In this document: positions 1 to 64,000 of the stretch, one piece after another
Layout of the letters: every line of letters begins with the position of its first letter
Numbering within the stretch: position 1 is the first letter of the stretch
Notes under the pieces: model-generated
Database searches by the model: none
The model's input: only the letters and a program-made list of their open reading frames with translations
Told to the model about the DNA's origin: nothing
Assembly (NCBI GenBank): GCA_051294905.1
Contig: CM119383.1
Location: 6,076,001-6,140,000 of the forward strand
Length of the DNA: 64,000 bases
From: Botryllus schlosseri
Taxonomy: Eukaryota
Reading direction: 5' to 3'
Made by a program: the position numbers and the translations under genes

Positions 1-2527
1 TGTGAAGTTTTCTCATATCAAACTATTGAAAAAAAAACGAATTTCTCTAGTTGGTGTATACTTATTTCGTTCATCATACGCAAACAAAAGGATATAAACG
101 CGAAATCTGCGTCATAACTGCGTCAATCTGTATTCAACTGCAAGTTCAAGTTTGTAATCATCATTTTAATCGGTTACCAACGAAAGTATACTAGTTGTGA
201 TATAAACACGCCGTGACTTATGGAACAGTTTGTGCAATTTACGGATGGCAGCGGTTTGGCCGTGACCCACTCCATATTCTCCGACCTCTGCGGCATTCGT
301 GTCGCCGGTAATTTGAAATCGTGACTCGGCTGAGCACTGCGAGTCAAATATAGCACCGAAAATTCCTATTGTGTACATTTTATTGCGACTTACGGCGTGC
401 TAACCAGGTCATTAGAGGATATTTCCGATTTAGGTCGCATTGTTCCCTGAAAAATTGGCCGTCTTCAAATAAAGTTCGTGAATGGGATTAGTCTTGGGTT
501 TGATTGAGATCAGAAATGAAATTTACCTTGATTTGGAGCGCAATTATTATAAACACGAGCATGAATAACCAGTTTCGTCCGAATGCAACCGCCCGTATCT
601 GCAGTCTACATCTTGTAGCGTTGCTCAATTTACGTTCATGTCTAATGCCTATACTTTGCGATCGCATTCGTTCAAATATTGATCAATTGACGCCGTTATT
701 TATTTGCGAAGAGTGCATATACCAGCCGTAATTTTCGGAAAATCTTATAGTAAGCTTACTAACAGTCGCGCATCCATCCACACCATGGCACGGTTCACAA
801 ATACTGCCCGAAAATTTTGTCACCCGGTGATAAACTGATGCTTTGATTTCGTAACAAGCTTACGGGATTATCGACATTCATCCTGTTGCGTCATTGCAAC
901 TCAAAAAAATCTTTTCGCAAGGTGACTAAATTCGAAGGCATACCGGTACTCAATGAAATAAGCACGTCTTTACTGGCGACAAAAGATACCCGCGTATTAA
1001 CGCGTTTTCAATCCGACTGCTTGTGCGGTAATCATGGCGTGCCACGGTAAATTGCTGCGTTCGAAAGCGCATGGCTGTAAAACTATTCAGCGAAATAAAT
1101 TGGAAACGAAACCAATGTATTCGCGATTTATTCGTAATCCGATGATATATTCGAAATCGATTTGGCTATCACGAGTTTCAATTTCCATGTGTTGCCTGAA
1201 GATGAAGTACTTCGCGCTTTGCCACGGTAATGCGAGAGCATTTGCTAATAATTGAACTGGAATGGTACGCAATTGTGCTTAATTTGAAGATCGTAACTTA
1301 ATCCCATCTTAGATGGTTATGGAAACATATAATGTGCGTGAGAGTGTAATGCAATACTCGGTGGTATGGTGACGCCACGATGCCTCTCTACCGGACCGGA
1401 ACAAACGTCGCTCATCAGAATGGCGCGTGCAACATCGCAACATTGAATAAATTACTGTCATCACTTTTTAATGGCTTCTGATATGAAGTGTATATTACAT
1501 AGACCGTTACTTACGGCAGTCAGCAATGCTTTCAATATGTCGGTAGCACATTTAGTAGTTGAGAAAACCGTATTCATGTTCGATTTAAACCTATTGCTAC
1601 AAGTAATAAAACAACGGGAGTGGCAATTTTTTTCACTGTTTGAGCACACCACAAACGCAATCTTAACGCTTGTCAACTGAATAGGATGTGGCATTGTTTG
1701 GATACTCGTAGATTTGATATAATACGACGATGAAAAATGACCAGAGTATCGTGAGATGTCAAATCACACTGTGAAACATAATAAATGTATCGGGTACCAT
1801 GTATATTGAGTGGGTATTCTCAATAATAATCGGACTTTGCGAGAACGCTGACACATCCAAACCAGACAATCTATCGTACAGCGTCACTTTGGAGTGTTTG
1901 ATCCCTGGTGATTTGCGGATGTGGACATTAGACATGAATTCCAAGGTTTTTATGAACCGCCCGTGTGGATGAGAAGTCATATTATCATAGTAATATCATG
2001 GCATCGCGATTCTCCTGAGTAATTATGCAAACATCGATCGCAGAACTTGGAACAAGCCGTAAAATTACCGATGTCCATTCACGCTACAGGCATTCCCACG
2101 TGACTGAATTATATAGTTATATAACGGCTTAAAGGGATAACATATTCCTAAATTATTTTAGATTACAACAATAGAAATGTCAACGCTTGTGAGTGATGAA
2201 ATTCATACCTTCCGTTGGAAACTGGAAGTTATGTGACATTTGATTAACGTCAAGAATCTTCATCGTAATCATCACCACCTTCATTAATAGCACTCTATAG
2301 TCCCAGGAGGTTTTATTTACTAGTAACAGTGTTGACATCCGACATATGCACGTCATTTGCCAAAGAAACTCAAGGAAAGTCATGCCTATATGTCATTTTG
2401 GACAATCGTTGTAAACAAAACGTCTAACTTCCAAGGCATAACCCCCAGGATATTTGCACTTCATACGATCTTCACCATTGTACGCATCATGCATACATGA
2501 ATCCAAATAATAGTGTTATGTTTTTAG

Positions 2528-5500
2528 ATGGAATGGCGTCCAGATCCTAAGCGACACGACCTTTGCGTTGCTTTCGAGCCAAACCCGGTAGGTATATATA
2601 ACATTTTCGCCCTAATCAGTTAGTCTGACCGCAGCACATCGTTACAGGAACTCTGCACGAATGTCATACATATATTGCACTCCGTCAATGATACTCACCT
2701 TTACGCGTGTGGGACAAACGCCCGGCAACCACGCTGCATATACGTCAACAAGAAGGTGAATTATGACGGCAGTATCTTATCATAGAACGGACTTCTGACC
2801 CGCATATCTACATGGTTTCGAAATACAATGGGGTGGAAAATTTCTGTAACTATTTAAAGGCGGTTTGTCATAGCAGCGAATAAGGTCAGATTAAGCGACC
2901 GGTGCCGCTGATTTTTCAAATCAAACGCATTTTATGAGATTATTGATGTATCATTAACGGTAGTTCACTTGCAACAATACCGGCATTCGTGCTACATATA
3001 TACTTGCGTACTGTTCTACTTAGACGGTGATTTACTGCTGGCGCCAGATATATATTAGAATCATTGGGATGTACACCATACACATCTACCTTTACATTAC
3101 CGGTATAGTATTAACGTGTTTGAAACCCGTCAGTCGTCGTTTAGCAAAAGGAATCGAATAAATAATTTGCGACCACACAATGCCACTATACGTGCGTCAT
3201 ATGGGTATCAGTGTCATATCGCGACAGTGGTTGACTCTGTCGGGTTCGTATCTCCTCAAGGCCAGCCAGTTTGCTCCGTCCAAGTTTACTTAGAGCTTAG
3301 ACGATAGTGCATGACTAACGGTCTGCGTGGATCAAGTATTCGCCGGCAATGAAATCAGAGAAACGTTCCTTATTCGATGCTTTATTCGTCTGGTTAATTT
3401 CCTCGACGTGCCCAACCGGCTTTTACGCGCGCGGAGTTACTCACAATACGCCCCAAATGTGTCATAAGTCGGATATTTGTCTTTGATGTATTGTTCATAG
3501 TTGCACCTTAATCTGGCAAATACAATGTATCATTCTGGAATCGTGTGGATGAATTTAGAATTTTTCTTGTGCTACGATCACGATCCTTACGCGAAGGCGA
3601 CATCGTATCGCTGTCAACCATTCAGCGTTATACATTCTATTTTGACAGACTTTCACGCAAGAAGGATCAGATATAAGGGGTGAATCAAAATCTCCCGGAG
3701 ACCCTTTTTCGAAAACTGTATCGACAATGACAGGTATGTCCACACTGGCGCTGGCACGCAATACCTTCAACTGTATTCTTTCCAATGTTCTACTATCTGG
3801 TGAGGTGACGATTACCCCTGACGAATGTCAGACAAAAATATTCTTATCTTGGCCGGATGAAAATAATCATACCTTATGCAACCGCTATCATTTCTATTAT
3901 GTAATGTTTCCCAGCTTTGCATGCTCAAAACTTGTTCAATAATTCGTGTTACATTTCCCAAGTATGTGTCACTCGACGAAATGCATTCAAATCTCAAAGT
4001 CAGGTAGAATGTTACCCGACACGCAATGTATCGAATGACACATAATAAGCATTTTTGTCGCATTGTCCGAATTTCAATATCCGCCACCGCACTCGAGTTG
4101 TATCATCTTTGTACTTAGTCTTTCTACGGCCCAGTTTTTTACAGGGAATAACAGTTTCAAGTACCTGATCATGATCATATAGTGAGATAGGCAATATATC
4201 TATCGCGTTTATTTGAATTCTTCTTGAATTACACTTCTCTTGCCCTGTGTATGAGCCGTGTTCGATAAGAGTTACAGTTCTATTGTTAACGTGTGACAGA
4301 TCTATCTTTTCGGAATATTTGGCTAATACCGTGTTGTCGGATATAAATTGATCTAGCTATCAGATTTTAAATTTGGATTAGTCTGCCACATCTTTACTCT
4401 CGCCGCTGTGAAGACACCCAGGGGCATTAAAAACGCACCGAAATTTTGTTTTTTCGTCACAACGAGGTGATTGTAATTCAACTATTTTCATGTCTCATTC
4501 ATGGTTAGCTGTTTTGTGCCGCCTTTACCAAATTGTAACCGACAATAACCTCGGAATCTTCAAGTCATCGTTTTTTTTTATGGACACTGCACAGATGCTA
4601 GATAAGATTGCTATTATTGTGCTTGTACTTGTTGTAGTTACTAAGAGATGCATTCCATCCGCAATTACCCAGTCTTAGTCGGGAATTTGCGCTTTGATGG
4701 AGTTTTATTTAGGCTTGGCCTAACGCGCTACGCTATTCACAGCACGTGACATCAAACGAACGTAAACTTTTCTTAACCGTTGCACGCGCCTGCATTGAGT
4801 CAAGTAGATTACCTACTGATGAGCTGACTTATCTGCATGAATCCTAACGCCCTTTCGCAAAGTTCAATCCACTTTAGGCGTATTATTGCACCACTTCCGA
4901 TGACATGTTGTGTCTTGTATAGCATCCTACGGCAGTCACGGTATGATTACACTGAGTAAGGAAGCATCTCCTGTGACAGACTCCTTGACTGCTTTGTTTC
5001 TGCATATCCGTGTACTCTTGCTTCAAATATTTATGCAGTATTTACTGAGACTGGTTTTAACTTGAAAGCATTGGTCGATTTCTCATTCTGTATCCAGGGC
5101 GTGCGCATAGTGTGTAGTCATTTTACGCGTGACTGACTGGCCACGTTTTGTGATGACATAATCGGGCCGGTAGTGCGGGGCATGGACCGGAGCCGGATCG
5201 GATATCCGGCCGGATTTTTTCAATTTTGGTCGGGCCGGATCGGAGCCGGATCAGTATTTTTTCTGCTACGGCCGGAGCCGGATCGGAGCCGGATCAGTAT
5301 ATTCTTGATCCGGCCACAGCATGACTATAGTAACTTCCGACCACAGTGAGAAAATAACCGAGCCATATCTGTAAAATCACTGAGCCATGACCAAAATTTA
5401 TGCTAACTCATTCAATCGCAGCATTTATTATATGACTAAGCATTTATTACCTCCATCATCCTTGTTTCCACTGTATGTGGTCGATGCGGTCTCCTTAGCG

Positions 5501-8500
5501 TGCAGTGAGATGGCTGGTAATCCTAGTATTATAGGATCATCGAAAATAGCAAAAGCCTTGTATGAAGAAGGGAAAGCAAACGCGGTTGATGTGAAGGGAA
5601 ATAAAAGTGAGGTGTGGAAGAGTTTTGCCTTGCCAACTGGCCCTGGCACCAGTGAAGTGAGGAGGGCGGTGACTACTCAGGATTTGTTCTCTGTCGGCAT
5701 GGTGGTTTGACATTCAAGCATGAGAGAAAGAACAGTGGCACAACACATTAAGCCACTCATATCAAAACCAGATGCAGTGTGTCGAAAGTCATACCATCAG
5801 CGGGCCAACGTTCAATGTCATCCTTTCTGACAAAAAAAATCTGCTCCGCTTCCGACTAAGGCCGAGGTACAATTGCTCAAAGCAGCCACATCATTCATTG
5901 TAAAGGATTTGAGACCATTCCGATCTTCAGAGGATGATGGTTTTGTCGAACTTGCTCAAACATTTATGGATATAGGGTCCGTGTATGATCGAATGAATGC
6001 TGAAGAAATAATCCCATCCAGACATACCGTTAAAAGGGAAGTTCTAAGCCGTGCTGCACTGGAGAAGGAAAAAATTTCTATCATTGTGAAAGCGACTATT
6101 GGCGAATATGGGATGATTGAGCTCACCACGGATATGTGGGCTGATGTCAAAAGCAGACATTACATGTCACTGACAGCCCATTACATTCGCGAAGAAAAGT
6201 TGCACTCTGTAGCAATATCTGCAACAAAGTTTGAGGAGCAGAAATCAGGTGTAAATCTGCTAAATAAAATATAGGAATGTTGCACTGAGATTGGACTATC
6301 TAGCTCTATGCTAGACTTCTGTTATTTTGTAACAGATGACGCAAGCAATATAAGATCTGCACCGACAACACATCAGAGACTGACATGTGCTTGCCACATG
6401 TTGCCGACTGTCCTGCAGCACACGTTACAGCCCTCGATGTCCGTGCATAGTCACTGCCCTATAGTTCTGTCTGATACTGACATGATAGAAAAAGTTTCTG
6501 ATACAATATCTCGTTGCAAGTCGTTGACCGCATATAGTCTACCTTGTCATTTTTAATTCGATACCAGCCTGTGAGTGTAGTTTTCATATCCCATACAAAC
6601 CTGTGAGTTTTTGTTACCATGTAGCCTACCTTGTCTTTTTATATTCGATACCAGCCTGGGAGTGTTTATGTAGTGTTTGTGTAGTTTTCATATTCCATAC
6701 AAAGCTGTGAGTTTCAATGCCATGTTTCTTTTTTTTGAATATAACCTGAACCCATTGCCTACTACTGCATTTGTTGTTAACTGGAAATAGCTAGTCGTAC
6801 ATGAATATTATCGGAGTTTTTTGGATCGGATATCGCTCATTTCAAGTATCCGGCCTCGGAGTCGGAGTGGAGTCGGACCAGAGGATTGTGGAACAGGATC
6901 GGAGTCGGACCAAATAATTTGTCGATCCGCCCCGCACTACGGGCCGGTCACGTCTAAATATGTATTCAGTTCGCAGAATATAATCTTTGCACACGATCAT
7001 ATGCTATGCATTTGGAAGTGACTGTCCGGTCTATTGCCAACTAAATTTGCTGTTTTATTTGTCATGATTTCGTGATATTCAAGCAAAAATCCCGCATTTA
7101 AAGTCTAGCAAAATTTACTCATTGTGAACTTGGACACATGAGTTGCATATGTATTTTATTCAATCTCTTGTTACTTGTCTTCCAAGGTAGGCATACCAAA
7201 TGTTCTTTTGCGATGTTATCTGTGATACCTGTTTAATTACTGGTTACGAGAAAGTTGTAACGCCAGCACCCACGGCTATAGATTTAGTTGTTTGTGACAT
7301 GGCACAGCCCTGCATCACAAAAAAGGACAACAAAACTTGTATTCTTGAATTATGTGTGACACTGGAAAGCCCACGAAATTCCATGCGAATAATATGTATT
7401 GCTTTTGTGGGAGTTTAAAATATACGCCTAAAACCTTCCGTCCGGCTTTCGTATATATTACGTCTCCGTATCGCGTGCAATCAACCGCACAGTTATCAGT
7501 TTGGTTTACTGTTAATCTCCAGTCCGTTTTCCCACGCACTGTAAGTCCGGAGCGAGTCACTTAACACAGACTTCTAATAAAGCGACTTGAAGAATTAACA
7601 ACGTTTGACGTATTAAAACAAAGCCAAGCAGCCTTCCCATGGTGATAATCCTTCTCAGAAATATATTCACAACTTCACACGCGTTGGGACTTCATTTTTC
7701 TTCCGTTTTCTGGAACCCATCTGTCATACATCAGACACACACAGCGCAAGACACCCATTGGATAGGAAACGAATGCTGTTCCCCCTAAATATTATAGCAT
7801 TAATAAGATAACGTCGAACAGAAGAGATTACAAACTGTTGACATACCACACGCAGTAAACTTGAGGTATACGCGACGAAAAACAGTTTTATTTACACAGG
7901 AAGATTGATATCACATTTACATACTTAACACTTCGCTTTGTATCTTTGATTATGCCAACATCCGTAGGCGGCGTGAAGTCCACTCGAACGCAAAATCTCT
8001 GTGAACGCGTGAGTGAAGCTCAAGTGGCACTTGAGCAACACGCCTTTTGTGCAAGTGCGATTGCGGCAAAGTTCAAAAAACGTGCGGAAGATGGGATGTT
8101 GGCTTTTTTGTTCCAATTCATATTGAAGTGCAGTGAAGCGAATGGAATTGATTGCACTCAGTTTGAGACTTGAAAAATCACGACTGAATGTCCAGAATAC
8201 ACTTGTAAAAGTTTAACGTCTGGTGATATATATCATCGTATACGACTCACACGGCTATTGTATTCCAGCTAACTCAAAATCTATCGAAATCATTGGTAAA
8301 CGTACACTCGTACAGCGGTGTTTTGCTTCGTAAATCTGGATTCTTTATATCTTCTAGTTAATGATAAATTAATAGGTAATCGAGATCAAATTAAATTTGT
8401 ACTAATAGAGGTTAAACGTTCACGTATGTTATGTAAAGTTATTCCCGTATAAATTAAGCGTTTCATTCCCTATTGCCATAATATACAACAAATCACTCTG

Positions 8501-11500
8501 TTTTCTGGCGCATTATCATGTTTGCGAGATGCGAGCGCAGATACGCGAAATTTCAATTGCAATTAATTGTTATCGGCGCGCGGTCAAGCTCATAAATATT
8601 GTTATGACTAAAACTGCTTGCATCCGTTTTATTTCATGACGGGGCTGTTTGAATTTTGCTAACTCCGTTGTTTTTAGGTGGATCTTTGTTCACTGCTAAC
8701 AATCCCAATTCTCGAAACAAGAACGGAATCATCCGGAAATCGCCCGCCGACCGTGCCGACGGCGCGCTGGCCACCGACGAATTTGACAACTTTCGTCTGA
8801 GCGGTACGTAAGCTCTACTGCGTTCCGTGCTCATGCACTCTTGTAGTTAAAACGATATTACAGTTGATTAGCAATAAAAGGTCGGTGATCAAAAGTTTTA
8901 CCGCTCTTTTTCCGCCGGTGTGACGTAGTACATTATCGAAACGTTTATACTTCTTTAATTATGTGTAAGAGCGGGACGTTGAAGCTAAGTTAGGAAACCC
9001 ATTACGCATAGGATTGGTTTCTGGTAAACCAAAATTGACTTGTCGATTACTTATTGAAAGTTACGCAATTTCGGATGCGATCGATGACTGTTAAGGAGAG
9101 GACTATTTTTTACCGATTATGTATCATGGTAACATATAATATAGGTATCTTATTTTCGAATCATTAAATATGATTTATGTATTACTATTATATAATTCTG
9201 TGGATCTAGTACCGAGCCTATGATGCTAATTCACAGTCATCATAGCACTCAATCGACACGAAACCAAGAATTGCTCCCAAAGCACCGTGAATGACTTAGT
9301 ATATAGCCTGGCGTAGTGTATCAGCTGTTCACCTTATTCAATTTGTTGAAATCCATCCATCAAATATAGGCTCGTTTCGTATTTGCGAATGTCGTCCGAT
9401 CTCTAAAATATTTAACTCCTACCACATCATACATTTGGTGCTGGAGCAGGACCGTTGGGGCAAATACTTTCATATATTATGATTCTGAAAGGATCGGTTT
9501 ATTGCAGGTTTAATTGAGCAACACTTCTTCCATACGGATACGAGTAGAAAGTTGGCTAAATCAATGTTCGAAAATTGCTAATTTTAGAATTTTCGGTAAT
9601 ATTTGAAGAGCTTCTTGGAGGTACAGAACTTCAATATAAAATTAAATAGTATATTCATATTGAAATGAACCCGAATATTTTCGGCTGACACTCATCAGGG
9701 GTATATCAACGATACAATGTTCTTTCCAATTCTCTACTAGTTGCTGACGATTACCCCTGACGAGTGTCAGCCTAAAATATTCGGGTTCATTTCAATATGA
9801 ATATACTATTTAATTTTCGGTAATTACAATTCCGTTTCACCCATCAGCCTTACCGATTATATTTTATTGGTTGCAACTAGCACACGAAACAGAGACATTG
9901 CATTGGCTGCGGATATCCCGCAATTCCTTTTTTTATAGTATGTTGTGTTCCAGGAATATTTGGCGAAATCTCTTTTGTGTTTAGGTATGCCAAATTTATT
10001 CACGTTTGTAGTTGTTGTGAAAAACACGGCGCAGATTGAAAGCAAACGGTTGTTTCGAAAGCACACAAACATATAAAAACACGAGAAGGCCGATTATCAA
10101 ATAAGCTATTACATTCCAGCGCGGAGCTTATTCAGTCGGTTAAAGAGAAGGTATTTCTCCTTCAAGATCGATGTGTAGTGCGTTAACCTTGCCTCACGAT
10201 TTGCCAAACATCTCTCGCTATCAATATGGAAATAGCGACTTTTCTGATGGAAGTGATGCGCACATATACTGTGGGCACACTTTTGTAACATATACGTTGA
10301 TATAAACTAATACTCCTAAACAGGAAATCATATACCGGTATACCAGAACCAATCTGCTTCATTTTTACAGATATACTATCACACGATTCGTGGAATGTTG
10401 AAGCCTGATATAACCTCTGTGTTCCTAACTTTTAGATAACATTTCAGGGCAAAATACTTTTATTTCCTTATTAGCATTCCTCAGTAAAAAGTCATCCCTC
10501 GTTAGGCATCGCGACCCGAATTTATCATATTTTGACGACGAACAAAACTCGCTTTCAATACCCGCCATTCATAGATGTGTGTCATGTATTTAGACGCCAG
10601 ATTCGTGAGCATGTTTACGGTTCCTGGACTGGATTCCGATCAGGAAAAGATCGTCGTGCTGTTCAAGGAAAACGCCGAGGAAATTCCTCTGGAAATTCTC
10701 ACTCAAGATAGCGACTACTCAGTCAACCTGGTGTACTCAAGAATGGCCACTTTATGCGCGGTATGTCCCTACATATAGAACTTGTAGGCGTCGTTTCTAT
10801 AGTTATATCGTCCCGATTTAATCTTTCGGGCTATATTCCGGAAGAGTAGTAGACCTGTAAAATTGGTATGAGAAGCTGTTTAATCGGATTACGCCGAAGT
10901 GATATATTTACATCACAAGGACTGATCTCTAGAGCGCATCAATCTCTGATCTGCAGTACACTCACGCCTCGTATATACTTACGTCTACAGAACGACCGCG
11001 GCGGCTTGACATGGCTTTCTCAAAACAGGCAACTAGCCACCTTCTCCAAAATGCGGATCGCATGTCCGGTTTCGATTCAGCATCCCGGCAAGTCTCGGGC
11101 AATGTCGTTTTTTTACGACGAGATCGGTGAGATTTTACGCCTGTTACCGGGAACAACTGCGATTGCAATGCGTGCTGTGCTTTTTAGAGAGCAGCTATGT
11201 GATTCCCAACCCAGAGCAGCCTGATAACCCGACCGTGTACGCAATTTTCGGCACTCCAAAGTAAGATTCTTTCGCTGGATGCACGGAGTTGATTTCAATG
11301 TATTGGACAACTCAGCTGTTTCGAATTAGATTAGAATGTATAGCTACTCATTTTCTATACTCGTTGCGCACTAGTTAATTATCAAAGTCGATTTGCCAGC
11401 AAGCAACGGACGCGATGACACATTTATGCATTGTTCCATCACAGGGGAGCGTATCACGCGACAGCTACTTGCGTTTACTCCATGCGAGACATCAGACAGC

Positions 11501-14500
11501 ACATGGACACGTACAAATATTGGAACAAGCCTAGCACGAACCAGGATTCCGCTTCGCCTTTGTTTTCGTGGTACTCAGATCCCGATTATCCCGCTCCCGG
11601 GTCCTGTGAGGGAGACACCAGCCAGTTTTCGAAACAGAGGTATATATCTTGACAAGGCTTTATACAGAACTTACATAGGTACGACAAAACAATGGTTTTT
11701 AATTTCGTATTGATTTCACGTCTACAGAGCTATCTACGGCAACGAGCATCCGCTGAAATTCGGGATGATCAAACCCAAAGACGGATTCGCGATTTATCAA
11801 GATTCCGGCGTCGCGTATTCTTACATCATAGTCGACCGCATTAGGAGAAAGGAAATCTTCTCTGGGCCTTCAAGTGAAGTCTTCGAAAAGGACTACGATG
11901 TCGTGCATTATATCACAGGTGATTATCGTAGTGAGAGGTGCTACGCACCAATTTTTGGTACAGTAAAGTAGAATTTTGACACCTGCGAGGTGAACATAAA
12001 GATTCCTGACGTAGGTCTTCGCAGATTTAAATATCTTTTATGTGTGTGACGTAGCTGAGTCAACAGTAATTGGCACTATACTTCTCGACAGGCAGCATCA
12101 TTTTTAATGCCAACACGGGCTTTGTGCCCGGGAATCTGGCGCGCCGCAAATCTGTCCGCGCAATCACGATATCTTGTTTTTTGTTCGCCCAAAATATGGA
12201 GTTAATAACCATGTTGTATTGGTTGGGATTGTAGATATGAATTCCCGCTGATGTCAGGTGCATCGCATTCCTGACCCTAAACGCAAGTTCGCCATTACCA
12301 CGAGCTATCAGTCACCCGCAGATAAAACTAGGTGACGCCGGCTTCACGCTGCTCGACCCACAATAGGTTTAAAATGACATTGGCTCAAGTGGAATCTAGA
12401 GATGAAAAATGTCTTTCAATACGTTACGAGATGACGTTGGTACGAATTATTTATTTTGTGTAGCCGCAAATGTCCTGTATATGAGTTAGAAGGTTGCCTC
12501 GGTAGGATAGCGGTGATAGGAGATATTCTGGTGATTTGGTCGGTCTTATATAAATGACACGCATATATCCATTCCCTTTGATTTATTGACCTACATGAAA
12601 CCTAAATATAGTTTATATTACCGGATTGGTCACAATCGAGCTTATTGCTATTCGTATACTGATTTATCTGTCGCAGAATTCATGCTGCTGGTAAACTCGC
12701 CCGATTTCTTTCCCCAATTTTTCCGAAATGCTCCCGGTATGGTGTTGTGATATTCTGCATTAATCACTAACGGGAAAAGAGCAACAATAGCTTGCTGGTA
12801 GGTTACATGGCGCGTCATGCATTGATACATAATACGTATCTAAACAAACTTATGAATAACGTAAATGGGATTGAATTTAGCGGTTAGAGAAAAATCCAGT
12901 TATACTATCTGTTTATCATGCGCCGCAGGGGCTGCGATAACATTAAAAAATCCGGTGGGTTTAGAAATTCTTGTGAATCTTCCTGTACTTCCAACAATGC
13001 TGTTGCCTTTACTGTTGGCTGTTAAATGTTAAGTGTATGCAACACGCGCTAATACGGTTCTAAGTGCAATCGTGATATAGCGTCAAATTCCTATGGATAC
13101 GTTTTCATCTTATTTGATTTCTATTTTCCTCGAACGATGGATATCCACTTGCATGGTCCACCATAATATGACGACAATGGACTTATCAATTTGCGCACGC
13201 GAAGTTTGGCGTATCGCCTGCGTTTCGCGTGCAGACTTAATGGTATGCGAAATCCAATACGTAAAATGTATTGTATTCTAGAAACAATCGCCGGCTATTT
13301 ACGTTTGTCAGTTTTGAATTAATGACATTGCGGCTTATGCGTTCGATAAACATGCAAATCTGCCTTCACTTTCTATTCCAATTCGTGACTTGTGCAATGC
13401 GGCTTTTTGGATGCAGTACCAGCGCACCACGACTCAATCTGAGTGGTTATCCGCGCGAACACAGCAAGCACTATACACTTTACCGTCAGGTGGTGGCTAA
13501 TTGTGTCAACTTCGGATCAGCAGCTGTGTGAATGTAATGCATCCATCTGCGGTATGCCCAACTCAACTTACCATCAATTATCAATCGAACATTGAGACTA
13601 GACTGCCGATGCTCGCGGAACATATCCTGCATAACTACCGCGAGATACAATCACATCATAAACCACACTTTCAACAAACAAATGTATCACTTGCTTGCCG
13701 CTGGCAAGTTCATGCATAATCACGTGCGGATGCCTATTCTTGTCACGCCATTTTACGGCCTACGCGTGACTACATTATTACCGCAGCACCACGTGTATAA
13801 TGACAGACAATATGCTTGCATCTCAGTGGCGACATAGCGTCGTGGTATGATCCACACTCCACAGCTACAACACCAATGGGTTGTTGAAGGTTTATCTAGG
13901 CTCTTTCTCACCACGTGATCCGTGTCGTATAAAAGCCTAGAAGTGGGCCGAGCAAGTCTGTAAATACGGAATCAAAAATACAGAATATCGGCCTGCTGGT
14001 GTAGAATGACCATTGACCAATGTATAGTCGAAACACCGCGAATATCAAACAAAAAAACATACTTGCGTCTCTGTGGTGCAACGTAAAGCTTAATTGTTGG
14101 TCTATTTGTGCACAGCGAGTATATCAATTTACATACGTCCTTGACTGGCAATGATTACCAAGCATTAGGCGTGACACTGCATATCTAAATTATCCTAATC
14201 CTCTCACGGTTTTATTTCAGATGTCGGTCTTATTAAGAGGATTGTGTTTTCGGTGGAAAATCGGTCGTTACATTGGGAGATACCGCAGCGACAGCTTTAC
14301 AACGTATGTGGCTACATTTTTAATTCGTGTGTCCTTACACTGGCATGCACTCACAATTATTTAAATCTGTCTAGGAATCTGACACAAAGCACAAGATCTT
14401 GACGGTGAAGAAAGGCGATAATGGGTTTATCTACTTTGGAACAAGCTCGTCTGTTGAGCAAATCAAAATCGCCGGGTGCGAGCAATATATGACGTGTGGA

Positions 14501-17500
14501 GAATGCAAACTCGCTAACGACCCGTACTGCGAGTGGGACGATCTTGACATTGCATGCAAAGAAGTGGACTTCACGTGAGCTTCTACTTTTTATGTATATA
14601 GATGAGATATGTTTTTATAGATAACTTCGACCAGTAAAGTATAATCTTCATCATCAAATATCGTGTGAGAAAAAGCGCGAAATACCGTACAAAGCGCTAC
14701 TGTTTGATATATAATACTCAGTAGAGCAATATCGAGTTTATCAGATGAATTTCGCCACGCGATAGTACCAATAAATATACAACAAAATAACTTTCATTTT
14801 AACTGAGATCAAAAATACCATCAATTTTGCTGATCTCATCTTTGAATTTTGATGGGAAATAACTTCTATTAGCGTGATGCATGCGTGATTACACGCATTG
14901 TTTGTTAATGCGTATTGATTACCTATAGTTATAGGTGATTATTGGTCATACGAAAATAGTTTCTTACTGCTACGCGACTCGGCGAGCTTGAATGCAAATA
15001 CGGCGGGAACTGCTACTAATGCAGTTAGTATACTATATTGTCGTCACAGTGCACAGTCACTTGACGTCACACCGTGCAGGGTGTAGCAATTTTAGGTCAA
15101 TTGATGTAGTATATGCGGTTTCGTAGTTGTCACACTGCGAACATAAGTGCCAGTGTGCGCGACCGCAATGAAACTCGCATACATTCATGACCGCAAACGA
15201 AGGTCGCTTCATTCCCTATGATGAAACGAACCTCCTTTAGCTGTACCACATACTCGAAAATTCGTGACAGATATCGGCCGCCACGGTTGGGTTGTGAAGT
15301 TTTCAAAACATATTTTTAGATTTGCAAAGAAAGATCCGCACAAATTCTTGGGAAAGGGGAATGATACCGGGTGCAGTGTTTCCGACTCGCGAAACGACCA
15401 CAAGAAACAATCGCCAGGTGCGTCAAAACAAAATTATAGTAAACACATCCCGATGCTTAATAGAATGATATGATATATGTGGTATATGATATATACGGTA
15501 TATATGATATGTATGTTGTACAATATATATATGATTGAATTATTTCGAAATACCTCTCGGATGTTCTAATAAATCCAACATACTGCCCATATATAATATT
15601 GTGTGCTTATCATATAGGATACGTGTTAAGTTAAAAGCACTGTAATAAACAACTTTCTAAGGCGCTGGCTTCAACCTTTGCCAGTTCATACTGACCGGTT
15701 CACGCGAGCAGCGTTTGAAGTCACGTCGCACATTCAGGGTTTCTTTTACGCATAATCAGATAACAATGTAATTTTGTTCCAATTGTTACATAACTATCTG
15801 CGATGCGATGGAGTCATAATACAGTATGGGTGTTACTCAGAGGCGAAAAAAAACGTGTTTTTGTATTCGAAACCCAATTTCCACACGAATGCATTTCCGT
15901 ATGTGCTTCTAATAGTGCACTGCATACTATATTACGATATCTCCAAGTCGGGGAAATAGATTAACTTATTTTCCATACTCCTGTGTCGCGACCTCGCGAA
16001 CTTGAAGCTTGACACCTTGACAGCGCGCGACCCCAGTGTGGCTAAGTGTGGCAACGTCATTCTCCATATAATATGACGTCATTATAGTCGTTTGATCGTC
16101 CGATGAGCCGATGTTGGTATAGCGGTAGAATGATGAATTATATCACCCGTCGCAATTTTCGTATCAGGTACGAAGATGAGAAATTTGATACCCAACGTTG
16201 CAACGCGCCAGTAAGCTGTTTACGATGTACTTTAGAGTTTAGACCACACGCGATCAAGCACGTTACTCCAAAAATAATAGCCCCAAGTGTTGCGAGGGTA
16301 ATTGAAACGGTTCCGATGGGCTATAACGAGGCTGGAATAGAAGTATTCTGCCCCTTCGAAAAATAATCAAAGTGTATTATATCATCAAATGAATTCGATA
16401 TACTAGGGTCAAGGTTCTCTTCTGCACACACACATGTATACTATAGATATTCCAGGAAAATTTAATTAGCACACATTATTTACTTTCGTATCTTAGCGAT
16501 CGTGTTTATTAGCGAATACACGGAACGTCATCAATGCGTGACCGTCTGAAATGTTTTCTATATTAAACGTCAACTCAAGCTGAGCAATGAGCATGAATGA
16601 GCCTCCTTATTTACCACATATATCTTGGAGATGGATTGTCACGCAGATTAAAACTCGCAAGGGATGTAGTTACGAAAAGAGAAAAGTGTTGGAAATGAAC
16701 GTGTTCAATTAACTTACATGTTGCACCATCCAGATATTGCGCATTGGTATCGCGTCCTAATTACCTACTTGTAGATAATGATTGCAGCATGCTTTGTCAT
16801 TATCCTCAAATGCAGCACTGAAGCTCATATTCAGCGCCAACTAACCGTGATAATAATCCATCTCCGTGTTTAATTAATTTGACATCGCAGCGTTGTGAAG
16901 TTCTACTCTGTCTGCATGTTACACATTGGCAACCGTGTATGTCTCGTGTATCAGCAATATATTTCCATTTTAGATGACATCGTTGTCGATCCGAAGGAAC
17001 TGATGCTGAAGAATGAAGTGTTAACCAACCAAACCAGAGAGCTCAATCGTACCATTGCCAGATTGGAGAGGGAAAAGCTTGAACTCCAAACCGACCTGAC
17101 GCGCAACATGAACGAATTGTATAACCAGTACAACAATTACACTCAACTGTCCACCCTGCTGTTGCAATACGACGAAAGGCAGAAAATTGTGGTCCAGCTG
17201 TATCGGGACACCATGTACTCGCTGCACATATGTCAACAAGAACAACTTACAAGGTAGGTTGGCTTCTTTTGTGAATCGCATAGCGGGCATGCTGGCTAAA
17301 ATTGTAGACATGGGTGTTCTGTTCTAATGCTAGGCCTGGCAATGTGGATTTATACCTCTGTTAAGTGTTATTACTCCCGTAACAGTTTCATAGTATACAC
17401 TGTGTCAGCTTCCGGTCAAATTACCATAGGGGGAATAAGTCTCAATCGTTACGTTTTATAAGTCGGAACCTATGCGATATCAAATGCCCCGTATGAATGA

Positions 17501-20500
17501 TGAGATATCGCTATAGAGATTCCCTTAAACTTTGGTCCTAATTGCCGAACTCGGTGCCAAGTACAAATGTCTTAATTACACGGCATTTTCGGGTGCAACT
17601 GTCAATTTTTTCACTCAGGTTGTTAACTCGTGACGCTGATCACTGGCATATGATGCCGACGATTCTGCAAATTATGACTGGTGGAATGGAAAAAAATCAC
17701 GATTTTTTTTGCATCCTAATATGCAACTCTAGAAGATAATATGTATGTATGGCTGTGTACAGCTGTGCATACTGCATAACCAACCAGACATATTACGCAT
17801 GTAGTGTAGATAGATACAGTATGGAAAATGAAGTGATTAGTTTTTGGATATCTTGACTTTAATGTGTTTAGTATCTTGTAAGAGTGTGTTCATTTTGTGA
17901 ACTCTATACTGCCATTTTGCCGCATCATTTATAGCCCCGATGGCAGTTCATGCGTCTTCCGATTTGAGAATTGATAGGGAGCATAAACAATATATCGCTC
18001 CGAGCAATCGGGATATATTCGACGATTACAATGTCACATTGCATGAATAATGGCATATAATTGACAGGCTCTCTTCGATGTAGAGATGAGAAGTTGATAA
18101 ACCCACTTCCCGCACTTAAGGTGTAACATGTTATCCTTAGAGCAAAACGTGCATATTTTGTAAACTAACCTAAATAGAATAGCGTAACTGCAGATACCAA
18201 ATACGCGACTTCGACTCACCCAATGGCGGTACCTGTTCTTGAAATGTGATATAGCATATACGAATGCAGTATTGCAGAGACAGCCCCTCCGCGTTGAGTT
18301 AAGCAGCGGACTTTCACGCCTAGTCAATCATATTAACCGTAGTTACGACAATTTGTCACGATTTACAGTGCTAACCACGTGCTTAAAATGCCAGTTTGGT
18401 GACATACCGATAATGTCGTTGGCATAAGGTGCGCAAGAATGTCAAAGACGATTAGGCGACCGCAACTATCACGTTCAAACATTGTTGTGGGGTAATATTT
18501 TCTCAAAAGTGAAGCATGGCTTTCTTTTAACGTTCGAATACGATTATACCGTGGAAACCGCAGTTTAATACAGCACGTCACGATAATTGATGGTCGCTTA
18601 AATGGTAACATTGTATTATCGCCCACAAATTGAGTTTCATAGACGTACGCTGTGATTTATGCGTGTCGCGTAATAATTACACCCGCTTTGAACGCGTGTT
18701 CTTTATATTCCGACTGGTATTTCCACATCACCTCGATAATTCAATTGTCCGGGTACTTGACAAAATGTCAGTGGCACTGACCTGCCGTTTCGATAGCGAC
18801 ATATATACTTTCCTTACTAACGGGTGCTTTTAAAAACCTTGGTATTAGATTCCTTTTTTTTGCAGGAAAAGAGCCGAAAGGAATGCCATCATAGAATTGA
18901 AGGCCTACAAAAACGCGTCTTCCAAATGCGAGACGGAAAGAAAAACGGCTGAATCGTCTGAATGCAAATGCAACAAAGTGATTGATAAGAGAGGGACTGG
19001 TACGTACAAAAGGCATAGTACGCTTTGAATGCTGGAAATTGTTTATACGATATCATTTGTATGAGTAAATTTTCGCGTTTAGCAGTGAATCTATATACGA
19101 TACGCGTTGGTAAGATTTATGGAATAATGTAGGGTCTTTTTATTATCGTAAAAGCATGTCAAATTGTCCACTATCACTGATACTATCAGGTGCCTTATAA
19201 GCTTCAATTTTGCGCAGATACCCAAGTCAGAAACACCGCCCACTACGGCCAGGCTCCATCCAGCTACAACGTATTGACCGCTTGCAATGATAAAGTCGAC
19301 AAACTCCACGTTCAAGTCTCCTATTTGAAGCAAGCCAGAGCCAACTTGACGAGACAAAGACACGCGTTACACTTGAACCTCGCAAGCTTAAAGAAGGAAA
19401 ATGCGAAGTTATCGACCACACTGGAAGGTATATATATATATATATATACTGTATGTCAACTCCCTGGTAGTGTCCCCCGTTTTAATGTTCACTTAATTGA
19501 AAAAGTATAACGATTAATTTTAGTATATGACCACGAAGCGTTCGGTACACAGCCATCTCTTGAGATTATCACGAAGAGATAGCGTGTAGTAAAATAAGGC
19601 CTATTCGGTATATAAACATCAATTTCAAGGAACCACCACCATCCAAACGGCATCTCAGTGTTCGGAAATTGAAATATCGCATGTGCTGCCTTACAGACAC
19701 GACACATATTTGATGGGCTGTCACCAGATTCTATTAGTTCACTAGTGGTGAATCTATCACTACCACTGACCGATATATGCTATCCTGTTCTCAGAGAGTA
19801 AGGGGTGTGACAGCGAGAACCAATGGAAACAGTACCTGCCCACAAACAAGCTCTTCCTCGTCACCCAAGAATCGAAAACGTATGCCGAAGCCGAGAGGGA
19901 ATGTGAGGTGCTCGGTGGGTCAGTAGCTCTGCTGAAGGACGAGGGTGAAGCTAGGTGAGATACAAATTCTTTCGTAAACGCACTACTTTGTTATAAGAGA
20001 ATTAAGTTCAGCTTGAAATTTAATCACTGTCGATGAAAATGTTTCGTGACTTTGTATTCCGTTTTCAGATTTGTATTCAATCTTACACACTCTCGGAATC
20101 AAAGGAAAAGGTACTGGGTTGGTCTACGAAAATTCCGCAATAGCGTCCAATGGGCGGACGGCAGCCATTTTGATCAAAGCGACACACCAAGATTTCCAAC
20201 TGGCCAGGGGGGAAAGCTACGAAACAGGTACTATTGAGATAAAACCCATGGTATATCTAGATTCGTAGTTGTATTCGTAGGTTCCTATAATATCCGAAGA
20301 TGGTCAGTCAGTAACGAAGTATTTCTACATTTTTCAAGTACTCAAGTAGTTTTAGCCTATTTGTACTATACTTACTCAACTGGTTATGTTTCTATAGACA
20401 ACTTCTACTCGATAGTTTTGTCGGCAAAGCTACTTACTTTTTAAACGTGGGATTTATAACGTAGCAAGTAGTTTTGGAATATGGTTGCATCACTTTTATG

Positions 20501-21008
20501 ATTGTTTATGATAACTTGGCGATATTGTCCCAATATCATGGTAATTGAATATATATTCAAAGATCGTACTTATTGATAGCATCGTGAGTCACCTTGCGGT
20601 TATGCGAGCGGCCTTTCCGATTAACTGCTAAACGTGTGCGACCCATCGACTGTAGATTGTACTTTATCTTGAATAGTAGAACTAACTAGTTTGACCACCT
20701 CTGATAATATCATTCCAGCAGTTTTAATTCGGACAACTGATATAACAGCAACCGGATTATGTGTCTAAATGGTTGCTTTTAAACAATCTAATATAGAATG
20801 CAAAACTTGACCGAATTAAATCTTTCATTGCAGCATCGAGTATTGCGTGGAAACACTGCATCACGTAATGAAATGGTCGCTGACGTCGTGTTCTAAACAT
20901 AGGAGAGTAATATGCATGAAAGGTACGGAACCAGCATTATACATTCCTTCAAAGCACGAATCAACCTTGATATCCTTGTTATCAGATGACGACTCGGTGA
21001 TCAGATAA
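2528..21008 (+). CDS. Divergent semaphorin-like protein: Sema domain + PSI + coiled coil + C-type lectin-like domain; 5' exons unresolved
   Basis: 19 GT-AG exons joined in one frame (858 aa + TAA): 2528-2587, 2648-2755, 3649-3733, 8678-8803, 10594-10760, 10991-11126, 11188-11260, 11445-11639, 11728-11918, 14221-14303, 14375-14574, 15320-15417, 16974-17253, 18866-18999, 19218-19427, 19795-19954, 20069-20227, 20834-20922, 20986-21008. Sema motifs ELCTNVIHIL..NDTHLYACGTNARQPRC, VYSRMATLCANDRGG, ATCVYSMRDI, PAPGSC, HPL, YDVV; PSI CEQYMTCGECKLANDPYCEWD; CTLD GCDSENQW..TYAEAERECEVLGG..YWVGL..WADGS..EYCV..W..SC..VIC. No TM segment in the model. Confidence 0.8.
3790..3845 (+). mobile_element. Degenerate PLE family-B pseudo-LTR fragment with decayed hammerhead core
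   Basis: gtgacgattaccc-CTGACGA-atgtcagac-aaaa-atattc matches the family-B sequence at 9741-9786, but GAAA reads AAAA and the stem I 3' strand is lost. Confidence 0.6.
5171..6939 (+). mobile_element. Internally deleted hAT DNA transposon in a semaphorin intron
   Basis: 11-bp perfect TIR TAGTGCGGGGC (5171-5181 / 6929-6939); perfect 8-bp TSD CGGGCCGG (5163-5170 / 6940-6947); subterminal CCGGAGCCGGATC repeats. Confidence 0.92.
5590..6556 (+). pseudogene. hAT transposase remnant
   Basis: Frameshifted BED-finger-like SEVWKSF...GFVLCRH..SGTQH; then DLRPF..EDDGF, LTTDMW, YMSLTAHYI, VTDDASNI, CACHML; in-frame TAG at 6272-6274; C-terminal half missing. Confidence 0.85.
9669..9702 (-). ncRNA. Minimal type I hammerhead ribozyme motif (family B), intact core
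   Basis: Sense: ACCC-CUGAUGA-GUGUCAGCC-GAAA-AUAUU-C-GGGU; palindromic stem III AAUAUU, UUC site. The upstream pseudoknot partner is truncated in this arm. Confidence 0.7.
9753..9786 (+). ncRNA. Hammerhead motif (family B) with mutated core
   Basis: ACCC-CUGACGA-GUGUCAGCC-UAAA-AUAUU-C-GGGU; the catalytic G12 is U (9773), so it is predicted inactive. Confidence 0.65.
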
Positions 21009-21435
21009 AAGATTGGCAGCGAGTGGCTTTCTCCTTGAAAGCCTGTTTCTGTCATGATGATCATCATACTGCATAAGACGCAGAAGAACGCCAAGGAATG
21101 CTACGAGCGCTCGACACAACTCAGCATTCGCTACCAAAATCACCAGTCGTTCTTTCAAATCATGTTTGATACTATTCTTTTATGGCATAAAGTTTATTAT
21201 ATTCTTGCTATTAAATTGTTTCTTTTACTTGGAGAAAAATATTGTAGGTCGCCTCTGAATAAGAGATATTCGGAAGAAAACCATGTGTATTCGTCAGTGT
21301 TGAGATAAGATATGAGGAGCGGTAATCAGATCATTAAGTAGTCCACATAGCGCCATCCAGCTCGAATCAGAGACCACAGAGCAGTATTCTGATGAAAGTG
21401 GGGACCACCCACATTGGCCCAATGACCGACATTCG

Positions 21436-21600
21436 CCGAGCGAGATAGTGTAATGGTTGTGCGTCCGGCTTCTCGATCGGTAGGTCGTGGGTTCGATTCC
21501 CGACCGGGTCAGACCAAAGACTCGAAAACTGGTAACCGCGGCTATCCTGATGGGCGCTCAGCAATCACGGATAGCATGGAGGAGAAAAAAACCGGGGGTG
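21436..21600 (+). mobile_element. tRNA-derived SINE (3' extent uncertain)
   Basis: A-box-like TAGTGTAATGG, B-box GGGTTCGATTCCC (about 21489-21501), then core GACCAAAGACTCGAAAACTGGTA..GCGCTCAGC; a second copy lies at 27690-27863. Confidence 0.75.
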
Positions 21601-22304
21601 CAGGCTAGATGATGACCTTACTATATAAAGGCCGTATCGCATATCCGTCGTCAAAGCATCTCGATAGTGCAGGCGAAAAAGAATACCATATCTCTCTCGG
21701 CTCAACTCGAAAACCGCAATTCATACGGAAGTGGGGATTACTAAATTGGTGAACGTGATGAACCGCACATGGTTCTAGTTCGCTTTATTAGTATTTTATC
21801 AATTCAGAACACCGCAAGAATGCGATAAGACAACAATATAGGGAGGAGTCCTTCAATCAGCTCTTTGCGACATCTTCCTATCTGTTAATTACACACATTT
21901 CGAATTGTCGGAGGTTTATTTGGGTTTCTCCTCCCATATGTCAACATCCATACGGCGACTCCACAAAAGTCCAGAAAAAGACCTGACGAACGGTACAAAT
22001 ACGAGAGTAGATAATGAAAGCGAGAGCAAGAGGACGTCAAAGAAAAAGTGAAGATAATGAACAATGTCACTTTTACACTGTGTCATGAGTCAATATCACA
22101 GCTTGAGCAGATGAAAATGCGTCCGTATTGAGATTTTCAGATCGACTTGAGACACGTTGTAGATTGCTAAGTATTACAATGTTGTGGTCCTTTTCACACT
22201 TTGGCTTTGGTTACCCCGTAGATTAGGTATCTCCACTTCCTTATCTGGGCTCCTCTTCCCCCGCCGATGCCGTTCTTACGGCGATAAAAAAGCCCAGAAA
22301 AATA

Positions 22305-22548
22305 CCCGACGAAAGAAAGCACTCACTCACTCACAAGGAATGGAAAGAACTAGTAGAAAGGGCCGCGGCTTCAAAAAAGATCAACATCGAAAAAAATTGT
22401 GACATCGGGCACTCTAGGCCGAAGTGGATGTTGGAGTAAACGATCGCTACTGATGCGTGTCGTTCCACATCCTCCTATCTGTTCATGACATCGCATTGTA
22501 CATTGTGTGTGACTTGTCAAGATGAAAGATATAACCCAACGATATTAT
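22305..22548 (+). repeat. Unclassified dispersed repeat, copy 1
   Basis: Aligns by eye to the reverse complement of 25255-25482 (shared blocks ACCCGACGAAAGAAAGCACTCAC, GAAAGGGCCGCGGCTTCAAAA, ACATCGGGCACTCTAGGCCGA, ACATCGCATTGTACATTGTGT). Confidence 0.8.
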
Positions 22549-22899
22549 ATTATTATTACCCAACCCTACCGATAAGTTTTTAGTCCTTGTATCACACATC
22601 ACTGAACATAACCTTTGACACCTGAACAAGGTCGATTTGCTGCCTAGTGCTCACTTTATTGTAAGTCGAAATGTAGAGTAAGCGTTCAGTTTTAATAGAC
22701 ACAGTATCTGGCATTGTTTAGATAAGGGCCCAATTGGCACTATGTTATCTATACGGTACTCCTATTTCTGGTTTCAACTGTAACTCATTATATGTTATGG
22801 TACCGTACCGGTAGCGTCTAGTGGCAAAACTACGTGACACTCATTCCTGTATCATGCTTACTGAAAAAATTGTAATTTTCCAGTTTCTATACTATAAGA

Positions 22900-24718
22900 A
22901 TGCTTGGCCGAACATCCACCGTACTCCTGCGACGAGGTTTCCTCACGTCAGCCCGTCAAGCTGGTGGACACGGTCCGCCAACGGCAAAGGATATTCTTCC
23001 ATTCAATCCATTTCAGAACAGGTCAGAAATTACATCACAATCCGTTATTTTCTATTTGAAATCATTGAGTAGTCTCGATTTCAAGATGAAATACTCGTCT
23101 ACGACCTGCTCCTACGCTACCGCAGTAGGCCTATTATTATACGGCATGTCACAAACATTGAACATTACCCAAGCCATATTGTCTATGTGAAGTATAGATT
23201 CAATTCAAATTCAATTTAATTATTGCTAGTAATTTCATCATTTCAACACACCATGAGACTGCGATATAATGAAAGATAGGAAGGTGTGTAAACGACTTGG
23301 AGTAGTCTTCGAAATCAAACACCCACCTGGCCTAGGCGATATATAAATGGAGGCATGCACACTGAATGAAAAGTGAAAGAAAATTATATGATAGGACCTG
23401 TGATAAAAAAGGTGGCATGTGCCAGAAGGCGAGATCGATGTGTCAGGTCGTGGTCCGGTAAAGTACAGCGCTTACTAGTATTGATTCAGTAGAAATTGTT
23501 TGTATTTTAACTTTAACTACAGACATGCTCGACGACTGACATAAGTCCTTTACAGAGTGCACTCTACTTCTCAAATGAACATCTTTCAGATGATATGCTA
23601 TGACGATGTGATAAGCTTTTTAGTTTGCCCAAGCCCATTCCAGTCTCTGGCTCTAGAGTTAACCGTAAGGTTGTCCGCAGTGCACTTCTTTGACTTCTTG
23701 ACACGCTGCCTTCACACAACGTGGGCAAACTGGCTTGCTACATATGTTAATCTTGTCACTAGTCTTTACTTTATATTGTTTTGTGGTTAGGATGTGAGTG
23801 AATTGACTAGTTTGTGTCTGAAAATTGCCGCTAATTCCCTCCAAACGTTACATATAGTTGATCTGTGTCGACAGGTTTCACAGAGGACTTACAGAACTCC
23901 AATATACAATTGAATAGTACATTCATATTGAAATGAACCCAAATATTTTCGGCTGACACTCATCAGGGGTAATCGTCAGCAACTAGTAGAGAATTCAAAA
24001 TAACATTGTATAGCAACAATCGTATCACAAAATATGACGTCACCAGCATGAAATATCGAATACGAGAGCGTTCAATTTCACACAATAAAATTAGAGATCT
24101 CGCGCCATTTTTGGTGCTGTCATGCTGTGAATTCAAATTTGTAACCTAGGGAAACCTCCATTGACCCAAAATTGCAGAAAAGGCAACAAGAACCAGAAAA
24201 AGGAGGTAGCAATTGTGTGCTTACAAATACGTCACATTGTGCTGGTCACCTCAGATTTCATATGTGTCGGTTTACCAAATTAAATAAATGAATTAGCCTT
24301 CTTTCCTGATATAAATGTTCACTGTTCACGGCTAACGTTTTTGCCGGTGGAATTCAGTTCTAAATGCATACATGCATGAAACAAAATTCCACACTTGGAA
24401 ATTGGGCCAACGTTGAGCAGGTCTGGGTAGTTGCATGGGGTTTCTATGCGTCTCCTCTCTCAACCCGAAAGACTATATTTTTACCCTCTCATTATGCCTT
24501 GCGACTTCATGTAGGCTAGCCTTCAAACTCCCACTCCCCGCCCGACTCCGCAAAATTAAAATGCATTTCTAGATTCTAGCTGCTGGCTTACAAAATCTCA
24601 TATGTTCTTTTCTTTCAGATGGGTCCTTCTGGTTAAGATGGGAATTTTTGCTGGATCCGGGTTTGGCCTTCCGTTCTATGCCGTCTATTTTCAGTTGAAG
24701 AAGAAGTACGGAAAATGA
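22900..24718 (+). CDS. COX7C: Cytochrome c oxidase subunit 7C, mitochondrial (73 aa)
   Basis: Exons 22900-23021 and 24619-24718: MLGRTSTVLLRRGFLTSARQAGGHGPPTAKDILPFNPFQNRWVLLVKMGIFAGSGFGLPFYAVYFQLKKKYGK. Presequence plus the LPF..N.W.LL.KM....G..F..PF.....QL pattern of COX7C; AATAAA near 24909. Confidence 0.9.
23198..23517 (-). mobile_element. 3' fragment of an L2/CR1-group-like LINE
   Basis: Homologous to 27940-28297 and 30400-30670; ends in a short (AATTG/TTGAA)n tail at 23198-23220. Confidence 0.65.
23889..24012 (-). mobile_element. PLE family-B pseudo-LTR fragment with intact hammerhead (23937-23970), antisense in the COX7C intron
   Basis: Sense: GCUGAC-gauu-ACCC-CUGAUGA-GUGUCAGCC-GAAA-AUAUU-U-GGGU, then ATG (23926) MNVLFNCILEFC. 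Confidence 0.8.
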
Positions 24719-25254
24719 TATGTGAAACAAGCTATGCTCTTCGGCATTTTATAAGACATTCGACAGAATACAACTTGTAGACATGATTTCATTGCTGCGT
24801 TTTTCACTATCAATATCCTTCGGTAAAGTTGTGGAGGAATAGGGGTCAATTCAGCAGTCGTGGCATCTATATGTAGAAGTGTGGCACCTATCTAATACGG
24901 GTATATCAATAAATGCAAAATGAGTGTACGACTTTATGTGTACAACAGTGTTTACTGTTTATATATACATATTGTTTGCAAATACTCAGTCCTGCTCTGT
25001 AATTAACTCGAAAATATGGTTTCAGATTGATGGCTGTGCCCAATCCTTCAAGTTATTAATAATCCTGGCAGATTTGTCTGTAGTTCAGTCATCAAAGACA
25101 CAAACAAAATTATTATCTCTGTCCTAACTGCAGAAGAAGACGTATCGAAACCGCATCTAGTCTGTAAGAACATTGATAGCAGCTTATGTGCCATCACTGA
25201 GCAGCAGCAGTACATTGCTTCTTGTCCGCAGTAAATTTGTGTTTGACAGACAGA

Positions 25255-25482
25255 TGGGTTATATTTTCCATCTGAGCAAGGCACACACAGACACAATGTA
25301 CAATGCGATGTAAAGAACAGATAGGAGAGTATCGAACGACACGCAGTTGCGATCCTTTTTAGACTGACATCCACCTCGGCCTAGAGTGCCCGATGTAACA
25401 GTTCTTTTCGATGTTGATCATTTTGAAGCCGCGGCCCTTTCTAGTTCTTTCCCTACCATGTGAGTGCTTTCTTTCGTCGGGT
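25255..25482 (-). repeat. Unclassified dispersed repeat, copy 2
   Basis: Inverted homologue of 22305-22548. Confidence 0.8.
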
Positions 25483-25660
25483 CTTTTGTCCGTCTGACAG
25501 AATTTTCAGGACAGTTGGTTCATGAAATTCGCGGTCTACGGGTGTGATGCCTTCGATCTATCGATATATTAACACAAGTTCGCCGCGGATGCAGAACATG
25601 AGAAAATAGTGATCTTATAAGGGTGTGTGAGATGGAAGCTGTCAGACTCGCCATTTCAAC

Positions 25661-27000
25661 CAGTGTTGGGATCAAGTCACTACCTTCGAGTCACGAGTCA
25701 TTGCAAATTTTGACTCGAGTCAAGTCAAGTCAATCGATTTTTGAAGATGACTCGAGTCAAGTCAAGTCACTCGTTTTTTGGAGATGACTCGAGTCAAGTC
25801 ACGATTCAAGTCTCAATTCAAGTCAAATTGAAATTTCGAAGTATGAGTGATCATTTAAAGTCATTACATTTTGCTAGATGCGTTAAAGACAGGTTAATTG
25901 GCCGTTTATCTTGAATAAAATAACGAATATAAAATTTAATATACATGCAAAAATGCGTTGTATCGCTCACGCATACGTAGAACTGCTAATAAAATTCGTC
26001 AATAACTGTATATGTTTAGCTACATCAGGGGTATCAAACATACGACCCTGCCAAAATTTTCATCCGGCCCGCGAAGCAATTCTGAGTAACCTTAAAAAAC
26101 TCTTGTATTTTATACAGCACATTTCTCGAATTTGTAGTAACATAACTACTTCTCATAAATATTCCTTCAGGATAGCAAATGTCGAGTATGTTCATAGGCC
26201 ACAATTATTACCACCCGACAGCGCAGTTGTGATTTCTATAGAAATCGTCAGGAGCAAATCGCTGAAATTGACACCCAATTCCGAGGATGCGAAAAAGTCC
26301 ATATATTGAGATAAGAGTTGCTAATATTTTGGCATCATTTGACTGCTGCGGCCCCGCGAGTGAACTGAATGTTTGAATCCGGCCCGTGACGTCAGTTGAG
26401 TTTGACAACTCTGCGCTACGTGCTTCATTCTGTTACTATCAGCCAAAATAGAGGATCGAATACCAAGCCTCGAGAAGTTGAAAGAAATTGATATCGTACA
26501 ATAAACTACTAACCATCTACACATCCGTGAAAATATATACGCATAAACTATATTCGTTCGATTTAAATCATACAAGAGGGTTGGTAAAGTTGGGTGCTGT
26601 GCAATGTCAGGACAGAGCCTTAATAGATTAATCTACTACCATTACGACAGCGCAGGCTGTGATCATTTCGTTTGCGGTCAGTTTATTTGTGATGTAACAA
26701 TGGATGATCATTGAAATGTGCAATCAGTGAACGACTGGTTGCTCTCACAAGTGACACCGGCGTATCGTGAATAATAATCCGAACATGCACAAGATACAGT
26801 GATTTGATCGACACGGTTTACTTGATGACTTGAAATTGACTCGTAAATTTTGCTCCGAGTCACGAGTCAATCTGCATTTTTGAAGCGCCGAGTCAAGTCA
26901 AGTCATTTTTGCAAAGTGACTCGAGTCAAGTCAAGTCATACGAAAAAGTTGACTCGAGTCTGACTCGAGTCAAGTCATGACTCGAGTCATCCCAACACTG
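25661..27000. mobile_element. Non-autonomous hAT element with GACTCGAGTC subterminal arrays
   Basis: Perfect 12-bp TIR CAGTGTTGGGAT; perfect 8-bp TSD ATTTCAAC (25653-25660 / 27001-27008). Confidence 0.93.
26026..26413. mobile_element. Nested Charlie-like hAT MITE
   Basis: Imperfect TIR CAGGGGTATCAAAC / CAGAGTTGTCAAAC (10/14), ATCCGGCCCG subterminal motifs, degenerate TSD AGCTACAT / CGCTACGT. Confidence 0.7.
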
Positions 27001-27040
27001 ATTTCAACTCGATTATATTCGAGCTGAGCAGGGTCATAGC

Positions 27041-27300
27041 CAGCACCGTAACTGCCGCACCCCAAACCCCCCAATTGGGGGGGGGGGGGCGAGCTCGAAG
27101 GGGGCCCAAAATTATTTCGTTAATTAGCATAAATCATAGAGTATTTTTTTTAAATTTATGCAATTTTTTCAAAATTTTTTGCCATTTATCTTTATTATTG
27201 GGTAGTAGCGTAGCCCCCCAGAAGTTAGGTTTATCACCCTATGGGGGACCAAAACCAAAGTTTTTGGGGGGGGGCCTGACGAAGTGCTGTTACGGCCCTG
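27041..27300. mobile_element. hAT MITE
   Basis: TIR CAGCACCGTAAC / CAGGGCCGTAAC (10/12); perfect TSD GTCATAGC (27033-27040 / 27301-27308). Confidence 0.88.
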
Positions 27301-27689
27301 GTCATAGCACACCCGAGTAATTCGGTTTCGAGTCAATCGTTGTGCTAACACTCATTATGTTATGACCTTACGTGGACTACGAAGTATCGAATGCTAGTTG
27401 AATCAAAAATCATTTTCCAATAAACTACAAGATAGCGATCGAGGCAATACCACAGCTACGGTATATCACTACGTTACATAAAGGTATTTCCATCAACATC
27501 ATTTTATTTACATTACGAAATTCATTTTATCATATCAGGACGTAGGAAAAGGACGTAGTTTATTTTTGTCCTGGATTCTTTTTGAGGCATATACACCGAC
27601 TCATGATACACATACACACGATCTGCGCATATGCATACCATGATGTGCATATGCCGCTGGACAAGGAAGTACAGATATAGCCTTTACGG

Positions 27690-27863
27690 CTTCCTTAAGT
27701 CATGCACCACCTCCATGCTATCCCAGTAATGCATGAGCGCCAAGCAGGGAAGCCATGAATACTAGTGTTACTAATCAGGTCTTTAGTCTGACCCGGCCGG
27801 TAATCGAACCCACGACCTACCGATCAAGAAGCCGGACGCTAAACCACTACGCTATCTTTGCGC
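27690..27863 (-). mobile_element. tRNA-derived SINE, second copy
   Basis: Reverse complement GATAGCGTAGTGGTTTAGCGTCCGGCTTCTTGATCGGTAGGTCGTGGGTTCGATTACCGGCCGGGTCAGACTAAAGAC matches the 21436 copy. Confidence 0.75.
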
Positions 27864-27939
27864 TATCAAAACTACACCGCAAGATTGCGATATAATGAAA
27901 AGATAGGAGGGTGCCGAAACGACTTGGAGTAGTCATAAA

Positions 27940-30375
27940 TATCATATGATCGACGGAAAAAATCATCGCTCTGTCAAATGTGTCGGACCTGATTTGTGGA
28001 ATAGTATCCCGCCGGCCATCCGACAGTCGACGAGCATGTCCACATTCAAGTCGAAATACAAGCAATCACCGGTATCACTAAAATACTGGTTCATCCTCAA
28101 GATTATCGGATCACGAGCTGACCTATCGATCTCACCTTCCATGACATGCCACCCTATTTTTTGTCGCTTGCTTTTTTCTATACTATCTTCCTTTACTTTT
28201 CATTCTGTGTGCACTGTGCAAGTGTGCAGTGCATGCCTCCTCTTTACATCGCCTGGCTAGGCCAAGGCGGGTGTCTGATTCCATATACTACTCCAAGCAG
28301 ACATGGGGTGATTGCTTCAAGAATGTAATCGATTGCGATTACGATTACTTCTGATTCACGCAATTACGATTACGATTACAGCAAAATCAGGAAGTAGTCG
28401 ATTACGATTACATTTGAAAAGTAATCATGATTACTCACGATTACATTTACTTTGCTTCTTAGAACTAATTTTCGAAGATACATTGAAGACAATATTAGGA
28501 TTGCGTTGAAAAGGCCTAATGAGATAACAACTTTCTCAATAGATGATGCGCCATTTGCTTGTTACGTCATAAAGTACCCATTGCCCAACTTTGCAGGGGA
28601 CGATTTGTCGCTTCCAAAGATTTGCATTCTTGCCAAGTTCGTAACTGCCGCACCCCAAACTCCCCAATAAGGTGGTGAGTGCGCTTAAAGGGGACTCAAA
28701 ATTATCTGGTAAAACCAACATAAATTATAAAGTAGATTTAGTTAACTGGAAACTTTTTTTCGGGCTTCGCGATTTAAATGTCTCTGGTAGATTGATTTTG
28801 AAATGCATGCCTCTCACCCTCATGAAAAATTATGCATAATTTACAGGAATAAGCATTTCGGTCCCAGGCATTACCGAGCCACGACATACCAAAAGACAAA
28901 TGCAGTTTCGGCCAACATGCGACTCCAAGAAGTGTATTACTAAAGAAAGACCTTGGCGAAAACTTTGAGCATGTGTCCAATGTCAATAGCCGCGCTGGGT
29001 GTGCGTGACTAATGATCCTATCCTTTAAATCCGAGCCCACAATACAAATGCCACCCGGGCCACCCACAGAGGAATAAATAGGCCTACACGGCAATTATTT
29101 GTGCGTGCGTCTCACGAAAGTTTTTCTTCTGGTCATCTACGTTTGGGTGACTGCAATATCTTTTGATGTTATATACAGCAGACCTGCGTTCATGAATTAA
29201 CAACATACAATGAAGTAATTACAACAACATACCAGATGATATCATTATGAATTACGTGCCCCCAGCTCCACTGGTAAATCTAGGACTATCGGGGTCTTAG
29301 ATAGGATTAAAAATGAATAGTAATACAATGCAATTACTTATATTACGGACGTTAATTCAGTCTTCAAATTGAAAATTGACCACCAAATTGGGGCAACTTT
29401 GGAGTGCAGGAAGAATTGCTGTTTTGGTCCTCATTCTAGCAGCAAGCCACGCTAACATGGCATAGAAGCGGATGGCTATGGCGGCAGGTAAAGAATTGCA
29501 AAATAACGATTGCCGCCCGTTTCAAGTATAGAGTCATATGAGAATAAGATAAAGTGAACATAAAATTATGCTTTCTTCTTAATTCAGATACTGCAAGCTG
29601 CCGTTACGATAAACGGCAAAGAATGCTTCTGTTATGATATATATCAGCATCGTGTGGAAATCGTAATGTTAAAATTTCTAATCTTTGCCCGGTGTACCCG
29701 TACAATGTACATAAGTACGTACTATATAGGCCTGCTGCTCGCCAAACACCAAAAGACAAACTGCGTTTAACTAAGCATAACTATTAACCATAAACATCAA
29801 TACATAAGCCACCAGTTGCAACTACGCAGAATGGTGATTATTATCCTGCTGCGAGGTAGTGGCGTCTGGTGTATTGATAACCACATAACCTGATATATCG
29901 CACGCACGCATATATCACGCTACAATGTACCGTCTACTCTACGTCGAATATCTATTCATTATGATTGGATTGTAACGCAATCATGAGCGGAGCTAGTACC
30001 TCTGACGTAATAATGAGCAGTGGCGTTTGTAAATCAGACGTTTGTGCTATCACTAACCTGGTATAATATATTTTCCTTGTTCACGAATGTTGAGGTTATG
30101 TCATAGTCCTTGTACTAATAAAAAGTAATCGCTCTTTCACAAAGAAATCGATTAGATATAGGAAGTAGTCGATTACGATTACGATTACTTCGGAATTTTT
30201 TCGAATGTAATCGATTGCGATTACGATTACTTGAAAATGCTGTAATCGTCGTAATCGATTACGATTACTAATCGCGATTACCCCATGTCTGACTCCAAGT
30301 CGCTTCGACGCCACACCTTCCTTCCTATCTTTTCATTGTATCGAATTTTGTGGTGTAGTGAACTAATAAAAATTG
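27940..30375 (+). mobile_element. LINE 3' fragment (27940-28297 + 30292-30375) split by a hAT insertion; inverted 3'-end piece at 27866-27934
   Basis: Encodes SVKCVGPDLWNSIPPAIRQSTSMSTFKSKYKQ, the typical ORF2 C-terminus of L2/CR1-group LINEs. The 3' UTR motif TACTACTCCAAGTCG is interrupted exactly at ACTCCAAG. Confidence 0.7.
28298..30291. mobile_element. Non-autonomous hAT element with (GATTAC)n subterminal repeats
   Basis: TIR CAGACATGGGGT at both ends; perfect 8-bp TSD ACTCCAAG (28290-28297 / 30292-30299); no transposase ORF. Confidence 0.92.
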
Positions 30376-30399
30376 CTAATAAACCGATGATGATTAATC

Positions 30400-30670
30400 A
30401 GACACTCACCTTGGCCTACTGCATGAGGCCTGCACTGCACACTGGACCATAGAAAGGATAACATAAAAGTGAGCGACAGAATGAATGCTACAATTCGCAA
30501 TCGCAATTTTTGTGGTGTATTGAACTGATAAAAATTGCGAATAAACCGAACTGAACATGTTTCGGTAGGCGACGTCGATATGCCAGGTCGTGGTCCGGTA
30601 AACTTGAGAGCTGATGGCTGGTATCAGTAAAAATTGTTTGTATTTCGATTTGAATAGCTTGAGCATGAGT
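30400..30670 (-). mobile_element. LINE 3' fragment, same family as 23198-23517
   Basis: Encodes MLKLFKSKYKQFLL; shares CCGGACCACGACCTG and CCAAGG..GTGTCTGATT with the other copies. Confidence 0.65.
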
Positions 30671-31418
30671 TAAGATGTAATCAATGTCATGCTGATGCCG
30701 GTATCCCTTCGGGACACCATTTGCGATCTCCCGCTGATCATCATTATCCGCAAATTAGAAAACTAGGGGTGCAGAGAGTGCACACCAATTTTGCATGACG
30801 CTTCACCTTATTATGCCCAACGACTGGCTCAAGGACTCCGGCAAATCCCTGAAAGTTGTCAAAATCGAGATAATGAAATTCTGGCACAAAGTTCTACGCG
30901 CCTGCGCCTCCCCAGTCGCCACGCTTTAGTTGCAATACAGTACCCGCATCGTAATTTTTACCTAGCGTAGCTGTTGTAGTTAGCTTACCGCGGTGCTACC
31001 ATAGCGCCAAATGTGGCGAATCGTGTAAATGCTGTTTTTCTCGCAGTTCACTTCCGAAGAACTACGATTAGTCGATCAGCAAAATTTGCTCTTTCCATGT
31101 TTTTATGAAAGGGGTCGGGCCCGTCGGAGGATTTTTTCGATGTGATTGACGTGGGGGCTGTAGGTTTGAGGTTTTAATAAGAGCAGATTCGAGACTAGAG
31201 AGTCTATCGTATTGAACTATTTATCCGCATTTGTGTACTCATATTCTGAGAAATTACATTCTGTGAGCCTTGACGGGTTATAATTATAGGCCTGTATTTA
31301 CCATTTCGAGTGCCAGTACCCTATCCTAATCTGCTGTGTGTCGTTGCAGGTTAGTTGGGCAATGTATCCTGATTACTAAGTGTTTCTAGCTATTATACTT
31401 TTCATTATCCACCTAACC

Positions 31419-31862
31419 ATGAATATTGTGATGAAGACGTGCACTGTGGCGCGTATACCTTGTGGATATATGCTGCGTATGGGAAGTCTAAAGTCAATAT
31501 CGAGCAGCTGCGGATGTTCGCTCAAGGACAATGCGCCAAAGCAAACTGCAGAAAATTTCAAATTTAGTCACAGTGAGACACATCCATCAAGACTGAATTT
31601 GTTCCAAAATGTGTATAAAGGCCAGCCCACGATACCAAGCAAGCGAAAGATATTTGTCTTGAATCTTATTCGGTTTCTGCTCCCTCTGTCAGTGGTTTAT
31701 GCATTATACTTGGCTTTTACAAGTGATTATGATTTGGAGCAAGAAGAACTTTTGATCCGAACTTTGCCAGGATATGAAGAGGAAATGATGAAAAGTTCAA
31801 AATATAAAGAAAGAATTACCGAACTTCGTTCACAACGAAATTCGTTGTCTGATTCAAAATAG
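31419..31862 (+). CDS. Small single-TM mitochondrial protein, CCSMST1/UQCC4-like (start codon uncertain)
   Basis: Uninterrupted ORF: presequence-like N-terminus, FKFSHSETHPSR motif, hydrophobic FLLPLSVVYALYLAF, acidic DYDLEQEELL..LPGYEEE. The resemblance to CCSMST1 is from memory and needs an HMM check. Confidence 0.5.
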   Translation: MNIVMKTCTVARIPCGYMLRMGSLKSISSSCGCSLKDNAPKQTAENFKFSHSETHPSRLNLFQNVYKGQPTIPSKRKIFVLNLIRFLLPLSVVYALYLAFTSDYDLEQEELLIRTLPGYEEEMMKSSKYKERITELRSQRNSLSDSK

Positions 31863-32050
31863 TCCCATTGTCACAATATTCGTAGGCCTACCATTTGTTA
31901 CACCATTTGTTATTGGTCAATGGCCACATATCACAATTTCACAATGCGACTAAATTTGTATAATGATTCACAGCAAGAAAATTTTTTGTCATGCACAATT
32001 TATTATAGAAAACAACCACCATTTCCAGTGTCGTGCAGTTGATCGTTACC

Positions 32051-32364
32051 TAGGGTTACCATATTTTGGAAATCTGAAAAGAGGACACTTTTCCAGACTT
32101 ATAATACTGGGGTGAAATCCGGGAAATAATAATAAATTTTTCCCTACTTAGTGGTTGGTTGACTAGAATAAAAAATGTCATTTTCCGGCTCCGCTCCAGA
32201 AATCACCTCTCTTTTTGAATTCTCCGTTGATGATTTACTGTGACTCGGTCAAATTTTTACCCTATATTTGAACAAAGTTTTCGAAAAAGAGGACATTTTG
32301 GCAAACTCCAAGGATAACAAAAAACAGGACAAATCCTCTTGTAAGAGGACGTATGGTAACCCTA
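32051..32364. mobile_element. hAT-Blackjack-like MITE
   Basis: Perfect 13-bp TIR TAGGGTTACCATA; TSD TCGTTACC / TCGTTACT (7/8); GAGGACA subterminal motifs. Confidence 0.88.
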
Positions 32365-33172
32365 TCGTTACTATAGGGCTGGTAACAATAATCCGAATCT
32401 AGTATTAAAATTATACCCCCTTTTGCTCAAATAGTTATATCATATGAGTATTATAGTTTATTTCCAACGTAGTCCCTTTGAATTTGAAACCTCCTGGTCG
32501 TATCACAAGATCTAAAACCTGTTGGCTAGTGCAAAGCTGCGCGCCTTGATCGAAATGACATTTCTGTGTAAAGTCATGATAAACCCACAGCCAGATATGG
32601 TCAAATTAATAGAAGATTATCTGTATGTGTAGAACAGGCATTTTTTTTCATTGTTGTCGAATGAAAGTTACGTATATTATGTTATCTTATGATGTACCGG
32701 TAGCGGCGGTAGGTATATAGCGTATGTGTCAGCATCATCAATATGCTCCCATTGGCACTTGGGATGCTATAAGTTCAGGCTGTAAAAGGAAGTGAAGAAT
32801 ACTATTGAAATCTTGCCGAATCTTTTGTGGACTAGGTACTGTCATTATTATTATGTTATGGATATTCATTGTTACAGAGTTAGCAGTCAATTATGGTTGT
32901 TTTATGCACGAGTATGATTGAGTTATGAATCTGGCCAACTAGGTTGTACATGCGTATCATTTGATAATGGATGATTCAATTGGCTGTTTTCATATCATAT
33001 ATTTGGTATTGAGTTATACCTATAGTCAACTCTACCGATAGATCTCGCGACATGTTGCGTCAGCATTTCAAGCAAACTTCATTTCTTCTTTTAGATCAAT
33101 CCTGAAAATACTGTATGTTAGCTTGGAGGATGTAGTTGCAAATAATCAGGATATTGGGAATAGATTTGAAGG

Positions 33173-36100
33173 ATGGATGGGTTATTACAAGCTATACCAA
33201 AGGCTTGCTTAAAAGAAGCTGATGGCGAATGCGTCCCGCACAATGTCAGTGACTGTTTTGGTGCCGTATTGGATTATACTGGAACGTCAACAGATTTAGT
33301 GTCTGATGCAAATACTTTGGAGAAGGCAAAGGAAAAATTGTTGCTGTGGTCAGGTTTGTATCTTAACGTTAGAATCTTAGATCTTAGCTTCTTATTTTAT
33401 GATTTGCTGTGATTGTCTTATTTCAGGTTTAAGAAGTGTTCCCAAGTGTTGGGAAGCTATCCAACCGCTGTTATGTGCGCTGTACTTGCCTAAATGTGAA
33501 AATGGAACGATTTACCGCCCAGACAGGTGATTTATTGTTATCGAATGGGTATCGAACTATTCTGAACCACCTTCCCTATATTCTCTTTAGAACGTTGTGT
33601 CAAGCTATGAAGTCCCCGTGTAAGATTGTGGAAATTGAACATGGTTGGCCTGATTTCATGGTTTGCGATAACGATCAAGTGTATGCTGATAAGTGCCCTG
33701 TAAGTATAATGTTACCGTAACTGTTTTTGTGGTACAGTGACAAAAATTGATGAAAGGCAGTCTAGTATTCACTAATCCAAGTATTGTGTCTGAATGCTAA
33801 CCAATTTCAAATCCATAGTCTGTATTTGGATGACGTTAAGAAGGTCAGTGATATCTCTTGCGATATAACTGATTGTTGCAAATGCCATTGTTTCAATAGC
33901 AGCATAGATTTTTGAATAATATCAGGACATGTTTGACCGTCTTGGCTTTTATCCAGAGATCGGCATATGTAGTCTACTATTAGTACTATCAACATAGTCG
34001 TACCGTATAACTATCATAAGACATCTTCAATATTGCTCATGCAGACAAAGTATACCCACTAGCTATTCACATTGTATACTTTTCTTGAATCAACCTGTTG
34101 GTAGAGCTGATGAAAACTTAACCTGAAACACCGCACATCTATAAATCGGTGCCTTGCCACTCTTTCATAATGTGTTCAATATAGGCTGCACACAGTAGGC
34201 TAACATGATGGCTTATCGATGTTATTAACTTATGACAGACTGCAATTACGAGCACATTCAACAAGTCACAGTGTGAAAAGCCATTGATGGCAACGTCGAA
34301 TCCATCATCGTGGTACGAAGGAGTGGATGGCTGTGGATTACAATGCATGAATCCGCTCTTCAATCAGCAGGAACACGATGACATGCATGTTTTCATCGCT
34401 GTGTGTGCAACCTTAACTGCAATTTGCACACTTTTCGCGATGGTAAGATATTTCCAGAGATTTTTATGGCGTATTTACGGATAACATTTAGTTTGAACCA
34501 TAGTCGATTACTCGGACATCCTTTAGTTATTAATTTTATTTTTTAGCACTATGATTATGGAAGTTATACCACTGCAGTGCAGTAAGGCTGAAAATATTAT
34601 TTCTACGGTACGGCACTTAATTAGTTCCAAACATAATCCTGTCAGAAGTACTTGGCTTCTTCACCATGTGCTTGCCGATACCCCAGATTTAGTTGAATAT
34701 CTATTTTTGTATATCTTATCGCATTTGTAAGAAGTAGATACATCTCATTGCTTAGCGTCAGTGCTATGCATTGTTTATTATTGATGCATCGTGCAACAGA
34801 CAAATTACACCAAATAAATGATGCTAAAAATATTGTATTTTGCGTAATATTTTCATGGTTAAGGTATTTCAAAAATGGAAACATTCTGAGCTGAGAGACC
34901 CCTTTCTTCAATTATTACATTTATGCATTTTAACAATCTGCTATCTACTCAATGGATATTTAAGCTGTTATATGGGGTATTTGTAATAGATATTTGATTT
35001 TGTACTAGTAGTGTAAGCCTAAAATACTTGATACTAAAATACTCAAGAAATCTTTCAGTAGTGTAATGATAGAGGCTTTGTCTTATATTCGCAACCTACT
35101 TTGGATTACCAAACAGTCTCGTTTTGGAAATAGATTTTTTGTTCCTTAGTAGCCTACTACGAGATTCCCAAATCTCTTATTTATGGTTGAGTGCACTAAG
35201 TTTCTATGTAGTCTGCGGTTGTTAAATTTGTTGCTATTCCAGACAAAGATGCATTTCTCCTAAGAGCCAGATATCATCGGCTCCATCGTAGAGTATATCT
35301 TATATCGATGAGGTGGCAATGATTTTAGTAACCTTTGATATTCACACTATGCATAAGCAAATGGTTGATAAATTTTGTGGACCATTTCATTTTCTCGACC
35401 CATTTTCTTTCGCAGTATTTGACAGCACAGGTGAACGCCATATTTCCATTTCAAATAACTTGGACATAAGTATTCCCAGATTAAATAGACAGTTGTTTCA
35501 ATGATCCGTTTCTTGATCCTTTTAAGCTCTCCTTCTTTATCGATTGGAAGAACTCCAGCCGATATCCGGCAAGGATTATATTCTACATCAACGTGTGTTT
35601 CTTCCTGTGCACGTTCGGGTGGCTGGCTCAGTTTTTTCAAGGGTCCCGCGACGAGATCATTTGCCGGAAGGATGGAACCGTCAGGCTGGGAGAACCAGTG
35701 TAAGTGTGTCATTCGGGATTATATGATAAATACACTGCAGGACAATAATTATACGGTATCTAGAAAGTATCATTGTATCAAATTTTTCCCAACTGCGGTC
35801 ACTACTGATCAAATGTGTGACTTTCAATCTCATTTTGTGATTCCAGTTACTCTGTTGTGGGTGGATATTGAATCCTGTACACCTATCTCGTGTGCATTTT
35901 GCATTTCGTGCAAATCATGGAGGAAAACTTGTGAATCTGGAATGTTACAGTTACCATTTAGTCACATTTGTATTACAAAAATGTAGCATTGCAATAGTCA
36001 TTGCGAAACTGCAATAGTCCTATTAGTAGCAAAGTCAAAGTGTCGAGACATCTGTATCTTAAATATTCATATTAACCTTATTATTTCTCATAAAAAGTAG

Positions 36101-39100
36101 TGATTTTAGCTAGGGTACATCCATTGTCTGGTAGTGATGCAATACAGTACCGGTACTGTACTACCTTCTTTTTACTTTCAATATCTCAATTAATTTGAAT
36201 TTTTTCTTGCAATCACGTGCAATTGTAAATATTCATTTACAGGGGCCACGATTCTCATGAGTCACCTTCGTGCGTGATCATCTTTGTGTTTGTGTACTAC
36301 TTTGTTATGGCCGGCGTTGCCTGGTTCGTGGTTCTGTCCTACTCTTGGAAAGTCATGTTTCAAGCGCTCGGAAAATCGCAAGACCCCTTGAAGGATAAGG
36401 TGCGTGTATATAATATAGTATCGGGAGCGCGTTTTTGGTTGGTGCTGTGTTTCAGTTTGTGTTTTATGTTACAGACTCTTCATTTTCATTTGTTTGCATG
36501 GTCGGTTGCCTTTGTTTTGCTTATCGCATCGCTTGCCGTTTCTGAGATTGACGGCGATTCCATGAGCGGTATCTGCTTCATAGGATACAAGAATCATTGG
36601 TTCGTAAACGCTGTTTCTGATGATATTATACAGCTCAAGTGCCTAGTGAAAATTCTATTCATTGTGGAATCGCCAAATACTGTCTTCTAGGTATCGGATG
36701 GGGTTTCTGCTGGTACCGATTGGTCTGATGCTGCTGGTTGGAGGCTACTATCTTTGTGTGGGTCTGCTTTGCTTGCTGAGTTTGAAGGCCGGGCATGACG
36801 GCCTGTTGAGCGATAACGCCGTGTCGAAGATCACGTGGACTATGATTAGGATAGGTGAGTGTTTATCTATGCTGGCCGTTCCATTTCGGATTCTCTATTT
36901 TTTCCAACTGGTATGGTTTTCGTATGGAATTTTGTGTTCAAGTGTTATTTGCAGGGATTTAGGGCAGGCGTAGATAGTAAATTGCTCAAGCTCCGTAGCC
37001 CTCTCTTACCACTGTAATTATCAGGGTCATAACCTTCCGTGTCACGTTTGGAATTTACCATTTGGATGGACAAATGCCTCCATTTTTTCAATCTGACAAA
37101 TATGACCCGCTCCATCTACTCTTATCAAAAATAGCTGGCAACAGCAGATTTTTTGCTTTTCTTCCTCATTTCGTTAGTACAGTATTGAAATCTTTTAACG
37201 CACAAAAATTTGAGACACTGAAGTTTGGATTATCACTGAACCACGAGAGTCGCCTTAATGTAAACACTTGCAGACTCCGCCTTACTTCTACAACACAAAG
37301 TGCACTGATAACACCTTACAAAGTAAATTTTATTGCCACAGCAAAAACTATATCAATGGGTCGGTTGCAGACTTGCAGCTATGGACATGTGACTTCTCTG
37401 ATGTCGAAATCCCCGACCAACAACATTTATTTATTTTGTGAAGGGCTGTTGTTAACTTACGGGAATTCAGACCAAGTACGTCTTATGTAAGACGACTGGC
37501 TCCAGCTCCTTCAAAGCCATAGTTATTTGCTCTTTAATTTTTGTGGATAGACTATGCTCTTGGCTCATGGTACAGTGTTGTATTTCAGGTCTGTTCGCCC
37601 TATGCGCGTTCGTCTTTGTCCTCGTTACGTTCGCGTCGCACGTGTATCAGATCGTGAATCAACCGCTGTGGGACCGTAGCTTCCGCGATTTCATTCGATG
37701 CGACGCCAATATTACCATCCTCGAAAAATTGCATCCTGACATCGAAGATCCCGCTCACAGCAAATGTGTCGTCGAACACAGGCCGAATATAGCCGTCATG
37801 AAGGTGAAATACCTCAGTATTCTGGTAATTTTATGGTGTGAGCAGACAAATTACTTTTTGCTATATATGTTATTTTTATAAGCAGGAAATAGTTTTGAAT
37901 ATATTAACTTTCATACTTAAAACGTCTTGACTTATAAGGTAGTATAGCAGCAGGGTTGTAACCAAGACACAAGGCTCCGAGTCACAAGTCAATCTCACTT
38001 TTATAGTTTTGACTCGAGTCAAGTCGAGTCATTTCAATTCACAACTGAGTCAAGTCCGAGTCCAAGTCAGCGAGCAGAGTGCCGAGTCCTAGTCATGGAA
38101 TTATGACTCGAGTCCAAGTCATTGTGTTGACTGCTCAGTTTCCAGTTGAAGTCTTGGTAAACCCACTTTTTATAACTCTGTTAGGGGATATCGAATGGTT
38201 CGCATTTATAATATACCAATTTTCCTCACTTTTAGCAGTTTATGGTCGCATTTTCAAGTACCAGTACCAACAGACGAAATCCCAATAGTGTGTTGGCTTC
38301 GGAATTACAATGAAATGTCGGTCTGAGTCTCGAGTCAATGACTTGGTTCGAGTCATGCGTAATGACTCGAGTCCAAGTCGAGTCAATACACAGAATGACT
38401 CGAGTCAAGTCATTACGGTATTTTGAATAAATGACTCGAGTCAAGTCGAGTCATCAGAAAATCGTAACTCGAGTCGGACTCGAGTCGAGTCATGACTTGA
38501 GTCATTACAATCCTGTATAGCAGCGTCAAGCATTCCACTGTAGTCTAGGTGATACATTTTCAGTTAGTCGGTAAGAAGTACTTGTACCTTTTCAGAGTAA
38601 GTTTTTTCAAAATCTGCCACTCAACAGTTTTCAGTTTTTAGACAAAACTAGCCCTAGAATACTTTTTTTTCACTTACTTGACAATCTCTACTTGTATTTA
38701 CGATGTTACTTCTACTAAGTATTAACGCCTTGGCTACTTTGACCACCTCTGGATATCGCCGCAATCCTGTAGCGTGGTAATAGTCTTGTGGATTCCGTGA
38801 ATTTCTGTTGGGCGCACGTGGTGTATAAAAAATGCTGTACGCTTGCAGCTTCACTTGTTTGCGATGTTTGGAACCGGCATCGTCATGAGCACCTGGGTTT
38901 ACACGAAAGCCTCGTTTGCAAACTGGAGAAGAGCCTGGTTTAAGTAAGCGTAACATTCGCTCGTTGACGTACCGGTCGAATATCGTTGACTTTCTCGTTA
39001 AGGCTTATCGGCAGAAGCGATGATGAGATGAAGAGAATTCGGCGGAGGAGCAAGATTATCGCGAAAGCTTTCGCTAACAGACATCGTCTGAGATTAGGGA

Positions 39101-40049
39101 AGAGAAGGAACGGCGAGTGAGTTGATGTGACCGAGTAGGCACTTGCTGCCAGATATAATAATGTATAATACAACAATTTGGTGAGTGGGGAAGGATTCGA
39201 TTTCATAGTCCCAATGTACATGTACAAGTGTACAGTTGCTCAGCTATAAGCAGATTGAGCTAGGGTCTTTTCACTTTGTGCTAACGTCACATTCGCACTG
39301 TGCATCTGAAGCTGCGCTGAAGTAGCCTATTAGGCAAGTTTTTCCTTGGGAGTCTGCATCTCTTGAGATTCGAATTGCGACTGCATTTGAGTTGATGGTA
39401 ACATGAGACTAAATTTCAAGTCTTCTGTATGTCACGTTTTTTTTGACTTCTACGATTATATTACACTTTTCGCTGAATCTTGAAGTGCGGTCTGGGTAGT
39501 GGTGTGCTTGCAAGAGAAACCTCTCGGCAATGGTCAGATTTCAACCCCCATTGGAACCCACTGCAATGAAATTAACCATTGCACTGTGTGCGACCTAGCT
39601 TCGAGTCTGCATGAAACTTTGGCGTCCATTATCAGTTATAATTGATGGATTGGACTGAAATAATAATGGCATTGATTCCTGAGTATTATTTCTCAGTACA
39701 ATCGGATCTGATTGAATATTACGACTCTGATTTTGCCATGTCATATTTCTCAGTACAATCGGATCTGATTGAATATTACGACTCTGATTTTGCCATGTCA
39801 CTTCAATCTAGCAAATTTAGAAGTACGGTCCCCGAGTGATCAAAAAACTTCAAAATTGTGACTCCAACTCTTTGGTCTGGAGAGTTGCAAGTTGACGGAC
39901 GTATGGCGCTAAGAAGCTGCTGTCATTTTTGTTGTAGAGATGGACCTGACAATGGTGATATGGACCCGGCTGATCTGGAATTCAGCGCTCACACACTATC
40001 TCACGAAGATCCAATCGGAATGGACTTTGATTTGAACAGTGTGTCGCAG
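33173..40049 (+). CDS. SMO: Smoothened (class F GPCR); first and last exons unresolved
   Basis: Phase-consistent exons about 33173-33353, 33427-33526, 33591-33699, 34239-34442, 35527-35699, 36243-36399, 36475-36599, 36691-36854, 37589-37803, 38849-38943, 39003-39116, 39938-40049. [32 protein letters not shown]; [18 protein letters not shown]; [10 protein letters not shown]; [15 protein letters not shown]; [26 protein letters not shown]; SKIIAKAF. Confidence 0.95.
37951..38515. mobile_element. hAT MITE with GACTCGAGTC arrays, in a SMO intron
   Basis: TIR CAGGGTTGTAA / CAGGATTGTAA; perfect TSD TATAGCAG (37943-37950 / 38516-38523). Confidence 0.92.
39687..39800 (+). repeat. Exact 57-bp tandem duplication in a SMO intron
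   Basis: TATTTCTCAGTACAATCGGATCTGATTGAATATTACGACTCTGATTTTGCCATGTCA at 39687-39743 and 39744-39800. Confidence 0.95.
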
Positions 40050-40842
40050 GTCAGTGTAGTTGTAGATACAAGACGAGAAACTCATTCGTATTTTTATTCT
40101 AAATCAAATTAAGCGGCAGCGATTCTGCCGTTTGCGTCTCAGTAGTCAACATCACAATGGATAACGAAATGATTGACATTCAATGGTAATACAAATGAAC
40201 CAAAATTATGCAAGCAATGCATCAAGAGTCTTACCATGGTGTAAATACTAGAAAAACGACTGCAAATGCAAAAATATTAAGTCCGGTATCATTAGGAAAC
40301 GCAATTTGCTCTCAAGATGTGGGTCTGTCATAAAACAATGTCTTAATATGAAAGTGGGCCACTGAGGCAGTTGTGCAAAGTCAAACGATCTATCTGTTAC
40401 TTGTTATATATTCAGCTTGAATGATAGGGCTGTCAGGTGTGTTAGGAAGGTTGCCATACTGCCTTACTCGTTTTGAAGGACAATGTCTTAAAATGCTACG
40501 CAGTCCTTATTTATAAGATGTCATGAAAAATGATGACGTTTTCATGACGTTGTTTTAATCAGCAGTTACTGAACCAGCGATATGGCTGTAATGACAGCTG
40601 GCCGAGAGTGATGACCCATTCATTAGCTATCAGCTTCCTGTCCTAAATTTTTGATCATCCATATGGATGCCAACCTCGCCTGTGAGGCAGTTATCAGCCT
40701 GCTTCGTTCGTTGCGTTCGATTATACTCCTTTAAAAGTCCCATAACTTCCTTTCAACTTGATTTCTGCCCGGGTGAATAGAAATGTTTTGATCGCAAGAA
40801 GTAGAGAGGTCTTGTCGAGTCAAGTTTCGAAAATCGATGTCC

Positions 40843-43800
40843 TTATTCGTCATTGCAAGCTACGACGTACCCATTTGCGTCTTCGGGGATCTCGATCTTG
40901 TTGTTATTAATCTTGTCCTCAGCCAGACTTTCTCTTGTCGTCGATATGTCGATTTCTTGCGTCCCGTGCAGATGTTTGAACGATCTAAGTTGATACGGCG
41001 TGCTGCCCGCGTCGTTTAAATGACTGGCAACCCGCGATGTGTTGGTATTTTCGACTATTTGCGGCGCGAGCGTGTCTACAGAAGCTACATCCGTCAGTGA
41101 GACCGTCGGTAAAATACCAGTGGAGTGAGGTCTTGGTTTCGGCGTCGGCCGTGATCTTTGTTCCTGTGTACTCGCGACTTCAGCAGTCCCATGCAACACT
41201 GCGCTGTGACGCGCTACAAGGCCGGTTCCCACGTTTACGTGATGCATCGGCGTCAAAGAATGCATGTATATTACTTCCCCGCTACCGCTTTGTACCATAG
41301 GCGCCATCATGGATATGTTCCCGTAAGGCACCAGCAGCGAGCCAGGCACGCAGTTGATGAAAGGTATTTGTGCGGCATATAGAGTGTTCATAGAAAAATT
41401 TCCAGGCGATACAGGTGCTGATTTTGGTGGGGCCTGTGGGATCTGTGTGTTTTGAAAGTTCGGCTGTGGTGTTCTGGGTGGGGTTGTGGACGGAGGTCGT
41501 ATCTGTTGTATGAAGTCTAGCGCGGGCGAGTGGTCTTCGTGTTCTGTGTCCGGTCTTTCCGAAAGCTCATACCTGTGTGGTATATCGAGCTGAGGCATCG
41601 ACCTGCGCGGCGGTTTCGGAGGAGCTTTTTTCCGCGGTGTATCTTGTGTGCCAACGAAACAACTTCTTCTACGTCTCATTACATCATACGGTGAATTATT
41701 AGCAGTTCTCTCTCTTTGAGATGCGCTTCTGCTCACTTGAGAAGCTCCGGCTGGCTTTAAATTCGGTACTTCTGAAGTCGGCAGTCTCATGTCCTCGTAT
41801 ACGTGATGCGAGTTTTGATTCTGTTGCGCCGATGCCAGCTCGGAATTCACGTTGTTTTCGGCCTCTGGTGGGCGTATAGACGCAAGCAAGCCGTCTGTCG
41901 GCATCATGCTGCTTTTGAAGCCGTATTCCTCCATGCCTTCCATGAATCCGGTGTGTGACTCCAACGCCACCACTGATATCTCGCCTAGTTTGCGTCTTCT
42001 TTTTCGTTTTCCGCTACGTTTACTGCAAGCAAGATATATAATAACGATCAGTACCAGAAGAGATGCGGCCGTACCGAGTGCTATTACTAATATGTGGTAT
42101 TGCTCTTTTGTCAGTCCTGATTCATTGATGTCGCTTGTTGATGCTGTTGTGTTTTGGTGTGTTGCCTCTGTCGCGATCACACGGTCAAAGTTGGGAAGAA
42201 TTCGTGGTTTCACGGTTTGTACTTCAGCAGTTGTAATCTCCTTTGTCCTGGTCGATTGTTCTGCTTGCGTAGTCGAACAAATGCTGTCTTCCTGTAACTG
42301 GCAGGTCTTTTCTTGCGTCTTGATCCCGGGACATTCGTTGGCGTTGGCTGGTTCGCCATTATTTTGGTACACGCATTTACGTGTCCTTGTCTGGATTGCG
42401 GTCTTCTGAGCGCAGGTGGCGTTGCATTTGCTCCATGCGCTCCAATTTGTGATAGCTGCAGGTTTCTTTGTGGTGGTGGTGGTGGTAGTAGTAGATGTTG
42501 CGGTGGTTGGAGGTTCTTTAGTTGTCGTTGATCTGTATGTTGTCGTTTGCGTTGTTGTTGCTGCAGCTGTTTGAAAATACGTTACTGCAGGAGCGAAGTT
42601 GTAACATATCTGTGGGTGATTACCTGTAGTTATGCAGCTCTTTGGTTGACACCGCTCCAGTTTTGTGAATATGTATGGTTTCTGCGAGTTGTCGCAGTTG
42701 CCGCTCTCATATCCGTTCTTCATGCATGTCCGCGTGATAGACTGGGGAAATTGAATGTTATTACTCTCATATAATTCACTGCCTTGCTTCGAATTACACT
42801 TCATAGAAGATATCCGCTTTTTATGAAGGAGTAGTAAATTCCATTGATCTTTTTGGCATTTTCTACTTGGACTCGGACTTGCTTATTTGAAAACGACATA
42901 GTTGAATTGTTATGTGTAAAATTACCTTTTCAGTCGAACTATCACGAATAACTTCAAGTGGATATAGAAAATGACGAGTCGGAAAACCACCCAGATAAGT
43001 ACCTATAGTATGGAAAGTAGATTTGGTGATGGAGTCCCATACTTTTAGCATGTAATCGGAAGTGACTGATTTCGAAAAGGCAACATGTATCGTCGCTACT
43101 AGCGCAAAAGTAGCAACGACACTAGAAATAGGTAAAACAATCTTTGAAAATACATTCAGGTACCGTGAGTCCGTGACACATGAGCTATTTCTCACAATAC
43201 CGCAATTTCACTCATAATAGTGATGCAAACTTGTCACAAAACTACTTCCCGCTTTATCAAATCTAAATTGTAAAAAGTCAGCAGTTCTATCTGATACTGT
43301 TCAAGTAGAAGTGGATGTACGTAGTGCTAGTAGGCAAAACCCCACTGAAATACTCTGAGAAAGTGGAAGTACTTTGTAACTGACACCTCTGTGTCTCAGC
43401 CAGGGTTGTAACTGAGTCACAAGGTTCCGAGTCACAAGTCAAGTCATTTTCAATTCACCACCGAATCTAGTCCGAGTCAATAGTGTTAAGAATTGAGTCC
43501 GAGTCGTTATGTTCACAGTTTACTTTTGAGTTCACATGATTGTTAACCCACCTTTTTACAACTCTGCTTGCGATATATCGATTGCCTGGAATTATCAATA
43601 TACTAATTTTTTCAATGTCAACAGTCTCTCGCCTTATTTTTCTTTTACCAGCATTGATAGACGAGATACGAGTAATATGGTAACTTTACTGTTCTTCGAA
43701 GTTACAAGTAAATCCCTGTCTTGGCCATCCGAGACTCGAGTCATACGCAATGACTCGAGTGCAAGTCATATCCAACTCAACAAAAAGTCGAGTCTCGAGT

Positions 43801-46183
43801 TGAGTCATGACTCAAGTTGTTACAACCCTGGTCTCGGCAGCATTGTTCAGTAATATTTCAACTCACCCTCGATCGTACTGTCTCACAAGTGGCCCGGCAT
43901 GGCTCGTTGTTAGATGTCCAAGACGACCACGTGCCGTCGCATATGTCTTTCGGCATGCAGTATCTTGTCAGGACTCGTTTGCACGAAGGGTTTACCGCCA
44001 TGTTGCCGCAGGCTTCAATCATAGTCTGTGTGGTGTCGCCGCAGCCAGTTCCATCGCAGTTTGACCAATCCGTAGTTTCTGGGATCTGGGAGTAAATAAA
44101 ATCGATTGTTTTGTATTGTTGTAACGATACGCTGGACGAAATCCTTCCCGCTTTACCTGTGGTACAACACGCTATCATAAAACATCAACACGGTGCTGTT
44201 TTGAGGCAGTCTAATTATCTGCTATACTACTCATGTAGATATGGAAGGATGCAGCAGAATTGCCTCAAGTTGTAGTGTCTTTCGAGATAGGACAAAACTA
44301 CTCCAAATAGAACTAGAATAATATGAACATACTGAAAATTCCGAAATTACTGTAAATGTACTTTTGAGTCGTAGCGTATTAAATCTCTTGATGTATCCGC
44401 GATTTCGCATCCCATTCTTCATAGCTAACGCATAATGGCTGCAATTACTTCGAAGTGGTGTAATTTAGGAACCAAATCCGATAACCTTGACGCAGGGACT
44501 TCAATCCTAGTCACAATTTTACTTCTACAAACAGTGCAAATCCATCCCGCGCGAGACACATCCGCTTGGTAAGATTTGAATGAAATGTTGAAAGTATTTA
44601 ATGTTTCCACACTTGTAAAGTGAATTGGAGAATTAGTAGAAATAGAACCACTTAATAATGCAATCTTTTTTTTTGCTCATAATATGTACCACCACTTCTG
44701 ATGCTTCTCTAAATTTTATCCACTAGCTTGTCCTGCACCAGCACATTGGTTATCAGTGTCCGCATCATTAACCCAACTTTCATCAGCCTATTATCGTCAA
44801 ATAATTGGTTGTGTCTGTGACATGGGACTGCAGACTACATTATGACTTGTCCTACTAACCCAGCCACTGCTGCACGTATAGCAGTCTTGCATTTCTTCTT
44901 TCCATATCTTTGTACCGCATGCTATTCTTGCATTTGTTCTATTGGATGCGCACGAGTGCAGTCTCATTCTCATGCAGTCTTCATTTTTTTCGCAATCGAT
45001 CCAAGTCATCCAATCCCGGTCTTTGAGACTTCCTGCCTGCAAAGAGGGAAATATGCGGTTAAAACTGGTGGGCTGCTGCTGGATTTTCATTACGATCGCT
45101 CTTGGTTATATAATTGACGCTTCTTTAATATGAAATTTCCGACTCTAGCTAAATTAACATTTTCTCAGAAAGTACACTCAAATTAGAACTGTGGTGGTAG
45201 TAACTTTTTTGCAGATATGTCTATGAGCAGATCTCATTTGCTGGGCAGGGCGTTTCACTTGCTCAGTGAGACCGAGTGGGCTATACCATTTATTAAGATG
45301 ATTACACAAGGGGACCGAGTCCATTAATTTTCCTAGAGCTGAAATTTGATCAACGAAACACATCATTTGTTCAGGTTATTGCGTACTTCCTTATTGAGGA
45401 AGCACCTTCAAAATAAATATCTGTATAACATAACAATCAATGGATATGTGAGTATGCGACACTGGAGCGTCTGGGTTAATGGTAATTGGTAGGGATAGGG
45501 TTAAGATACTTTAGGGGTCAGCCTGGAGGATTCGGGTGATAATGTATCATGCTAGATGTGTGCCATACTCCAAAGTCAGATTACTCTTGAAAATATGTTG
45601 TGAGAGTTAGTGGAAGAGGCAATCGATTCTTAGTTGTGGAATCTAGGCCGACTGTGTCGCCTGTGTGAAAATCTAGACTGCATGCTTGTCGTAGTGAAGG
45701 TACTATGGGCACAAAATTACACTTTGTCCTATATCAGTAAAAGAGGTCTTCTCTTATTGCTGCCGGAATGGGAATGGAACCATTCGGGTACACGATTTTG
45801 TCCTGTAAGCCCAGAGTGGAAAGACAATGTTCCCTAACTTCCTACTTCCAACCAGGAGCCAGAATATCTGATACATAGAGCATAAAATTCAGATGGTAAT
45901 CAAGTTAGTGGAAGTATCATGACTACTACGTACAATGATTCATATTCAAAGTACAGGTCATTTTTTATATCCTGTCTGCTTTGTTTCCTCTATGATAGTG
46001 ATAGTTTCCGCTTGTGCACAGACCGGACCAGGATGTTTTGATTTGATTAGATTTGTTGGCACACGGGCTTACACTACTTACTGTTGGTATGAACTCTTCC
46101 TTCCCGGTCTGATTGGTTGATGCAAATACTCCAGAGACTATGCACATCAGACAAAAAGCATTCAGATTCCTAGTCATTGCCAT
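40843..46183 (-). CDS. Orphan type I membrane protein with TSP1 repeats, Thr-rich stalk, one TM and a long Tyr/Pro-motif tail
   Basis: Exons 46183-46082 (signal peptide MAMTRNLNAFCLMCIVSGVFA), 45036-44860, 44085-43867 (all phase 0) and a terminal exon of about 2 kb ending at 40843 (acceptor near 42800-42880 unresolved). TSP1 NWSAWSKCNATCAQKTAIQTRTRKC..ECPG..QEKTC, GTWSSWT..C; TM YHILVIALGTAASLLVLIVIIYLAC followed by KRSGKRKRRRK. Confidence 0.75.
43401..43830. mobile_element. hAT MITE, same family as 37951-38515
   Basis: Perfect 12-bp TIR CAGGGTTGTAAC; TSD GTCTCAGC / GTCTCGGC (7/8). Confidence 0.9.
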
Positions 46184-46740
46184 TTGTCTCGAAAGTGTCC
46201 ATCTATGTCACTTGGGATTTTTGAATAAGAGCATCCTAAAGCAGCCACCTAGCCTATTCCTTTATACAGCTTATGCGGAAATGGATATCTAAAAGTAAAT
46301 ATTACAAGTAAACGTCAGGTTTACTGTATCCCAGTTATTTGCTTGATAAAACACAGCTTGGTCCTGGTAGGCTGGTACCATGCTGAAACTTGAAATTTAG
46401 TTTCCAGAAAATATCTGGTGAAACCAAATAACGTGAATACTCCTGAGACTAGACACATCAAACAAAAGCATTTAGGCGCCTAGTCTATTCCATATGTCTC
46501 AAAAGACTCCATGTGTGTCTCTTGGAGTTTAGGAATATTAGCATCCTGAAGGAGCGCTGAGCCTACTCATTTGTACAGCCTACAGAAAATAGATGTTTGC
46601 AAGTAAATATTACAAGTAAACGATGCTTGGTCGTTTCCGAGCTTATGCTTGATGAAACATAGGCTGTACCTGCTACAATGCTAACAATCTAAATTAACTG
46701 AAGCTTTTCGTTAAGGATATATCTGGTGCTACCGTAAAAT
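46122..46740 (-). repeat. Diverged tandem duplication (about 315-bp period) of the receptor's upstream region and signal-peptide exon
   Basis: 46122-about 46435 aligns with about 46436-46740 (e.g. AAGTAAATATTACAAGTAAACG in both). The upstream copy reads ATG GAA TAG and carries a 1-nt deletion. Confidence 0.75.
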
Positions 46741-47654
46741 GGTCTCGTTTTTAAAATGAATACGTAAATAAACAGTCCAAATCCGTACTCAATTAACCTT
46801 GAACGTTAACTATGCTGCTCCGAGATTAACTCCGATGTGCTTATACTGCAACAAGATTTCTGTCTTTGAAAATTCCCTCTGACCTTCACTTTATGTGGCA
46901 ACTGGTATTATCGAGACTACTTTTTAGAACGGTAACTCTATCACATGCCGACGTCCTCCTCACATTCAACACCAACGTGCTAATTGGTCGTTGTTTGGAC
47001 CACTTCCTATCTACCGGCGTTTTGATTGCCACCAACTTTTTCATTGTTCTGTTGACAATGCAGCGCTCCCTTTCTCGCTACGAGAGTCTAAATTTGACAA
47101 TTACAGCTGCGGGAAGCTGACAGATTCATGAGTGATTAATCCGTGACTGTCATCATTCGGCAGGAAGTGCCCGTCATCTCTCGCTGTCTTTCGATTCGAT
47201 GATTGTGTCAGTGGGCTGGTATGACTTCATCTTACACGTGGCTGGTATCGGACTGGTCTCGTCTCTGCTTATCTCATGTAGCGTGCTCGGTGTCCTGTGC
47301 ATTGATTTCGGTGATTAGCTTCAAGGAAGCACGATTAGAATGTGTTTCCTGTAGAAGTATGTACAAGTAAACGTGCGGCATTGTTTGTCTTCCGATATAC
47401 TGTTTTCCTGCTAGTGCTATTTCTGTGACACGCTCCCTTGTTTACCGCGCTGCTCAATACTAAAAACAACGATCTAGGAGATTTTCTCACGGAGTATTGG
47501 ACAAAACGAATTGTCATCCACTGTCGAGCAGAGAGAGAAAATTCTTTTATTCGTCAACCATGAAATATAGTGTAGGCAATGTCCACAAACATTCATGTCC
47601 AATAGTATACATTTTTTAAATAACGCGAAACAATAACTTCATATTGTTAATTTA

Positions 47655-47694
47655 TTCGCTAAAAGCTTTTCGACTAACTCTCATCAGTAGCGAA
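47655..47694 (-). ncRNA. Minimal type I hammerhead ribozyme (family A)
   Basis: Reverse complement of the 58221-58260 motif. Confidence 0.85.
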
Positions 47695-47867
47695 CGTTAG
47701 TGATGGGGTGAATCAAATTCGAAATGTAAGAACTATTTTGTCTGTATGACGTAATAATAACAAAAACAAACAACTAGTAGACGGGCTAGATACGGTAGTA
47801 ACGGTACAAAACAAACGTTAACGAGTACATATTCGGTTATAAATAACCGAAAACACAACACATAACA

Positions 47868-50420
47868 TTAATGAAATATTCCAAGAGTGTAGAGGCGTTC
47901 CTTCTGGCGACAGAGAATCGGCTTTCGTAGCTTTATGATCGTAGATTCCAGGACCTTTAAATGAAACAGAGAACGGCCACGAGCAAGTATAGAAAATTGA
48001 CTGTCATTGTAATGATCAGCACATTCTGGATGGGATAAGAGATGCTGTCCAATAGCCGAATTACAAGCAGTAACTTGATCATAATCACGCAGTGTGTCAA
48101 CAGACTGCGATGAAGGAGTTGGAGAAACAATATTTATTCTAATTTGCCGTGGGACATGCTGGCGAATTCTTTGCTGCAAGCGCTGAGACGTGCGACCTAC
48201 ATACCGACTGTCACATCGGCACGTGTATTCATATATTATGTTGCTTTGATTTGTCGCAGGTAGCACATCCTTTTGCGTTGCAGGCATCAGAGATTTCGTC
48301 ATGAAGATTATCTGAGGTTCTACTTGTGAAAAACAATGGCTCACTGACGATTTAATTTGTTTTTCAAACCTGTTGGACACTTTCCCAATCCAAGGAAGAT
48401 GCAAATAAACAGGACATTTTCTAGGTCCAAACGGTTTAACTTTTCTGAAATCTTTGAGTTTACGATCTATGGTCATTTTAATGATATGATCAGGATAACC
48501 ATTTGACTGAAAGATTGACCGAATGTTCTCCAATTCAGAATCAAGTTTGACTTTACTACAAATCATCAGAGCCCTGTGTACCAGAGTTCTTATCAAATTT
48601 ACTTTACGTTTTACTGGACAGAAAGAATCCCACGAAATGTATTGCCCACTGAATGTAGGCTTACGGTAAACTGATGTAACAAAATTAGCACCCGTCTTTT
48701 CCACTACAACATCAAGGAATGCTAATGAATTATTGACCTCTTTTTCCATGGTGAATTTCAGTGATGGGTGAAGACCATTCAATTTGCTCAGAAACAAATC
48801 ACACTGGGATTCATTTTCAAATATGGCGAAGGTGTCATCAACATATCTTTGATACATTAATGGTCGATCAATATCTTCGAATAACCGTTTTTCGTAATAC
48901 CCCACAAAAATGTTAGCCAGAATGGGACCAAGCGGCGATCCCATTGCAACACCATCGATCTGTGTATATATGGTGTTATTGAAACTAAATTCGACATCAC
49001 AAGTGATCAATCGCATTAATTTAACAAAAGAAGACCTTGAGAATGGAGGAGATGGAAGGACACCACCATAGAGTTCATTGGCACAAATCTCTATAGTCTC
49101 TTGAACTGGCACGTTCGTGAATAAACTAGATATATCAAACGAACACATAGAGATTTCGGACTCATCGAGATCAACATTACGAATGGTATCAGCAAATGTG
49201 AACGAGTCACGAATGCAGTTACCACCATAGAACAAACTCACCGGCTCAAGATATCTCGCAATCCACTTCGCGACTTTGTGATACGCTGATCCAACCATCG
49301 ATAGTATCGGACGTAAGGGTACATTCGATTTATGGGTCTTCGGAAGACCATACATACGTGGTCGAATGGAGCCAGTGGGTCTGATGTCGTCGTATTCAGC
49401 AGAAGAGATTTTTCCCGCCTTCTTGAGGGTCAATAGTAGACGCTGAATACGAGCTTCTATCTTGGAGGTGTTGTCATTGTCACACGCAGGGCCAAGGATT
49501 TCGAATTTAGACTTGTCGCCAAGAATTAAATCCATTTTAGAAATGTAGTCACACTTATTCAAAATGACTACACCAGATCCTTTATCAGGTTTGGTTATGT
49601 GAATTGACTTATTGGATTTCAGGGATCTGATGCTCCTGTAGCAATCGGAAGTCATCGTGAAATCACTTCTGTCGATTGGAGTTCCACAAAAACCATGCGC
49701 TAAGCTACTTAGTTTGGCTTTAAGGGCCACAATTTTCTCACTGTGTTCCTTTGCTCTGCTTTCATCATCAAATTTCTGGTGATGATGTGACAATTGTCCA
49801 AGTAATACCTCAAATTCAGCAAAGACTTCCTCACGCTTGATTTCTGTCGGTGGCACAGAAAAATCCAGACCAAGAGATAGTACCAACTCTTCTGTGTCAC
49901 TCAGCTCATAGTCCGATAAGTTGGTAATAACCTTACTACCAGCAACTGCCTTGGTACCGTATCGTGTCTTGAGAAGCAAGCTGATGTTACGCTCATTCTG
50001 CCGTACCTTCTCATCCTCTTTACGTGCATCAATTTTGGCCATATAACGACAAAACCGTATCAGGTCAAAATAAGATAGAAACTGCACTGCCTGCTGCTTA
50101 AGCTTGGCACAACGTTGAGTTACGGTACTCATCTCTTTTACGCTGTTCTCGATCTCATCATGTAAAAATGCACTCTCAATCCTGGAGTTGATGCGAGCAC
50201 GCGATTTCTCTATCCTCGTCTTCAGAAACTTTGGTACAACTCTTTTCTTTATACAAGCCTTAAGAAAGGCTACATGATACCGTAGATTTCGAATTTTCCC
50301 CCGAGTTCTGACCAACTTATTCAGGATCTCCAATTGTTGGTCACTGTACCGTTTGCGAAAGTATTTAAACAAGTGATTTGTGGTACAGAACTTCAGAATA
50401 ACGCGAAACAATAACTTCAT
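47868..50420 (-). CDS. PLE reverse transcriptase + GIY-YIG endonuclease, full length 850 aa
   Basis: RT motifs YGLPKTHK, SFDISSLFTNVP, QIDGVAMGSPLGPILANIFV, YVDD, AFLDV; GIY-YIG NIIYEYTCRCDSRYVGRTSQRLQQRIRQH..HL..E. Confidence 0.97.
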   Translation of the reverse strand: MKLLFRVILKFCTTNHLFKYFRKRYSDQQLEILNKLVRTRGKIRNLRYHVAFLKACIKKRVVPKFLKTRIEKSRARINSRIESAFLHDEIENSVKEMSTVTQRCAKLKQQAVQFLSYFDLIRFCRYMAKIDARKEDEKVRQNERNISLLLKTRYGTKAVAGSKVITNLSDYELSDTEELVLSLGLDFSVPPTEIKREEVFAEFEVLLGQLSHHHQKFDDESRAKEHSEKIVALKAKLSSLAHGFCGTPIDRSDFTMTSDCYRSIRSLKSNKSIHITKPDKGSGVVILNKCDYISKMDLILGDKSKFEILGPACDNDNTSKIEARIQRLLLTLKKAGKISSAEYDDIRPTGSIRPRMYGLPKTHKSNVPLRPILSMVGSAYHKVAKWIARYLEPVSLFYGGNCIRDSFTFADTIRNVDLDESEISMCSFDISSLFTNVPVQETIEICANELYGGVLPSPPFSRSSFVKLMRLITCDVEFSFNNTIYTQIDGVAMGSPLGPILANIFVGYYEKRLFEDIDRPLMYQRYVDDTFAIFENESQCDLFLSKLNGLHPSLKFTMEKEVNNSLAFLDVVVEKTGANFVTSVYRKPTFSGQYISWDSFCPVKRKVNLIRTLVHRALMICSKVKLDSELENIRSIFQSNGYPDHIIKMTIDRKLKDFRKVKPFGPRKCPVYLHLPWIGKVSNRFEKQIKSSVSHCFSQVEPQIIFMTKSLMPATQKDVLPATNQSNIIYEYTCRCDSRYVGRTSQRLQQRIRQHVPRQIRINIVSPTPSSQSVDTLRDYDQVTACNSAIGQHLLSHPECADHYNDSQFSILARGRSLFHLKVLESTIIKLRKPILCRQKERLYTLGIFH

Positions 50421-50432
50421 ATTGTTAATTTA

Positions 50433-50472
50433 TTCGCTAAAAGCTTTTCGACTAACTCTCATCAGTAGCGAA
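50433..50472 (-). ncRNA. Minimal type I hammerhead ribozyme (family A)
   Basis: Same motif, one unit (2778 bp) away. Confidence 0.85.
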
Positions 50473-50645
50473 CGTTAGTGATGGGGTGAATCAAATTCGA
50501 AATGTAAGAACTATTTTGTCTGTATGACGTAATAATAACAAAAACAAACAACTAGTAGACGGGCTAGATACGGTAGTAACGGTACAAAACAAACGTTAAC
50601 GAGTACATATTCGGTTATAAATAACCGAAAACACAACACATAACA

Positions 50646-53198
50646 TTAATGAAATATTCCAAGAGTGTAGAGGCGTTCCTTCTGGCGACAGAGAATCGGC
50701 TTTCGTAGCTTTATGATCGTAGATTCCAGGACCTTTAAATGAAACAGAGAACGGCCACGAGCAAGTATAGAAAATTGACTGTCATTGTAATGATCAGCAC
50801 ATTCTGGATGGGATAAGAGATGCTGTCCAATAGCCGAATTACAAGCAGTAACTTGATCATAATCACGCAGTGTGTCAACAGACTGCGATGAAGGAGTTGG
50901 AGAAACAATATTTATTCTAATTTGCCGTGGGACATGCTGGCGAATTCTTTGCTGCAAGCGCTGAGACGTGCGACCTACATACCGACTGTCACATCGGCAC
51001 GTGTATTCATATATTATGTTGCTTTGATTTGTCGCAGGTAGCACATCCTTTTGCGTTGCAGGCATCAGAGATTTCGTCATGAAGATTATCTGAGGTTCTA
51101 CTTGTGAAAAACAATGGCTCACTGACGATTTAATTTGTTTTTCAAACCTGTTGGACACTTTCCCAATCCAAGGAAGATGCAAATAAACAGGACATTTTCT
51201 AGGTCCAAACGGTTTAACTTTTCTGAAATCTTTGAGTTTACGATCTATGGTCATTTTAATGATATGATCAGGATAACCATTTGACTGAAAGATTGACCGA
51301 ATGTTCTCCAATTCAGAATCAAGTTTGACTTTACTACAAATCATCAGAGCCCTGTGTACCAGAGTTCTTATCAAATTTACTTTACGTTTTACTGGACAGA
51401 AAGAATCCCACGAAATGTATTGCCCACTGAATGTAGGCTTACGGTAAACTGATGTAACAAAATTAGCACCCGTCTTTTCCACTACAACATCAAGGAATGC
51501 TAATGAATTATTGACCTCTTTTTCCATGGTGAATTTCAGTGATGGGTGAAGACCATTCAATTTGCTCAGAAACAAATCACACTGGGATTCATTTTCAAAT
51601 ATGGCGAAGGTGTCATCAACATATCTTTGATACATTAATGGTCGATCAATATCTTCGAATAACCGTTTTTCGTAATACCCCACAAAAATGTTAGCCAGAA
51701 TGGGACCAAGCGGCGATCCCATTGCAACACCATCGATCTGTGTATATATGGTGTTATTGAAACTAAATTCGACATCACAAGTGATCAATCGCATTAATTT
51801 AACAAAAGAAGACCTTGAGAATGGAGGAGATGGAAGGACACCACCATAGAGTTCATTGGCACAAATCTCTATAGTCTCTTGAACTGGCACGTTCGTGAAT
51901 AAACTAGATATATCAAACGAACACATAGAGATTTCGGACTCATCGAGATCAACATTACGAATGGTATCAGCAAATGTGAACGAGTCACGAATGCAGTTAC
52001 CACCATAGAACAAACTCACCGGCTCAAGATATCTCGCAATCCACTTCGCGACTTTGTGATACGCTGATCCAACCATCGATAGTATCGGACGTAAGGGTAC
52101 ATTCGATTTATGGGTCTTCGGAAGACCATACATACGTGGTCGAATGGAGCCAGTGGGTCTGATGTCGTCGTATTCAGCAGAAGAGATTTTTCCCGCCTTC
52201 TTGAGGGTCAATAGTAGACGCTGAATACGAGCTTCTATCTTGGAGGTGTTGTCATTGTCACACGCAGGGCCAAGGATTTCGAATTTAGACTTGTCGCCAA
52301 GAATTAAATCCATTTTAGAAATGTAGTCACACTTATTCAAAATGACTACACCAGATCCTTTATCAGGTTTGGTTATGTGAATTGACTTATTGGATTTCAG
52401 GGATCTGATGCTCCTGTAGCAATCGGAAGTCATCGTGAAATCACTTCTGTCGATTGGAGTTCCACAAAAACCATGCGCTAAGCTACTTAGTTTGGCTTTA
52501 AGGGCCACAATTTTCTCACTGTGTTCCTTTGCTCTGCTTTCATCATCAAATTTCTGGTGATGATGTGACAATTGTCCAAGTAATACCTCAAATTCAGCAA
52601 AGACTTCCTCACGCTTGATTTCTGTCGGTGGCACAGAAAAATCCAGACCAAGAGATAGTACCAACTCTTCTGTGTCACTCAGCTCATAGTCCGATAAGTT
52701 GGTAATAACCTTACTACCAGCAACTGCCTTGGTACCGTATCGTGTCTTGAGAAGCAAGCTGATGTTACGCTCATTCTGCCGTACCTTCTCATCCTCTTTA
52801 CGTGCATCAATTTTGGCCATATAACGACAAAACCGTATCAGGTCAAAATAAGATAGAAACTGCACTGCCTGCTGCTTAAGCTTGGCACAACGTTGAGTTA
52901 CGGTACTCATCTCTTTTACGCTGTTCTCGATCTCATCATGTAAAAATGCACTCTCAATCCTGGAGTTGATGCGAGCACGCGATTTCTCTATCCTCGTCTT
53001 CAGAAACTTTGGTACAACTCTTTTCTTTATACAAGCCTTAAGAAAGGCTACATGATACCGTAGATTTCGAATTTTCCCCCGAGTTCTGACCAACTTATTC
53101 AGGATCTCCAATTGTTGGTCACTGTACCGTTTGCGAAAGTATTTAAACAAGTGATTTGTGGTACAGAACTTCAGAATAACGCGAAACAATAACTTCAT
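50646..53198 (-). CDS. PLE RT + GIY-YIG, full length 850 aa
   Basis: Same translation as 47868-50420. Confidence 0.97.
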   Translation of the reverse strand: MKLLFRVILKFCTTNHLFKYFRKRYSDQQLEILNKLVRTRGKIRNLRYHVAFLKACIKKRVVPKFLKTRIEKSRARINSRIESAFLHDEIENSVKEMSTVTQRCAKLKQQAVQFLSYFDLIRFCRYMAKIDARKEDEKVRQNERNISLLLKTRYGTKAVAGSKVITNLSDYELSDTEELVLSLGLDFSVPPTEIKREEVFAEFEVLLGQLSHHHQKFDDESRAKEHSEKIVALKAKLSSLAHGFCGTPIDRSDFTMTSDCYRSIRSLKSNKSIHITKPDKGSGVVILNKCDYISKMDLILGDKSKFEILGPACDNDNTSKIEARIQRLLLTLKKAGKISSAEYDDIRPTGSIRPRMYGLPKTHKSNVPLRPILSMVGSAYHKVAKWIARYLEPVSLFYGGNCIRDSFTFADTIRNVDLDESEISMCSFDISSLFTNVPVQETIEICANELYGGVLPSPPFSRSSFVKLMRLITCDVEFSFNNTIYTQIDGVAMGSPLGPILANIFVGYYEKRLFEDIDRPLMYQRYVDDTFAIFENESQCDLFLSKLNGLHPSLKFTMEKEVNNSLAFLDVVVEKTGANFVTSVYRKPTFSGQYISWDSFCPVKRKVNLIRTLVHRALMICSKVKLDSELENIRSIFQSNGYPDHIIKMTIDRKLKDFRKVKPFGPRKCPVYLHLPWIGKVSNRFEKQIKSSVSHCFSQVEPQIIFMTKSLMPATQKDVLPATNQSNIIYEYTCRCDSRYVGRTSQRLQQRIRQHVPRQIRINIVSPTPSSQSVDTLRDYDQVTACNSAIGQHLLSHPECADHYNDSQFSILARGRSLFHLKVLESTIIKLRKPILCRQKERLYTLGIFH

Positions 53199-53210
53199 AT
53201 TGTTAATTTA

Positions 53211-53250
53211 TTCGCTAAAAGCTTTTCGACTAACTCTCATCAGTAGCGAA
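53211..53250 (-). ncRNA. Minimal type I hammerhead ribozyme (family A)
   Basis: Same motif, two units away. Confidence 0.85.
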
Positions 53251-53423
53251 CGTTAGTGATGGGGTGAATCAAATTCGAAATGTAAGAACTATTTTGTCTG
53301 TATGACGTAATAATAACAAAAACAAACAACTAGTAGACGGGCTAGATACGGTAGTAACGGTACAAAACAAACGTTAACGAGTACATATTCGGTTATAAAT
53401 AACCGAAAACACAACACATAACA

Positions 53424-55688
53424 TTAATGAAATATTCCAAGAGTGTAGAGGCGTTCCTTCTGGCGACAGAGAATCGGCTTTCGTAGCTTTATGATCGTAG
53501 ATTCCAGGACCTTTAAATGAAACAGAGAACGGCCACGAGCAAGTATAGAAAATTGACTGTCATTGTAATGATCAGCACATTCTGGATGGGATAAGAGATG
53601 CTGTCCAATAGCCGAATTACAAGCAGTAACTTGATCATAATCACGCAGTGTGTCAACAGACTGCGATGAAGGAGTTGGAGAAACAATATTTATTCTAATT
53701 TGCCGTGGGACATGCTGGCGAATTCTTTGCTGCAAGCGCTGAGACGTGCGACCTACATACCGACTGTCACATCGGCACGTGTATTCATATATTATGTTGC
53801 TTTGATTTGTCGCAGGTAGCACATCCTTTTGCGTTGCAGGCATCAGAGATTTCGTCATGAAGATTATCTGAGGTTCTACTTGTGAAAAACAATGGCTCAC
53901 TGACGATTTAATTTGTTTTTCAAACCTGTTGGACACTTTCCCAATCCAAGGAAGATGCAAATAAACAGGACATTTTCTAGGTCCAAACGGTTTAACTTTT
54001 CTGAAATCTTTGAGTTTACGATCTATGGTCATTTTAATGATATGATCAGGATAACCATTTGACTGAAAGATTGACCGAATGTTCTCCAATTCAGAATCAA
54101 GTTTGACTTTACTACAAATCATCAGAGCCCTGTGTACCAGAGTTCTTATCAAATTTACTTTACGTTTTACTGGACAGAAAGAATCCCACGAAATGTATTG
54201 CCCACTGAATGTAGGCTTACGGTAAACTGATGTAACAAAATTAGCACCCGTCTTTTCCACTACAACATCAAGGAATGCTAATGAATTATTGACCTCTTTT
54301 TCCATGGTGAATTTCAGTGATGGGTGAAGACCATTCAATTTGCTCAGAAACAAATCACACTGGGATTCATTTTCAAATATGGCGAAGGTGTCATCAACAT
54401 ATCTTTGATACATTAATGGTCGATCAATATCTTCGAATAACCGTTTTTCGTAATACCCCACAAAAATGTTAGCCAGAATGGGACCAAGCGGCGATCCCAT
54501 TGCAACACCATCGATCTGTGTATATATGGTGTTATTGAAACTAAATTCGACATCACAAGTGATCAATCGCATTAATTTAACAAAAGAAGACCTTGAGAAT
54601 GGAGGAGATGGAAGGACACCACCATAGAGTTCATTGGCACAAATCTCTATAGTCTCTTGAACTGGCACGTTCGTGAATAAACTAGATATATCAAACGAAC
54701 ACATAGAGATTTCGGACTCATCGAGATCAACATTACGAATGGTATCAGCAAATGTGAACGAGTCACGAATGCAGTTACCACCATAGAACAAACTCACCGG
54801 CTCAAGATATCTCGCAATCCACTTCGCGACTTTGTGATACGCTGATCCAACCATCGATAGTATCGGACGTAAGGGTACATTCGATTTATGGGTCTTCGGA
54901 AGACCATACATACGTGGTCGAATGGAGCCAGTGGGTCTGATGTCGTCGTATTCAGCAGAAGAGATTTTTCCCGCCTTCTTGAGGGTCAATAGTAGACGCT
55001 GAATACGAGCTTCTATCTTGGAGGTGTTGTCATTGTCACACGCAGGGCCAAGGATTTCGAATTTAGACTTGTCGCCAAGAATTAAATCCATTTTAGAAAT
55101 GTAGTCACACTTATTCAAAATGACTACACCAGATCCTTTATCAGGTTTGGTTATGTGAATTGACTTATTGGATTTCAGGGATCTGATGCTCCTGTAGCAA
55201 TCGGAAGTCATCGTGAAATCACTTCTGTCGATTGGAGTTCCACAAAAACCATGCGCTAAGCTACTTAGTTTGGCTTTAAGGGCCACAATTTTCTCACTGT
55301 GTTCCTTTGCTCTGCTTTCATCATCAAATTTCTGGTGATGATGTGACAATTGTCCAAGTAATACCTCAAATTCAGCAAAGACTTCCTCACGCTTGATTTC
55401 TGTCGGTGGCACAGAAAAATCCAGACCAAGAGATAGTACCAACTCTTCTGTGTCACTCAGCTCATAGTCCGATAAGTTGGTAATAACCTTACTACCAGCA
55501 ACTGCCTTGGTACCGTATCGTGTCTTGAGAAGCAAGCTGATGTTACGCTCATTCTGCCGTACCTTCTCATCCTCTTTACGTGCATCAATTTTGGCCATAT
55601 AACGACAAAACCGTATCAGGTCAAAATAAGATAGAAACTGCACTGCCTGCTGCTTAAGCTTGGCACAACGTTGAGTTACGGTACTCAT
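53424..55688 (-). CDS. PLE RT + GIY-YIG, 5'-truncated copy (754 aa from internal Met97)
   Basis: Homology ends at 55726 (palindrome centre); catalytic motifs intact. Confidence 0.85.
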   Translation of the reverse strand: MSTVTQRCAKLKQQAVQFLSYFDLIRFCRYMAKIDARKEDEKVRQNERNISLLLKTRYGTKAVAGSKVITNLSDYELSDTEELVLSLGLDFSVPPTEIKREEVFAEFEVLLGQLSHHHQKFDDESRAKEHSEKIVALKAKLSSLAHGFCGTPIDRSDFTMTSDCYRSIRSLKSNKSIHITKPDKGSGVVILNKCDYISKMDLILGDKSKFEILGPACDNDNTSKIEARIQRLLLTLKKAGKISSAEYDDIRPTGSIRPRMYGLPKTHKSNVPLRPILSMVGSAYHKVAKWIARYLEPVSLFYGGNCIRDSFTFADTIRNVDLDESEISMCSFDISSLFTNVPVQETIEICANELYGGVLPSPPFSRSSFVKLMRLITCDVEFSFNNTIYTQIDGVAMGSPLGPILANIFVGYYEKRLFEDIDRPLMYQRYVDDTFAIFENESQCDLFLSKLNGLHPSLKFTMEKEVNNSLAFLDVVVEKTGANFVTSVYRKPTFSGQYISWDSFCPVKRKVNLIRTLVHRALMICSKVKLDSELENIRSIFQSNGYPDHIIKMTIDRKLKDFRKVKPFGPRKCPVYLHLPWIGKVSNRFEKQIKSSVSHCFSQVEPQIIFMTKSLMPATQKDVLPATNQSNIIYEYTCRCDSRYVGRTSQRLQQRIRQHVPRQIRINIVSPTPSSQSVDTLRDYDQVTACNSAIGQHLLSHPECADHYNDSQFSILARGRSLFHLKVLESTIIKLRKPILCRQKERLYTLGIFH

Positions 55689-55782
55689 CTCTTTTACGCT
55701 GTTCTCGATCTCATCATGTAAAAATGACTCCAGGATTGAGAGTGCATTTTTACATGATGAGATCGAGAACAGCGTAAAAGAG

Positions 55783-58047
55783 ATGAGTACCGTAACTCAA
55801 CGTTGTGCCAAGCTTAAGCAGCAGGCAGTGCAGTTTCTATCTTATTTTGACCTGATACGGTTTTGTCGTTATATGGCCAAAATTGATGCACGTAAAGAGG
55901 ATGAGAAGGTACGGCAGAATGAGCGTAACATCAGCTTGCTTCTCAAGACACGATACGGTACCAAGGCAGTTGCTGGTAGTAAGGTTATTACCAACTTATC
56001 GGACTATGAGCTGAGTGACACAGAAGAGTTGGTACTATCTCTTGGTCTGGATTTTTCTGTGCCACCGACAGAAATCAAGCGTGAGGAAGTCTTTGCTGAA
56101 TTTGAGGTATTACTTGGACAATTGTCACATCATCACCAGAAATTTGATGATGAAAGCAGAGCAAAGGAACACAGTGAGAAAATTGTGGCCCTTAAAGCCA
56201 AACTAAGTAGCTTAGCGCATGGTTTTTGTGGAACTCCAATCGACAGAAGTGATTTCACGATGACTTCCGATTGCTACAGGAGCATCAGATCCCTGAAATC
56301 CAATAAGTCAATTCACATAACCAAACCTGATAAAGGATCTGGTGTAGTCATTTTGAATAAGTGTGACTACATTTCTAAAATGGATTTAATTCTTGGCGAC
56401 AAGTCTAAATTCGAAATCCTTGGCCCTGCGTGTGACAATGACAACACCTCCAAGATAGAAGCTCGTATTCAGCGTCTACTATTGACCCTCAAGAAGGCGG
56501 GAAAAATCTCTTCTGCTGAATACGACGACATCAGACCCACTGGCTCCATTCGACCACGTATGTATGGTCTTCCGAAGACCCATAAATCGAATGTACCCTT
56601 ACGTCCGATACTATCGATGGTTGGATCAGCGTATCACAAAGTCGCGAAGTGGATTGCGAGATATCTTGAGCCGGTGAGTTTGTTCTATGGTGGTAACTGC
56701 ATTCGTGACTCGTTCACATTTGCTGATACCATTCGTAATGTTGATCTCGATGAGTCCGAAATCTCTATGTGTTCGTTTGATATATCTAGTTTATTCACGA
56801 ACGTGCCAGTTCAAGAGACTATAGAGATTTGTGCCAATGAACTCTATGGTGGTGTCCTTCCATCTCCTCCATTCTCAAGGTCTTCTTTTGTTAAATTAAT
56901 GCGATTGATCACTTGTGATGTCGAATTTAGTTTCAATAACACCATATATACACAGATCGATGGTGTTGCAATGGGATCGCCGCTTGGTCCCATTCTGGCT
57001 AACATTTTTGTGGGGTATTACGAAAAACGGTTATTCGAAGATATTGATCGACCATTAATGTATCAAAGATATGTTGATGACACCTTCGCCATATTTGAAA
57101 ATGAATCCCAGTGTGATTTGTTTCTGAGCAAATTGAATGGTCTTCACCCATCACTGAAATTCACCATGGAAAAAGAGGTCAATAATTCATTAGCATTCCT
57201 TGATGTTGTAGTGGAAAAGACGGGTGCTAATTTTGTTACATCAGTTTACCGTAAGCCTACATTCAGTGGGCAATACATTTCGTGGGATTCTTTCTGTCCA
57301 GTAAAACGTAAAGTAAATTTGATAAGAACTCTGGTACACAGGGCTCTGATGATTTGTAGTAAAGTCAAACTTGATTCTGAATTGGAGAACATTCGGTCAA
57401 TCTTTCAGTCAAATGGTTATCCTGATCATATCATTAAAATGACCATAGATCGTAAACTCAAAGATTTCAGAAAAGTTAAACCGTTTGGACCTAGAAAATG
57501 TCCTGTTTATTTGCATCTTCCTTGGATTGGGAAAGTGTCCAACAGGTTTGAAAAACAAATTAAATCGTCAGTGAGCCATTGTTTTTCACAAGTAGAACCT
57601 CAGATAATCTTCATGACGAAATCTCTGATGCCTGCAACGCAAAAGGATGTGCTACCTGCGACAAATCAAAGCAACATAATATATGAATACACGTGCCGAT
57701 GTGACAGTCGGTATGTAGGTCGCACGTCTCAGCGCTTGCAGCAAAGAATTCGCCAGCATGTCCCACGGCAAATTAGAATAAATATTGTTTCTCCAACTCC
57801 TTCATCGCAGTCTGTTGACACACTGCGTGATTATGATCAAGTTACTGCTTGTAATTCGGCTATTGGACAGCATCTCTTATCCCATCCAGAATGTGCTGAT
57901 CATTACAATGACAGTCAATTTTCTATACTTGCTCGTGGCCGTTCTCTGTTTCATTTAAAGGTCCTGGAATCTACGATCATAAAGCTACGAAAGCCGATTC
58001 TCTGTCGCCAGAAGGAACGCCTCTACACTCTTGGAATATTTCATTAA
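55783..58047 (+). CDS. PLE RT + GIY-YIG, 5'-truncated copy (754 aa from internal Met97)
   Basis: Homology begins at 55727; catalytic motifs intact. Confidence 0.85.
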   Translation: MSTVTQRCAKLKQQAVQFLSYFDLIRFCRYMAKIDARKEDEKVRQNERNISLLLKTRYGTKAVAGSKVITNLSDYELSDTEELVLSLGLDFSVPPTEIKREEVFAEFEVLLGQLSHHHQKFDDESRAKEHSEKIVALKAKLSSLAHGFCGTPIDRSDFTMTSDCYRSIRSLKSNKSIHITKPDKGSGVVILNKCDYISKMDLILGDKSKFEILGPACDNDNTSKIEARIQRLLLTLKKAGKISSAEYDDIRPTGSIRPRMYGLPKTHKSNVPLRPILSMVGSAYHKVAKWIARYLEPVSLFYGGNCIRDSFTFADTIRNVDLDESEISMCSFDISSLFTNVPVQETIEICANELYGGVLPSPPFSRSSFVKLMRLITCDVEFSFNNTIYTQIDGVAMGSPLGPILANIFVGYYEKRLFEDIDRPLMYQRYVDDTFAIFENESQCDLFLSKLNGLHPSLKFTMEKEVNNSLAFLDVVVEKTGANFVTSVYRKPTFSGQYISWDSFCPVKRKVNLIRTLVHRALMICSKVKLDSELENIRSIFQSNGYPDHIIKMTIDRKLKDFRKVKPFGPRKCPVYLHLPWIGKVSNRFEKQIKSSVSHCFSQVEPQIIFMTKSLMPATQKDVLPATNQSNIIYEYTCRCDSRYVGRTSQRLQQRIRQHVPRQIRINIVSPTPSSQSVDTLRDYDQVTACNSAIGQHLLSHPECADHYNDSQFSILARGRSLFHLKVLESTIIKLRKPILCRQKERLYTLGIFH

Positions 58048-58220
58048 TGTTATGTGTTGTGTTTTCGGTTATTTATAACCGAATATGTACTCGTTAACGT
58101 TTGTTTTGTACCGTTACTACCGTATCTAGCCCGTCTACTAGTTGTTTGTTTTTGTTATTATTACGTCATACAGACAAAATAGTTCTTACATTTCGAATTT
58201 GATTCACCCCATCACTAACG

Positions 58221-58260
58221 TTCGCTACTGATGAGAGTTAGTCGAAAAGCTTTTAGCGAA
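58221..58260 (+). ncRNA. Minimal type I hammerhead ribozyme (family A)
   Basis: UUCGCUA-CUGAUGA-GA(GUUAG)UC-GAAA-AGCUU-U-UAGCGAA: 7-bp stem I, 2-bp stem II, palindromic stem III AAGCUU, predicted cleavage after 58253; ATG at 58273. Confidence 0.88.
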
Positions 58261-58272
58261 TAAATTAACAAT

Positions 58273-60825
58273 ATGAAGTTATTGTTTCGCGTTATTCTGA
58301 AGTTCTGTACCACAAATCACTTGTTTAAATACTTTCGCAAACGGTACAGTGACCAACAATTGGAGATCCTGAATAAGTTGGTCAGAACTCGGGGGAAAAT
58401 TCGAAATCTACGGTATCATGTAGCCTTTCTTAAGGCTTGTATAAAGAAAAGAGTTGTACCAAAGTTTCTGAAGACGAGGATAGAGAAATCGCGTGCTCGC
58501 ATCAACTCCAGGATTGAGAGTGCATTTTTACATGATGAGATCGAGAACAGCGTAAAAGAGATGAGTACCGTAACTCAACGTTGTGCCAAGCTTAAGCAGC
58601 AGGCAGTGCAGTTTCTATCTTATTTTGACCTGATACGGTTTTGTCGTTATATGGCCAAAATTGATGCACGTAAAGAGGATGAGAAGGTACGGCAGAATGA
58701 GCGTAACATCAGCTTGCTTCTCAAGACACGATACGGTACCAAGGCAGTTGCTGGTAGTAAGGTTATTACCAACTTATCGGACTATGAGCTGAGTGACACA
58801 GAAGAGTTGGTACTATCTCTTGGTCTGGATTTTTCTGTGCCACCGACAGAAATCAAGCGTGAGGAAGTCTTTGCTGAATTTGAGGTATTACTTGGACAAT
58901 TGTCACATCATCACCAGAAATTTGATGATGAAAGCAGAGCAAAGGAACACAGTGAGAAAATTGTGGCCCTTAAAGCCAAACTAAGTAGCTTAGCGCATGG
59001 TTTTTGTGGAACTCCAATCGACAGAAGTGATTTCACGATGACTTCCGATTGCTACAGGAGCATCAGATCCCTGAAATCCAATAAGTCAATTCACATAACC
59101 AAACCTGATAAAGGATCTGGTGTAGTCATTTTGAATAAGTGTGACTACATTTCTAAAATGGATTTAATTCTTGGCGACAAGTCTAAATTCGAAATCCTTG
59201 GCCCTGCGTGTGACAATGACAACACCTCCAAGATAGAAGCTCGTATTCAGCGTCTACTATTGACCCTCAAGAAGGCGGGAAAAATCTCTTCTGCTGAATA
59301 CGACGACATCAGACCCACTGGCTCCATTCGACCACGTATGTATGGTCTTCCGAAGACCCATAAATCGAATGTACCCTTACGTCCGATACTATCGATGGTT
59401 GGATCAGCGTATCACAAAGTCGCGAAGTGGATTGCGAGATATCTTGAGCCGGTGAGTTTGTTCTATGGTGGTAACTGCATTCGTGACTCGTTCACATTTG
59501 CTGATACCATTCGTAATGTTGATCTCGATGAGTCCGAAATCTCTATGTGTTCGTTTGATATATCTAGTTTATTCACGAACGTGCCAGTTCAAGAGACTAT
59601 AGAGATTTGTGCCAATGAACTCTATGGTGGTGTCCTTCCATCTCCTCCATTCTCAAGGTCTTCTTTTGTTAAATTAATGCGATTGATCACTTGTGATGTC
59701 GAATTTAGTTTCAATAACACCATATATACACAGATCGATGGTGTTGCAATGGGATCGCCGCTTGGTCCCATTCTGGCTAACATTTTTGTGGGGTATTACG
59801 AAAAACGGTTATTCGAAGATATTGATCGACCATTAATGTATCAAAGATATGTTGATGACACCTTCGCCATATTTGAAAATGAATCCCAGTGTGATTTGTT
59901 TCTGAGCAAATTGAATGGTCTTCACCCATCACTGAAATTCACCATGGAAAAAGAGGTCAATAATTCATTAGCATTCCTTGATGTTGTAGTGGAAAAGACG
60001 GGTGCTAATTTTGTTACATCAGTTTACCGTAAGCCTACATTCAGTGGGCAATACATTTCGTGGGATTCTTTCTGTCCAGTAAAACGTAAAGTAAATTTGA
60101 TAAGAACTCTGGTACACAGGGCTCTGATGATTTGTAGTAAAGTCAAACTTGATTCTGAATTGGAGAACATTCGGTCAATCTTTCAGTCAAATGGTTATCC
60201 TGATCATATCATTAAAATGACCATAGATCGTAAACTCAAAGATTTCAGAAAAGTTAAACCGTTTGGACCTAGAAAATGTCCTGTTTATTTGCATCTTCCT
60301 TGGATTGGGAAAGTGTCCAACAGGTTTGAAAAACAAATTAAATCGTCAGTGAGCCATTGTTTTTCACAAGTAGAACCTCAGATAATCTTCATGACGAAAT
60401 CTCTGATGCCTGCAACGCAAAAGGATGTGCTACCTGCGACAAATCAAAGCAACATAATATATGAATACACGTGCCGATGTGACAGTCGGTATGTAGGTCG
60501 CACGTCTCAGCGCTTGCAGCAAAGAATTCGCCAGCATGTCCCACGGCAAATTAGAATAAATATTGTTTCTCCAACTCCTTCATCGCAGTCTGTTGACACA
60601 CTGCGTGATTATGATCAAGTTACTGCTTGTAATTCGGCTATTGGACAGCATCTCTTATCCCATCCAGAATGTGCTGATCATTACAATGACAGTCAATTTT
60701 CTATACTTGCTCGTGGCCGTTCTCTGTTTCATTTAAAGGTCCTGGAATCTACGATCATAAAGCTACGAAAGCCGATTCTCTGTCGCCAGAAGGAACGCCT
60801 CTACACTCTTGGAATATTTCATTAA
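58273..60825 (+). CDS. PLE RT + GIY-YIG, full length 850 aa
   Basis: Same translation as the minus-arm copies. Confidence 0.97.
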   Translation: MKLLFRVILKFCTTNHLFKYFRKRYSDQQLEILNKLVRTRGKIRNLRYHVAFLKACIKKRVVPKFLKTRIEKSRARINSRIESAFLHDEIENSVKEMSTVTQRCAKLKQQAVQFLSYFDLIRFCRYMAKIDARKEDEKVRQNERNISLLLKTRYGTKAVAGSKVITNLSDYELSDTEELVLSLGLDFSVPPTEIKREEVFAEFEVLLGQLSHHHQKFDDESRAKEHSEKIVALKAKLSSLAHGFCGTPIDRSDFTMTSDCYRSIRSLKSNKSIHITKPDKGSGVVILNKCDYISKMDLILGDKSKFEILGPACDNDNTSKIEARIQRLLLTLKKAGKISSAEYDDIRPTGSIRPRMYGLPKTHKSNVPLRPILSMVGSAYHKVAKWIARYLEPVSLFYGGNCIRDSFTFADTIRNVDLDESEISMCSFDISSLFTNVPVQETIEICANELYGGVLPSPPFSRSSFVKLMRLITCDVEFSFNNTIYTQIDGVAMGSPLGPILANIFVGYYEKRLFEDIDRPLMYQRYVDDTFAIFENESQCDLFLSKLNGLHPSLKFTMEKEVNNSLAFLDVVVEKTGANFVTSVYRKPTFSGQYISWDSFCPVKRKVNLIRTLVHRALMICSKVKLDSELENIRSIFQSNGYPDHIIKMTIDRKLKDFRKVKPFGPRKCPVYLHLPWIGKVSNRFEKQIKSSVSHCFSQVEPQIIFMTKSLMPATQKDVLPATNQSNIIYEYTCRCDSRYVGRTSQRLQQRIRQHVPRQIRINIVSPTPSSQSVDTLRDYDQVTACNSAIGQHLLSHPECADHYNDSQFSILARGRSLFHLKVLESTIIKLRKPILCRQKERLYTLGIFH

Positions 60826-60998
60826 TGTTATGTGTTGTGTTTTCGGTTATTTATAACCGAATATGTACTCGTTAACGTTTGTTTTGTACCGTTACTACCG
60901 TATCTAGCCCGTCTACTAGTTGTTTGTTTTTGTTATTATTACGTCATACAGACAAAATAGTTCTTACATTTCGAATTTGATTCACCCCATCACTAACG

Positions 60999-61038
60999 TT
61001 CGCTACTGATGAGAGTTAGTCGAAAAGCTTTTAGCGAA
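60999..61038 (+). ncRNA. Minimal type I hammerhead ribozyme (family A)
   Basis: Identical motif; ATG at 61051. Confidence 0.85.
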
Positions 61039-61050
61039 TAAATTAACAAT

Positions 61051-63603
61051 ATGAAGTTATTGTTTCGCGTTATTCTGAAGTTCTGTACCACAAATCACTT
61101 GTTTAAATACTTTCGCAAACGGTACAGTGACCAACAATTGGAGATCCTGAATAAGTTGGTCAGAACTCGGGGGAAAATTCGAAATCTACGGTATCATGTA
61201 GCCTTTCTTAAGGCTTGTATAAAGAAAAGAGTTGTACCAAAGTTTCTGAAGACGAGGATAGAGAAATCGCGTGCTCGCATCAACTCCAGGATTGAGAGTG
61301 CATTTTTACATGATGAGATCGAGAACAGCGTAAAAGAGATGAGTACCGTAACTCAACGTTGTGCCAAGCTTAAGCAGCAGGCAGTGCAGTTTCTATCTTA
61401 TTTTGACCTGATACGGTTTTGTCGTTATATGGCCAAAATTGATGCACGTAAAGAGGATGAGAAGGTACGGCAGAATGAGCGTAACATCAGCTTGCTTCTC
61501 AAGACACGATACGGTACCAAGGCAGTTGCTGGTAGTAAGGTTATTACCAACTTATCGGACTATGAGCTGAGTGACACAGAAGAGTTGGTACTATCTCTTG
61601 GTCTGGATTTTTCTGTGCCACCGACAGAAATCAAGCGTGAGGAAGTCTTTGCTGAATTTGAGGTATTACTTGGACAATTGTCACATCATCACCAGAAATT
61701 TGATGATGAAAGCAGAGCAAAGGAACACAGTGAGAAAATTGTGGCCCTTAAAGCCAAACTAAGTAGCTTAGCGCATGGTTTTTGTGGAACTCCAATCGAC
61801 AGAAGTGATTTCACGATGACTTCCGATTGCTACAGGAGCATCAGATCCCTGAAATCCAATAAGTCAATTCACATAACCAAACCTGATAAAGGATCTGGTG
61901 TAGTCATTTTGAATAAGTGTGACTACATTTCTAAAATGGATTTAATTCTTGGCGACAAGTCTAAATTCGAAATCCTTGGCCCTGCGTGTGACAATGACAA
62001 CACCTCCAAGATAGAAGCTCGTATTCAGCGTCTACTATTGACCCTCAAGAAGGCGGGAAAAATCTCTTCTGCTGAATACGACGACATCAGACCCACTGGC
62101 TCCATTCGACCACGTATGCATGGTCTTCCGAAGACCCATAAATCGAATGTACCCTTACGTCCGATACTATCGATGGTTGGATCAGCGTATCACAAAGTCG
62201 CGAAGTGGATTGCGAGATATCTTGAGCCGGTGAGTTTGTTCTATGGTGGTAACTGCATTCGTGACTCGTTCACATTTGCTGATACCATTCGTAATGTTGA
62301 TCTCGATGAGTCCGAAATCTCTATGTGTTCGTTTGATATATCTAGTTTATTCACGAACGTGCCAGTTCAAGAGACTATAGAGATTTGTGCCAATGAACTC
62401 TATGGTGGTGTCCTTCCATCTCCTCCATTCTCAAGGTCTTCTTTTGTTAAATTAATGCGATTGATCACTTGTGATGTCGAATTTAGTTTCAATAACACCA
62501 TATATACACAGATCGATGGTGTTGCAATGGGATCGCCGCTTGGTCCCATTCTGGCTAACATTTTTGTGGGGTATTACGAAAAACGGTTATTCGAAGATAT
62601 TGATCGACCATTAATGTATCAAAGATATGTTGATGACACCTTCGCCATATTTGAAAATGAATCCCAGTGTGATTTGTTTCTGAGCAAATTGAATGGTCTT
62701 CACCCATCACTGAAATTCACCATGGAAAAAGAGGTCAATAATTCATTAGCATTCCTTGATGTTGTAGTGGAAAAGACGGGTGCTAATTTTGTTACATCAG
62801 TTTACCGTAAGCCTACATTCAGTGGGCAATACATTTCGTGGGATTCTTTCTGTCCAGTAAAACGTAAAGTAAATTTGATAAGAACTCTGGTACACAGGGC
62901 TCTGATGATTTGTAGTAAAGTCAAACTTGATTCTGAATTGGAGAACATTCGGTCAATCTTTCAGTCAAATGGTTATCCTGATCATATCATTAAAATGACC
63001 ATAGATCGTAAACTCAAAGATTTCAGAAAAGTTAAACCGTTTGGACCTAGAAAATGTCCTGTTTATTTGCATCTTCCTTGGATTGGGAAAGTGTCCAACA
63101 GGTTTGAAAAACAAATTAAATCGTCAGTGAGCCATTGTTTTTCACAAGTAGAACCTCAGATAATCTTCATGACGAAATCTCTGATGCCTGCAACGCAAAA
63201 GGATGTGCTACCTGCGACAAATCAAAGCAACATAATATATGAATACACGTGCCGATGTGACAGTCGGTATGTAGGTCGCACGTCTCAGCGCTTGCAGCAA
63301 AGAATTCGCCAGCATGTCCCACGGCAAATTAGAATAAATATTGTTTCTCCAACTCCTTCATCGCAGTCTGTTGACACACTGCGTGATTATGATCAAGTTA
63401 CTGCTTGTAATTCGGCTATTGGACAGCATCTCTTATCCCATCCAGAATGTGCTGATCATTACAATGACAGTCAATTTTCTATACTTGCTCGTGGCCGTTC
63501 TCTGTTTCATTTAAAGGTCCTGGAATCTACGATCATAAAGCTACGAAAGCCGATTCTCTGTCGCCAGAAGGAACGCCTCTACACTCTTGGAATATTTCAT
63601 TAA
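61051..63603 (+). CDS. PLE RT + GIY-YIG, full length 850 aa, with YGLPK>HGLPK substitution
   Basis: T>C at 62119 (TAT>CAT); otherwise the same translation. Confidence 0.95.
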   Translation: MKLLFRVILKFCTTNHLFKYFRKRYSDQQLEILNKLVRTRGKIRNLRYHVAFLKACIKKRVVPKFLKTRIEKSRARINSRIESAFLHDEIENSVKEMSTVTQRCAKLKQQAVQFLSYFDLIRFCRYMAKIDARKEDEKVRQNERNISLLLKTRYGTKAVAGSKVITNLSDYELSDTEELVLSLGLDFSVPPTEIKREEVFAEFEVLLGQLSHHHQKFDDESRAKEHSEKIVALKAKLSSLAHGFCGTPIDRSDFTMTSDCYRSIRSLKSNKSIHITKPDKGSGVVILNKCDYISKMDLILGDKSKFEILGPACDNDNTSKIEARIQRLLLTLKKAGKISSAEYDDIRPTGSIRPRMHGLPKTHKSNVPLRPILSMVGSAYHKVAKWIARYLEPVSLFYGGNCIRDSFTFADTIRNVDLDESEISMCSFDISSLFTNVPVQETIEICANELYGGVLPSPPFSRSSFVKLMRLITCDVEFSFNNTIYTQIDGVAMGSPLGPILANIFVGYYEKRLFEDIDRPLMYQRYVDDTFAIFENESQCDLFLSKLNGLHPSLKFTMEKEVNNSLAFLDVVVEKTGANFVTSVYRKPTFSGQYISWDSFCPVKRKVNLIRTLVHRALMICSKVKLDSELENIRSIFQSNGYPDHIIKMTIDRKLKDFRKVKPFGPRKCPVYLHLPWIGKVSNRFEKQIKSSVSHCFSQVEPQIIFMTKSLMPATQKDVLPATNQSNIIYEYTCRCDSRYVGRTSQRLQQRIRQHVPRQIRINIVSPTPSSQSVDTLRDYDQVTACNSAIGQHLLSHPECADHYNDSQFSILARGRSLFHLKVLESTIIKLRKPILCRQKERLYTLGIFH

Positions 63604-63776
63604 TGTTATGTGTTGTGTTTTCGGTTATTTATAACCGAATATGTACTCGTTAACGTTTGTTTTGTACCGTTACTACCGTATCTAGCCCGTCTACTAGTTG
63701 TTTGTTTTTGTTATTATTACGTCATACAGACAAAATAGTTCTTACATTTCGAATTTGATTCACCCCATCACTAACG

Positions 63777-63816
63777 TTCGCTACTGATGAGAGTTAGTCG
63801 AAAAGCTTTTAGCGAA
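63777..63816 (+). ncRNA. Minimal type I hammerhead ribozyme (family A)
   Basis: Identical motif in the terminal partial unit; ATG at 63829, and the element stops at 63878. Confidence 0.85.
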
Positions 63817-64000
63817 TAAATTAACAATATGAAGTTATTGTTTCGCGTTATTCTGAAGTTCTGTACCACAAATCACTTATTTTTTAAATATTATCCCAAC
63901 TATATTTTACACGGTTTATACTGGGAGACCCGATATGACCGGAGTCTTCTAGGCCGGAGTCACCCAAGCATATTGGCAGTATTAATGATAATATGAATCA

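Follow-up and report, generated by a model that had tools for sequence, protein, structure and literature searches.

A conserved ascidian semaphorin gene that joins a Sema-PSI head to a coiled-coil stalk and a C-type lectin-like domain

Gene structure and transcript

One protein-coding gene occupies positions 2528-21008 of the plus strand of the window, which is the whole 64,000-nt stretch of Botryllus schlosseri DNA analyzed here. The encoded product consists, in order, of a Sema domain, a PSI domain, a linker, a first coiled coil, a Cys-rich linker, a second, leucine-zipper coiled coil and a C-type lectin-like domain (CTLD), followed by TAA (Table 1). A sequence-only reading of the window had proposed these elements, and all of them were recovered where it had placed them, with the peptides that it quoted falling in exons 16974-17253 and 19218-19427. 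The reading frame stays open from the Sema exons to the TAA at 21006-21008, as had been claimed. The accompanying count of 19 exons requires splicing of the 63-nt segment 20923-20985 and drops to 18 if this segment is retained; 18-19 of about 21 exons are inside the window. In the protein encoded there, 10 NxS/T sites are present and no segment resembles a transmembrane helix (the highest hydropathy over 19 residues is 1.03), and Ig is missing from the Pfam matches of its orthologues, which agrees with the earlier description of several such sites without a transmembrane or Ig domain.

Table 1. Exons and associated features of the semaphorin gene in the B. schlosseri window
Feature	Position	Strand	Evidence
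Sema exon, 20 aa; equals Styela exon 3 (20 aa)	2528..2587	+	tblastn to P0003/P0006, AG/GT sites, frame-consistent chain
Sema exon, 36 aa, CTNVIHIL...YACGTNA motif	2648..2755	+	Homology, splice sites; Styela exon of equal length
Sema exon, 28 aa	3649..3733	+	Homology, splice sites
Sema exon, 41 aa	8678..8803	+	Homology, splice sites
Sema exon, 55 aa, 66% identity to Styela	10594..10760	+	Homology, splice sites
Sema exon, 45 aa, NDRGG motif	10991..11126	+	Homology, splice sites
Sema exon, 23 aa	11188..11260	+	Homology, splice sites
Sema exon, 64 aa; query by which orthologues were found	11445..11639	+	Pfam Sema E 4.7e-5, single exon
Sema exon, 63 aa	11728..11918	+	Homology, splice sites
Last Sema exon, 27 aa	14221..14303	+	Final 30 nt read by RNA loose end before 14375
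Sema domain end and PSI	14375..14574	+	Pfam PSI E 8.4e-7; RNA joint 14574>15320
Linker exon, Cys kept in 4/4 species	15320..15417	+	RNA joints on both sides; alignment column
Coiled coil 1, 92 aa, terminal Cys kept in 3/4 species	16974..17253	+	RNA joints; heptad score above all shuffles; 54% identity to Styela
Variable Cys-rich linker exon, 44 aa, 3 Cys	18866..18999	+	RNA joints 17253>18866, 18999>19218
Coiled coil 2, seven-heptad zipper, conserved NxT site	19218..19427	+	RNA joints, heptad analysis, alignment
CTLD exon 1, begins at conserved neck Cys	19795..19954	+	RNA joints; orthologue CTLD alignment
CTLD exon 2: WVGL, W.DGS, GQG replacing EPN/QPD	20069..20227	+	Pfam Lectin_C partial, profile 36-67, E 0.02; RNA joint
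CTLD exon 3: YCVE, WSL replacing WND, RRVIC	20834..20922	+	Pfam Lectin_C partial, profile 80-107; first 30 nt in RNA loose end behind 20227
Candidate in-frame intron, 63 nt, spliced or retained	20923..20985	+	GT..AG, position of last Styela/Clavelina intron
Terminal coding piece DDDSVIR and TAA	20986..21008	+	Resembles Styela terminal exon DFVEVER

The gene begins upstream of 2528, with a further exon 303-469 bp upstream of the window (L010:9532-9698). A scan of the preceding 20 kb, in which an ATG, a stretch of hydrophobic residues and a phase-1 donor were sought, did not yield the signal-peptide exon (exon 1); the candidates, such as MRYACIVPLIVLKP at 907 bp upstream, were all weak and none was accepted. 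A second genomic copy on contig C123, with 99.97% identity over 10 kb, stops at the contig edge and is an assembly duplicate or haplotig rather than a paralogue.

In RNA-derived contigs of three studies, the exons from PSI up to and including CTLD exon 2 are connected by GT..AG joints. Both junctions that had been singled out for testing are present: 15417>16974 is a GT..AG joint found in three contig runs and four raw RNA-seq reads, and 19427>19795, also GT..AG, is spanned by the same contigs. The other joints with RNA are 14574>15320, 17253>18866, 18999>19218 and 19954>20069, and four of the PSI-to-CTLD joints are present in raw RNA-seq reads. One contig of 1470 nt extends from the PSI exon to beyond the second CTLD exon and carries 346 extra letters, the first 30 of which match the last CTLD exon; the loose end behind 20227 resumes at 20834. 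RNA depth is confined to the exons. The exons of 2528-14303 were defined by homology and canonical splice sites, with RNA there covering only the last ~300 nt (a 436-nt contig, plus a loose end at 14375).

The Sema, PSI, coiled-coil and CTLD parts belong to one spliced transcript of an expressed gene. It is scarcely credible that two adjoining genes, one for a semaphorin and the other for a coiled-coil lectin, are joined merely by read-through or mistaken gene prediction. Contigs can bridge genes and a 1.56-kb intron (15418-16973) divides the two halves, but the joint across this intron is canonical GT..AG, has a depth equal to that of its neighbours in three studies and is also found in raw reads. 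The frame is open across the Sema/coiled-coil boundary, the same junction with matching exons is found in three other species, and no start or end pile-up is reported in the stretch.

A conserved ascidian family

Predicted proteins with the same layout are found in Styela clava (P0003, 963 aa), Phallusia mammillata (P0006, 977 aa) and Clavelina lepadiformis (P0011, 942 aa), whose identity to the window protein is 44% (along its length), 29% and 30%, respectively. All three have Pfam matches to Sema (E 4e-19 to 1.5e-28), PSI and Lectin_C, the PSI match of Clavelina being under the Pfam cut-off. The Styela and Clavelina genes possess 21 exons each, whose lengths correspond one-to-one with those of the window exons, and this exon-by-exon match indicates that the fusion of Sema and CTLD is older than the split of these lineages. 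Up to 10 kb from the gene in Styela or Clavelina, no synteny with the window neighbours was found.

The exhaustive search used the 64-aa exon 11445..11639 as the query, by which only close relatives are detectable. Its four other matches with E < 0.001 are long, repetitive proteins that align with a short 3'-terminal part of the query, and they were set aside. The Clavelina member was retrieved by the Phallusia query only, and no additional members came from word-index searches of proteins that used the Styela sequence or a two-sequence profile as the query. Among the other semaphorins returned by these searches, whose reach outside ascidians is limited, none has a CTLD.

The architecture had been suggested to lie outside the classical semaphorin classes. 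It is not unique to this genome, as the proteins of three other ascidians are already in databases as unstudied automatic predictions. No description of the family was found in the searchable literature on semaphorin, lectin, ascidian, plexin or neuropilin topics. Classes 1-7 and V do not include this family, a conserved group of ascidian semaphorins to which the window gene belongs.

The Sema-PSI head and the semaphorin classes

With the Sema halves of the Styela, Phallusia and Clavelina proteins, Sema3A is the top PDB match (E 5e-61, 3e-46 and 6e-56), followed by Sema4D; about 490 residues can be aligned to Sema3A at E 5e-61. Judged from this ranking of scores against solved structures, the Sema-PSI head appears to be nearest to vertebrate class 3, with class 4 next. 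As in semaphorins, PSI directly follows Sema (exon 14375-14574, Pfam E 8.4e-7).

Semaphorin classes are defined by whatever comes after the Sema-PSI head, and to our knowledge neither a coiled coil nor a lectin domain is found in any of the accepted classes 1-7 and V. Neither Ig nor TSP_1 has a Pfam match in P0003, P0006 or P0011, and the region that corresponds to Ig is predicted to be helical. A basic C-terminal tail is absent, as the CTLD is followed by acidic DDDSVIR, and so are a C-terminal transmembrane helix and a GPI signal, the only hydrophobic peak of the orthologues being the N-terminal signal. The placement outside classes 1-7 and V that had been read from the window is borne out by the occurrence of Sema, PSI, coiled coil and CTLD in one transcript without a transmembrane helix, Ig, TSP1 or basic tail. 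Secretion, which was also part of that reading, is plausible, because all three orthologues (3/3) begin with a hydrophobic, signal-like N-terminus.

Stalk and oligomeric state

The stalk of ~230 residues is composed of the linker Cys, coiled coil 1, the variable Cys-rich linker and the leucine-zipper coiled coil 2. In the heptads of coiled coil 2, a Cys and then six Leu occupy d positions and an Asn and two Arg occupy a positions, and the d-position Cys is conserved among the orthologues. A tribasic RKR after coiled coil 1 was considered as a convertase site and dropped, as it is not conserved in Styela.

The AF2 model of the tail contains two long helices and the CTLD. Two copies of residues 765-963 of Styela P0003, which include the homologous segment of coiled coil 2 as the modelled interface, gave an ipSAE of 0.38, compared with 0.03 for the best control, at a mark that is reached by 21/30 proteins solved as same-chain pairs and 0/23 solved as single chains. 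The two-copy runs share at least 61% of their contacts with a partner pLDDT of at least 76, and these contacts are same-residue pairs at a spacing of 7, including Cys771-Cys771, so the predicted arrangement is parallel and in-register. The modelled chain is that of the Styela orthologue, in two copies only, and such a pass can reflect general memory of coiled coils.

A trimer, which had been thought possible, would resemble the assemblies of collectins or langerin, with a neck that bundles three chains, so that CTLDs and Sema heads would each be present in three copies. The neck-plus-CTLD layout is that of trimeric langerin, CL-K1, collectins and tetranectin, and langerin and CL-K1, both trimers, are among the best fold matches. 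We nevertheless consider this assembly unlikely. Semaphorins of solved structure are twofold dimers; Asn and Arg occupy a positions of the zipper, and its conserved Cys lies at a core d position, where a trimer would leave one of the three Cys unpaired; and the two-copy model, in which only a dimer was modelled, passes with a parallel, in-register interface. Given the Asn/Arg at a, the conserved core Cys and the two-copy model, a disulfide-linked parallel dimer is therefore favoured over a trimer. Both coiled coils could also fold back within one chain as an antiparallel hairpin pinned by the conserved cysteines, which ranks below the parallel dimer because a hairpin that turns at the predicted loop does not agree with the spacing of the cysteines in Styela.

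The C-type lectin-like domain

The orthologues match Pfam Lectin_C at E 3e-14 to 2e-16, with colinear partial matches on the window exons, and the four core Cys and W(V/I)GL of the CTLD fold are conserved. The best Foldseek matches of the tail CTLD are the CRDs of langerin and DC-SIGN (TM about 0.8, rmsd about 2.6 A), so the likeness to neck-plus-CTLD oligomeric lectins that had been pointed out holds at the level of the fold.

The domain had also been described as lacking EPN/QPD and WND, and these motifs, replaced by GQG and WSL in the window, are missing in 4/4 species: the EPN/QPD position is GQG, GQK, SQE or SQQ, and the WND position is WSL, WQL or WIL. The acidic residue that precedes the Cys of YCVE is not conserved across the four species, and at most one of the five usual ligands of Ca2+ site 2 remains. 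With the site-2 motifs missing, the doubt already expressed about Ca2+-dependent sugar binding is justified.

It is very unlikely that the protein is a soluble pattern-recognition lectin that recognises microbial sugars through its CTLD, with the Sema head as a mere scaffold or effector. The CTLD is similar in both sequence and fold to the CRDs of DC-SIGN, langerin and mincle, but the Ca2+ motif positions read xQx and W-x-L in 4/4 species, no more than one site-2 ligand is left, and the best sequence matches also include CTLDs of the mannose-receptor family. The link to innate recognition that had been suggested finds no support here.

Proposed function and significance

The gene encodes a probably glycosylated and secreted semaphorin with a class 3/4-like Sema-PSI head, a coiled-coil stalk and a CTLD without Ca2+/sugar motifs, and we propose that this protein probably acts as a disulfide-linked dimer. 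The dimer would be twofold, as in other semaphorins; the parallel, in-register coiled coil would hold the two chains together, and the conserved core Cys would form disulfides between them. The Sema heads may engage plexins; the genome contains at least three loci with plexin cytoplasmic domains, on contig C14. At the far end of the stalk, the paired CTLDs may bind a partner, either a protein or matrix, independently of any Ca2+-dependent recognition of sugars, a role that could be analogous to that of the class 3 Ig-plus-basic tail in tying to neuropilin or matrix.

A conserved and expressed ascidian family bears on how, among the closest vertebrate relatives, secreted semaphorins arose together with their co-receptors, and it may provide a natural case in which a dimerising, accessory-binding tail was swapped behind a class 3-like head. 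Knock-outs and expression mapping are routine in Ciona and Phallusia embryos. The main survey of semaphorin evolution sampled starfish, lancelet and human, and no tunicate (PMC6374515). As a more speculative extension, which we regard as rather unlikely, the family could be the tunicate sister of vertebrate class 3 and represent a secreted chordate semaphorin state before or instead of neuropilin, in which a disulfide-locked coiled-coil dimer presents a pair of CTLDs that recruits either a co-receptor specific to tunicates or a matrix ligand. The family would then constitute a ninth class, Sema-PSI-coiled coil-CTLD.

Comparison with known systems

Like tetranectin and collectins, with which it had been compared, the ascidian protein has a coiled-coil oligomerisation segment before the CTLD; unlike them, it is without Ca2+ site motifs and has a far longer stalk of about 230 residues. 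No collagen-like Gly-X-Y region was found in its sequence, and tetranectin and collectins are not first-ranked in sequence searches with the CTLD. As in langerin, DC-SIGN and CL-K1, an alpha-helical neck runs straight into a CTLD of matching fold. These proteins, however, are type II membrane or collagenous lectins; they assemble into trimers or tetramers and carry EPN and WND Ca2+/sugar sites, whereas the ascidian CTLD is C-terminal on a semaphorin, has lost the motifs, misses the second Cys of the N-terminal long-form pair and probably belongs to a dimer, as the two-copy model suggests.

Class 4 (Sema4D, PDB 1olz; Sema4A; Sema4E) provides the second-best solved match and, at about 25-28% across the Sema half, also the database proteins outside tunicates that come nearest to the Phallusia member, but the Ig, transmembrane helix and cytoplasmic tail of class 4 are all missing from the ascidian protein. 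Class 3 (Sema3A, PDB 4gz8, 7m0r), the top solved match of three orthologues, is a secreted type, as the ascidian protein probably is too, and shares with it the lack of a membrane anchor and the Sema plus PSI head; its co-receptor, neuropilin, is considered vertebrate-only (PMC6374515). In place of the Ig and furin-processed basic tail of class 3, the ascidian protein has a coiled-coil stalk and a CTLD, a C-terminal extension that, by analogy with that of class 3, likely holds the dimer and binds an accessory partner.

Gene Model and RNA Evidence for One Transcript

The results show that the gene under study encodes a single semaphorin of the secreted type, in which a coiled-coil stalk carries a C-type lectin-like domain (CTLD) without sugar/Ca2+ motifs. 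The window is gap-free eukaryotic DNA of ~40% G+C from contig C13 (C13:6076001-6140000) of the 495-Mb assembly, and its plus-strand stop-free stretches contain clear semaphorin motifs, along with a motif of the PSI domain, two stretches rich in heptads and motifs typical of C-type lectins. With the Styela clava and Phallusia mammillata proteins as guides, AG/GT boundaries were enumerated under the condition that the frame be open backwards from the RNA-supported 3' part, which yielded a single best chain of 18 exons. Together with an additional upstream exon, the window exons encode 934 residues. The signal-peptide exon alone is missing from the model, and no confident candidate for it was found for the window gene.

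A search of sequencing runs that used window:14300-20299 as query found 14, probably of RNA, in which 13-21% of the sampled words were present; of the 6000 query bases, 1241 (21%) are exonic. In the mapping of three of these runs (one per study) and one raw RNA-seq run on this stretch, depth was confined to exons (~100-500 vs. 0-8 in introns). The joint that separates the one-gene from the two-gene reading is 15417>16974. Both this joint and ~19427>19795, the junctions that the sequence-only reading had singled out for checking, were recovered, the latter through contigs only because a TA-rich repeat made read mapping skip the stretch. The PSI exon is joined back to the Sema exons by a 436-nt contig and a loose end at 14375. 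A 1470-nt contig runs from within the PSI exon to beyond the second CTLD exon with 346 extra letters, the first 30 of which match the last CTLD exon; the RNA loose end behind 20227 likewise equals the first bases of that exon at 20834. With the RNA joints applied, no stop interrupts the frame between PSI and the TAA. It follows that a single mRNA contains both the Sema part and the coiled-coil-CTLD part.

Some reads and one contig match exons only from further loose ends (17162, 19217, 19810 and 19843), before which the sequence is unrelated to the exons. The 30 letters before 17162 equal, with 2 mismatches, a unit that occurs in 7 copies, alternating in orientation, on contig C6 (4.95-5.04 Mb), and those before 19810 were not found in the assembly. 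Such ends may come from chimeric reads, from other isoforms or from a missing paralogue.

The mapped RNA stretch ends before a candidate mini-intron of 63 nt, which is in frame, stop-free and located where the Styela and Clavelina lepadiformis genes have their last intron. Its splicing would produce the tail DDDSVIR, close to DFVEVER of Styela, and its retention would insert 21 residues with an identical stop codon. Two RNA contigs extend 346 and 354 nt past 20227 and, given splicing, would both stop shortly downstream of the sole poly(A) signal; their lengths hint weakly at splicing. The earlier count of 19 exons holds if this intron is spliced; otherwise the window contains 18.

The reverse copy on C123, an unplaced 34.7-kb contig whose end is reached by the match, is probably a haplotig or assembly duplicate, and the 3' half of the semaphorin gene is therefore present twice in the assembly. 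The hAT-like sequence in the 4.9-kb intron is a transposon remnant.

Coordinates of the semaphorin gene and other features (window positions unless a contig or fetched stretch is named)
Feature	Position	Strand	Remarks
Exon chain	2528-21008	+	
Additional exon	L010:9532-9698		303-469 bp upstream of window
GT..AG joint	14574>15320		RNA
GT..AG joint	15417>16974		RNA; 3/3 contig runs and 4 raw reads
GT..AG joint	17253>18866		RNA
GT..AG joint	18999>19218		RNA
Joint	~19427>19795		Bridged by contigs
GT..AG joint	19954>20069		RNA
Candidate mini-intron	20923-20985		GT..AG pair
Poly(A) signal	21210		ATTAAA
TA-rich simple repeat	19420-19457		At donor site of coiled-coil 2 exon
hAT-like sequence	5831-6553	+	Stop-free stretches; Hermes-type transposase DNA-binding domain, E 8e-7
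Reverse repeat	16797-26796		G000:C123:24709-34708 (L012), 99.97% identity
Frizzled/Smoothened-family seven-pass receptor exons	36274-37881	+	~15 kb downstream of semaphorin gene; Pfam Frizzled E 3e-18, 2e-6; strong T-over-A skew in region
Single-exon ORF, 653 aa	40843-42804	-	One thrombospondin type 1 repeat, Thr-rich mucin-like stretch, transmembrane segment, proline-rich tail

Domain Architecture and Ascidian Orthologues

Single window exons are matched by Pfam PSI (E 8.4e-7), Sema (4.7e-5) and, in two colinear partial matches (profile 36-67 and 80-107), Lectin_C. The partial window protein contains 10 NxS/T sites and no membrane-spanning hydrophobic segment (highest 19-residue hydropathy, 1.03). 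The CTLD retains four core cysteines, W(V/I)GL, W.DGS and YCVE; GQG and WSL occupy the EPN/QPD and WND positions, respectively, as the sequence-only reading had held in describing these motifs as absent. Only the first Cys of the long-form N-terminal pair is present, at the neck/CTLD junction.

With a single Sema exon of 64 aa as query, exhaustive phmmer searching identified two real relatives, XP_039264041 of S. clava (963 aa, labelled 'semaphorin-3E-like') and CAB3261267 of P. mammillata (977 aa, labelled 'uncharacterized protein LOC100176831', a name that suggests a Ciona counterpart). The third member is a 942-aa protein of C. lepadiformis. Identities to the window protein are 44, 29 and 30%, respectively, and Sema, PSI and Lectin_C are matched by Pfam in all three, with the Clavelina PSI under Pfam's cut-off. 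In both Styela and Clavelina the gene consists of 21 exons, whose lengths pair one by one with those of the window (e.g., Styela/window, in aa: 20/20, 36/36, 55/55, 23/23, 52/52, 29/29 and 7/7, the last presupposing splicing of the mini-intron). At two homologous places, a simple heptad score is higher in each of the four family members than in any shuffle. Conservation extends to four cysteines of the stalk, one of which is shared by only three of the four species, and to an NxT site within the zipper. By standard taxonomy, these species represent three different ascidian orders. Given the matching exons across the orders and the conserved stalk cysteines and NxT site, we conclude that the fusion is old and has been maintained.

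No Lectin_C was returned in other semaphorins (vertebrate class 4; molluscan class 1-, 2- or 5-like), within searches whose limited reach does not establish absence outside ascidians. The family sequences in public databases are unstudied automatic predictions, full-text literature searches found no description of a Sema-PSI-coiled coil-CTLD family, and tunicates were not sampled in the main evolutionary survey of semaphorins (PMC6374515). We rate the family as a lineage-specific semaphorin class.

Oligomeric State and Comparison with Known Semaphorins

Semaphorins with solved structures are twofold dimers. Based on this, the zipper make-up and a two-copy model, we infer that the protein probably forms a parallel dimer. 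The d positions of the second coiled coil are Cys followed by six Leu, and one Asn and two Arg occur at its a positions; such polar a positions and the conserved core Cys suit a coil of two strands better than one of three. For two copies of Styela residues 765-963, the ipSAE was 0.38 vs. 0.03 for the best control, a mark met by 21 of 30 proteins whose solved structures are one-chain pairs and 0 of 23 whose solved structures are single chains. Contact agreement between runs was at least 61%, partner pLDDT was at least 76, and the contacts join identical residue numbers at 7-residue spacing, the conserved Cys included. This result may also stem from general coiled-coil memory and would be compatible with a trimer, the form proposed previously; the zipper and the model favour a dimer, although the two-copy test leaves room for three chains.

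In each of the three orthologues, the Sema-PSI half has Sema3A as its top match among solved structures (E 5e-61, 3e-46 and 6e-56), followed by Sema4D, 25-45 bits below, and then by classes 6, 2, 1, 5 and 7. The CTLD sequence matches the DC-SIGN and langerin CRDs and mannose-receptor-family CTLDs. Modelled by AlphaFold (mean pLDDT 75.7), the Styela tail consists of two helices of ~110 residues and the CTLD, for which langerin and DC-SIGN are the best Foldseek matches (TM ~0.8, rmsd ~2.6 A). The Botryllus genome contains at least three plexin loci and three other Sema-domain loci; a plexin receptor is therefore available. Because neuropilins are considered vertebrate-only (PMC6374515), we suggest that the paired CTLDs might take the accessory-binding part that is played by the Ig-basic tail in class 3 semaphorins.

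What the first reader, a model, noticed from the sequence alone, without database searches (positions are those of the whole stretch)
9588..9824. A 237-bp miniature of the giant palindrome from a sister PLE family
Seen: head-to-head arms, each holding a hammerhead plus the first codons of a PLE ORF (MNILFNFILKFCTSKKLFK vs MKLLFRVILKFCTTNHLFK), flanked by a 13-bp direct repeat AATTTTCGGTAAT whose right copy overlaps the element end by 6 nt. Inference: two independent events, 38 kb apart and from diverged families, share one geometry (two outward 3' ends, 12-13-bp staggered cut, junction microhomology). This points to a reproducible insertion mode and argues that the large array is not merely an assembly artefact. 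It could easily be misannotated as a MITE.
Basis: partly seen in the sequence, partly recalled or inferred. Interest (0 to 1): 0.8.

Follow-up and report, generated by a model that had tools for sequence, protein, structure and literature searches.

The report
Tiny head-to-head Penelope retroelement insertion
This 217-bp palindrome is the scar of one insertion of a Penelope-like retrotransposon in which both cut DNA ends were used to copy the element's RNA tail, a pattern already documented for these elements, so it is a clean but ordinary example.

Summary
Window 9601-9817 carries two inverted copies of a Penelope-like element (PLE) tail (66-nt arms, 64/66 complementary), flanked by an exact 13-bp direct repeat whose right copy shares 6 nt with the element end. 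Each arm contains the PLE minimal hammerhead core and the start of the conserved PLE ORF.

I read it as one insertion made by target-primed reverse transcription from both 3' ends of a 13-nt staggered cut. Both cDNAs were severely 5'-truncated and joined through an 8-nt filler. Each arm holds element sequence the other lacks: a 37-nt 3' tail on the left and 40 nt of extra 5' sequence on the right. A simple fold-back therefore cannot have made it.

Four other head-to-head insertions share the geometry: the 16-kb array in this window and three loci from two other assemblies. Each has one short and one long terminus inside the ORF start and a 12-13-bp duplication.

The literature already describes this: inverted 5'-truncated PLE copies with a 30-40-bp tail at one end (PMC8557442), and in vitro extension of both strands from two RT start sites (PMC11167929). 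The scan's first readers also noted at least five similar mini-palindromes elsewhere in this genome.

No full-length family-B element was recovered. This is a new member of a known kind, of low to moderate interest.

The parts
9588..9600 (.). Target-site duplication, left copy (AATTTTCGGTAAT). Read on the - strand in frame after LFK it gives YYRK.
   Evidence: Exact 13/13 direct repeat; in-frame reading.
9601..9637 (-). The 37-nt 'tail': ORF codons 8-19 of family B (ILKFCTSKKLFK). Present only in the left arm, which ends at the long terminus (+56..+59 from the ATG).
   Evidence: Lies outside the inverted repeat. Translation. Homologous to the family-A tail and to copy 23885-24011. Matches the 30-40-bp one-sided tail in PMC8557442.
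9638..9703 (-). Left arm, palindromic part. Helix I strand ACCC; hammerhead core (C3 at 9698, predicted cleavage after 9673); ATG at 9658-9656; codons 1-7. 5'-truncated at TACCCC, so the upstream helix-II box is missing.
9704..9711 (.). 8-nt filler TATCAACG between the 5'-truncated ends of the two arms. It matches neither arm's continuation in copy 23885-24011.
   Evidence: alignment A1.
9712..9751 (+). Extra 5' sequence present only in the right arm. It includes the helix-II partner box GCTGAC (9743-9748).
   Evidence: Contiguous with the right arm in copy 23908-24011, 92% over 104 nt.
9752..9817 (+). Right arm, palindromic part. Hammerhead core CTGACGA at 9757-9763, G12->T at 9773, predicted cleavage after 9782, ATG at 9797-9799, codons 1-7. 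Ends at the short terminus (+15..+21).
9812..9824 (.). Target-site duplication, right copy. Its first 6 nt (AATTTT) are also the last 6 nt of the right arm (microhomology).
23885..24011 (-). Single-arm family-B tail fragment. It serves as the independent reference that carries both the extra 5' sequence and the tail region.
   Evidence: 92-94% identical to the mini arms; begins MNVLFNCILEFC.
3776..3843 (+). Older, degenerate family-B fragment. Its homology stops at the predicted hammerhead cleavage site.
47611..63890 (.). Family-A head-to-head array, used for comparison. Arms 47619-55726 and 55745-63852, each holding about three 2778-bp units. TSD ATTTTTTAAATA at 47611 and 63879. Left arm ends short (+20..24); right arm ends long (+50..54).

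Best explanation
This is the footprint of one retrotransposition event of a Penelope-like element (family B).

Inferred from geometry: the element's endonuclease cut both target strands 13 nt apart, leaving two 3' overhangs. Each overhang annealed by a few bases to element RNA inside the first codons of the ORF and primed reverse transcription. One priming was at a 'long' site (about +57) and the other at a 'short' site (about +20).

Shown by sequence: both cDNAs stopped early, after 103 and 106 nt, and the two arms are joined through 8 untemplated or unassigned bases.

Inferred: repair of the overhangs produced the 13-bp duplication.

The hammerhead motifs are passengers of the RNA tail. At this locus they are incomplete and are not expected to act.
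For: Geometry. The sense strands point outward, with the cDNA of each arm continuous with a 3'-ended copy of the duplication.

Independent synthesis of the arms. The left arm alone has the 37-nt tail and the right arm alone has 40 nt more 5' sequence. Both segments are authenticated by the separate copy at 23885-24011.

PLE identity.
- The N-terminal motif is conserved among 120 listed homologues.
- Family A has RVT_1 and a weak GIY-YIG hit.
- The hammerhead fold is supported by covariation: 82% of cells paired against 24-39% in slid controls, with 7 pairs showing compensatory change.

Recurrence. All five head-to-head insertions have one short and one long terminus, tails of 30-58 nt (four of them 30-37 nt) and duplications of 12-13 bp.

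Fold-back test. The arm that is longer at its 5' end is the short-terminus arm in 3 cases and the long-terminus arm in 2. That is expected for independent priming and not for fold-back.

Literature.
- PLE insertions often carry an adjacent inverted 5'-truncated copy and a 30-40-bp tail at one end only (PMC8557442).
- A purified PLE protein cleaves and extends both strands and starts RT at two adjacent internal sites in the ORF start; the tail is the sequence between them (PMC11167929).
Against: - No full-length family-B element was found in the window, in the fetched loci or in a metagenome pattern scan. The family's autonomy and its true sequence beyond +59 are therefore unknown.
- No empty allele of the site was available, so the duplication is inferred from the repeat alone.
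- Whether one RNA or two were copied, and how the central junction formed, cannot be read from the sequence.
[quoted passage not shown] Here 3-6 nt of overlap occur at most junctions.
- The five examples were gathered opportunistically, not by census.
Confidence: 0.8

Rival explanations
1. Fold-back (snap-back). One cDNA is made from one nick, its 3' end folds back on itself and copies itself, and the hairpin is then resolved into an inverted duplication.
For: The 16-kb array and L006 have one arm that is a subset of the other at both ends, which this model allows. L002 has a 13-nt inverted repeat at its central junction that could be a short snap-back. One palindrome in L005 carries 85 nt of flank inside the perfect inverted repeat, as fold-back into the flank would predict.
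Against: In the mini element the spacer belongs to the right arm, so the right arm would have been made first. Yet the left arm carries a 37-nt element tail that the right arm lacks. Under fold-back it would instead have copied target flank. The same contradiction appears in L002 and the L005 mini palindrome.
Confidence: 0.05
2. Two successive insertions. A 5'-truncated family-B tail inserted first, and a second copy later landed in opposite orientation exactly at its 5' end.
For: PLE endonucleases favour PLE sequence as a target (PMC11167929). The arms differ at 2 of 66 positions.
Against: One duplication brackets the pair, and no second duplication flanks either arm. Five independent loci show the same single bracket. 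Both arm differences lie in the right arm, and one (T/C) sits at a CpG, so that one could be later decay.
Confidence: 0.07
3. A MITE or other DNA transposon with terminal inverted repeats, unrelated to retrotransposition.
For: It is small, non-coding, palindromic and flanked by a direct repeat. The only Rfam hit is hairpin-like (MIR8562, 56 bits against a threshold of 211).
Against: The inverted repeat does not reach the left end, where 37 nt are unpaired. The arms are PLE tail plus ORF start. The other in-window copies are single arms with different end points. The same end geometry bounds insertions from 0.2 to 16 kb.
Confidence: 0.03
4. Assembly artefact: a chimeric join of reads from opposite strands.
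For: Palindromes can arise from library chimeras.
Against: The structure is only 217 bp, has two arm mismatches, asymmetric ends, a filler and a precise 13-bp duplication. A strand-flip artefact would produce none of these.
Confidence: 0.01

Closest known systems
Complex tandem/inverted insertions of Penelope-like elements with a one-sided 30-40-bp 'tail' (Craig et al. 2021, PMC8557442, which cites Evgen'ev & Arkhipova 2005 and Arkhipova 2006)
   Same: 5' truncation; an inverted 5'-truncated copy abutting the other copy; a tail at one end only (37 nt here); a hammerhead in the pseudo-LTR region; a target-site duplication.
   Different: Both copies are truncated to about 100 nt, so no ORF or pseudo-LTR remains. 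In the five cases examined the duplication is confined to 12-13 bp, whereas the literature calls PLE duplications variable.
In vitro behaviour of the Anolis PLE protein PAc (Frangieh et al. 2024, PMC11167929)
   Same: Both strands are cleaved and extended. There are two adjacent RT start sites inside the ORF start, and the tail is the stretch between them. Targets are AT-rich, and the bottom-strand nick here follows ...AAAATT.
   Different: The start sites are at about +20 and +57 here, against +111 to +118 in PAc. Junctions here show 3-6 nt of overlap with the target, whereas PAc initiation was reported as non-homologous. This locus is a genomic footprint, not a biochemical assay.
L1 twin priming (Ostertag & Kazazian 2001; recalled from my own knowledge, not checked here)
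   Same: The second 3' end of a staggered break also primes on element RNA, giving an inverted segment inside one duplication.
   Different: In twin priming the two segments are adjacent, non-overlapping parts of one RNA. Here both arms contain the same 3' sequence, which requires two priming events in the same tail region, on two RNAs or on two units of a concatemeric RNA.
Minimal type I hammerheads of PLEs (Cervera & de la Pena 2014; Lunse et al. 2017; summarised in PMC7761336)
   Same: CUGANGA...GAAA core, a 1-bp helix III and a position in the PLE tail. The 4-nt loop III is palindromic here (AUAU, AGCU, ACGU), by direct reading of the alignment.
   Different: Helix II is not a hairpin. Loop II pairs with a box about 20 nt upstream. 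Earlier follow-ups of this scan already noted this, and it is supported here by covariation.
MITEs
   Same: Small size, inverted repeat, flanking direct repeat.
   Different: The ends are asymmetric, the content is retroelement-derived, and there is no evidence that the unit moves as a whole.

Membership tests
Penelope-like element (EN+ PLE) insertion | PLE-type reverse transcriptase ORF | tested here: inconclusive
   Family A meets it: RVT_1 E = 7e-10, and 525 homologues, of which the 120 listed carry PF00078/PF28514/PF26215 in various combinations. For family B only the first 19 codons are present, and no full ORF was recovered.
Penelope-like element (EN+ PLE) insertion | C-terminal GIY-YIG endonuclease | tested here: inconclusive
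   The family-A C-terminus gives PF01541 at E = 1.1e-3, 19.7 bits, below the 22.6-bit cut-off. Some homologues carry PF01541. Family B could not be tested.
Penelope-like element (EN+ PLE) insertion | Conserved N-terminal ORF motif of the clade | tested here: met
   MNILFNFILKFCTSKKLFK matches (I/L)LKFCTT..LFKYFR.RY, seen in the homologues.
Penelope-like element (EN+ PLE) insertion | Frequent 5' truncation with an adjacent inverted 5'-truncated copy | tested here: met
   Both arms are truncated at 9703 and 9712 and lie head to head. Defined as in PMC8557442.
Penelope-like element (EN+ PLE) insertion | 30-40-bp tail at one end only | tested here: met
   37 nt (9601-9637) on the left arm only. 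The comparison cases have 30, 36, 36 and 58 nt.
Penelope-like element (EN+ PLE) insertion | Target-site duplication | tested here: met
   13-bp exact repeat; 12-13 bp in four other cases.
Penelope-like element (EN+ PLE) insertion | Hammerhead motif in the tail or pseudo-LTR | tested here: met
   Core found by pattern search. Helices I and II are supported by covariation across 9 sequences.
Hammerhead ribozyme (Rfam families) | Score at or above a family's gathering threshold | tested here: not met
   No hit at the gathering threshold in the window. No hit at E <= 10 on 9500-9900. Only RAGATH-1-hammerhead, 20 bits against 56.3, on the family-A tail.
Hammerhead ribozyme (catalytic core) | CUGANGA, GAAA, UH cleavage site and helix I | tested here: inconclusive
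   The left arm has all of these but lacks the upstream helix-II box. The right arm has UAAA in place of GAAA. Activity was not tested.
MITE / TIR DNA transposon | Terminal inverted repeats that reach both ends, with constant termini among copies | tested here: not met
   The left 37 nt are outside the repeat. The other copies are single arms with different ends.
L1-type twin priming | Inverted and direct segments are non-overlapping parts of one RNA | tested here: not met
   The arms share 66 nt of the same sequence.

The most novel reading that the evidence does not exclude
In this PLE clade integration would be an obligately asymmetric two-ended reaction. A dimeric RNP cuts both strands 12-13 nt apart, and the two 3' ends always start at different RNA sites, one long and one short. 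Target choice would be guided partly by similarity of the target to the element's own sequence just 3' of the long start site, either by RNA-DNA pairing in the manner of telomerase alignment or by endonuclease homing to its own tail.

Hints in favour:
- Five of five insertions have one long and one short terminus.
- The mini element's duplication reads YYRK in frame, where the family has YFRKRY. The motif's frequency among window 12-mers is 1.5e-4.
- The pre-insertion site of the 16-kb array aligns to the element's own +31..+68 region; 22/5000 and 48/3000 random sequences score as high.

Against: no such similarity at L002 or L006, the sample is small, and the tests were post hoc.
Probability: 0.2. 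Interest if true: 0.55.

Novelty: new member of a known kind. Interest (0 to 1): 0.3.

Why it matters
Because it is so short, this locus shows every junction of a PLE insertion in 237 bp. It gives in vivo support for the two-strand, two-start-site reaction so far seen only in vitro, and it excludes simple fold-back for this kind of palindrome.

For annotation, such relics should be masked as PLE tails and not called MITEs or miRNA hairpins.

It also shows that the head-to-head architecture of the neighbouring 16-kb array has a small counterpart within read length.

The mechanism itself is already in the literature, so the gain is confirmation and detail, not discovery.

Tried and rejected
- Rfam at the gathering threshold on the whole window, and at E <= 10 on the locus, found no hammerhead. 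There was only a hairpin-driven MIR8562 hit far below threshold, which I rejected as a family assignment.
- tblastn of the family-A protein against the rest of the window found no family-B RT.
- A metagenome scan for the family-B hammerhead pattern gave 0 hits.
- Logan and ENA contigs for the homologues closest to 60% identity (P0010, P0027, P0088) belong to other samples and families, not to family B.
- The scan's own notes gave nothing when searched by sequence or by words for a full-length element.
- I looked for templating of the 8-nt filler. There is only a 4-bp TATC/GATA symmetry, which I judged insignificant.
- I tested whether all targets resemble the element. This was significant only for the 16-kb array.
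- The large palindrome in L005 does not fit the rule. Both its ends are short, 85 nt of flank lie inside the repeat, and no duplication was found. I left it as an exception.

Full report
**What is there**

Window 9638-9703 and 9752-9817 form a 66-nt inverted repeat, 97% complementary, with 48 nt between the arms. The 13-mer AATTTTCGGTAAT occurs exactly at 9588-9600 and 9812-9824. As a single strand the region folds at -109 kcal/mol, z = -16. In the 47.5 kb outside the large array, only four loci have any exact 13-mer pair spaced 100-400 bp, and the other three lie inside longer repeats. A 13-mer pair bracketing the palindrome is therefore not chance.

**What the arms are**

- On the - strand the left arm reads hammerhead core, then ATG (9658-9656), then MNILFNFILKFCTSKKLFK.
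- On the + strand the right arm reads the same core, then ATG (9797), then MNILFNF, and runs into the 13-mer, sharing AATTTT with it.
- The 850-aa ORF of the 2778-bp units at 47.6-63.9 kb carries RVT_1 and a weak GIY-YIG hit.
- That ORF has 525 homologues, and the 120 listed carry PF00078/PF28514/PF26215 in various combinations. Their N-termini share (I/L)LKFCTT..LFKYFR.RY, so the family-B peptide is a genuine PLE ORF start.
- tblastn with family A hits 9658-9590. At the DNA level the tails are about 70% identical.
- Two more family-B fragments lie in the window: 23885-24011 (92-94% identical, single arm) and 3776-3843 (older). No family-B RT was found anywhere I could search.

**The hammerhead**

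Rfam does not recognise it. By direct reading:

- Family B has CUGAUGA - G U GUCAGC C - GAAA - A[AUAU]U - C|, with helix I ACCC/GGGU.
- Family A has CUGAUGA - G A GUUAGU C - GAAA - A[AGCU]U - U|, with a 7-bp helix I.
- Loop II pairs with a box upstream: GCUGAC/GUCAGC in B and ACUAAC/GUUAGU in A.

On nine tails from five families, 82% of cells are paired against 24-39% when partners are slid, and 7 of 14 pairs show compensatory change. This agrees with earlier notes of the scan and with the minimal, dimer-type PLE hammerheads in the literature (PMC7761336).

At this locus neither copy is complete. The left arm lost the upstream box through truncation, and the right arm has G12->U.

**Anatomy and mechanism**

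The sense strands point outward. The cDNA of the left arm (+ strand, 9601->9703) is continuous with the 3' end of the left 13-mer. The cDNA of the right arm (- strand, 9817->9712) is continuous with the 3' end of the complement of the right 13-mer. That is the geometry of a break with two 13-nt 3' overhangs, each used as a primer.

The left arm ends at about +57 of the ORF and the right arm at about +20. The 37 nt between them exist on the left only. The right arm has 40 nt more 5' sequence (9712-9751). The separate copy at 23908-24011 is contiguous across that segment and across the palindromic part of the arm, and it also covers the tail region.

Each arm thus has element sequence the other lacks, so copying one arm from the other (fold-back) cannot produce the structure. 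Two RNA-templated syntheses are needed. They meet at 9703/9712 through an 8-nt filler.

**Recurrence**

| Insertion | Duplication | Short terminus | Long terminus | Tail |
|---|---|---|---|---|
| Mini element (this locus) | 13 bp, AATTTTCGGTAAT | +15..21 | +56..59 | 37 nt |
| 16-kb family-A array | 12 bp, ATTTTTTAAATA | +20..24 | +50..54 | 30 nt |
| L002 (ENA ERZ21736675), about 4.2 kb | 12 bp, AACATCCCAAGT | +22 | +55..58 | 36 nt |
| L006 (ERZ22157276), about 3.7 kb | 13 bp, AAACCTATTTTTG | +19..22 | +54..58 | 36 nt |
| L005 mini palindrome, about 0.37 kb | 12 bp, AAATATGGCTTA | near the ATG | +56..60 | 58 nt |

- All five have one long and one short end.
- The arm that is longer at its 5' end is the short-terminus arm in three cases (mini element, L002, L005 mini) and the long-terminus arm in two (family-A array, L006). 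Independent priming predicts this mix, and fold-back does not.
- One larger palindrome in L005 is an exception. Both its ends are short, and 85 nt of flank lie inside the perfect repeat.
- First-reader notes of this scan list at least five more mini palindromes with 12-13-bp duplications elsewhere in this genome. I could not inspect them.

**Comparison with what is known**

Craig et al. 2021 state that PLE insertions are highly 5'-truncated, often have an inverted 5'-truncated copy at the 5' end, and often carry a 30-40-bp tail at only one end. They describe the duplication as variable in length.

Frangieh et al. 2024 showed that a purified PLE protein cleaves and extends both strands. It initiates reverse transcription at two adjacent internal sites in the ORF start, and the tail is the sequence between them.

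The mini element is what those properties predict when both cDNAs abort early. It is therefore a new, very compact member of a known kind.

Four details may interest specialists:

- The duplications span only 12-13 bp.
- All five insertions have one long and one short terminus.
- Most junctions show 3-6 nt of overlap with the target.
- The sequence excludes fold-back for this locus.

**Loose ends**

- The left 13-mer, read in frame after LFK, gives YYRK, close to the conserved YFRKRY. The frequency of this motif among window 12-mers is 1.5e-4.
- The pre-insertion site of the family-A array aligns with the element's own +31..+68 region; 22/5000 and 48/3000 random sequences score as high. This could mean homing to old PLE tails or homology-guided priming. 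L002 and L006 show no such similarity, so I leave it as a hint.

**Verdict**

Interest is 0.3.

Noticed in passing
window 9588-9600 (- strand) and window 47591-47622 + 63891-63920: The mini element's duplication reads YYRK in frame after LFK, resembling the conserved YFRKRY. The pre-insertion site of the 16-kb array aligns over about 40 nt with the element's own +31..+68 region (about 0.4-1.6% of random sequences score as high). The targets may be old PLE tail relics or sites chosen by homology.
   Followed up: partly
window 3776-3843: In a degenerate family-B fragment, homology to the other copies stops exactly at the predicted hammerhead cleavage site (...ATATTC|).
   Followed up: no
L005:4552-12845 (ENA ERZ22157276 ctg13815l): This tandem PLE palindrome has both arms ending at the short site, and the 100% inverted repeat continues 85 nt into non-PLE flank. 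No flanking direct repeat was found. It looks like an inverted duplication that included flank, unlike the other five cases.
   Followed up: partly
L002:4102-4132: A 13-nt inverted repeat GATGTCATCATTA/TAATGATGACATC sits exactly at the junction of the two arms. It is consistent with an 8-nt snap-back at a cDNA 3' end.
   Followed up: no
window 63766-63822, 9738-9795; L002, L005, L006 tails: Loop II of the PLE hammerhead pairs with a box about 20 nt upstream, with compensatory changes in five families. Loop III is always a palindromic tetranucleotide (AUAU, AGCU, ACGU).
   Followed up: yes
window 26905-27000, 38010-38515: Repeats rich in the palindromic motif GACTCGAGTC (80% identical 96-nt copies). 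Unclassified.
   Followed up: no
window 21443-21521 and 27779-27857: A 79-nt inverted pair (90%). Its translation (…GFDSRPG…) suggests a tRNA-derived SINE.
   Followed up: no
window 40843-42804 (-): A 653-aa open frame with a thrombospondin type 1 domain (PF00090, E = 2.5e-5).
   Followed up: no

What the first reader, a model, noticed from the sequence alone, without database searches (positions are those of the whole stretch)
47611..63890. A 16.2-kb self-palindromic Penelope-like concatemer bounded by one 12-bp target-site duplication
Seen: two arms of about 8.1 kb, each about 2.9 tandem 2778-bp units, head-to-head around an 18-nt spacer, with both 3' ends facing outward. The flanks are unrelated except for ATTTTTTAAATA directly at both junctions (47611-47622, 63879-63890). 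Known: PLEs form partial tandems (pseudo-LTRs), often carry inverted 5'-truncated segments, and need an upstream copy to transcribe a full ORF. Inference: the whole structure occupies a single integration site and holds four full ORFs, each with an upstream copy, so it could act as a bidirectional master element. An inversion that mirrors a multi-unit concatemer almost base for base is far larger than the inverted PLE segments I know of.
Basis: partly seen in the sequence, partly recalled or inferred. Interest (0 to 1): 0.9.

Follow-up and report, generated by a model that had tools for sequence, protein, structure and literature searches.

The report
Giant mirror-image Penelope retrotransposon insertion
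A single, very recent insertion of a Penelope-like retrotransposon left two mirror-image 8.1-kb arms of tandem copies at one target site; the architecture is the known Penelope pattern, and this is the largest symmetric example in a genome that holds at least two other arrays of similar size.

Summary
Window 47619-55726 (minus sense) and 55727-63878 (plus sense) are head-to-head arms of a 2778-bp unit, about 2.9 units each. Only one base differs among all six units (62119). The "18-nt spacer" is not foreign: it is unit positions 233-250 of the right arm.

The 12-bp ATTTTTTAAATA duplication is a true target-site duplication. Both flanks are halves of one high-copy host repeat, and in at least six paralogous copies that I worked through the halves are contiguous with the 12-mer once.

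The unit encodes an 850-aa RT plus GIY-YIG protein and carries a minimal hammerhead core. It shows the Penelope hallmarks: partial tandems, an inverted copy, and a ~30-nt tail on one arm only.

The structure is not unique. This young family (about 100 units, intact ORFs) has at least 21 other head-to-head insertions, including arrays of about 16.8 kb and 15.3 kb. The window is the only large one with equal arms. In-phase junctions are modestly enriched (4 of 21, P about 0.02).

Best model: both cleaved target strands primed reverse transcription at the two adjacent start sites, and both cDNAs ran to the same template end. Fold-back self-priming is not excluded.

Unit number per arm was not verified with reads.

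The parts
47530..47622 (+). Left half of the host interspersed repeat that was the target; its last 12 nt are the left TSD copy.
   Evidence: query positions 51-143 match at least 39 other places at 93-99% identity; single-copy flank contigs of four runs stop at 47559-47569, after which depth jumps.
47611..47622 (.). Left copy of the 12-bp target-site duplication ATTTTTTAAATA.
   Evidence: Paralogous empty sites hold it once.
47619..55726 (-). Left arm, 8108 nt. It comprises a terminal stub (unit 1-24, no tail), two full units (47643-50420, 50421-53198) and an inner unit truncated at unit position 251 (53199-55726).
47868..50420 (-). Intact 850-aa RT/GIY-YIG ORF (outer left unit).
   Evidence: sequence identical to the ORF tested.
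50646..53198 (-). Intact 850-aa ORF (second left unit).
53424..55688 (-). 5'-truncated ORF of the inner left unit (754 aa from the first internal ATG).
55726..55727 (.). Head-to-head junction: left arm at unit 251 abuts right arm at unit 233. There is a 4-nt inverted microhomology (unit 233-236 ACTC against the reverse complement of 246-249) with a 1-nt slip.
   Evidence: The 158-nt junction query matches in full only here in the genome.
55727..55744 (+). It is unit positions 233-250 of the right arm and forms the unpaired loop of the palindrome.
   Evidence: the 2778-bp periodicity of the right arm extends left to 55727.
55727..63878 (+). Right arm, 8152 nt. It comprises an inner unit truncated at 233 (55727-58272), two full units (58273-61050, 61051-63828) and a terminal stub with tail (unit 1-50, 63829-63878).
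55783..58047 (+). 5'-truncated ORF of the inner right unit.
58273..60825 (+). Intact 850-aa ORF: RVT_1 at 367-548, GIY-YIG-like at 728-756, DKG and YVDD motifs.
61051..63603 (+). Intact 850-aa ORF (outer right unit); it carries the only private substitution, at 62119.
60977..61036 (+). Minimal hammerhead-like motif in the 225-nt non-coding part of each unit. It has a CTGATGAG...GAAA core, a helix I of TTCGCTA with TAGCGAA, and a palindromic AAGCTT at helix III. The same motif lies at 58199-58258 and 63755-63814 (+) and mirrored at 47657-47716, 50435-50494 and 53213-53272 (-).
   Evidence: RAGATH-1 hammerhead, 20 bits, E 0.51, far below the gathering score. The core is read directly.
62119..62119 (+). 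The only difference among the six units (C here, T in the other five and in 12 other loci; Tyr to His).
63879..63890 (.). Right copy of the 12-bp TSD.
63879..64000 (+). Right half of the host repeat (it continues beyond the window).
   Evidence: 39 other places at 90-95% identity, several directly abutting the left-half matches.

Best explanation
This is one very recent retrotransposition event of an active, canonical (C-terminal endonuclease) Penelope-like element.

The element's protein cut both strands of an AT-rich site inside a host repeat, 12 bp apart. Each freed 3' end primed reverse transcription inside the start of the ORF: one at the proximal start site (unit position about 20-24, no tail) and the other at the distal site (about 50-54, giving the ~30-nt tail). 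Both cDNAs copied a multi-unit RNA of one and the same sequence variant for about 2.9 units. They stopped within 18 nt of each other, most simply because they reached the same 5' end. They were then joined head to head through a 4-nt microhomology.

Shown here: the anatomy, the TSD, the single site, the family rules and the youth of the insertion. Inferred: two-strand priming, a shared template end and the joining step.
For: Identity:
- RVT_1 at E 7e-10, GIY-YIG-like segment, DKG and YVDD motifs.
- 614 homologues, some carrying PF01541.
- Hammerhead core.

Single event:
- The 12-mer lies at both ends.
- In paralogous host-repeat copies the two flank halves are contiguous with the 12-mer once. 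Examples: C10:11278808-11279011, C8:869832-870034, C12:16149035-16149237, C7:20925699-20925901.
- Eight other loci have 10-13-bp AT-rich TSDs.

Family rules met:
- In 6 of 6 other canonical head-to-head loci one arm ends at unit 50-57 and the other at 16-30.
- Single-arm loci split 3:3, so P is about 0.016 if the arms chose their ends independently.

Same template:
- Arms and units within a locus differ by 0-3 nt, against 0-35 nt between loci.

Symmetry as a class:
- 4 of 21 other head-to-head loci are in phase within 70 nt, where 5% is expected (binomial P about 0.02).
- In the two in-phase loci with unequal arms (C2:4.93M, C3:3.48M) the arm that holds the loop is the shorter one. A copy made by simple fold-back cannot do that. 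Initiation in different units of one multi-unit RNA can.

Biochemistry from the literature: a purified PLE protein cleaves and extends both strands, and starts RT at two adjacent internal sites that delimit the tail (PMC11167929).
Against: - No read-level check of the number of units per arm was possible.
- The two sampled 31-mers that cross the centre were in no indexed run, not even the probable source sample. This is weak evidence, because such a path is likely removed from cleaned contigs.
- About 80% of head-to-head loci are out of phase. With 22 loci, one near-symmetric case could be chance (roughly 0.1 by my estimate).
- The centre has exactly the form expected of a snap-back hairpin (4-bp stem, short loop).
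- An RNA 5' end at unit 233-251 is not a recurrent 5' end in the family.
- Whether the template was a linear multi-unit RNA or a repeatedly copied single unit is unknown.
Confidence: 0.55

Rival explanations
1. Fold-back (snap-back) self-priming. Only one target strand primed reverse transcription (the right, tail-bearing arm). At unit 233 the 3' end of the cDNA folded back on itself through the ACTC/GAGT microhomology and copied its own 8.1 kb outward. The copy was then joined to the other side of the target about 30 nt short of the template's end.
For: - The centre is a perfect hairpin geometry: the loop belongs to the longer (right) arm, and there is a 4-nt inverted microhomology.
- The copy arm is shorter than its template by 30 nt.
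- Arms are identical except for one base.
- Small equal-arm palindromes recur: window 9588-9824, C14:11.95M and C3:4.00M.
- Self-priming has been proposed for PLE inverted junctions (PMC3846280).
Against: - The left arm ends exactly at the second canonical RT start site, which single-arm insertions also use (units 19-21 in C6:7.66M, C1 and C10:4.02M). Fold-back does not predict this without an extra endonuclease step.
- In the in-phase loci C2:4.93M and C3:3.48M the supposed copy is 1 and 2 units longer than its template.
- No inverted duplication of flanking DNA is seen.
Confidence: 0.25
2. Assembly artefact. The head-to-head insertion is real, but the number of units per arm, and hence the symmetry, or the centre itself, was produced by the assembler or by fold-back chimeric reads.
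For: - All units are identical, so only reads longer than 8.2 kb can fix the unit number.
- None of the indexed runs held the two sampled centre-spanning words.
- Short-read contigs stop about 50 nt before the junction because of the host repeat.
Against: - A fold-back chimera would mirror the flanks as well. Here the flanks differ, carry a family-typical 12-bp TSD and are contiguous in paralogues.
- The outer ends obey the tail/no-tail rule.
- The same assembly resolved many asymmetric arrays with other unit numbers, so symmetry is not a systematic product.
- One arm carries a private base.
- Some inversion junction must exist to link a minus arm at the left flank to a plus arm at the right flank.
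Confidence: 0.12
3. Coincidence, or later DNA-level events. Either two independent cDNAs (or two separate insertions) happened to end within 18 nt of each other, or a post-insertion inverted duplication followed by gene conversion made the arms equal.
For: - Most head-to-head loci (17 of 21) are out of phase, so arm ends are usually independent.
- With 22 loci, one near-equal pair is not very improbable.
Against: - In-phase junctions are about four times enriched (P about 0.02).
- Equal unit number plus equal phase is rarer still.
- There is no internal TSD at the centre, so this is not a nested second insertion.
- The outer ends differ by the canonical tail, which an inverted duplication of DNA would not create.
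Confidence: 0.08

Closest known systems
[quoted passage not shown]
   Same: A single ORF with RT and C-terminal GIY-YIG. Partial tandems. An adjacent inverted 5'-truncated copy. A 30-40-nt tail at one end only. A hammerhead motif in the non-coding part. Short AT-rich TSDs. Frequent 5' truncation.
   Different: Both arms are multi-unit (2.9 units each) and nearly equal, giving a 16.3-kb near-perfect palindrome. The textbook picture is a short inverted pLTR next to 1-2 direct units. Clade placement was not tested.
PAc (Poseidon of Anolis carolinensis) in vitro system, PMC11167929
   Same: Cleavage and extension of both target strands. RT initiation at two adjacent internal sites inside the ORF start that delimit the tail. 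AT-rich target. Multi-copy RNA proposed as template. An AC-rich sequence at the start site (here ACCACAAATCAC at unit 40-51).
   Different: The start sites here lie at about +20 and +52, not +111-118. In vitro, no difference between strands in site use was seen. Here the two arms of one insertion always use different sites.
Adineta vaga Penelope families with palindromes at inverted junctions, PMC3846280
   Same: [quoted passage not shown] Self-priming was proposed from the junction palindromes.
   Different: Those junction palindromes are 18-38 bp. No multi-kilobase equal-arm case is described in the text I read.
L1 twin priming (5' inversion of LINE-1; recalled from my own knowledge, Ostertag and Kazazian 2001)
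   Same: Both target strands prime cDNA synthesis, and the two cDNAs are joined by microhomology. One family locus (C6:16.42M, right arm ending at unit 2179) looks like this type.
   Different: In L1 the second primer anneals internally, so the inverted part is upstream sequence and not a second copy of the 3' end. No palindrome results.

Membership tests
Penelope-like element, canonical EN+ type | Reverse transcriptase domain with PLE-type motifs (DKG upstream of the RT core, YVDD) | tested here: met
   RVT_1 at E 7e-10, 39.4 bits, above the cut-off. PDKGSG and YVDD are read in the translation.
Penelope-like element, canonical EN+ type | C-terminal GIY-YIG endonuclease | tested here: inconclusive
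   Pfam GIY-YIG scores 16.9 bits, E 0.0078, below the 22.6 cut-off. The motif IIYEY...YVGRT...R...QH is visible. Homologues P0014 and P0080 carry PF01541.
Penelope-like element, canonical EN+ type | Partial tandem copies forming pseudo-LTRs | tested here: met
   A 2778-bp period in both arms. Tandems at many other loci.
Penelope-like element, canonical EN+ type | Adjacent inverted 5'-truncated copy (head-to-head) | tested here: met
   The window plus at least 21 other loci.
Penelope-like element, canonical EN+ type | A 30-40-nt tail present at only one end of the insertion | tested here: met
   The right arm ends at unit 50-54 and the left at 20-24. The same holds in 6 of 6 other canonical head-to-head loci.
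Penelope-like element, canonical EN+ type | Hammerhead ribozyme in the pLTR | tested here: inconclusive
   The core and helix I are visible. The only Rfam match is weak: RF03152, 20 bits, E 0.51. No hammerhead was found in the 9-kb scan. Cleavage was not tested.
Penelope-like element, canonical EN+ type | Short TSD at AT-rich targets and frequent 5' truncation | tested here: met
   TSDs of 10-13 bp at nine loci. Unit census rises from 37 (position 126) to about 100 (positions 1565, 2167).
Penelope-like element, canonical EN+ type | RT groups with PLE/telomerase RTs in a phylogeny; assignment to a named clade | not tested
The only named homologue is 'reverse transcriptase [Chrysogorgia stellata]'.

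The most novel reading that the evidence does not exclude
Symmetric and in-phase head-to-head insertions are the full run-off products of a coupled reaction. One dimeric PLE particle holds one multi-unit RNA. Each protomer uses one of the two adjacent start sites (hence a tail on exactly one arm) and one of the two cleaved target strands. Both cDNAs run to the same RNA 5' end. The 16.3-kb palindrome would then be an intact in vivo record of that reaction and a measure of its processivity (at least 8.1 kb twice).
Probability: 0.35. Interest if true: 0.6.

Novelty: new member of a known kind. Interest (0 to 1): 0.4.

Why it matters
How PLEs integrate is still largely unknown, and their tandem/inverted structures are the main unexplained signature.

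A young family gives clean constraints that older, decayed copies cannot give. Here the units are intact and the insertions nearly free of mutations, which allows several observations:
- a fixed 12-bp stagger;
- one-sided tails in every canonical head-to-head insertion examined;
- arms always of the same sequence variant;
- a minority class of in-phase or equal-arm products of up to 2 x 8.1 kb.

The locus is also a natural near-perfect 16-kb palindrome with an 18-nt loop. From general knowledge, such a structure is expected to be fragile in replication, and it could give hairpin RNA if transcribed through. It is therefore a candidate site of instability or of small-RNA production. None of this was tested here.

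Tried and rejected
- Rfam scan of 55000-64000. It returned only microRNA-like hits, which are caused by the hairpin at the centre. I rejected them as artefacts of the palindrome.
- Search of public runs with the 60 nt that cross the centre. None was listed, but only two words were sampled, and cleaned contigs are expected to drop such a path. I do not count this as evidence of absence.
- Read laying on the left junction. All runs were contigs. They end at 47559-47569 because the host repeat starts there, so the junction could not be shown to be bridged. The contigs of X5 and X10 that run on past 47621 are only about 73% like the right flank, so they are paralogous and not the allelic empty site.
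- Looking for an allelic empty haplotig. The unique part of the left flank matches only itself.
The inner breakpoints of the later loci were therefore bracketed with exact 22-mers instead of being read directly.
- Host-repeat ends or terminal inverted repeats: none found in the sequence held.
- Nested double insertion: rejected, because there is no TSD at the centre.
- Simple fold-back as the general rule for in-phase loci: rejected for C2:4.93M and C3:3.48M, where the 'copy' is longer than its 'template'.
Full report
**1. What is in the sequence**

The repeat finder reports inverted arms 47619-55726 and 55745-63852, 8108 nt each. It also reports direct repeats with a 2778-nt spacing inside each arm.

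My own comparison refines this. I number the unit from the ATG at 58273.
- The right arm runs from unit 233 (55727), through two full units, to unit 50 (63878). It reaches 54 if one mismatch is allowed.
- The left arm, on the minus strand, runs from unit 251 (55726), through two full units, to unit 24 (47619).
They are element sequence and form the unpaired loop of the palindrome.
- At the junction there is a 4-nt inverted microhomology (unit 233-236 against 246-249) with a 1-nt slip.
- Among all six units only one base differs: C at 62119, where the other five units and 12 other loci have T. The change is Tyr to His.
- There are four 850-aa ORFs and two 5'-truncated ones.

**2. What the unit is**

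- The ORF matches RVT_1 (E 7e-10). It has a weak GIY-YIG hit near the C-terminus (E 0.0078, below the Pfam cut-off).
- The translation shows the DKG and YVDD motifs and an IIYEY...YVGRT...R...QH segment.
- A database search found 614 homologues at E <= 1e-10, two of which carry PF01541.
- The 225-nt non-coding part holds a CTGATGAG...GAAA core flanked by a 7-bp helix I and a palindromic AAGCTT. Rfam gives only a weak hammerhead match there (20 bits, E 0.51), and none in the wider scan.
- Together with the tandem and inverted arrangement, this is a canonical endonuclease-positive Penelope-like element. Clade placement was not tested.

**3. One insertion, one target site**

ATTTTTTAAATA lies at 47611-47622 and 63879-63890.

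The left flank from 47530 onward and the right flank are each high-copy: 39 further matches were listed for each, at 93-99% and 90-95% identity. In paralogous copies the two halves abut, and both 12-mers map onto the same 12 bases. I worked this through for six loci:
- C10:11278808-11278901 with 11278891-11279011
- C8:869832-869923 with 869913-870034
- C12:16149035-16149126 with 16149116-16149237
- C7:20925699-20925790 with 20925780-20925901
- C15:20878126-20878217 with 20878015-20878136
- C1:14335239-14335329 with 14335126-14335246, where the two mappings are off by one base

These are paralogous empty sites. They show that the flanks belong together and that the duplication arose on insertion.

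The family norm agrees. Eight other loci have 10-13-bp AT-rich TSDs, most often 12 bp. There is no TSD at the centre, so this is not one copy nested in another.

**4. The family in this genome**

The genome is 495 Mb in 219 contigs, and the window is C13:6076001-6140000.

- **Census.** Exact 22-mers placed along the unit count 37, 60, 63, 93, 101 and 98 units at positions 126, 642, 908, 1269, 1565 and 2167. This is the 5'-truncation gradient expected of target-primed elements.
- **ORFs.** All 13 full units that I could read have open ORFs. Their variable sites are 48 synonymous, 27 non-synonymous and 6 non-coding. The differences therefore arose in lineages under selection, not by decay.
- **Identity within and between loci.** Within a locus, arms and units differ by 0-3 nt. 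Between loci they differ by 0-35 nt per unit.
- **Closest copy.** The window's unit is identical to the full unit at C13:21735140-21737917. Its unit junctions are 100% identical to those of the C11:0.89M and C11:23.98M arrays.

**5. How unusual the window is**

Head-to-head insertions are common. Seven of the first 13 loci are of this type, and 14 more appear in the coordinate tables.

Large arrays also exist:
- C10:6.486-6.503M has one full minus unit and four full plus units plus partial units. It is about 16.8 kb, with a 2781-nt unit.
- C11:0.890-0.906M has three full minus and two full plus units, about 15.3 kb, and 100% identity over every segment and 22-mer tested.
- C11:23.979-23.990M is about 11.8 kb.

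So the window is not the only giant. It is the only large array with the same number of units in both arms.

**6. Rules that bear on mechanism**

(a) Tail.
- In every canonical head-to-head locus that I could read, one arm ends at unit 50-57 and the other at 16-30. The loci are C13:13.06M, C12:26.18M, C2:4.93M, C3:3.48M, C7:5.33M and C15:2.19M. The window follows the same rule (50-54 against 20-24).
- So does the 237-bp miniature of a sister family at window 9588-9824, which also has a 12-bp TSD.
- Single-arm insertions split 3 with tail to 3 without. If the arms chose their ends independently, six discordant pairs out of six has P about 0.016.
- The two end classes correspond to the two adjacent internal RT start sites shown in vitro for an Anolis PLE. 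That protein also cleaves and extends both target strands (PMC11167929).

(b) Same template.
- Both arms always carry the same sequence variant.

(c) Phase.
- I compared the inner breakpoints of the two arms in unit coordinates. Where I had no sequence, I bracketed them from the spacing of 22-mer hits and from which arm holds which 22-mer.
- Of 21 loci other than the window, four are in phase within 70 nt: C3:3.48M (25), C2:4.93M (67), C3:4.00M (at most 62) and C14:11.95M (at most 70).
- Chance expectation is 5%, giving a binomial P of about 0.02.
- C14:11.95M (about 3.1 kb) and C3:4.00M (about 2.2 kb) are equal-arm palindromes like the window.
- C2:4.93M (0.91 against 1.87 units) and C3:3.48M (0.29 against 2.28 units) are in phase but unequal. 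In both, the arm that contains the unpaired loop is the shorter one.

**7. Most likely mechanism**

The data fit a reaction in which both strands of the target are cut 12 bp apart and both 3' ends prime cDNA synthesis: one at the proximal and one at the distal start site.

Symmetry follows if both cDNAs run to the same 5' end of the template. In-phase arms with different unit numbers follow if the two initiations occur in different units of one multi-unit RNA. Out-of-phase arms, the majority, follow from early termination of one cDNA. The two cDNA ends are then joined by microhomology.

What I showed directly is the anatomy and the statistics. The two-strand priming rests on the published in vitro work and on the canonical ends of both arms. 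The shared template end and the coupling of the two start sites are my inference.

The main rival is snap-back of a single cDNA at unit 233. It fits the centre perfectly and has been proposed for PLEs (PMC3846280). It has two weaknesses. It does not by itself explain why the second arm ends exactly at the other canonical start site. It also cannot produce the two in-phase loci whose 'copy' is longer than its 'template'.

Whether the identical tandem units come from a linear multi-unit transcript or from repeated copying of one unit (template jumping, or a circular RNA as discussed for retrozymes in 10.64898/2026.07.22.740005) cannot be decided here.

**8. Is it an assembly artefact?**

The evidence here argues against one, but only indirectly.

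Against an artefact:
- The flanks differ and carry a correct TSD.
- The outer ends obey the tail rule.
- One arm has a private base.
- The same assembly holds many asymmetric arrays.
- The centre junction occurs in full only once in the genome.

Read evidence was not obtained:
- Twenty public runs from seven studies hold the left flank.
- The 60 nt across the centre gave only two sampled words, and no run was listed.
- The one read-laying run (left junction, four runs, all Logan contigs) showed single-copy flank contigs ending at 47559-47569. Depth then rises to thousands, as expected where the host repeat and then the element begin. No listed piece bridges the junction.
- A low-depth path that leaves and re-enters a repeat of more than 10,000x depth is likely to be cleaned away from such contigs, so this silence is weak evidence.
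- The number of units per arm therefore rests on the assembly alone.

**9. Age and consequences**

One difference in 16.3 kb, and none between most unit pairs, means a very recent event. Gene conversion between arms could also erase differences.

Presence in other individuals is unknown. The contigs of X5 and X10 that continue past 47621 are paralogues: they are about 73% like the right flank.

It is untested. From general knowledge, an equally plausible consequence is that read-through across the centre would give a long hairpin RNA, and that the palindrome is unstable.

**10. Verdict**

It is a new member of a known kind, not a new kind. Its value lies in the constraints that this young family puts on the Penelope integration mechanism.

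Noticed in passing
window 9588-9824: A 237-bp head-to-head mini-insertion of a sister PLE family. Its arms are 9638-9703 and 9752-9817 (97% complementary, 48 nt between them). It has a hammerhead-like core, a 12-bp TSD ATTTTCGGTAAT, and a tail on the left arm only. It follows the same rules as the giant, at 1/70 of its size.
   Followed up: partly
window 47530-47622 and 63879-64000 (continues in L031): The target is a high-copy interspersed repeat: about 200 first-look candidates, with copies 90-99% identical. Its ends and type were not determined, and no terminal inverted repeat was seen in the held sequence.
   Followed up: partly
L031:4731-5022 (C13:6144731-6145022): An older, diverged (84-92%) fragment of a related PLE lies about 5 kb to the right of the insertion. 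It again has a short inverted piece next to a direct pLTR end.
   Followed up: no
window 45035-46081: Contigs of two other individuals (runs X5, X10) skip 1045 nt of the left flank. This is an indel polymorphism, possibly another mobile-element insertion present in the assembled individual.
   Followed up: no
window 40843-42804 (-): A 653-aa open frame with a thrombospondin type 1 repeat (PF00090, E 2.5e-5). It is probably a large exon of a host gene, 4.8 kb to the left of the insertion.
   Followed up: no
L045 (Logan contig SRR29245597_152881, 2808 nt): The contig is one unit plus 30 nt, with identical first and last 30 nt. That is how a tandem repeat closes on itself in a k=31 graph. It differs from the window unit at 13 sites. 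By my reading of codon positions, 12 of these are synonymous.
   Followed up: partly
C6:16425194-16430041 (L038:3195-8042): A head-to-head locus whose plus arm covers unit 904-2179 and ends at a non-canonical internal position directly at the TSD (GTACAGTAGA). It looks like L1-type twin priming with internal annealing.
   Followed up: partly
C10:6485945-6502745 and C11:890450-905700 (coordinates inferred from match tables): Two further giant head-to-head arrays of the same family: about 16.8 kb with 1+4 full units, and about 15.3 kb with 3+2 full units. The second matched the window at 100% over every segment and 22-mer tested. Its minus arm is the only place seen with three or more same-strand units matching the window's variant.
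   Followed up: partly
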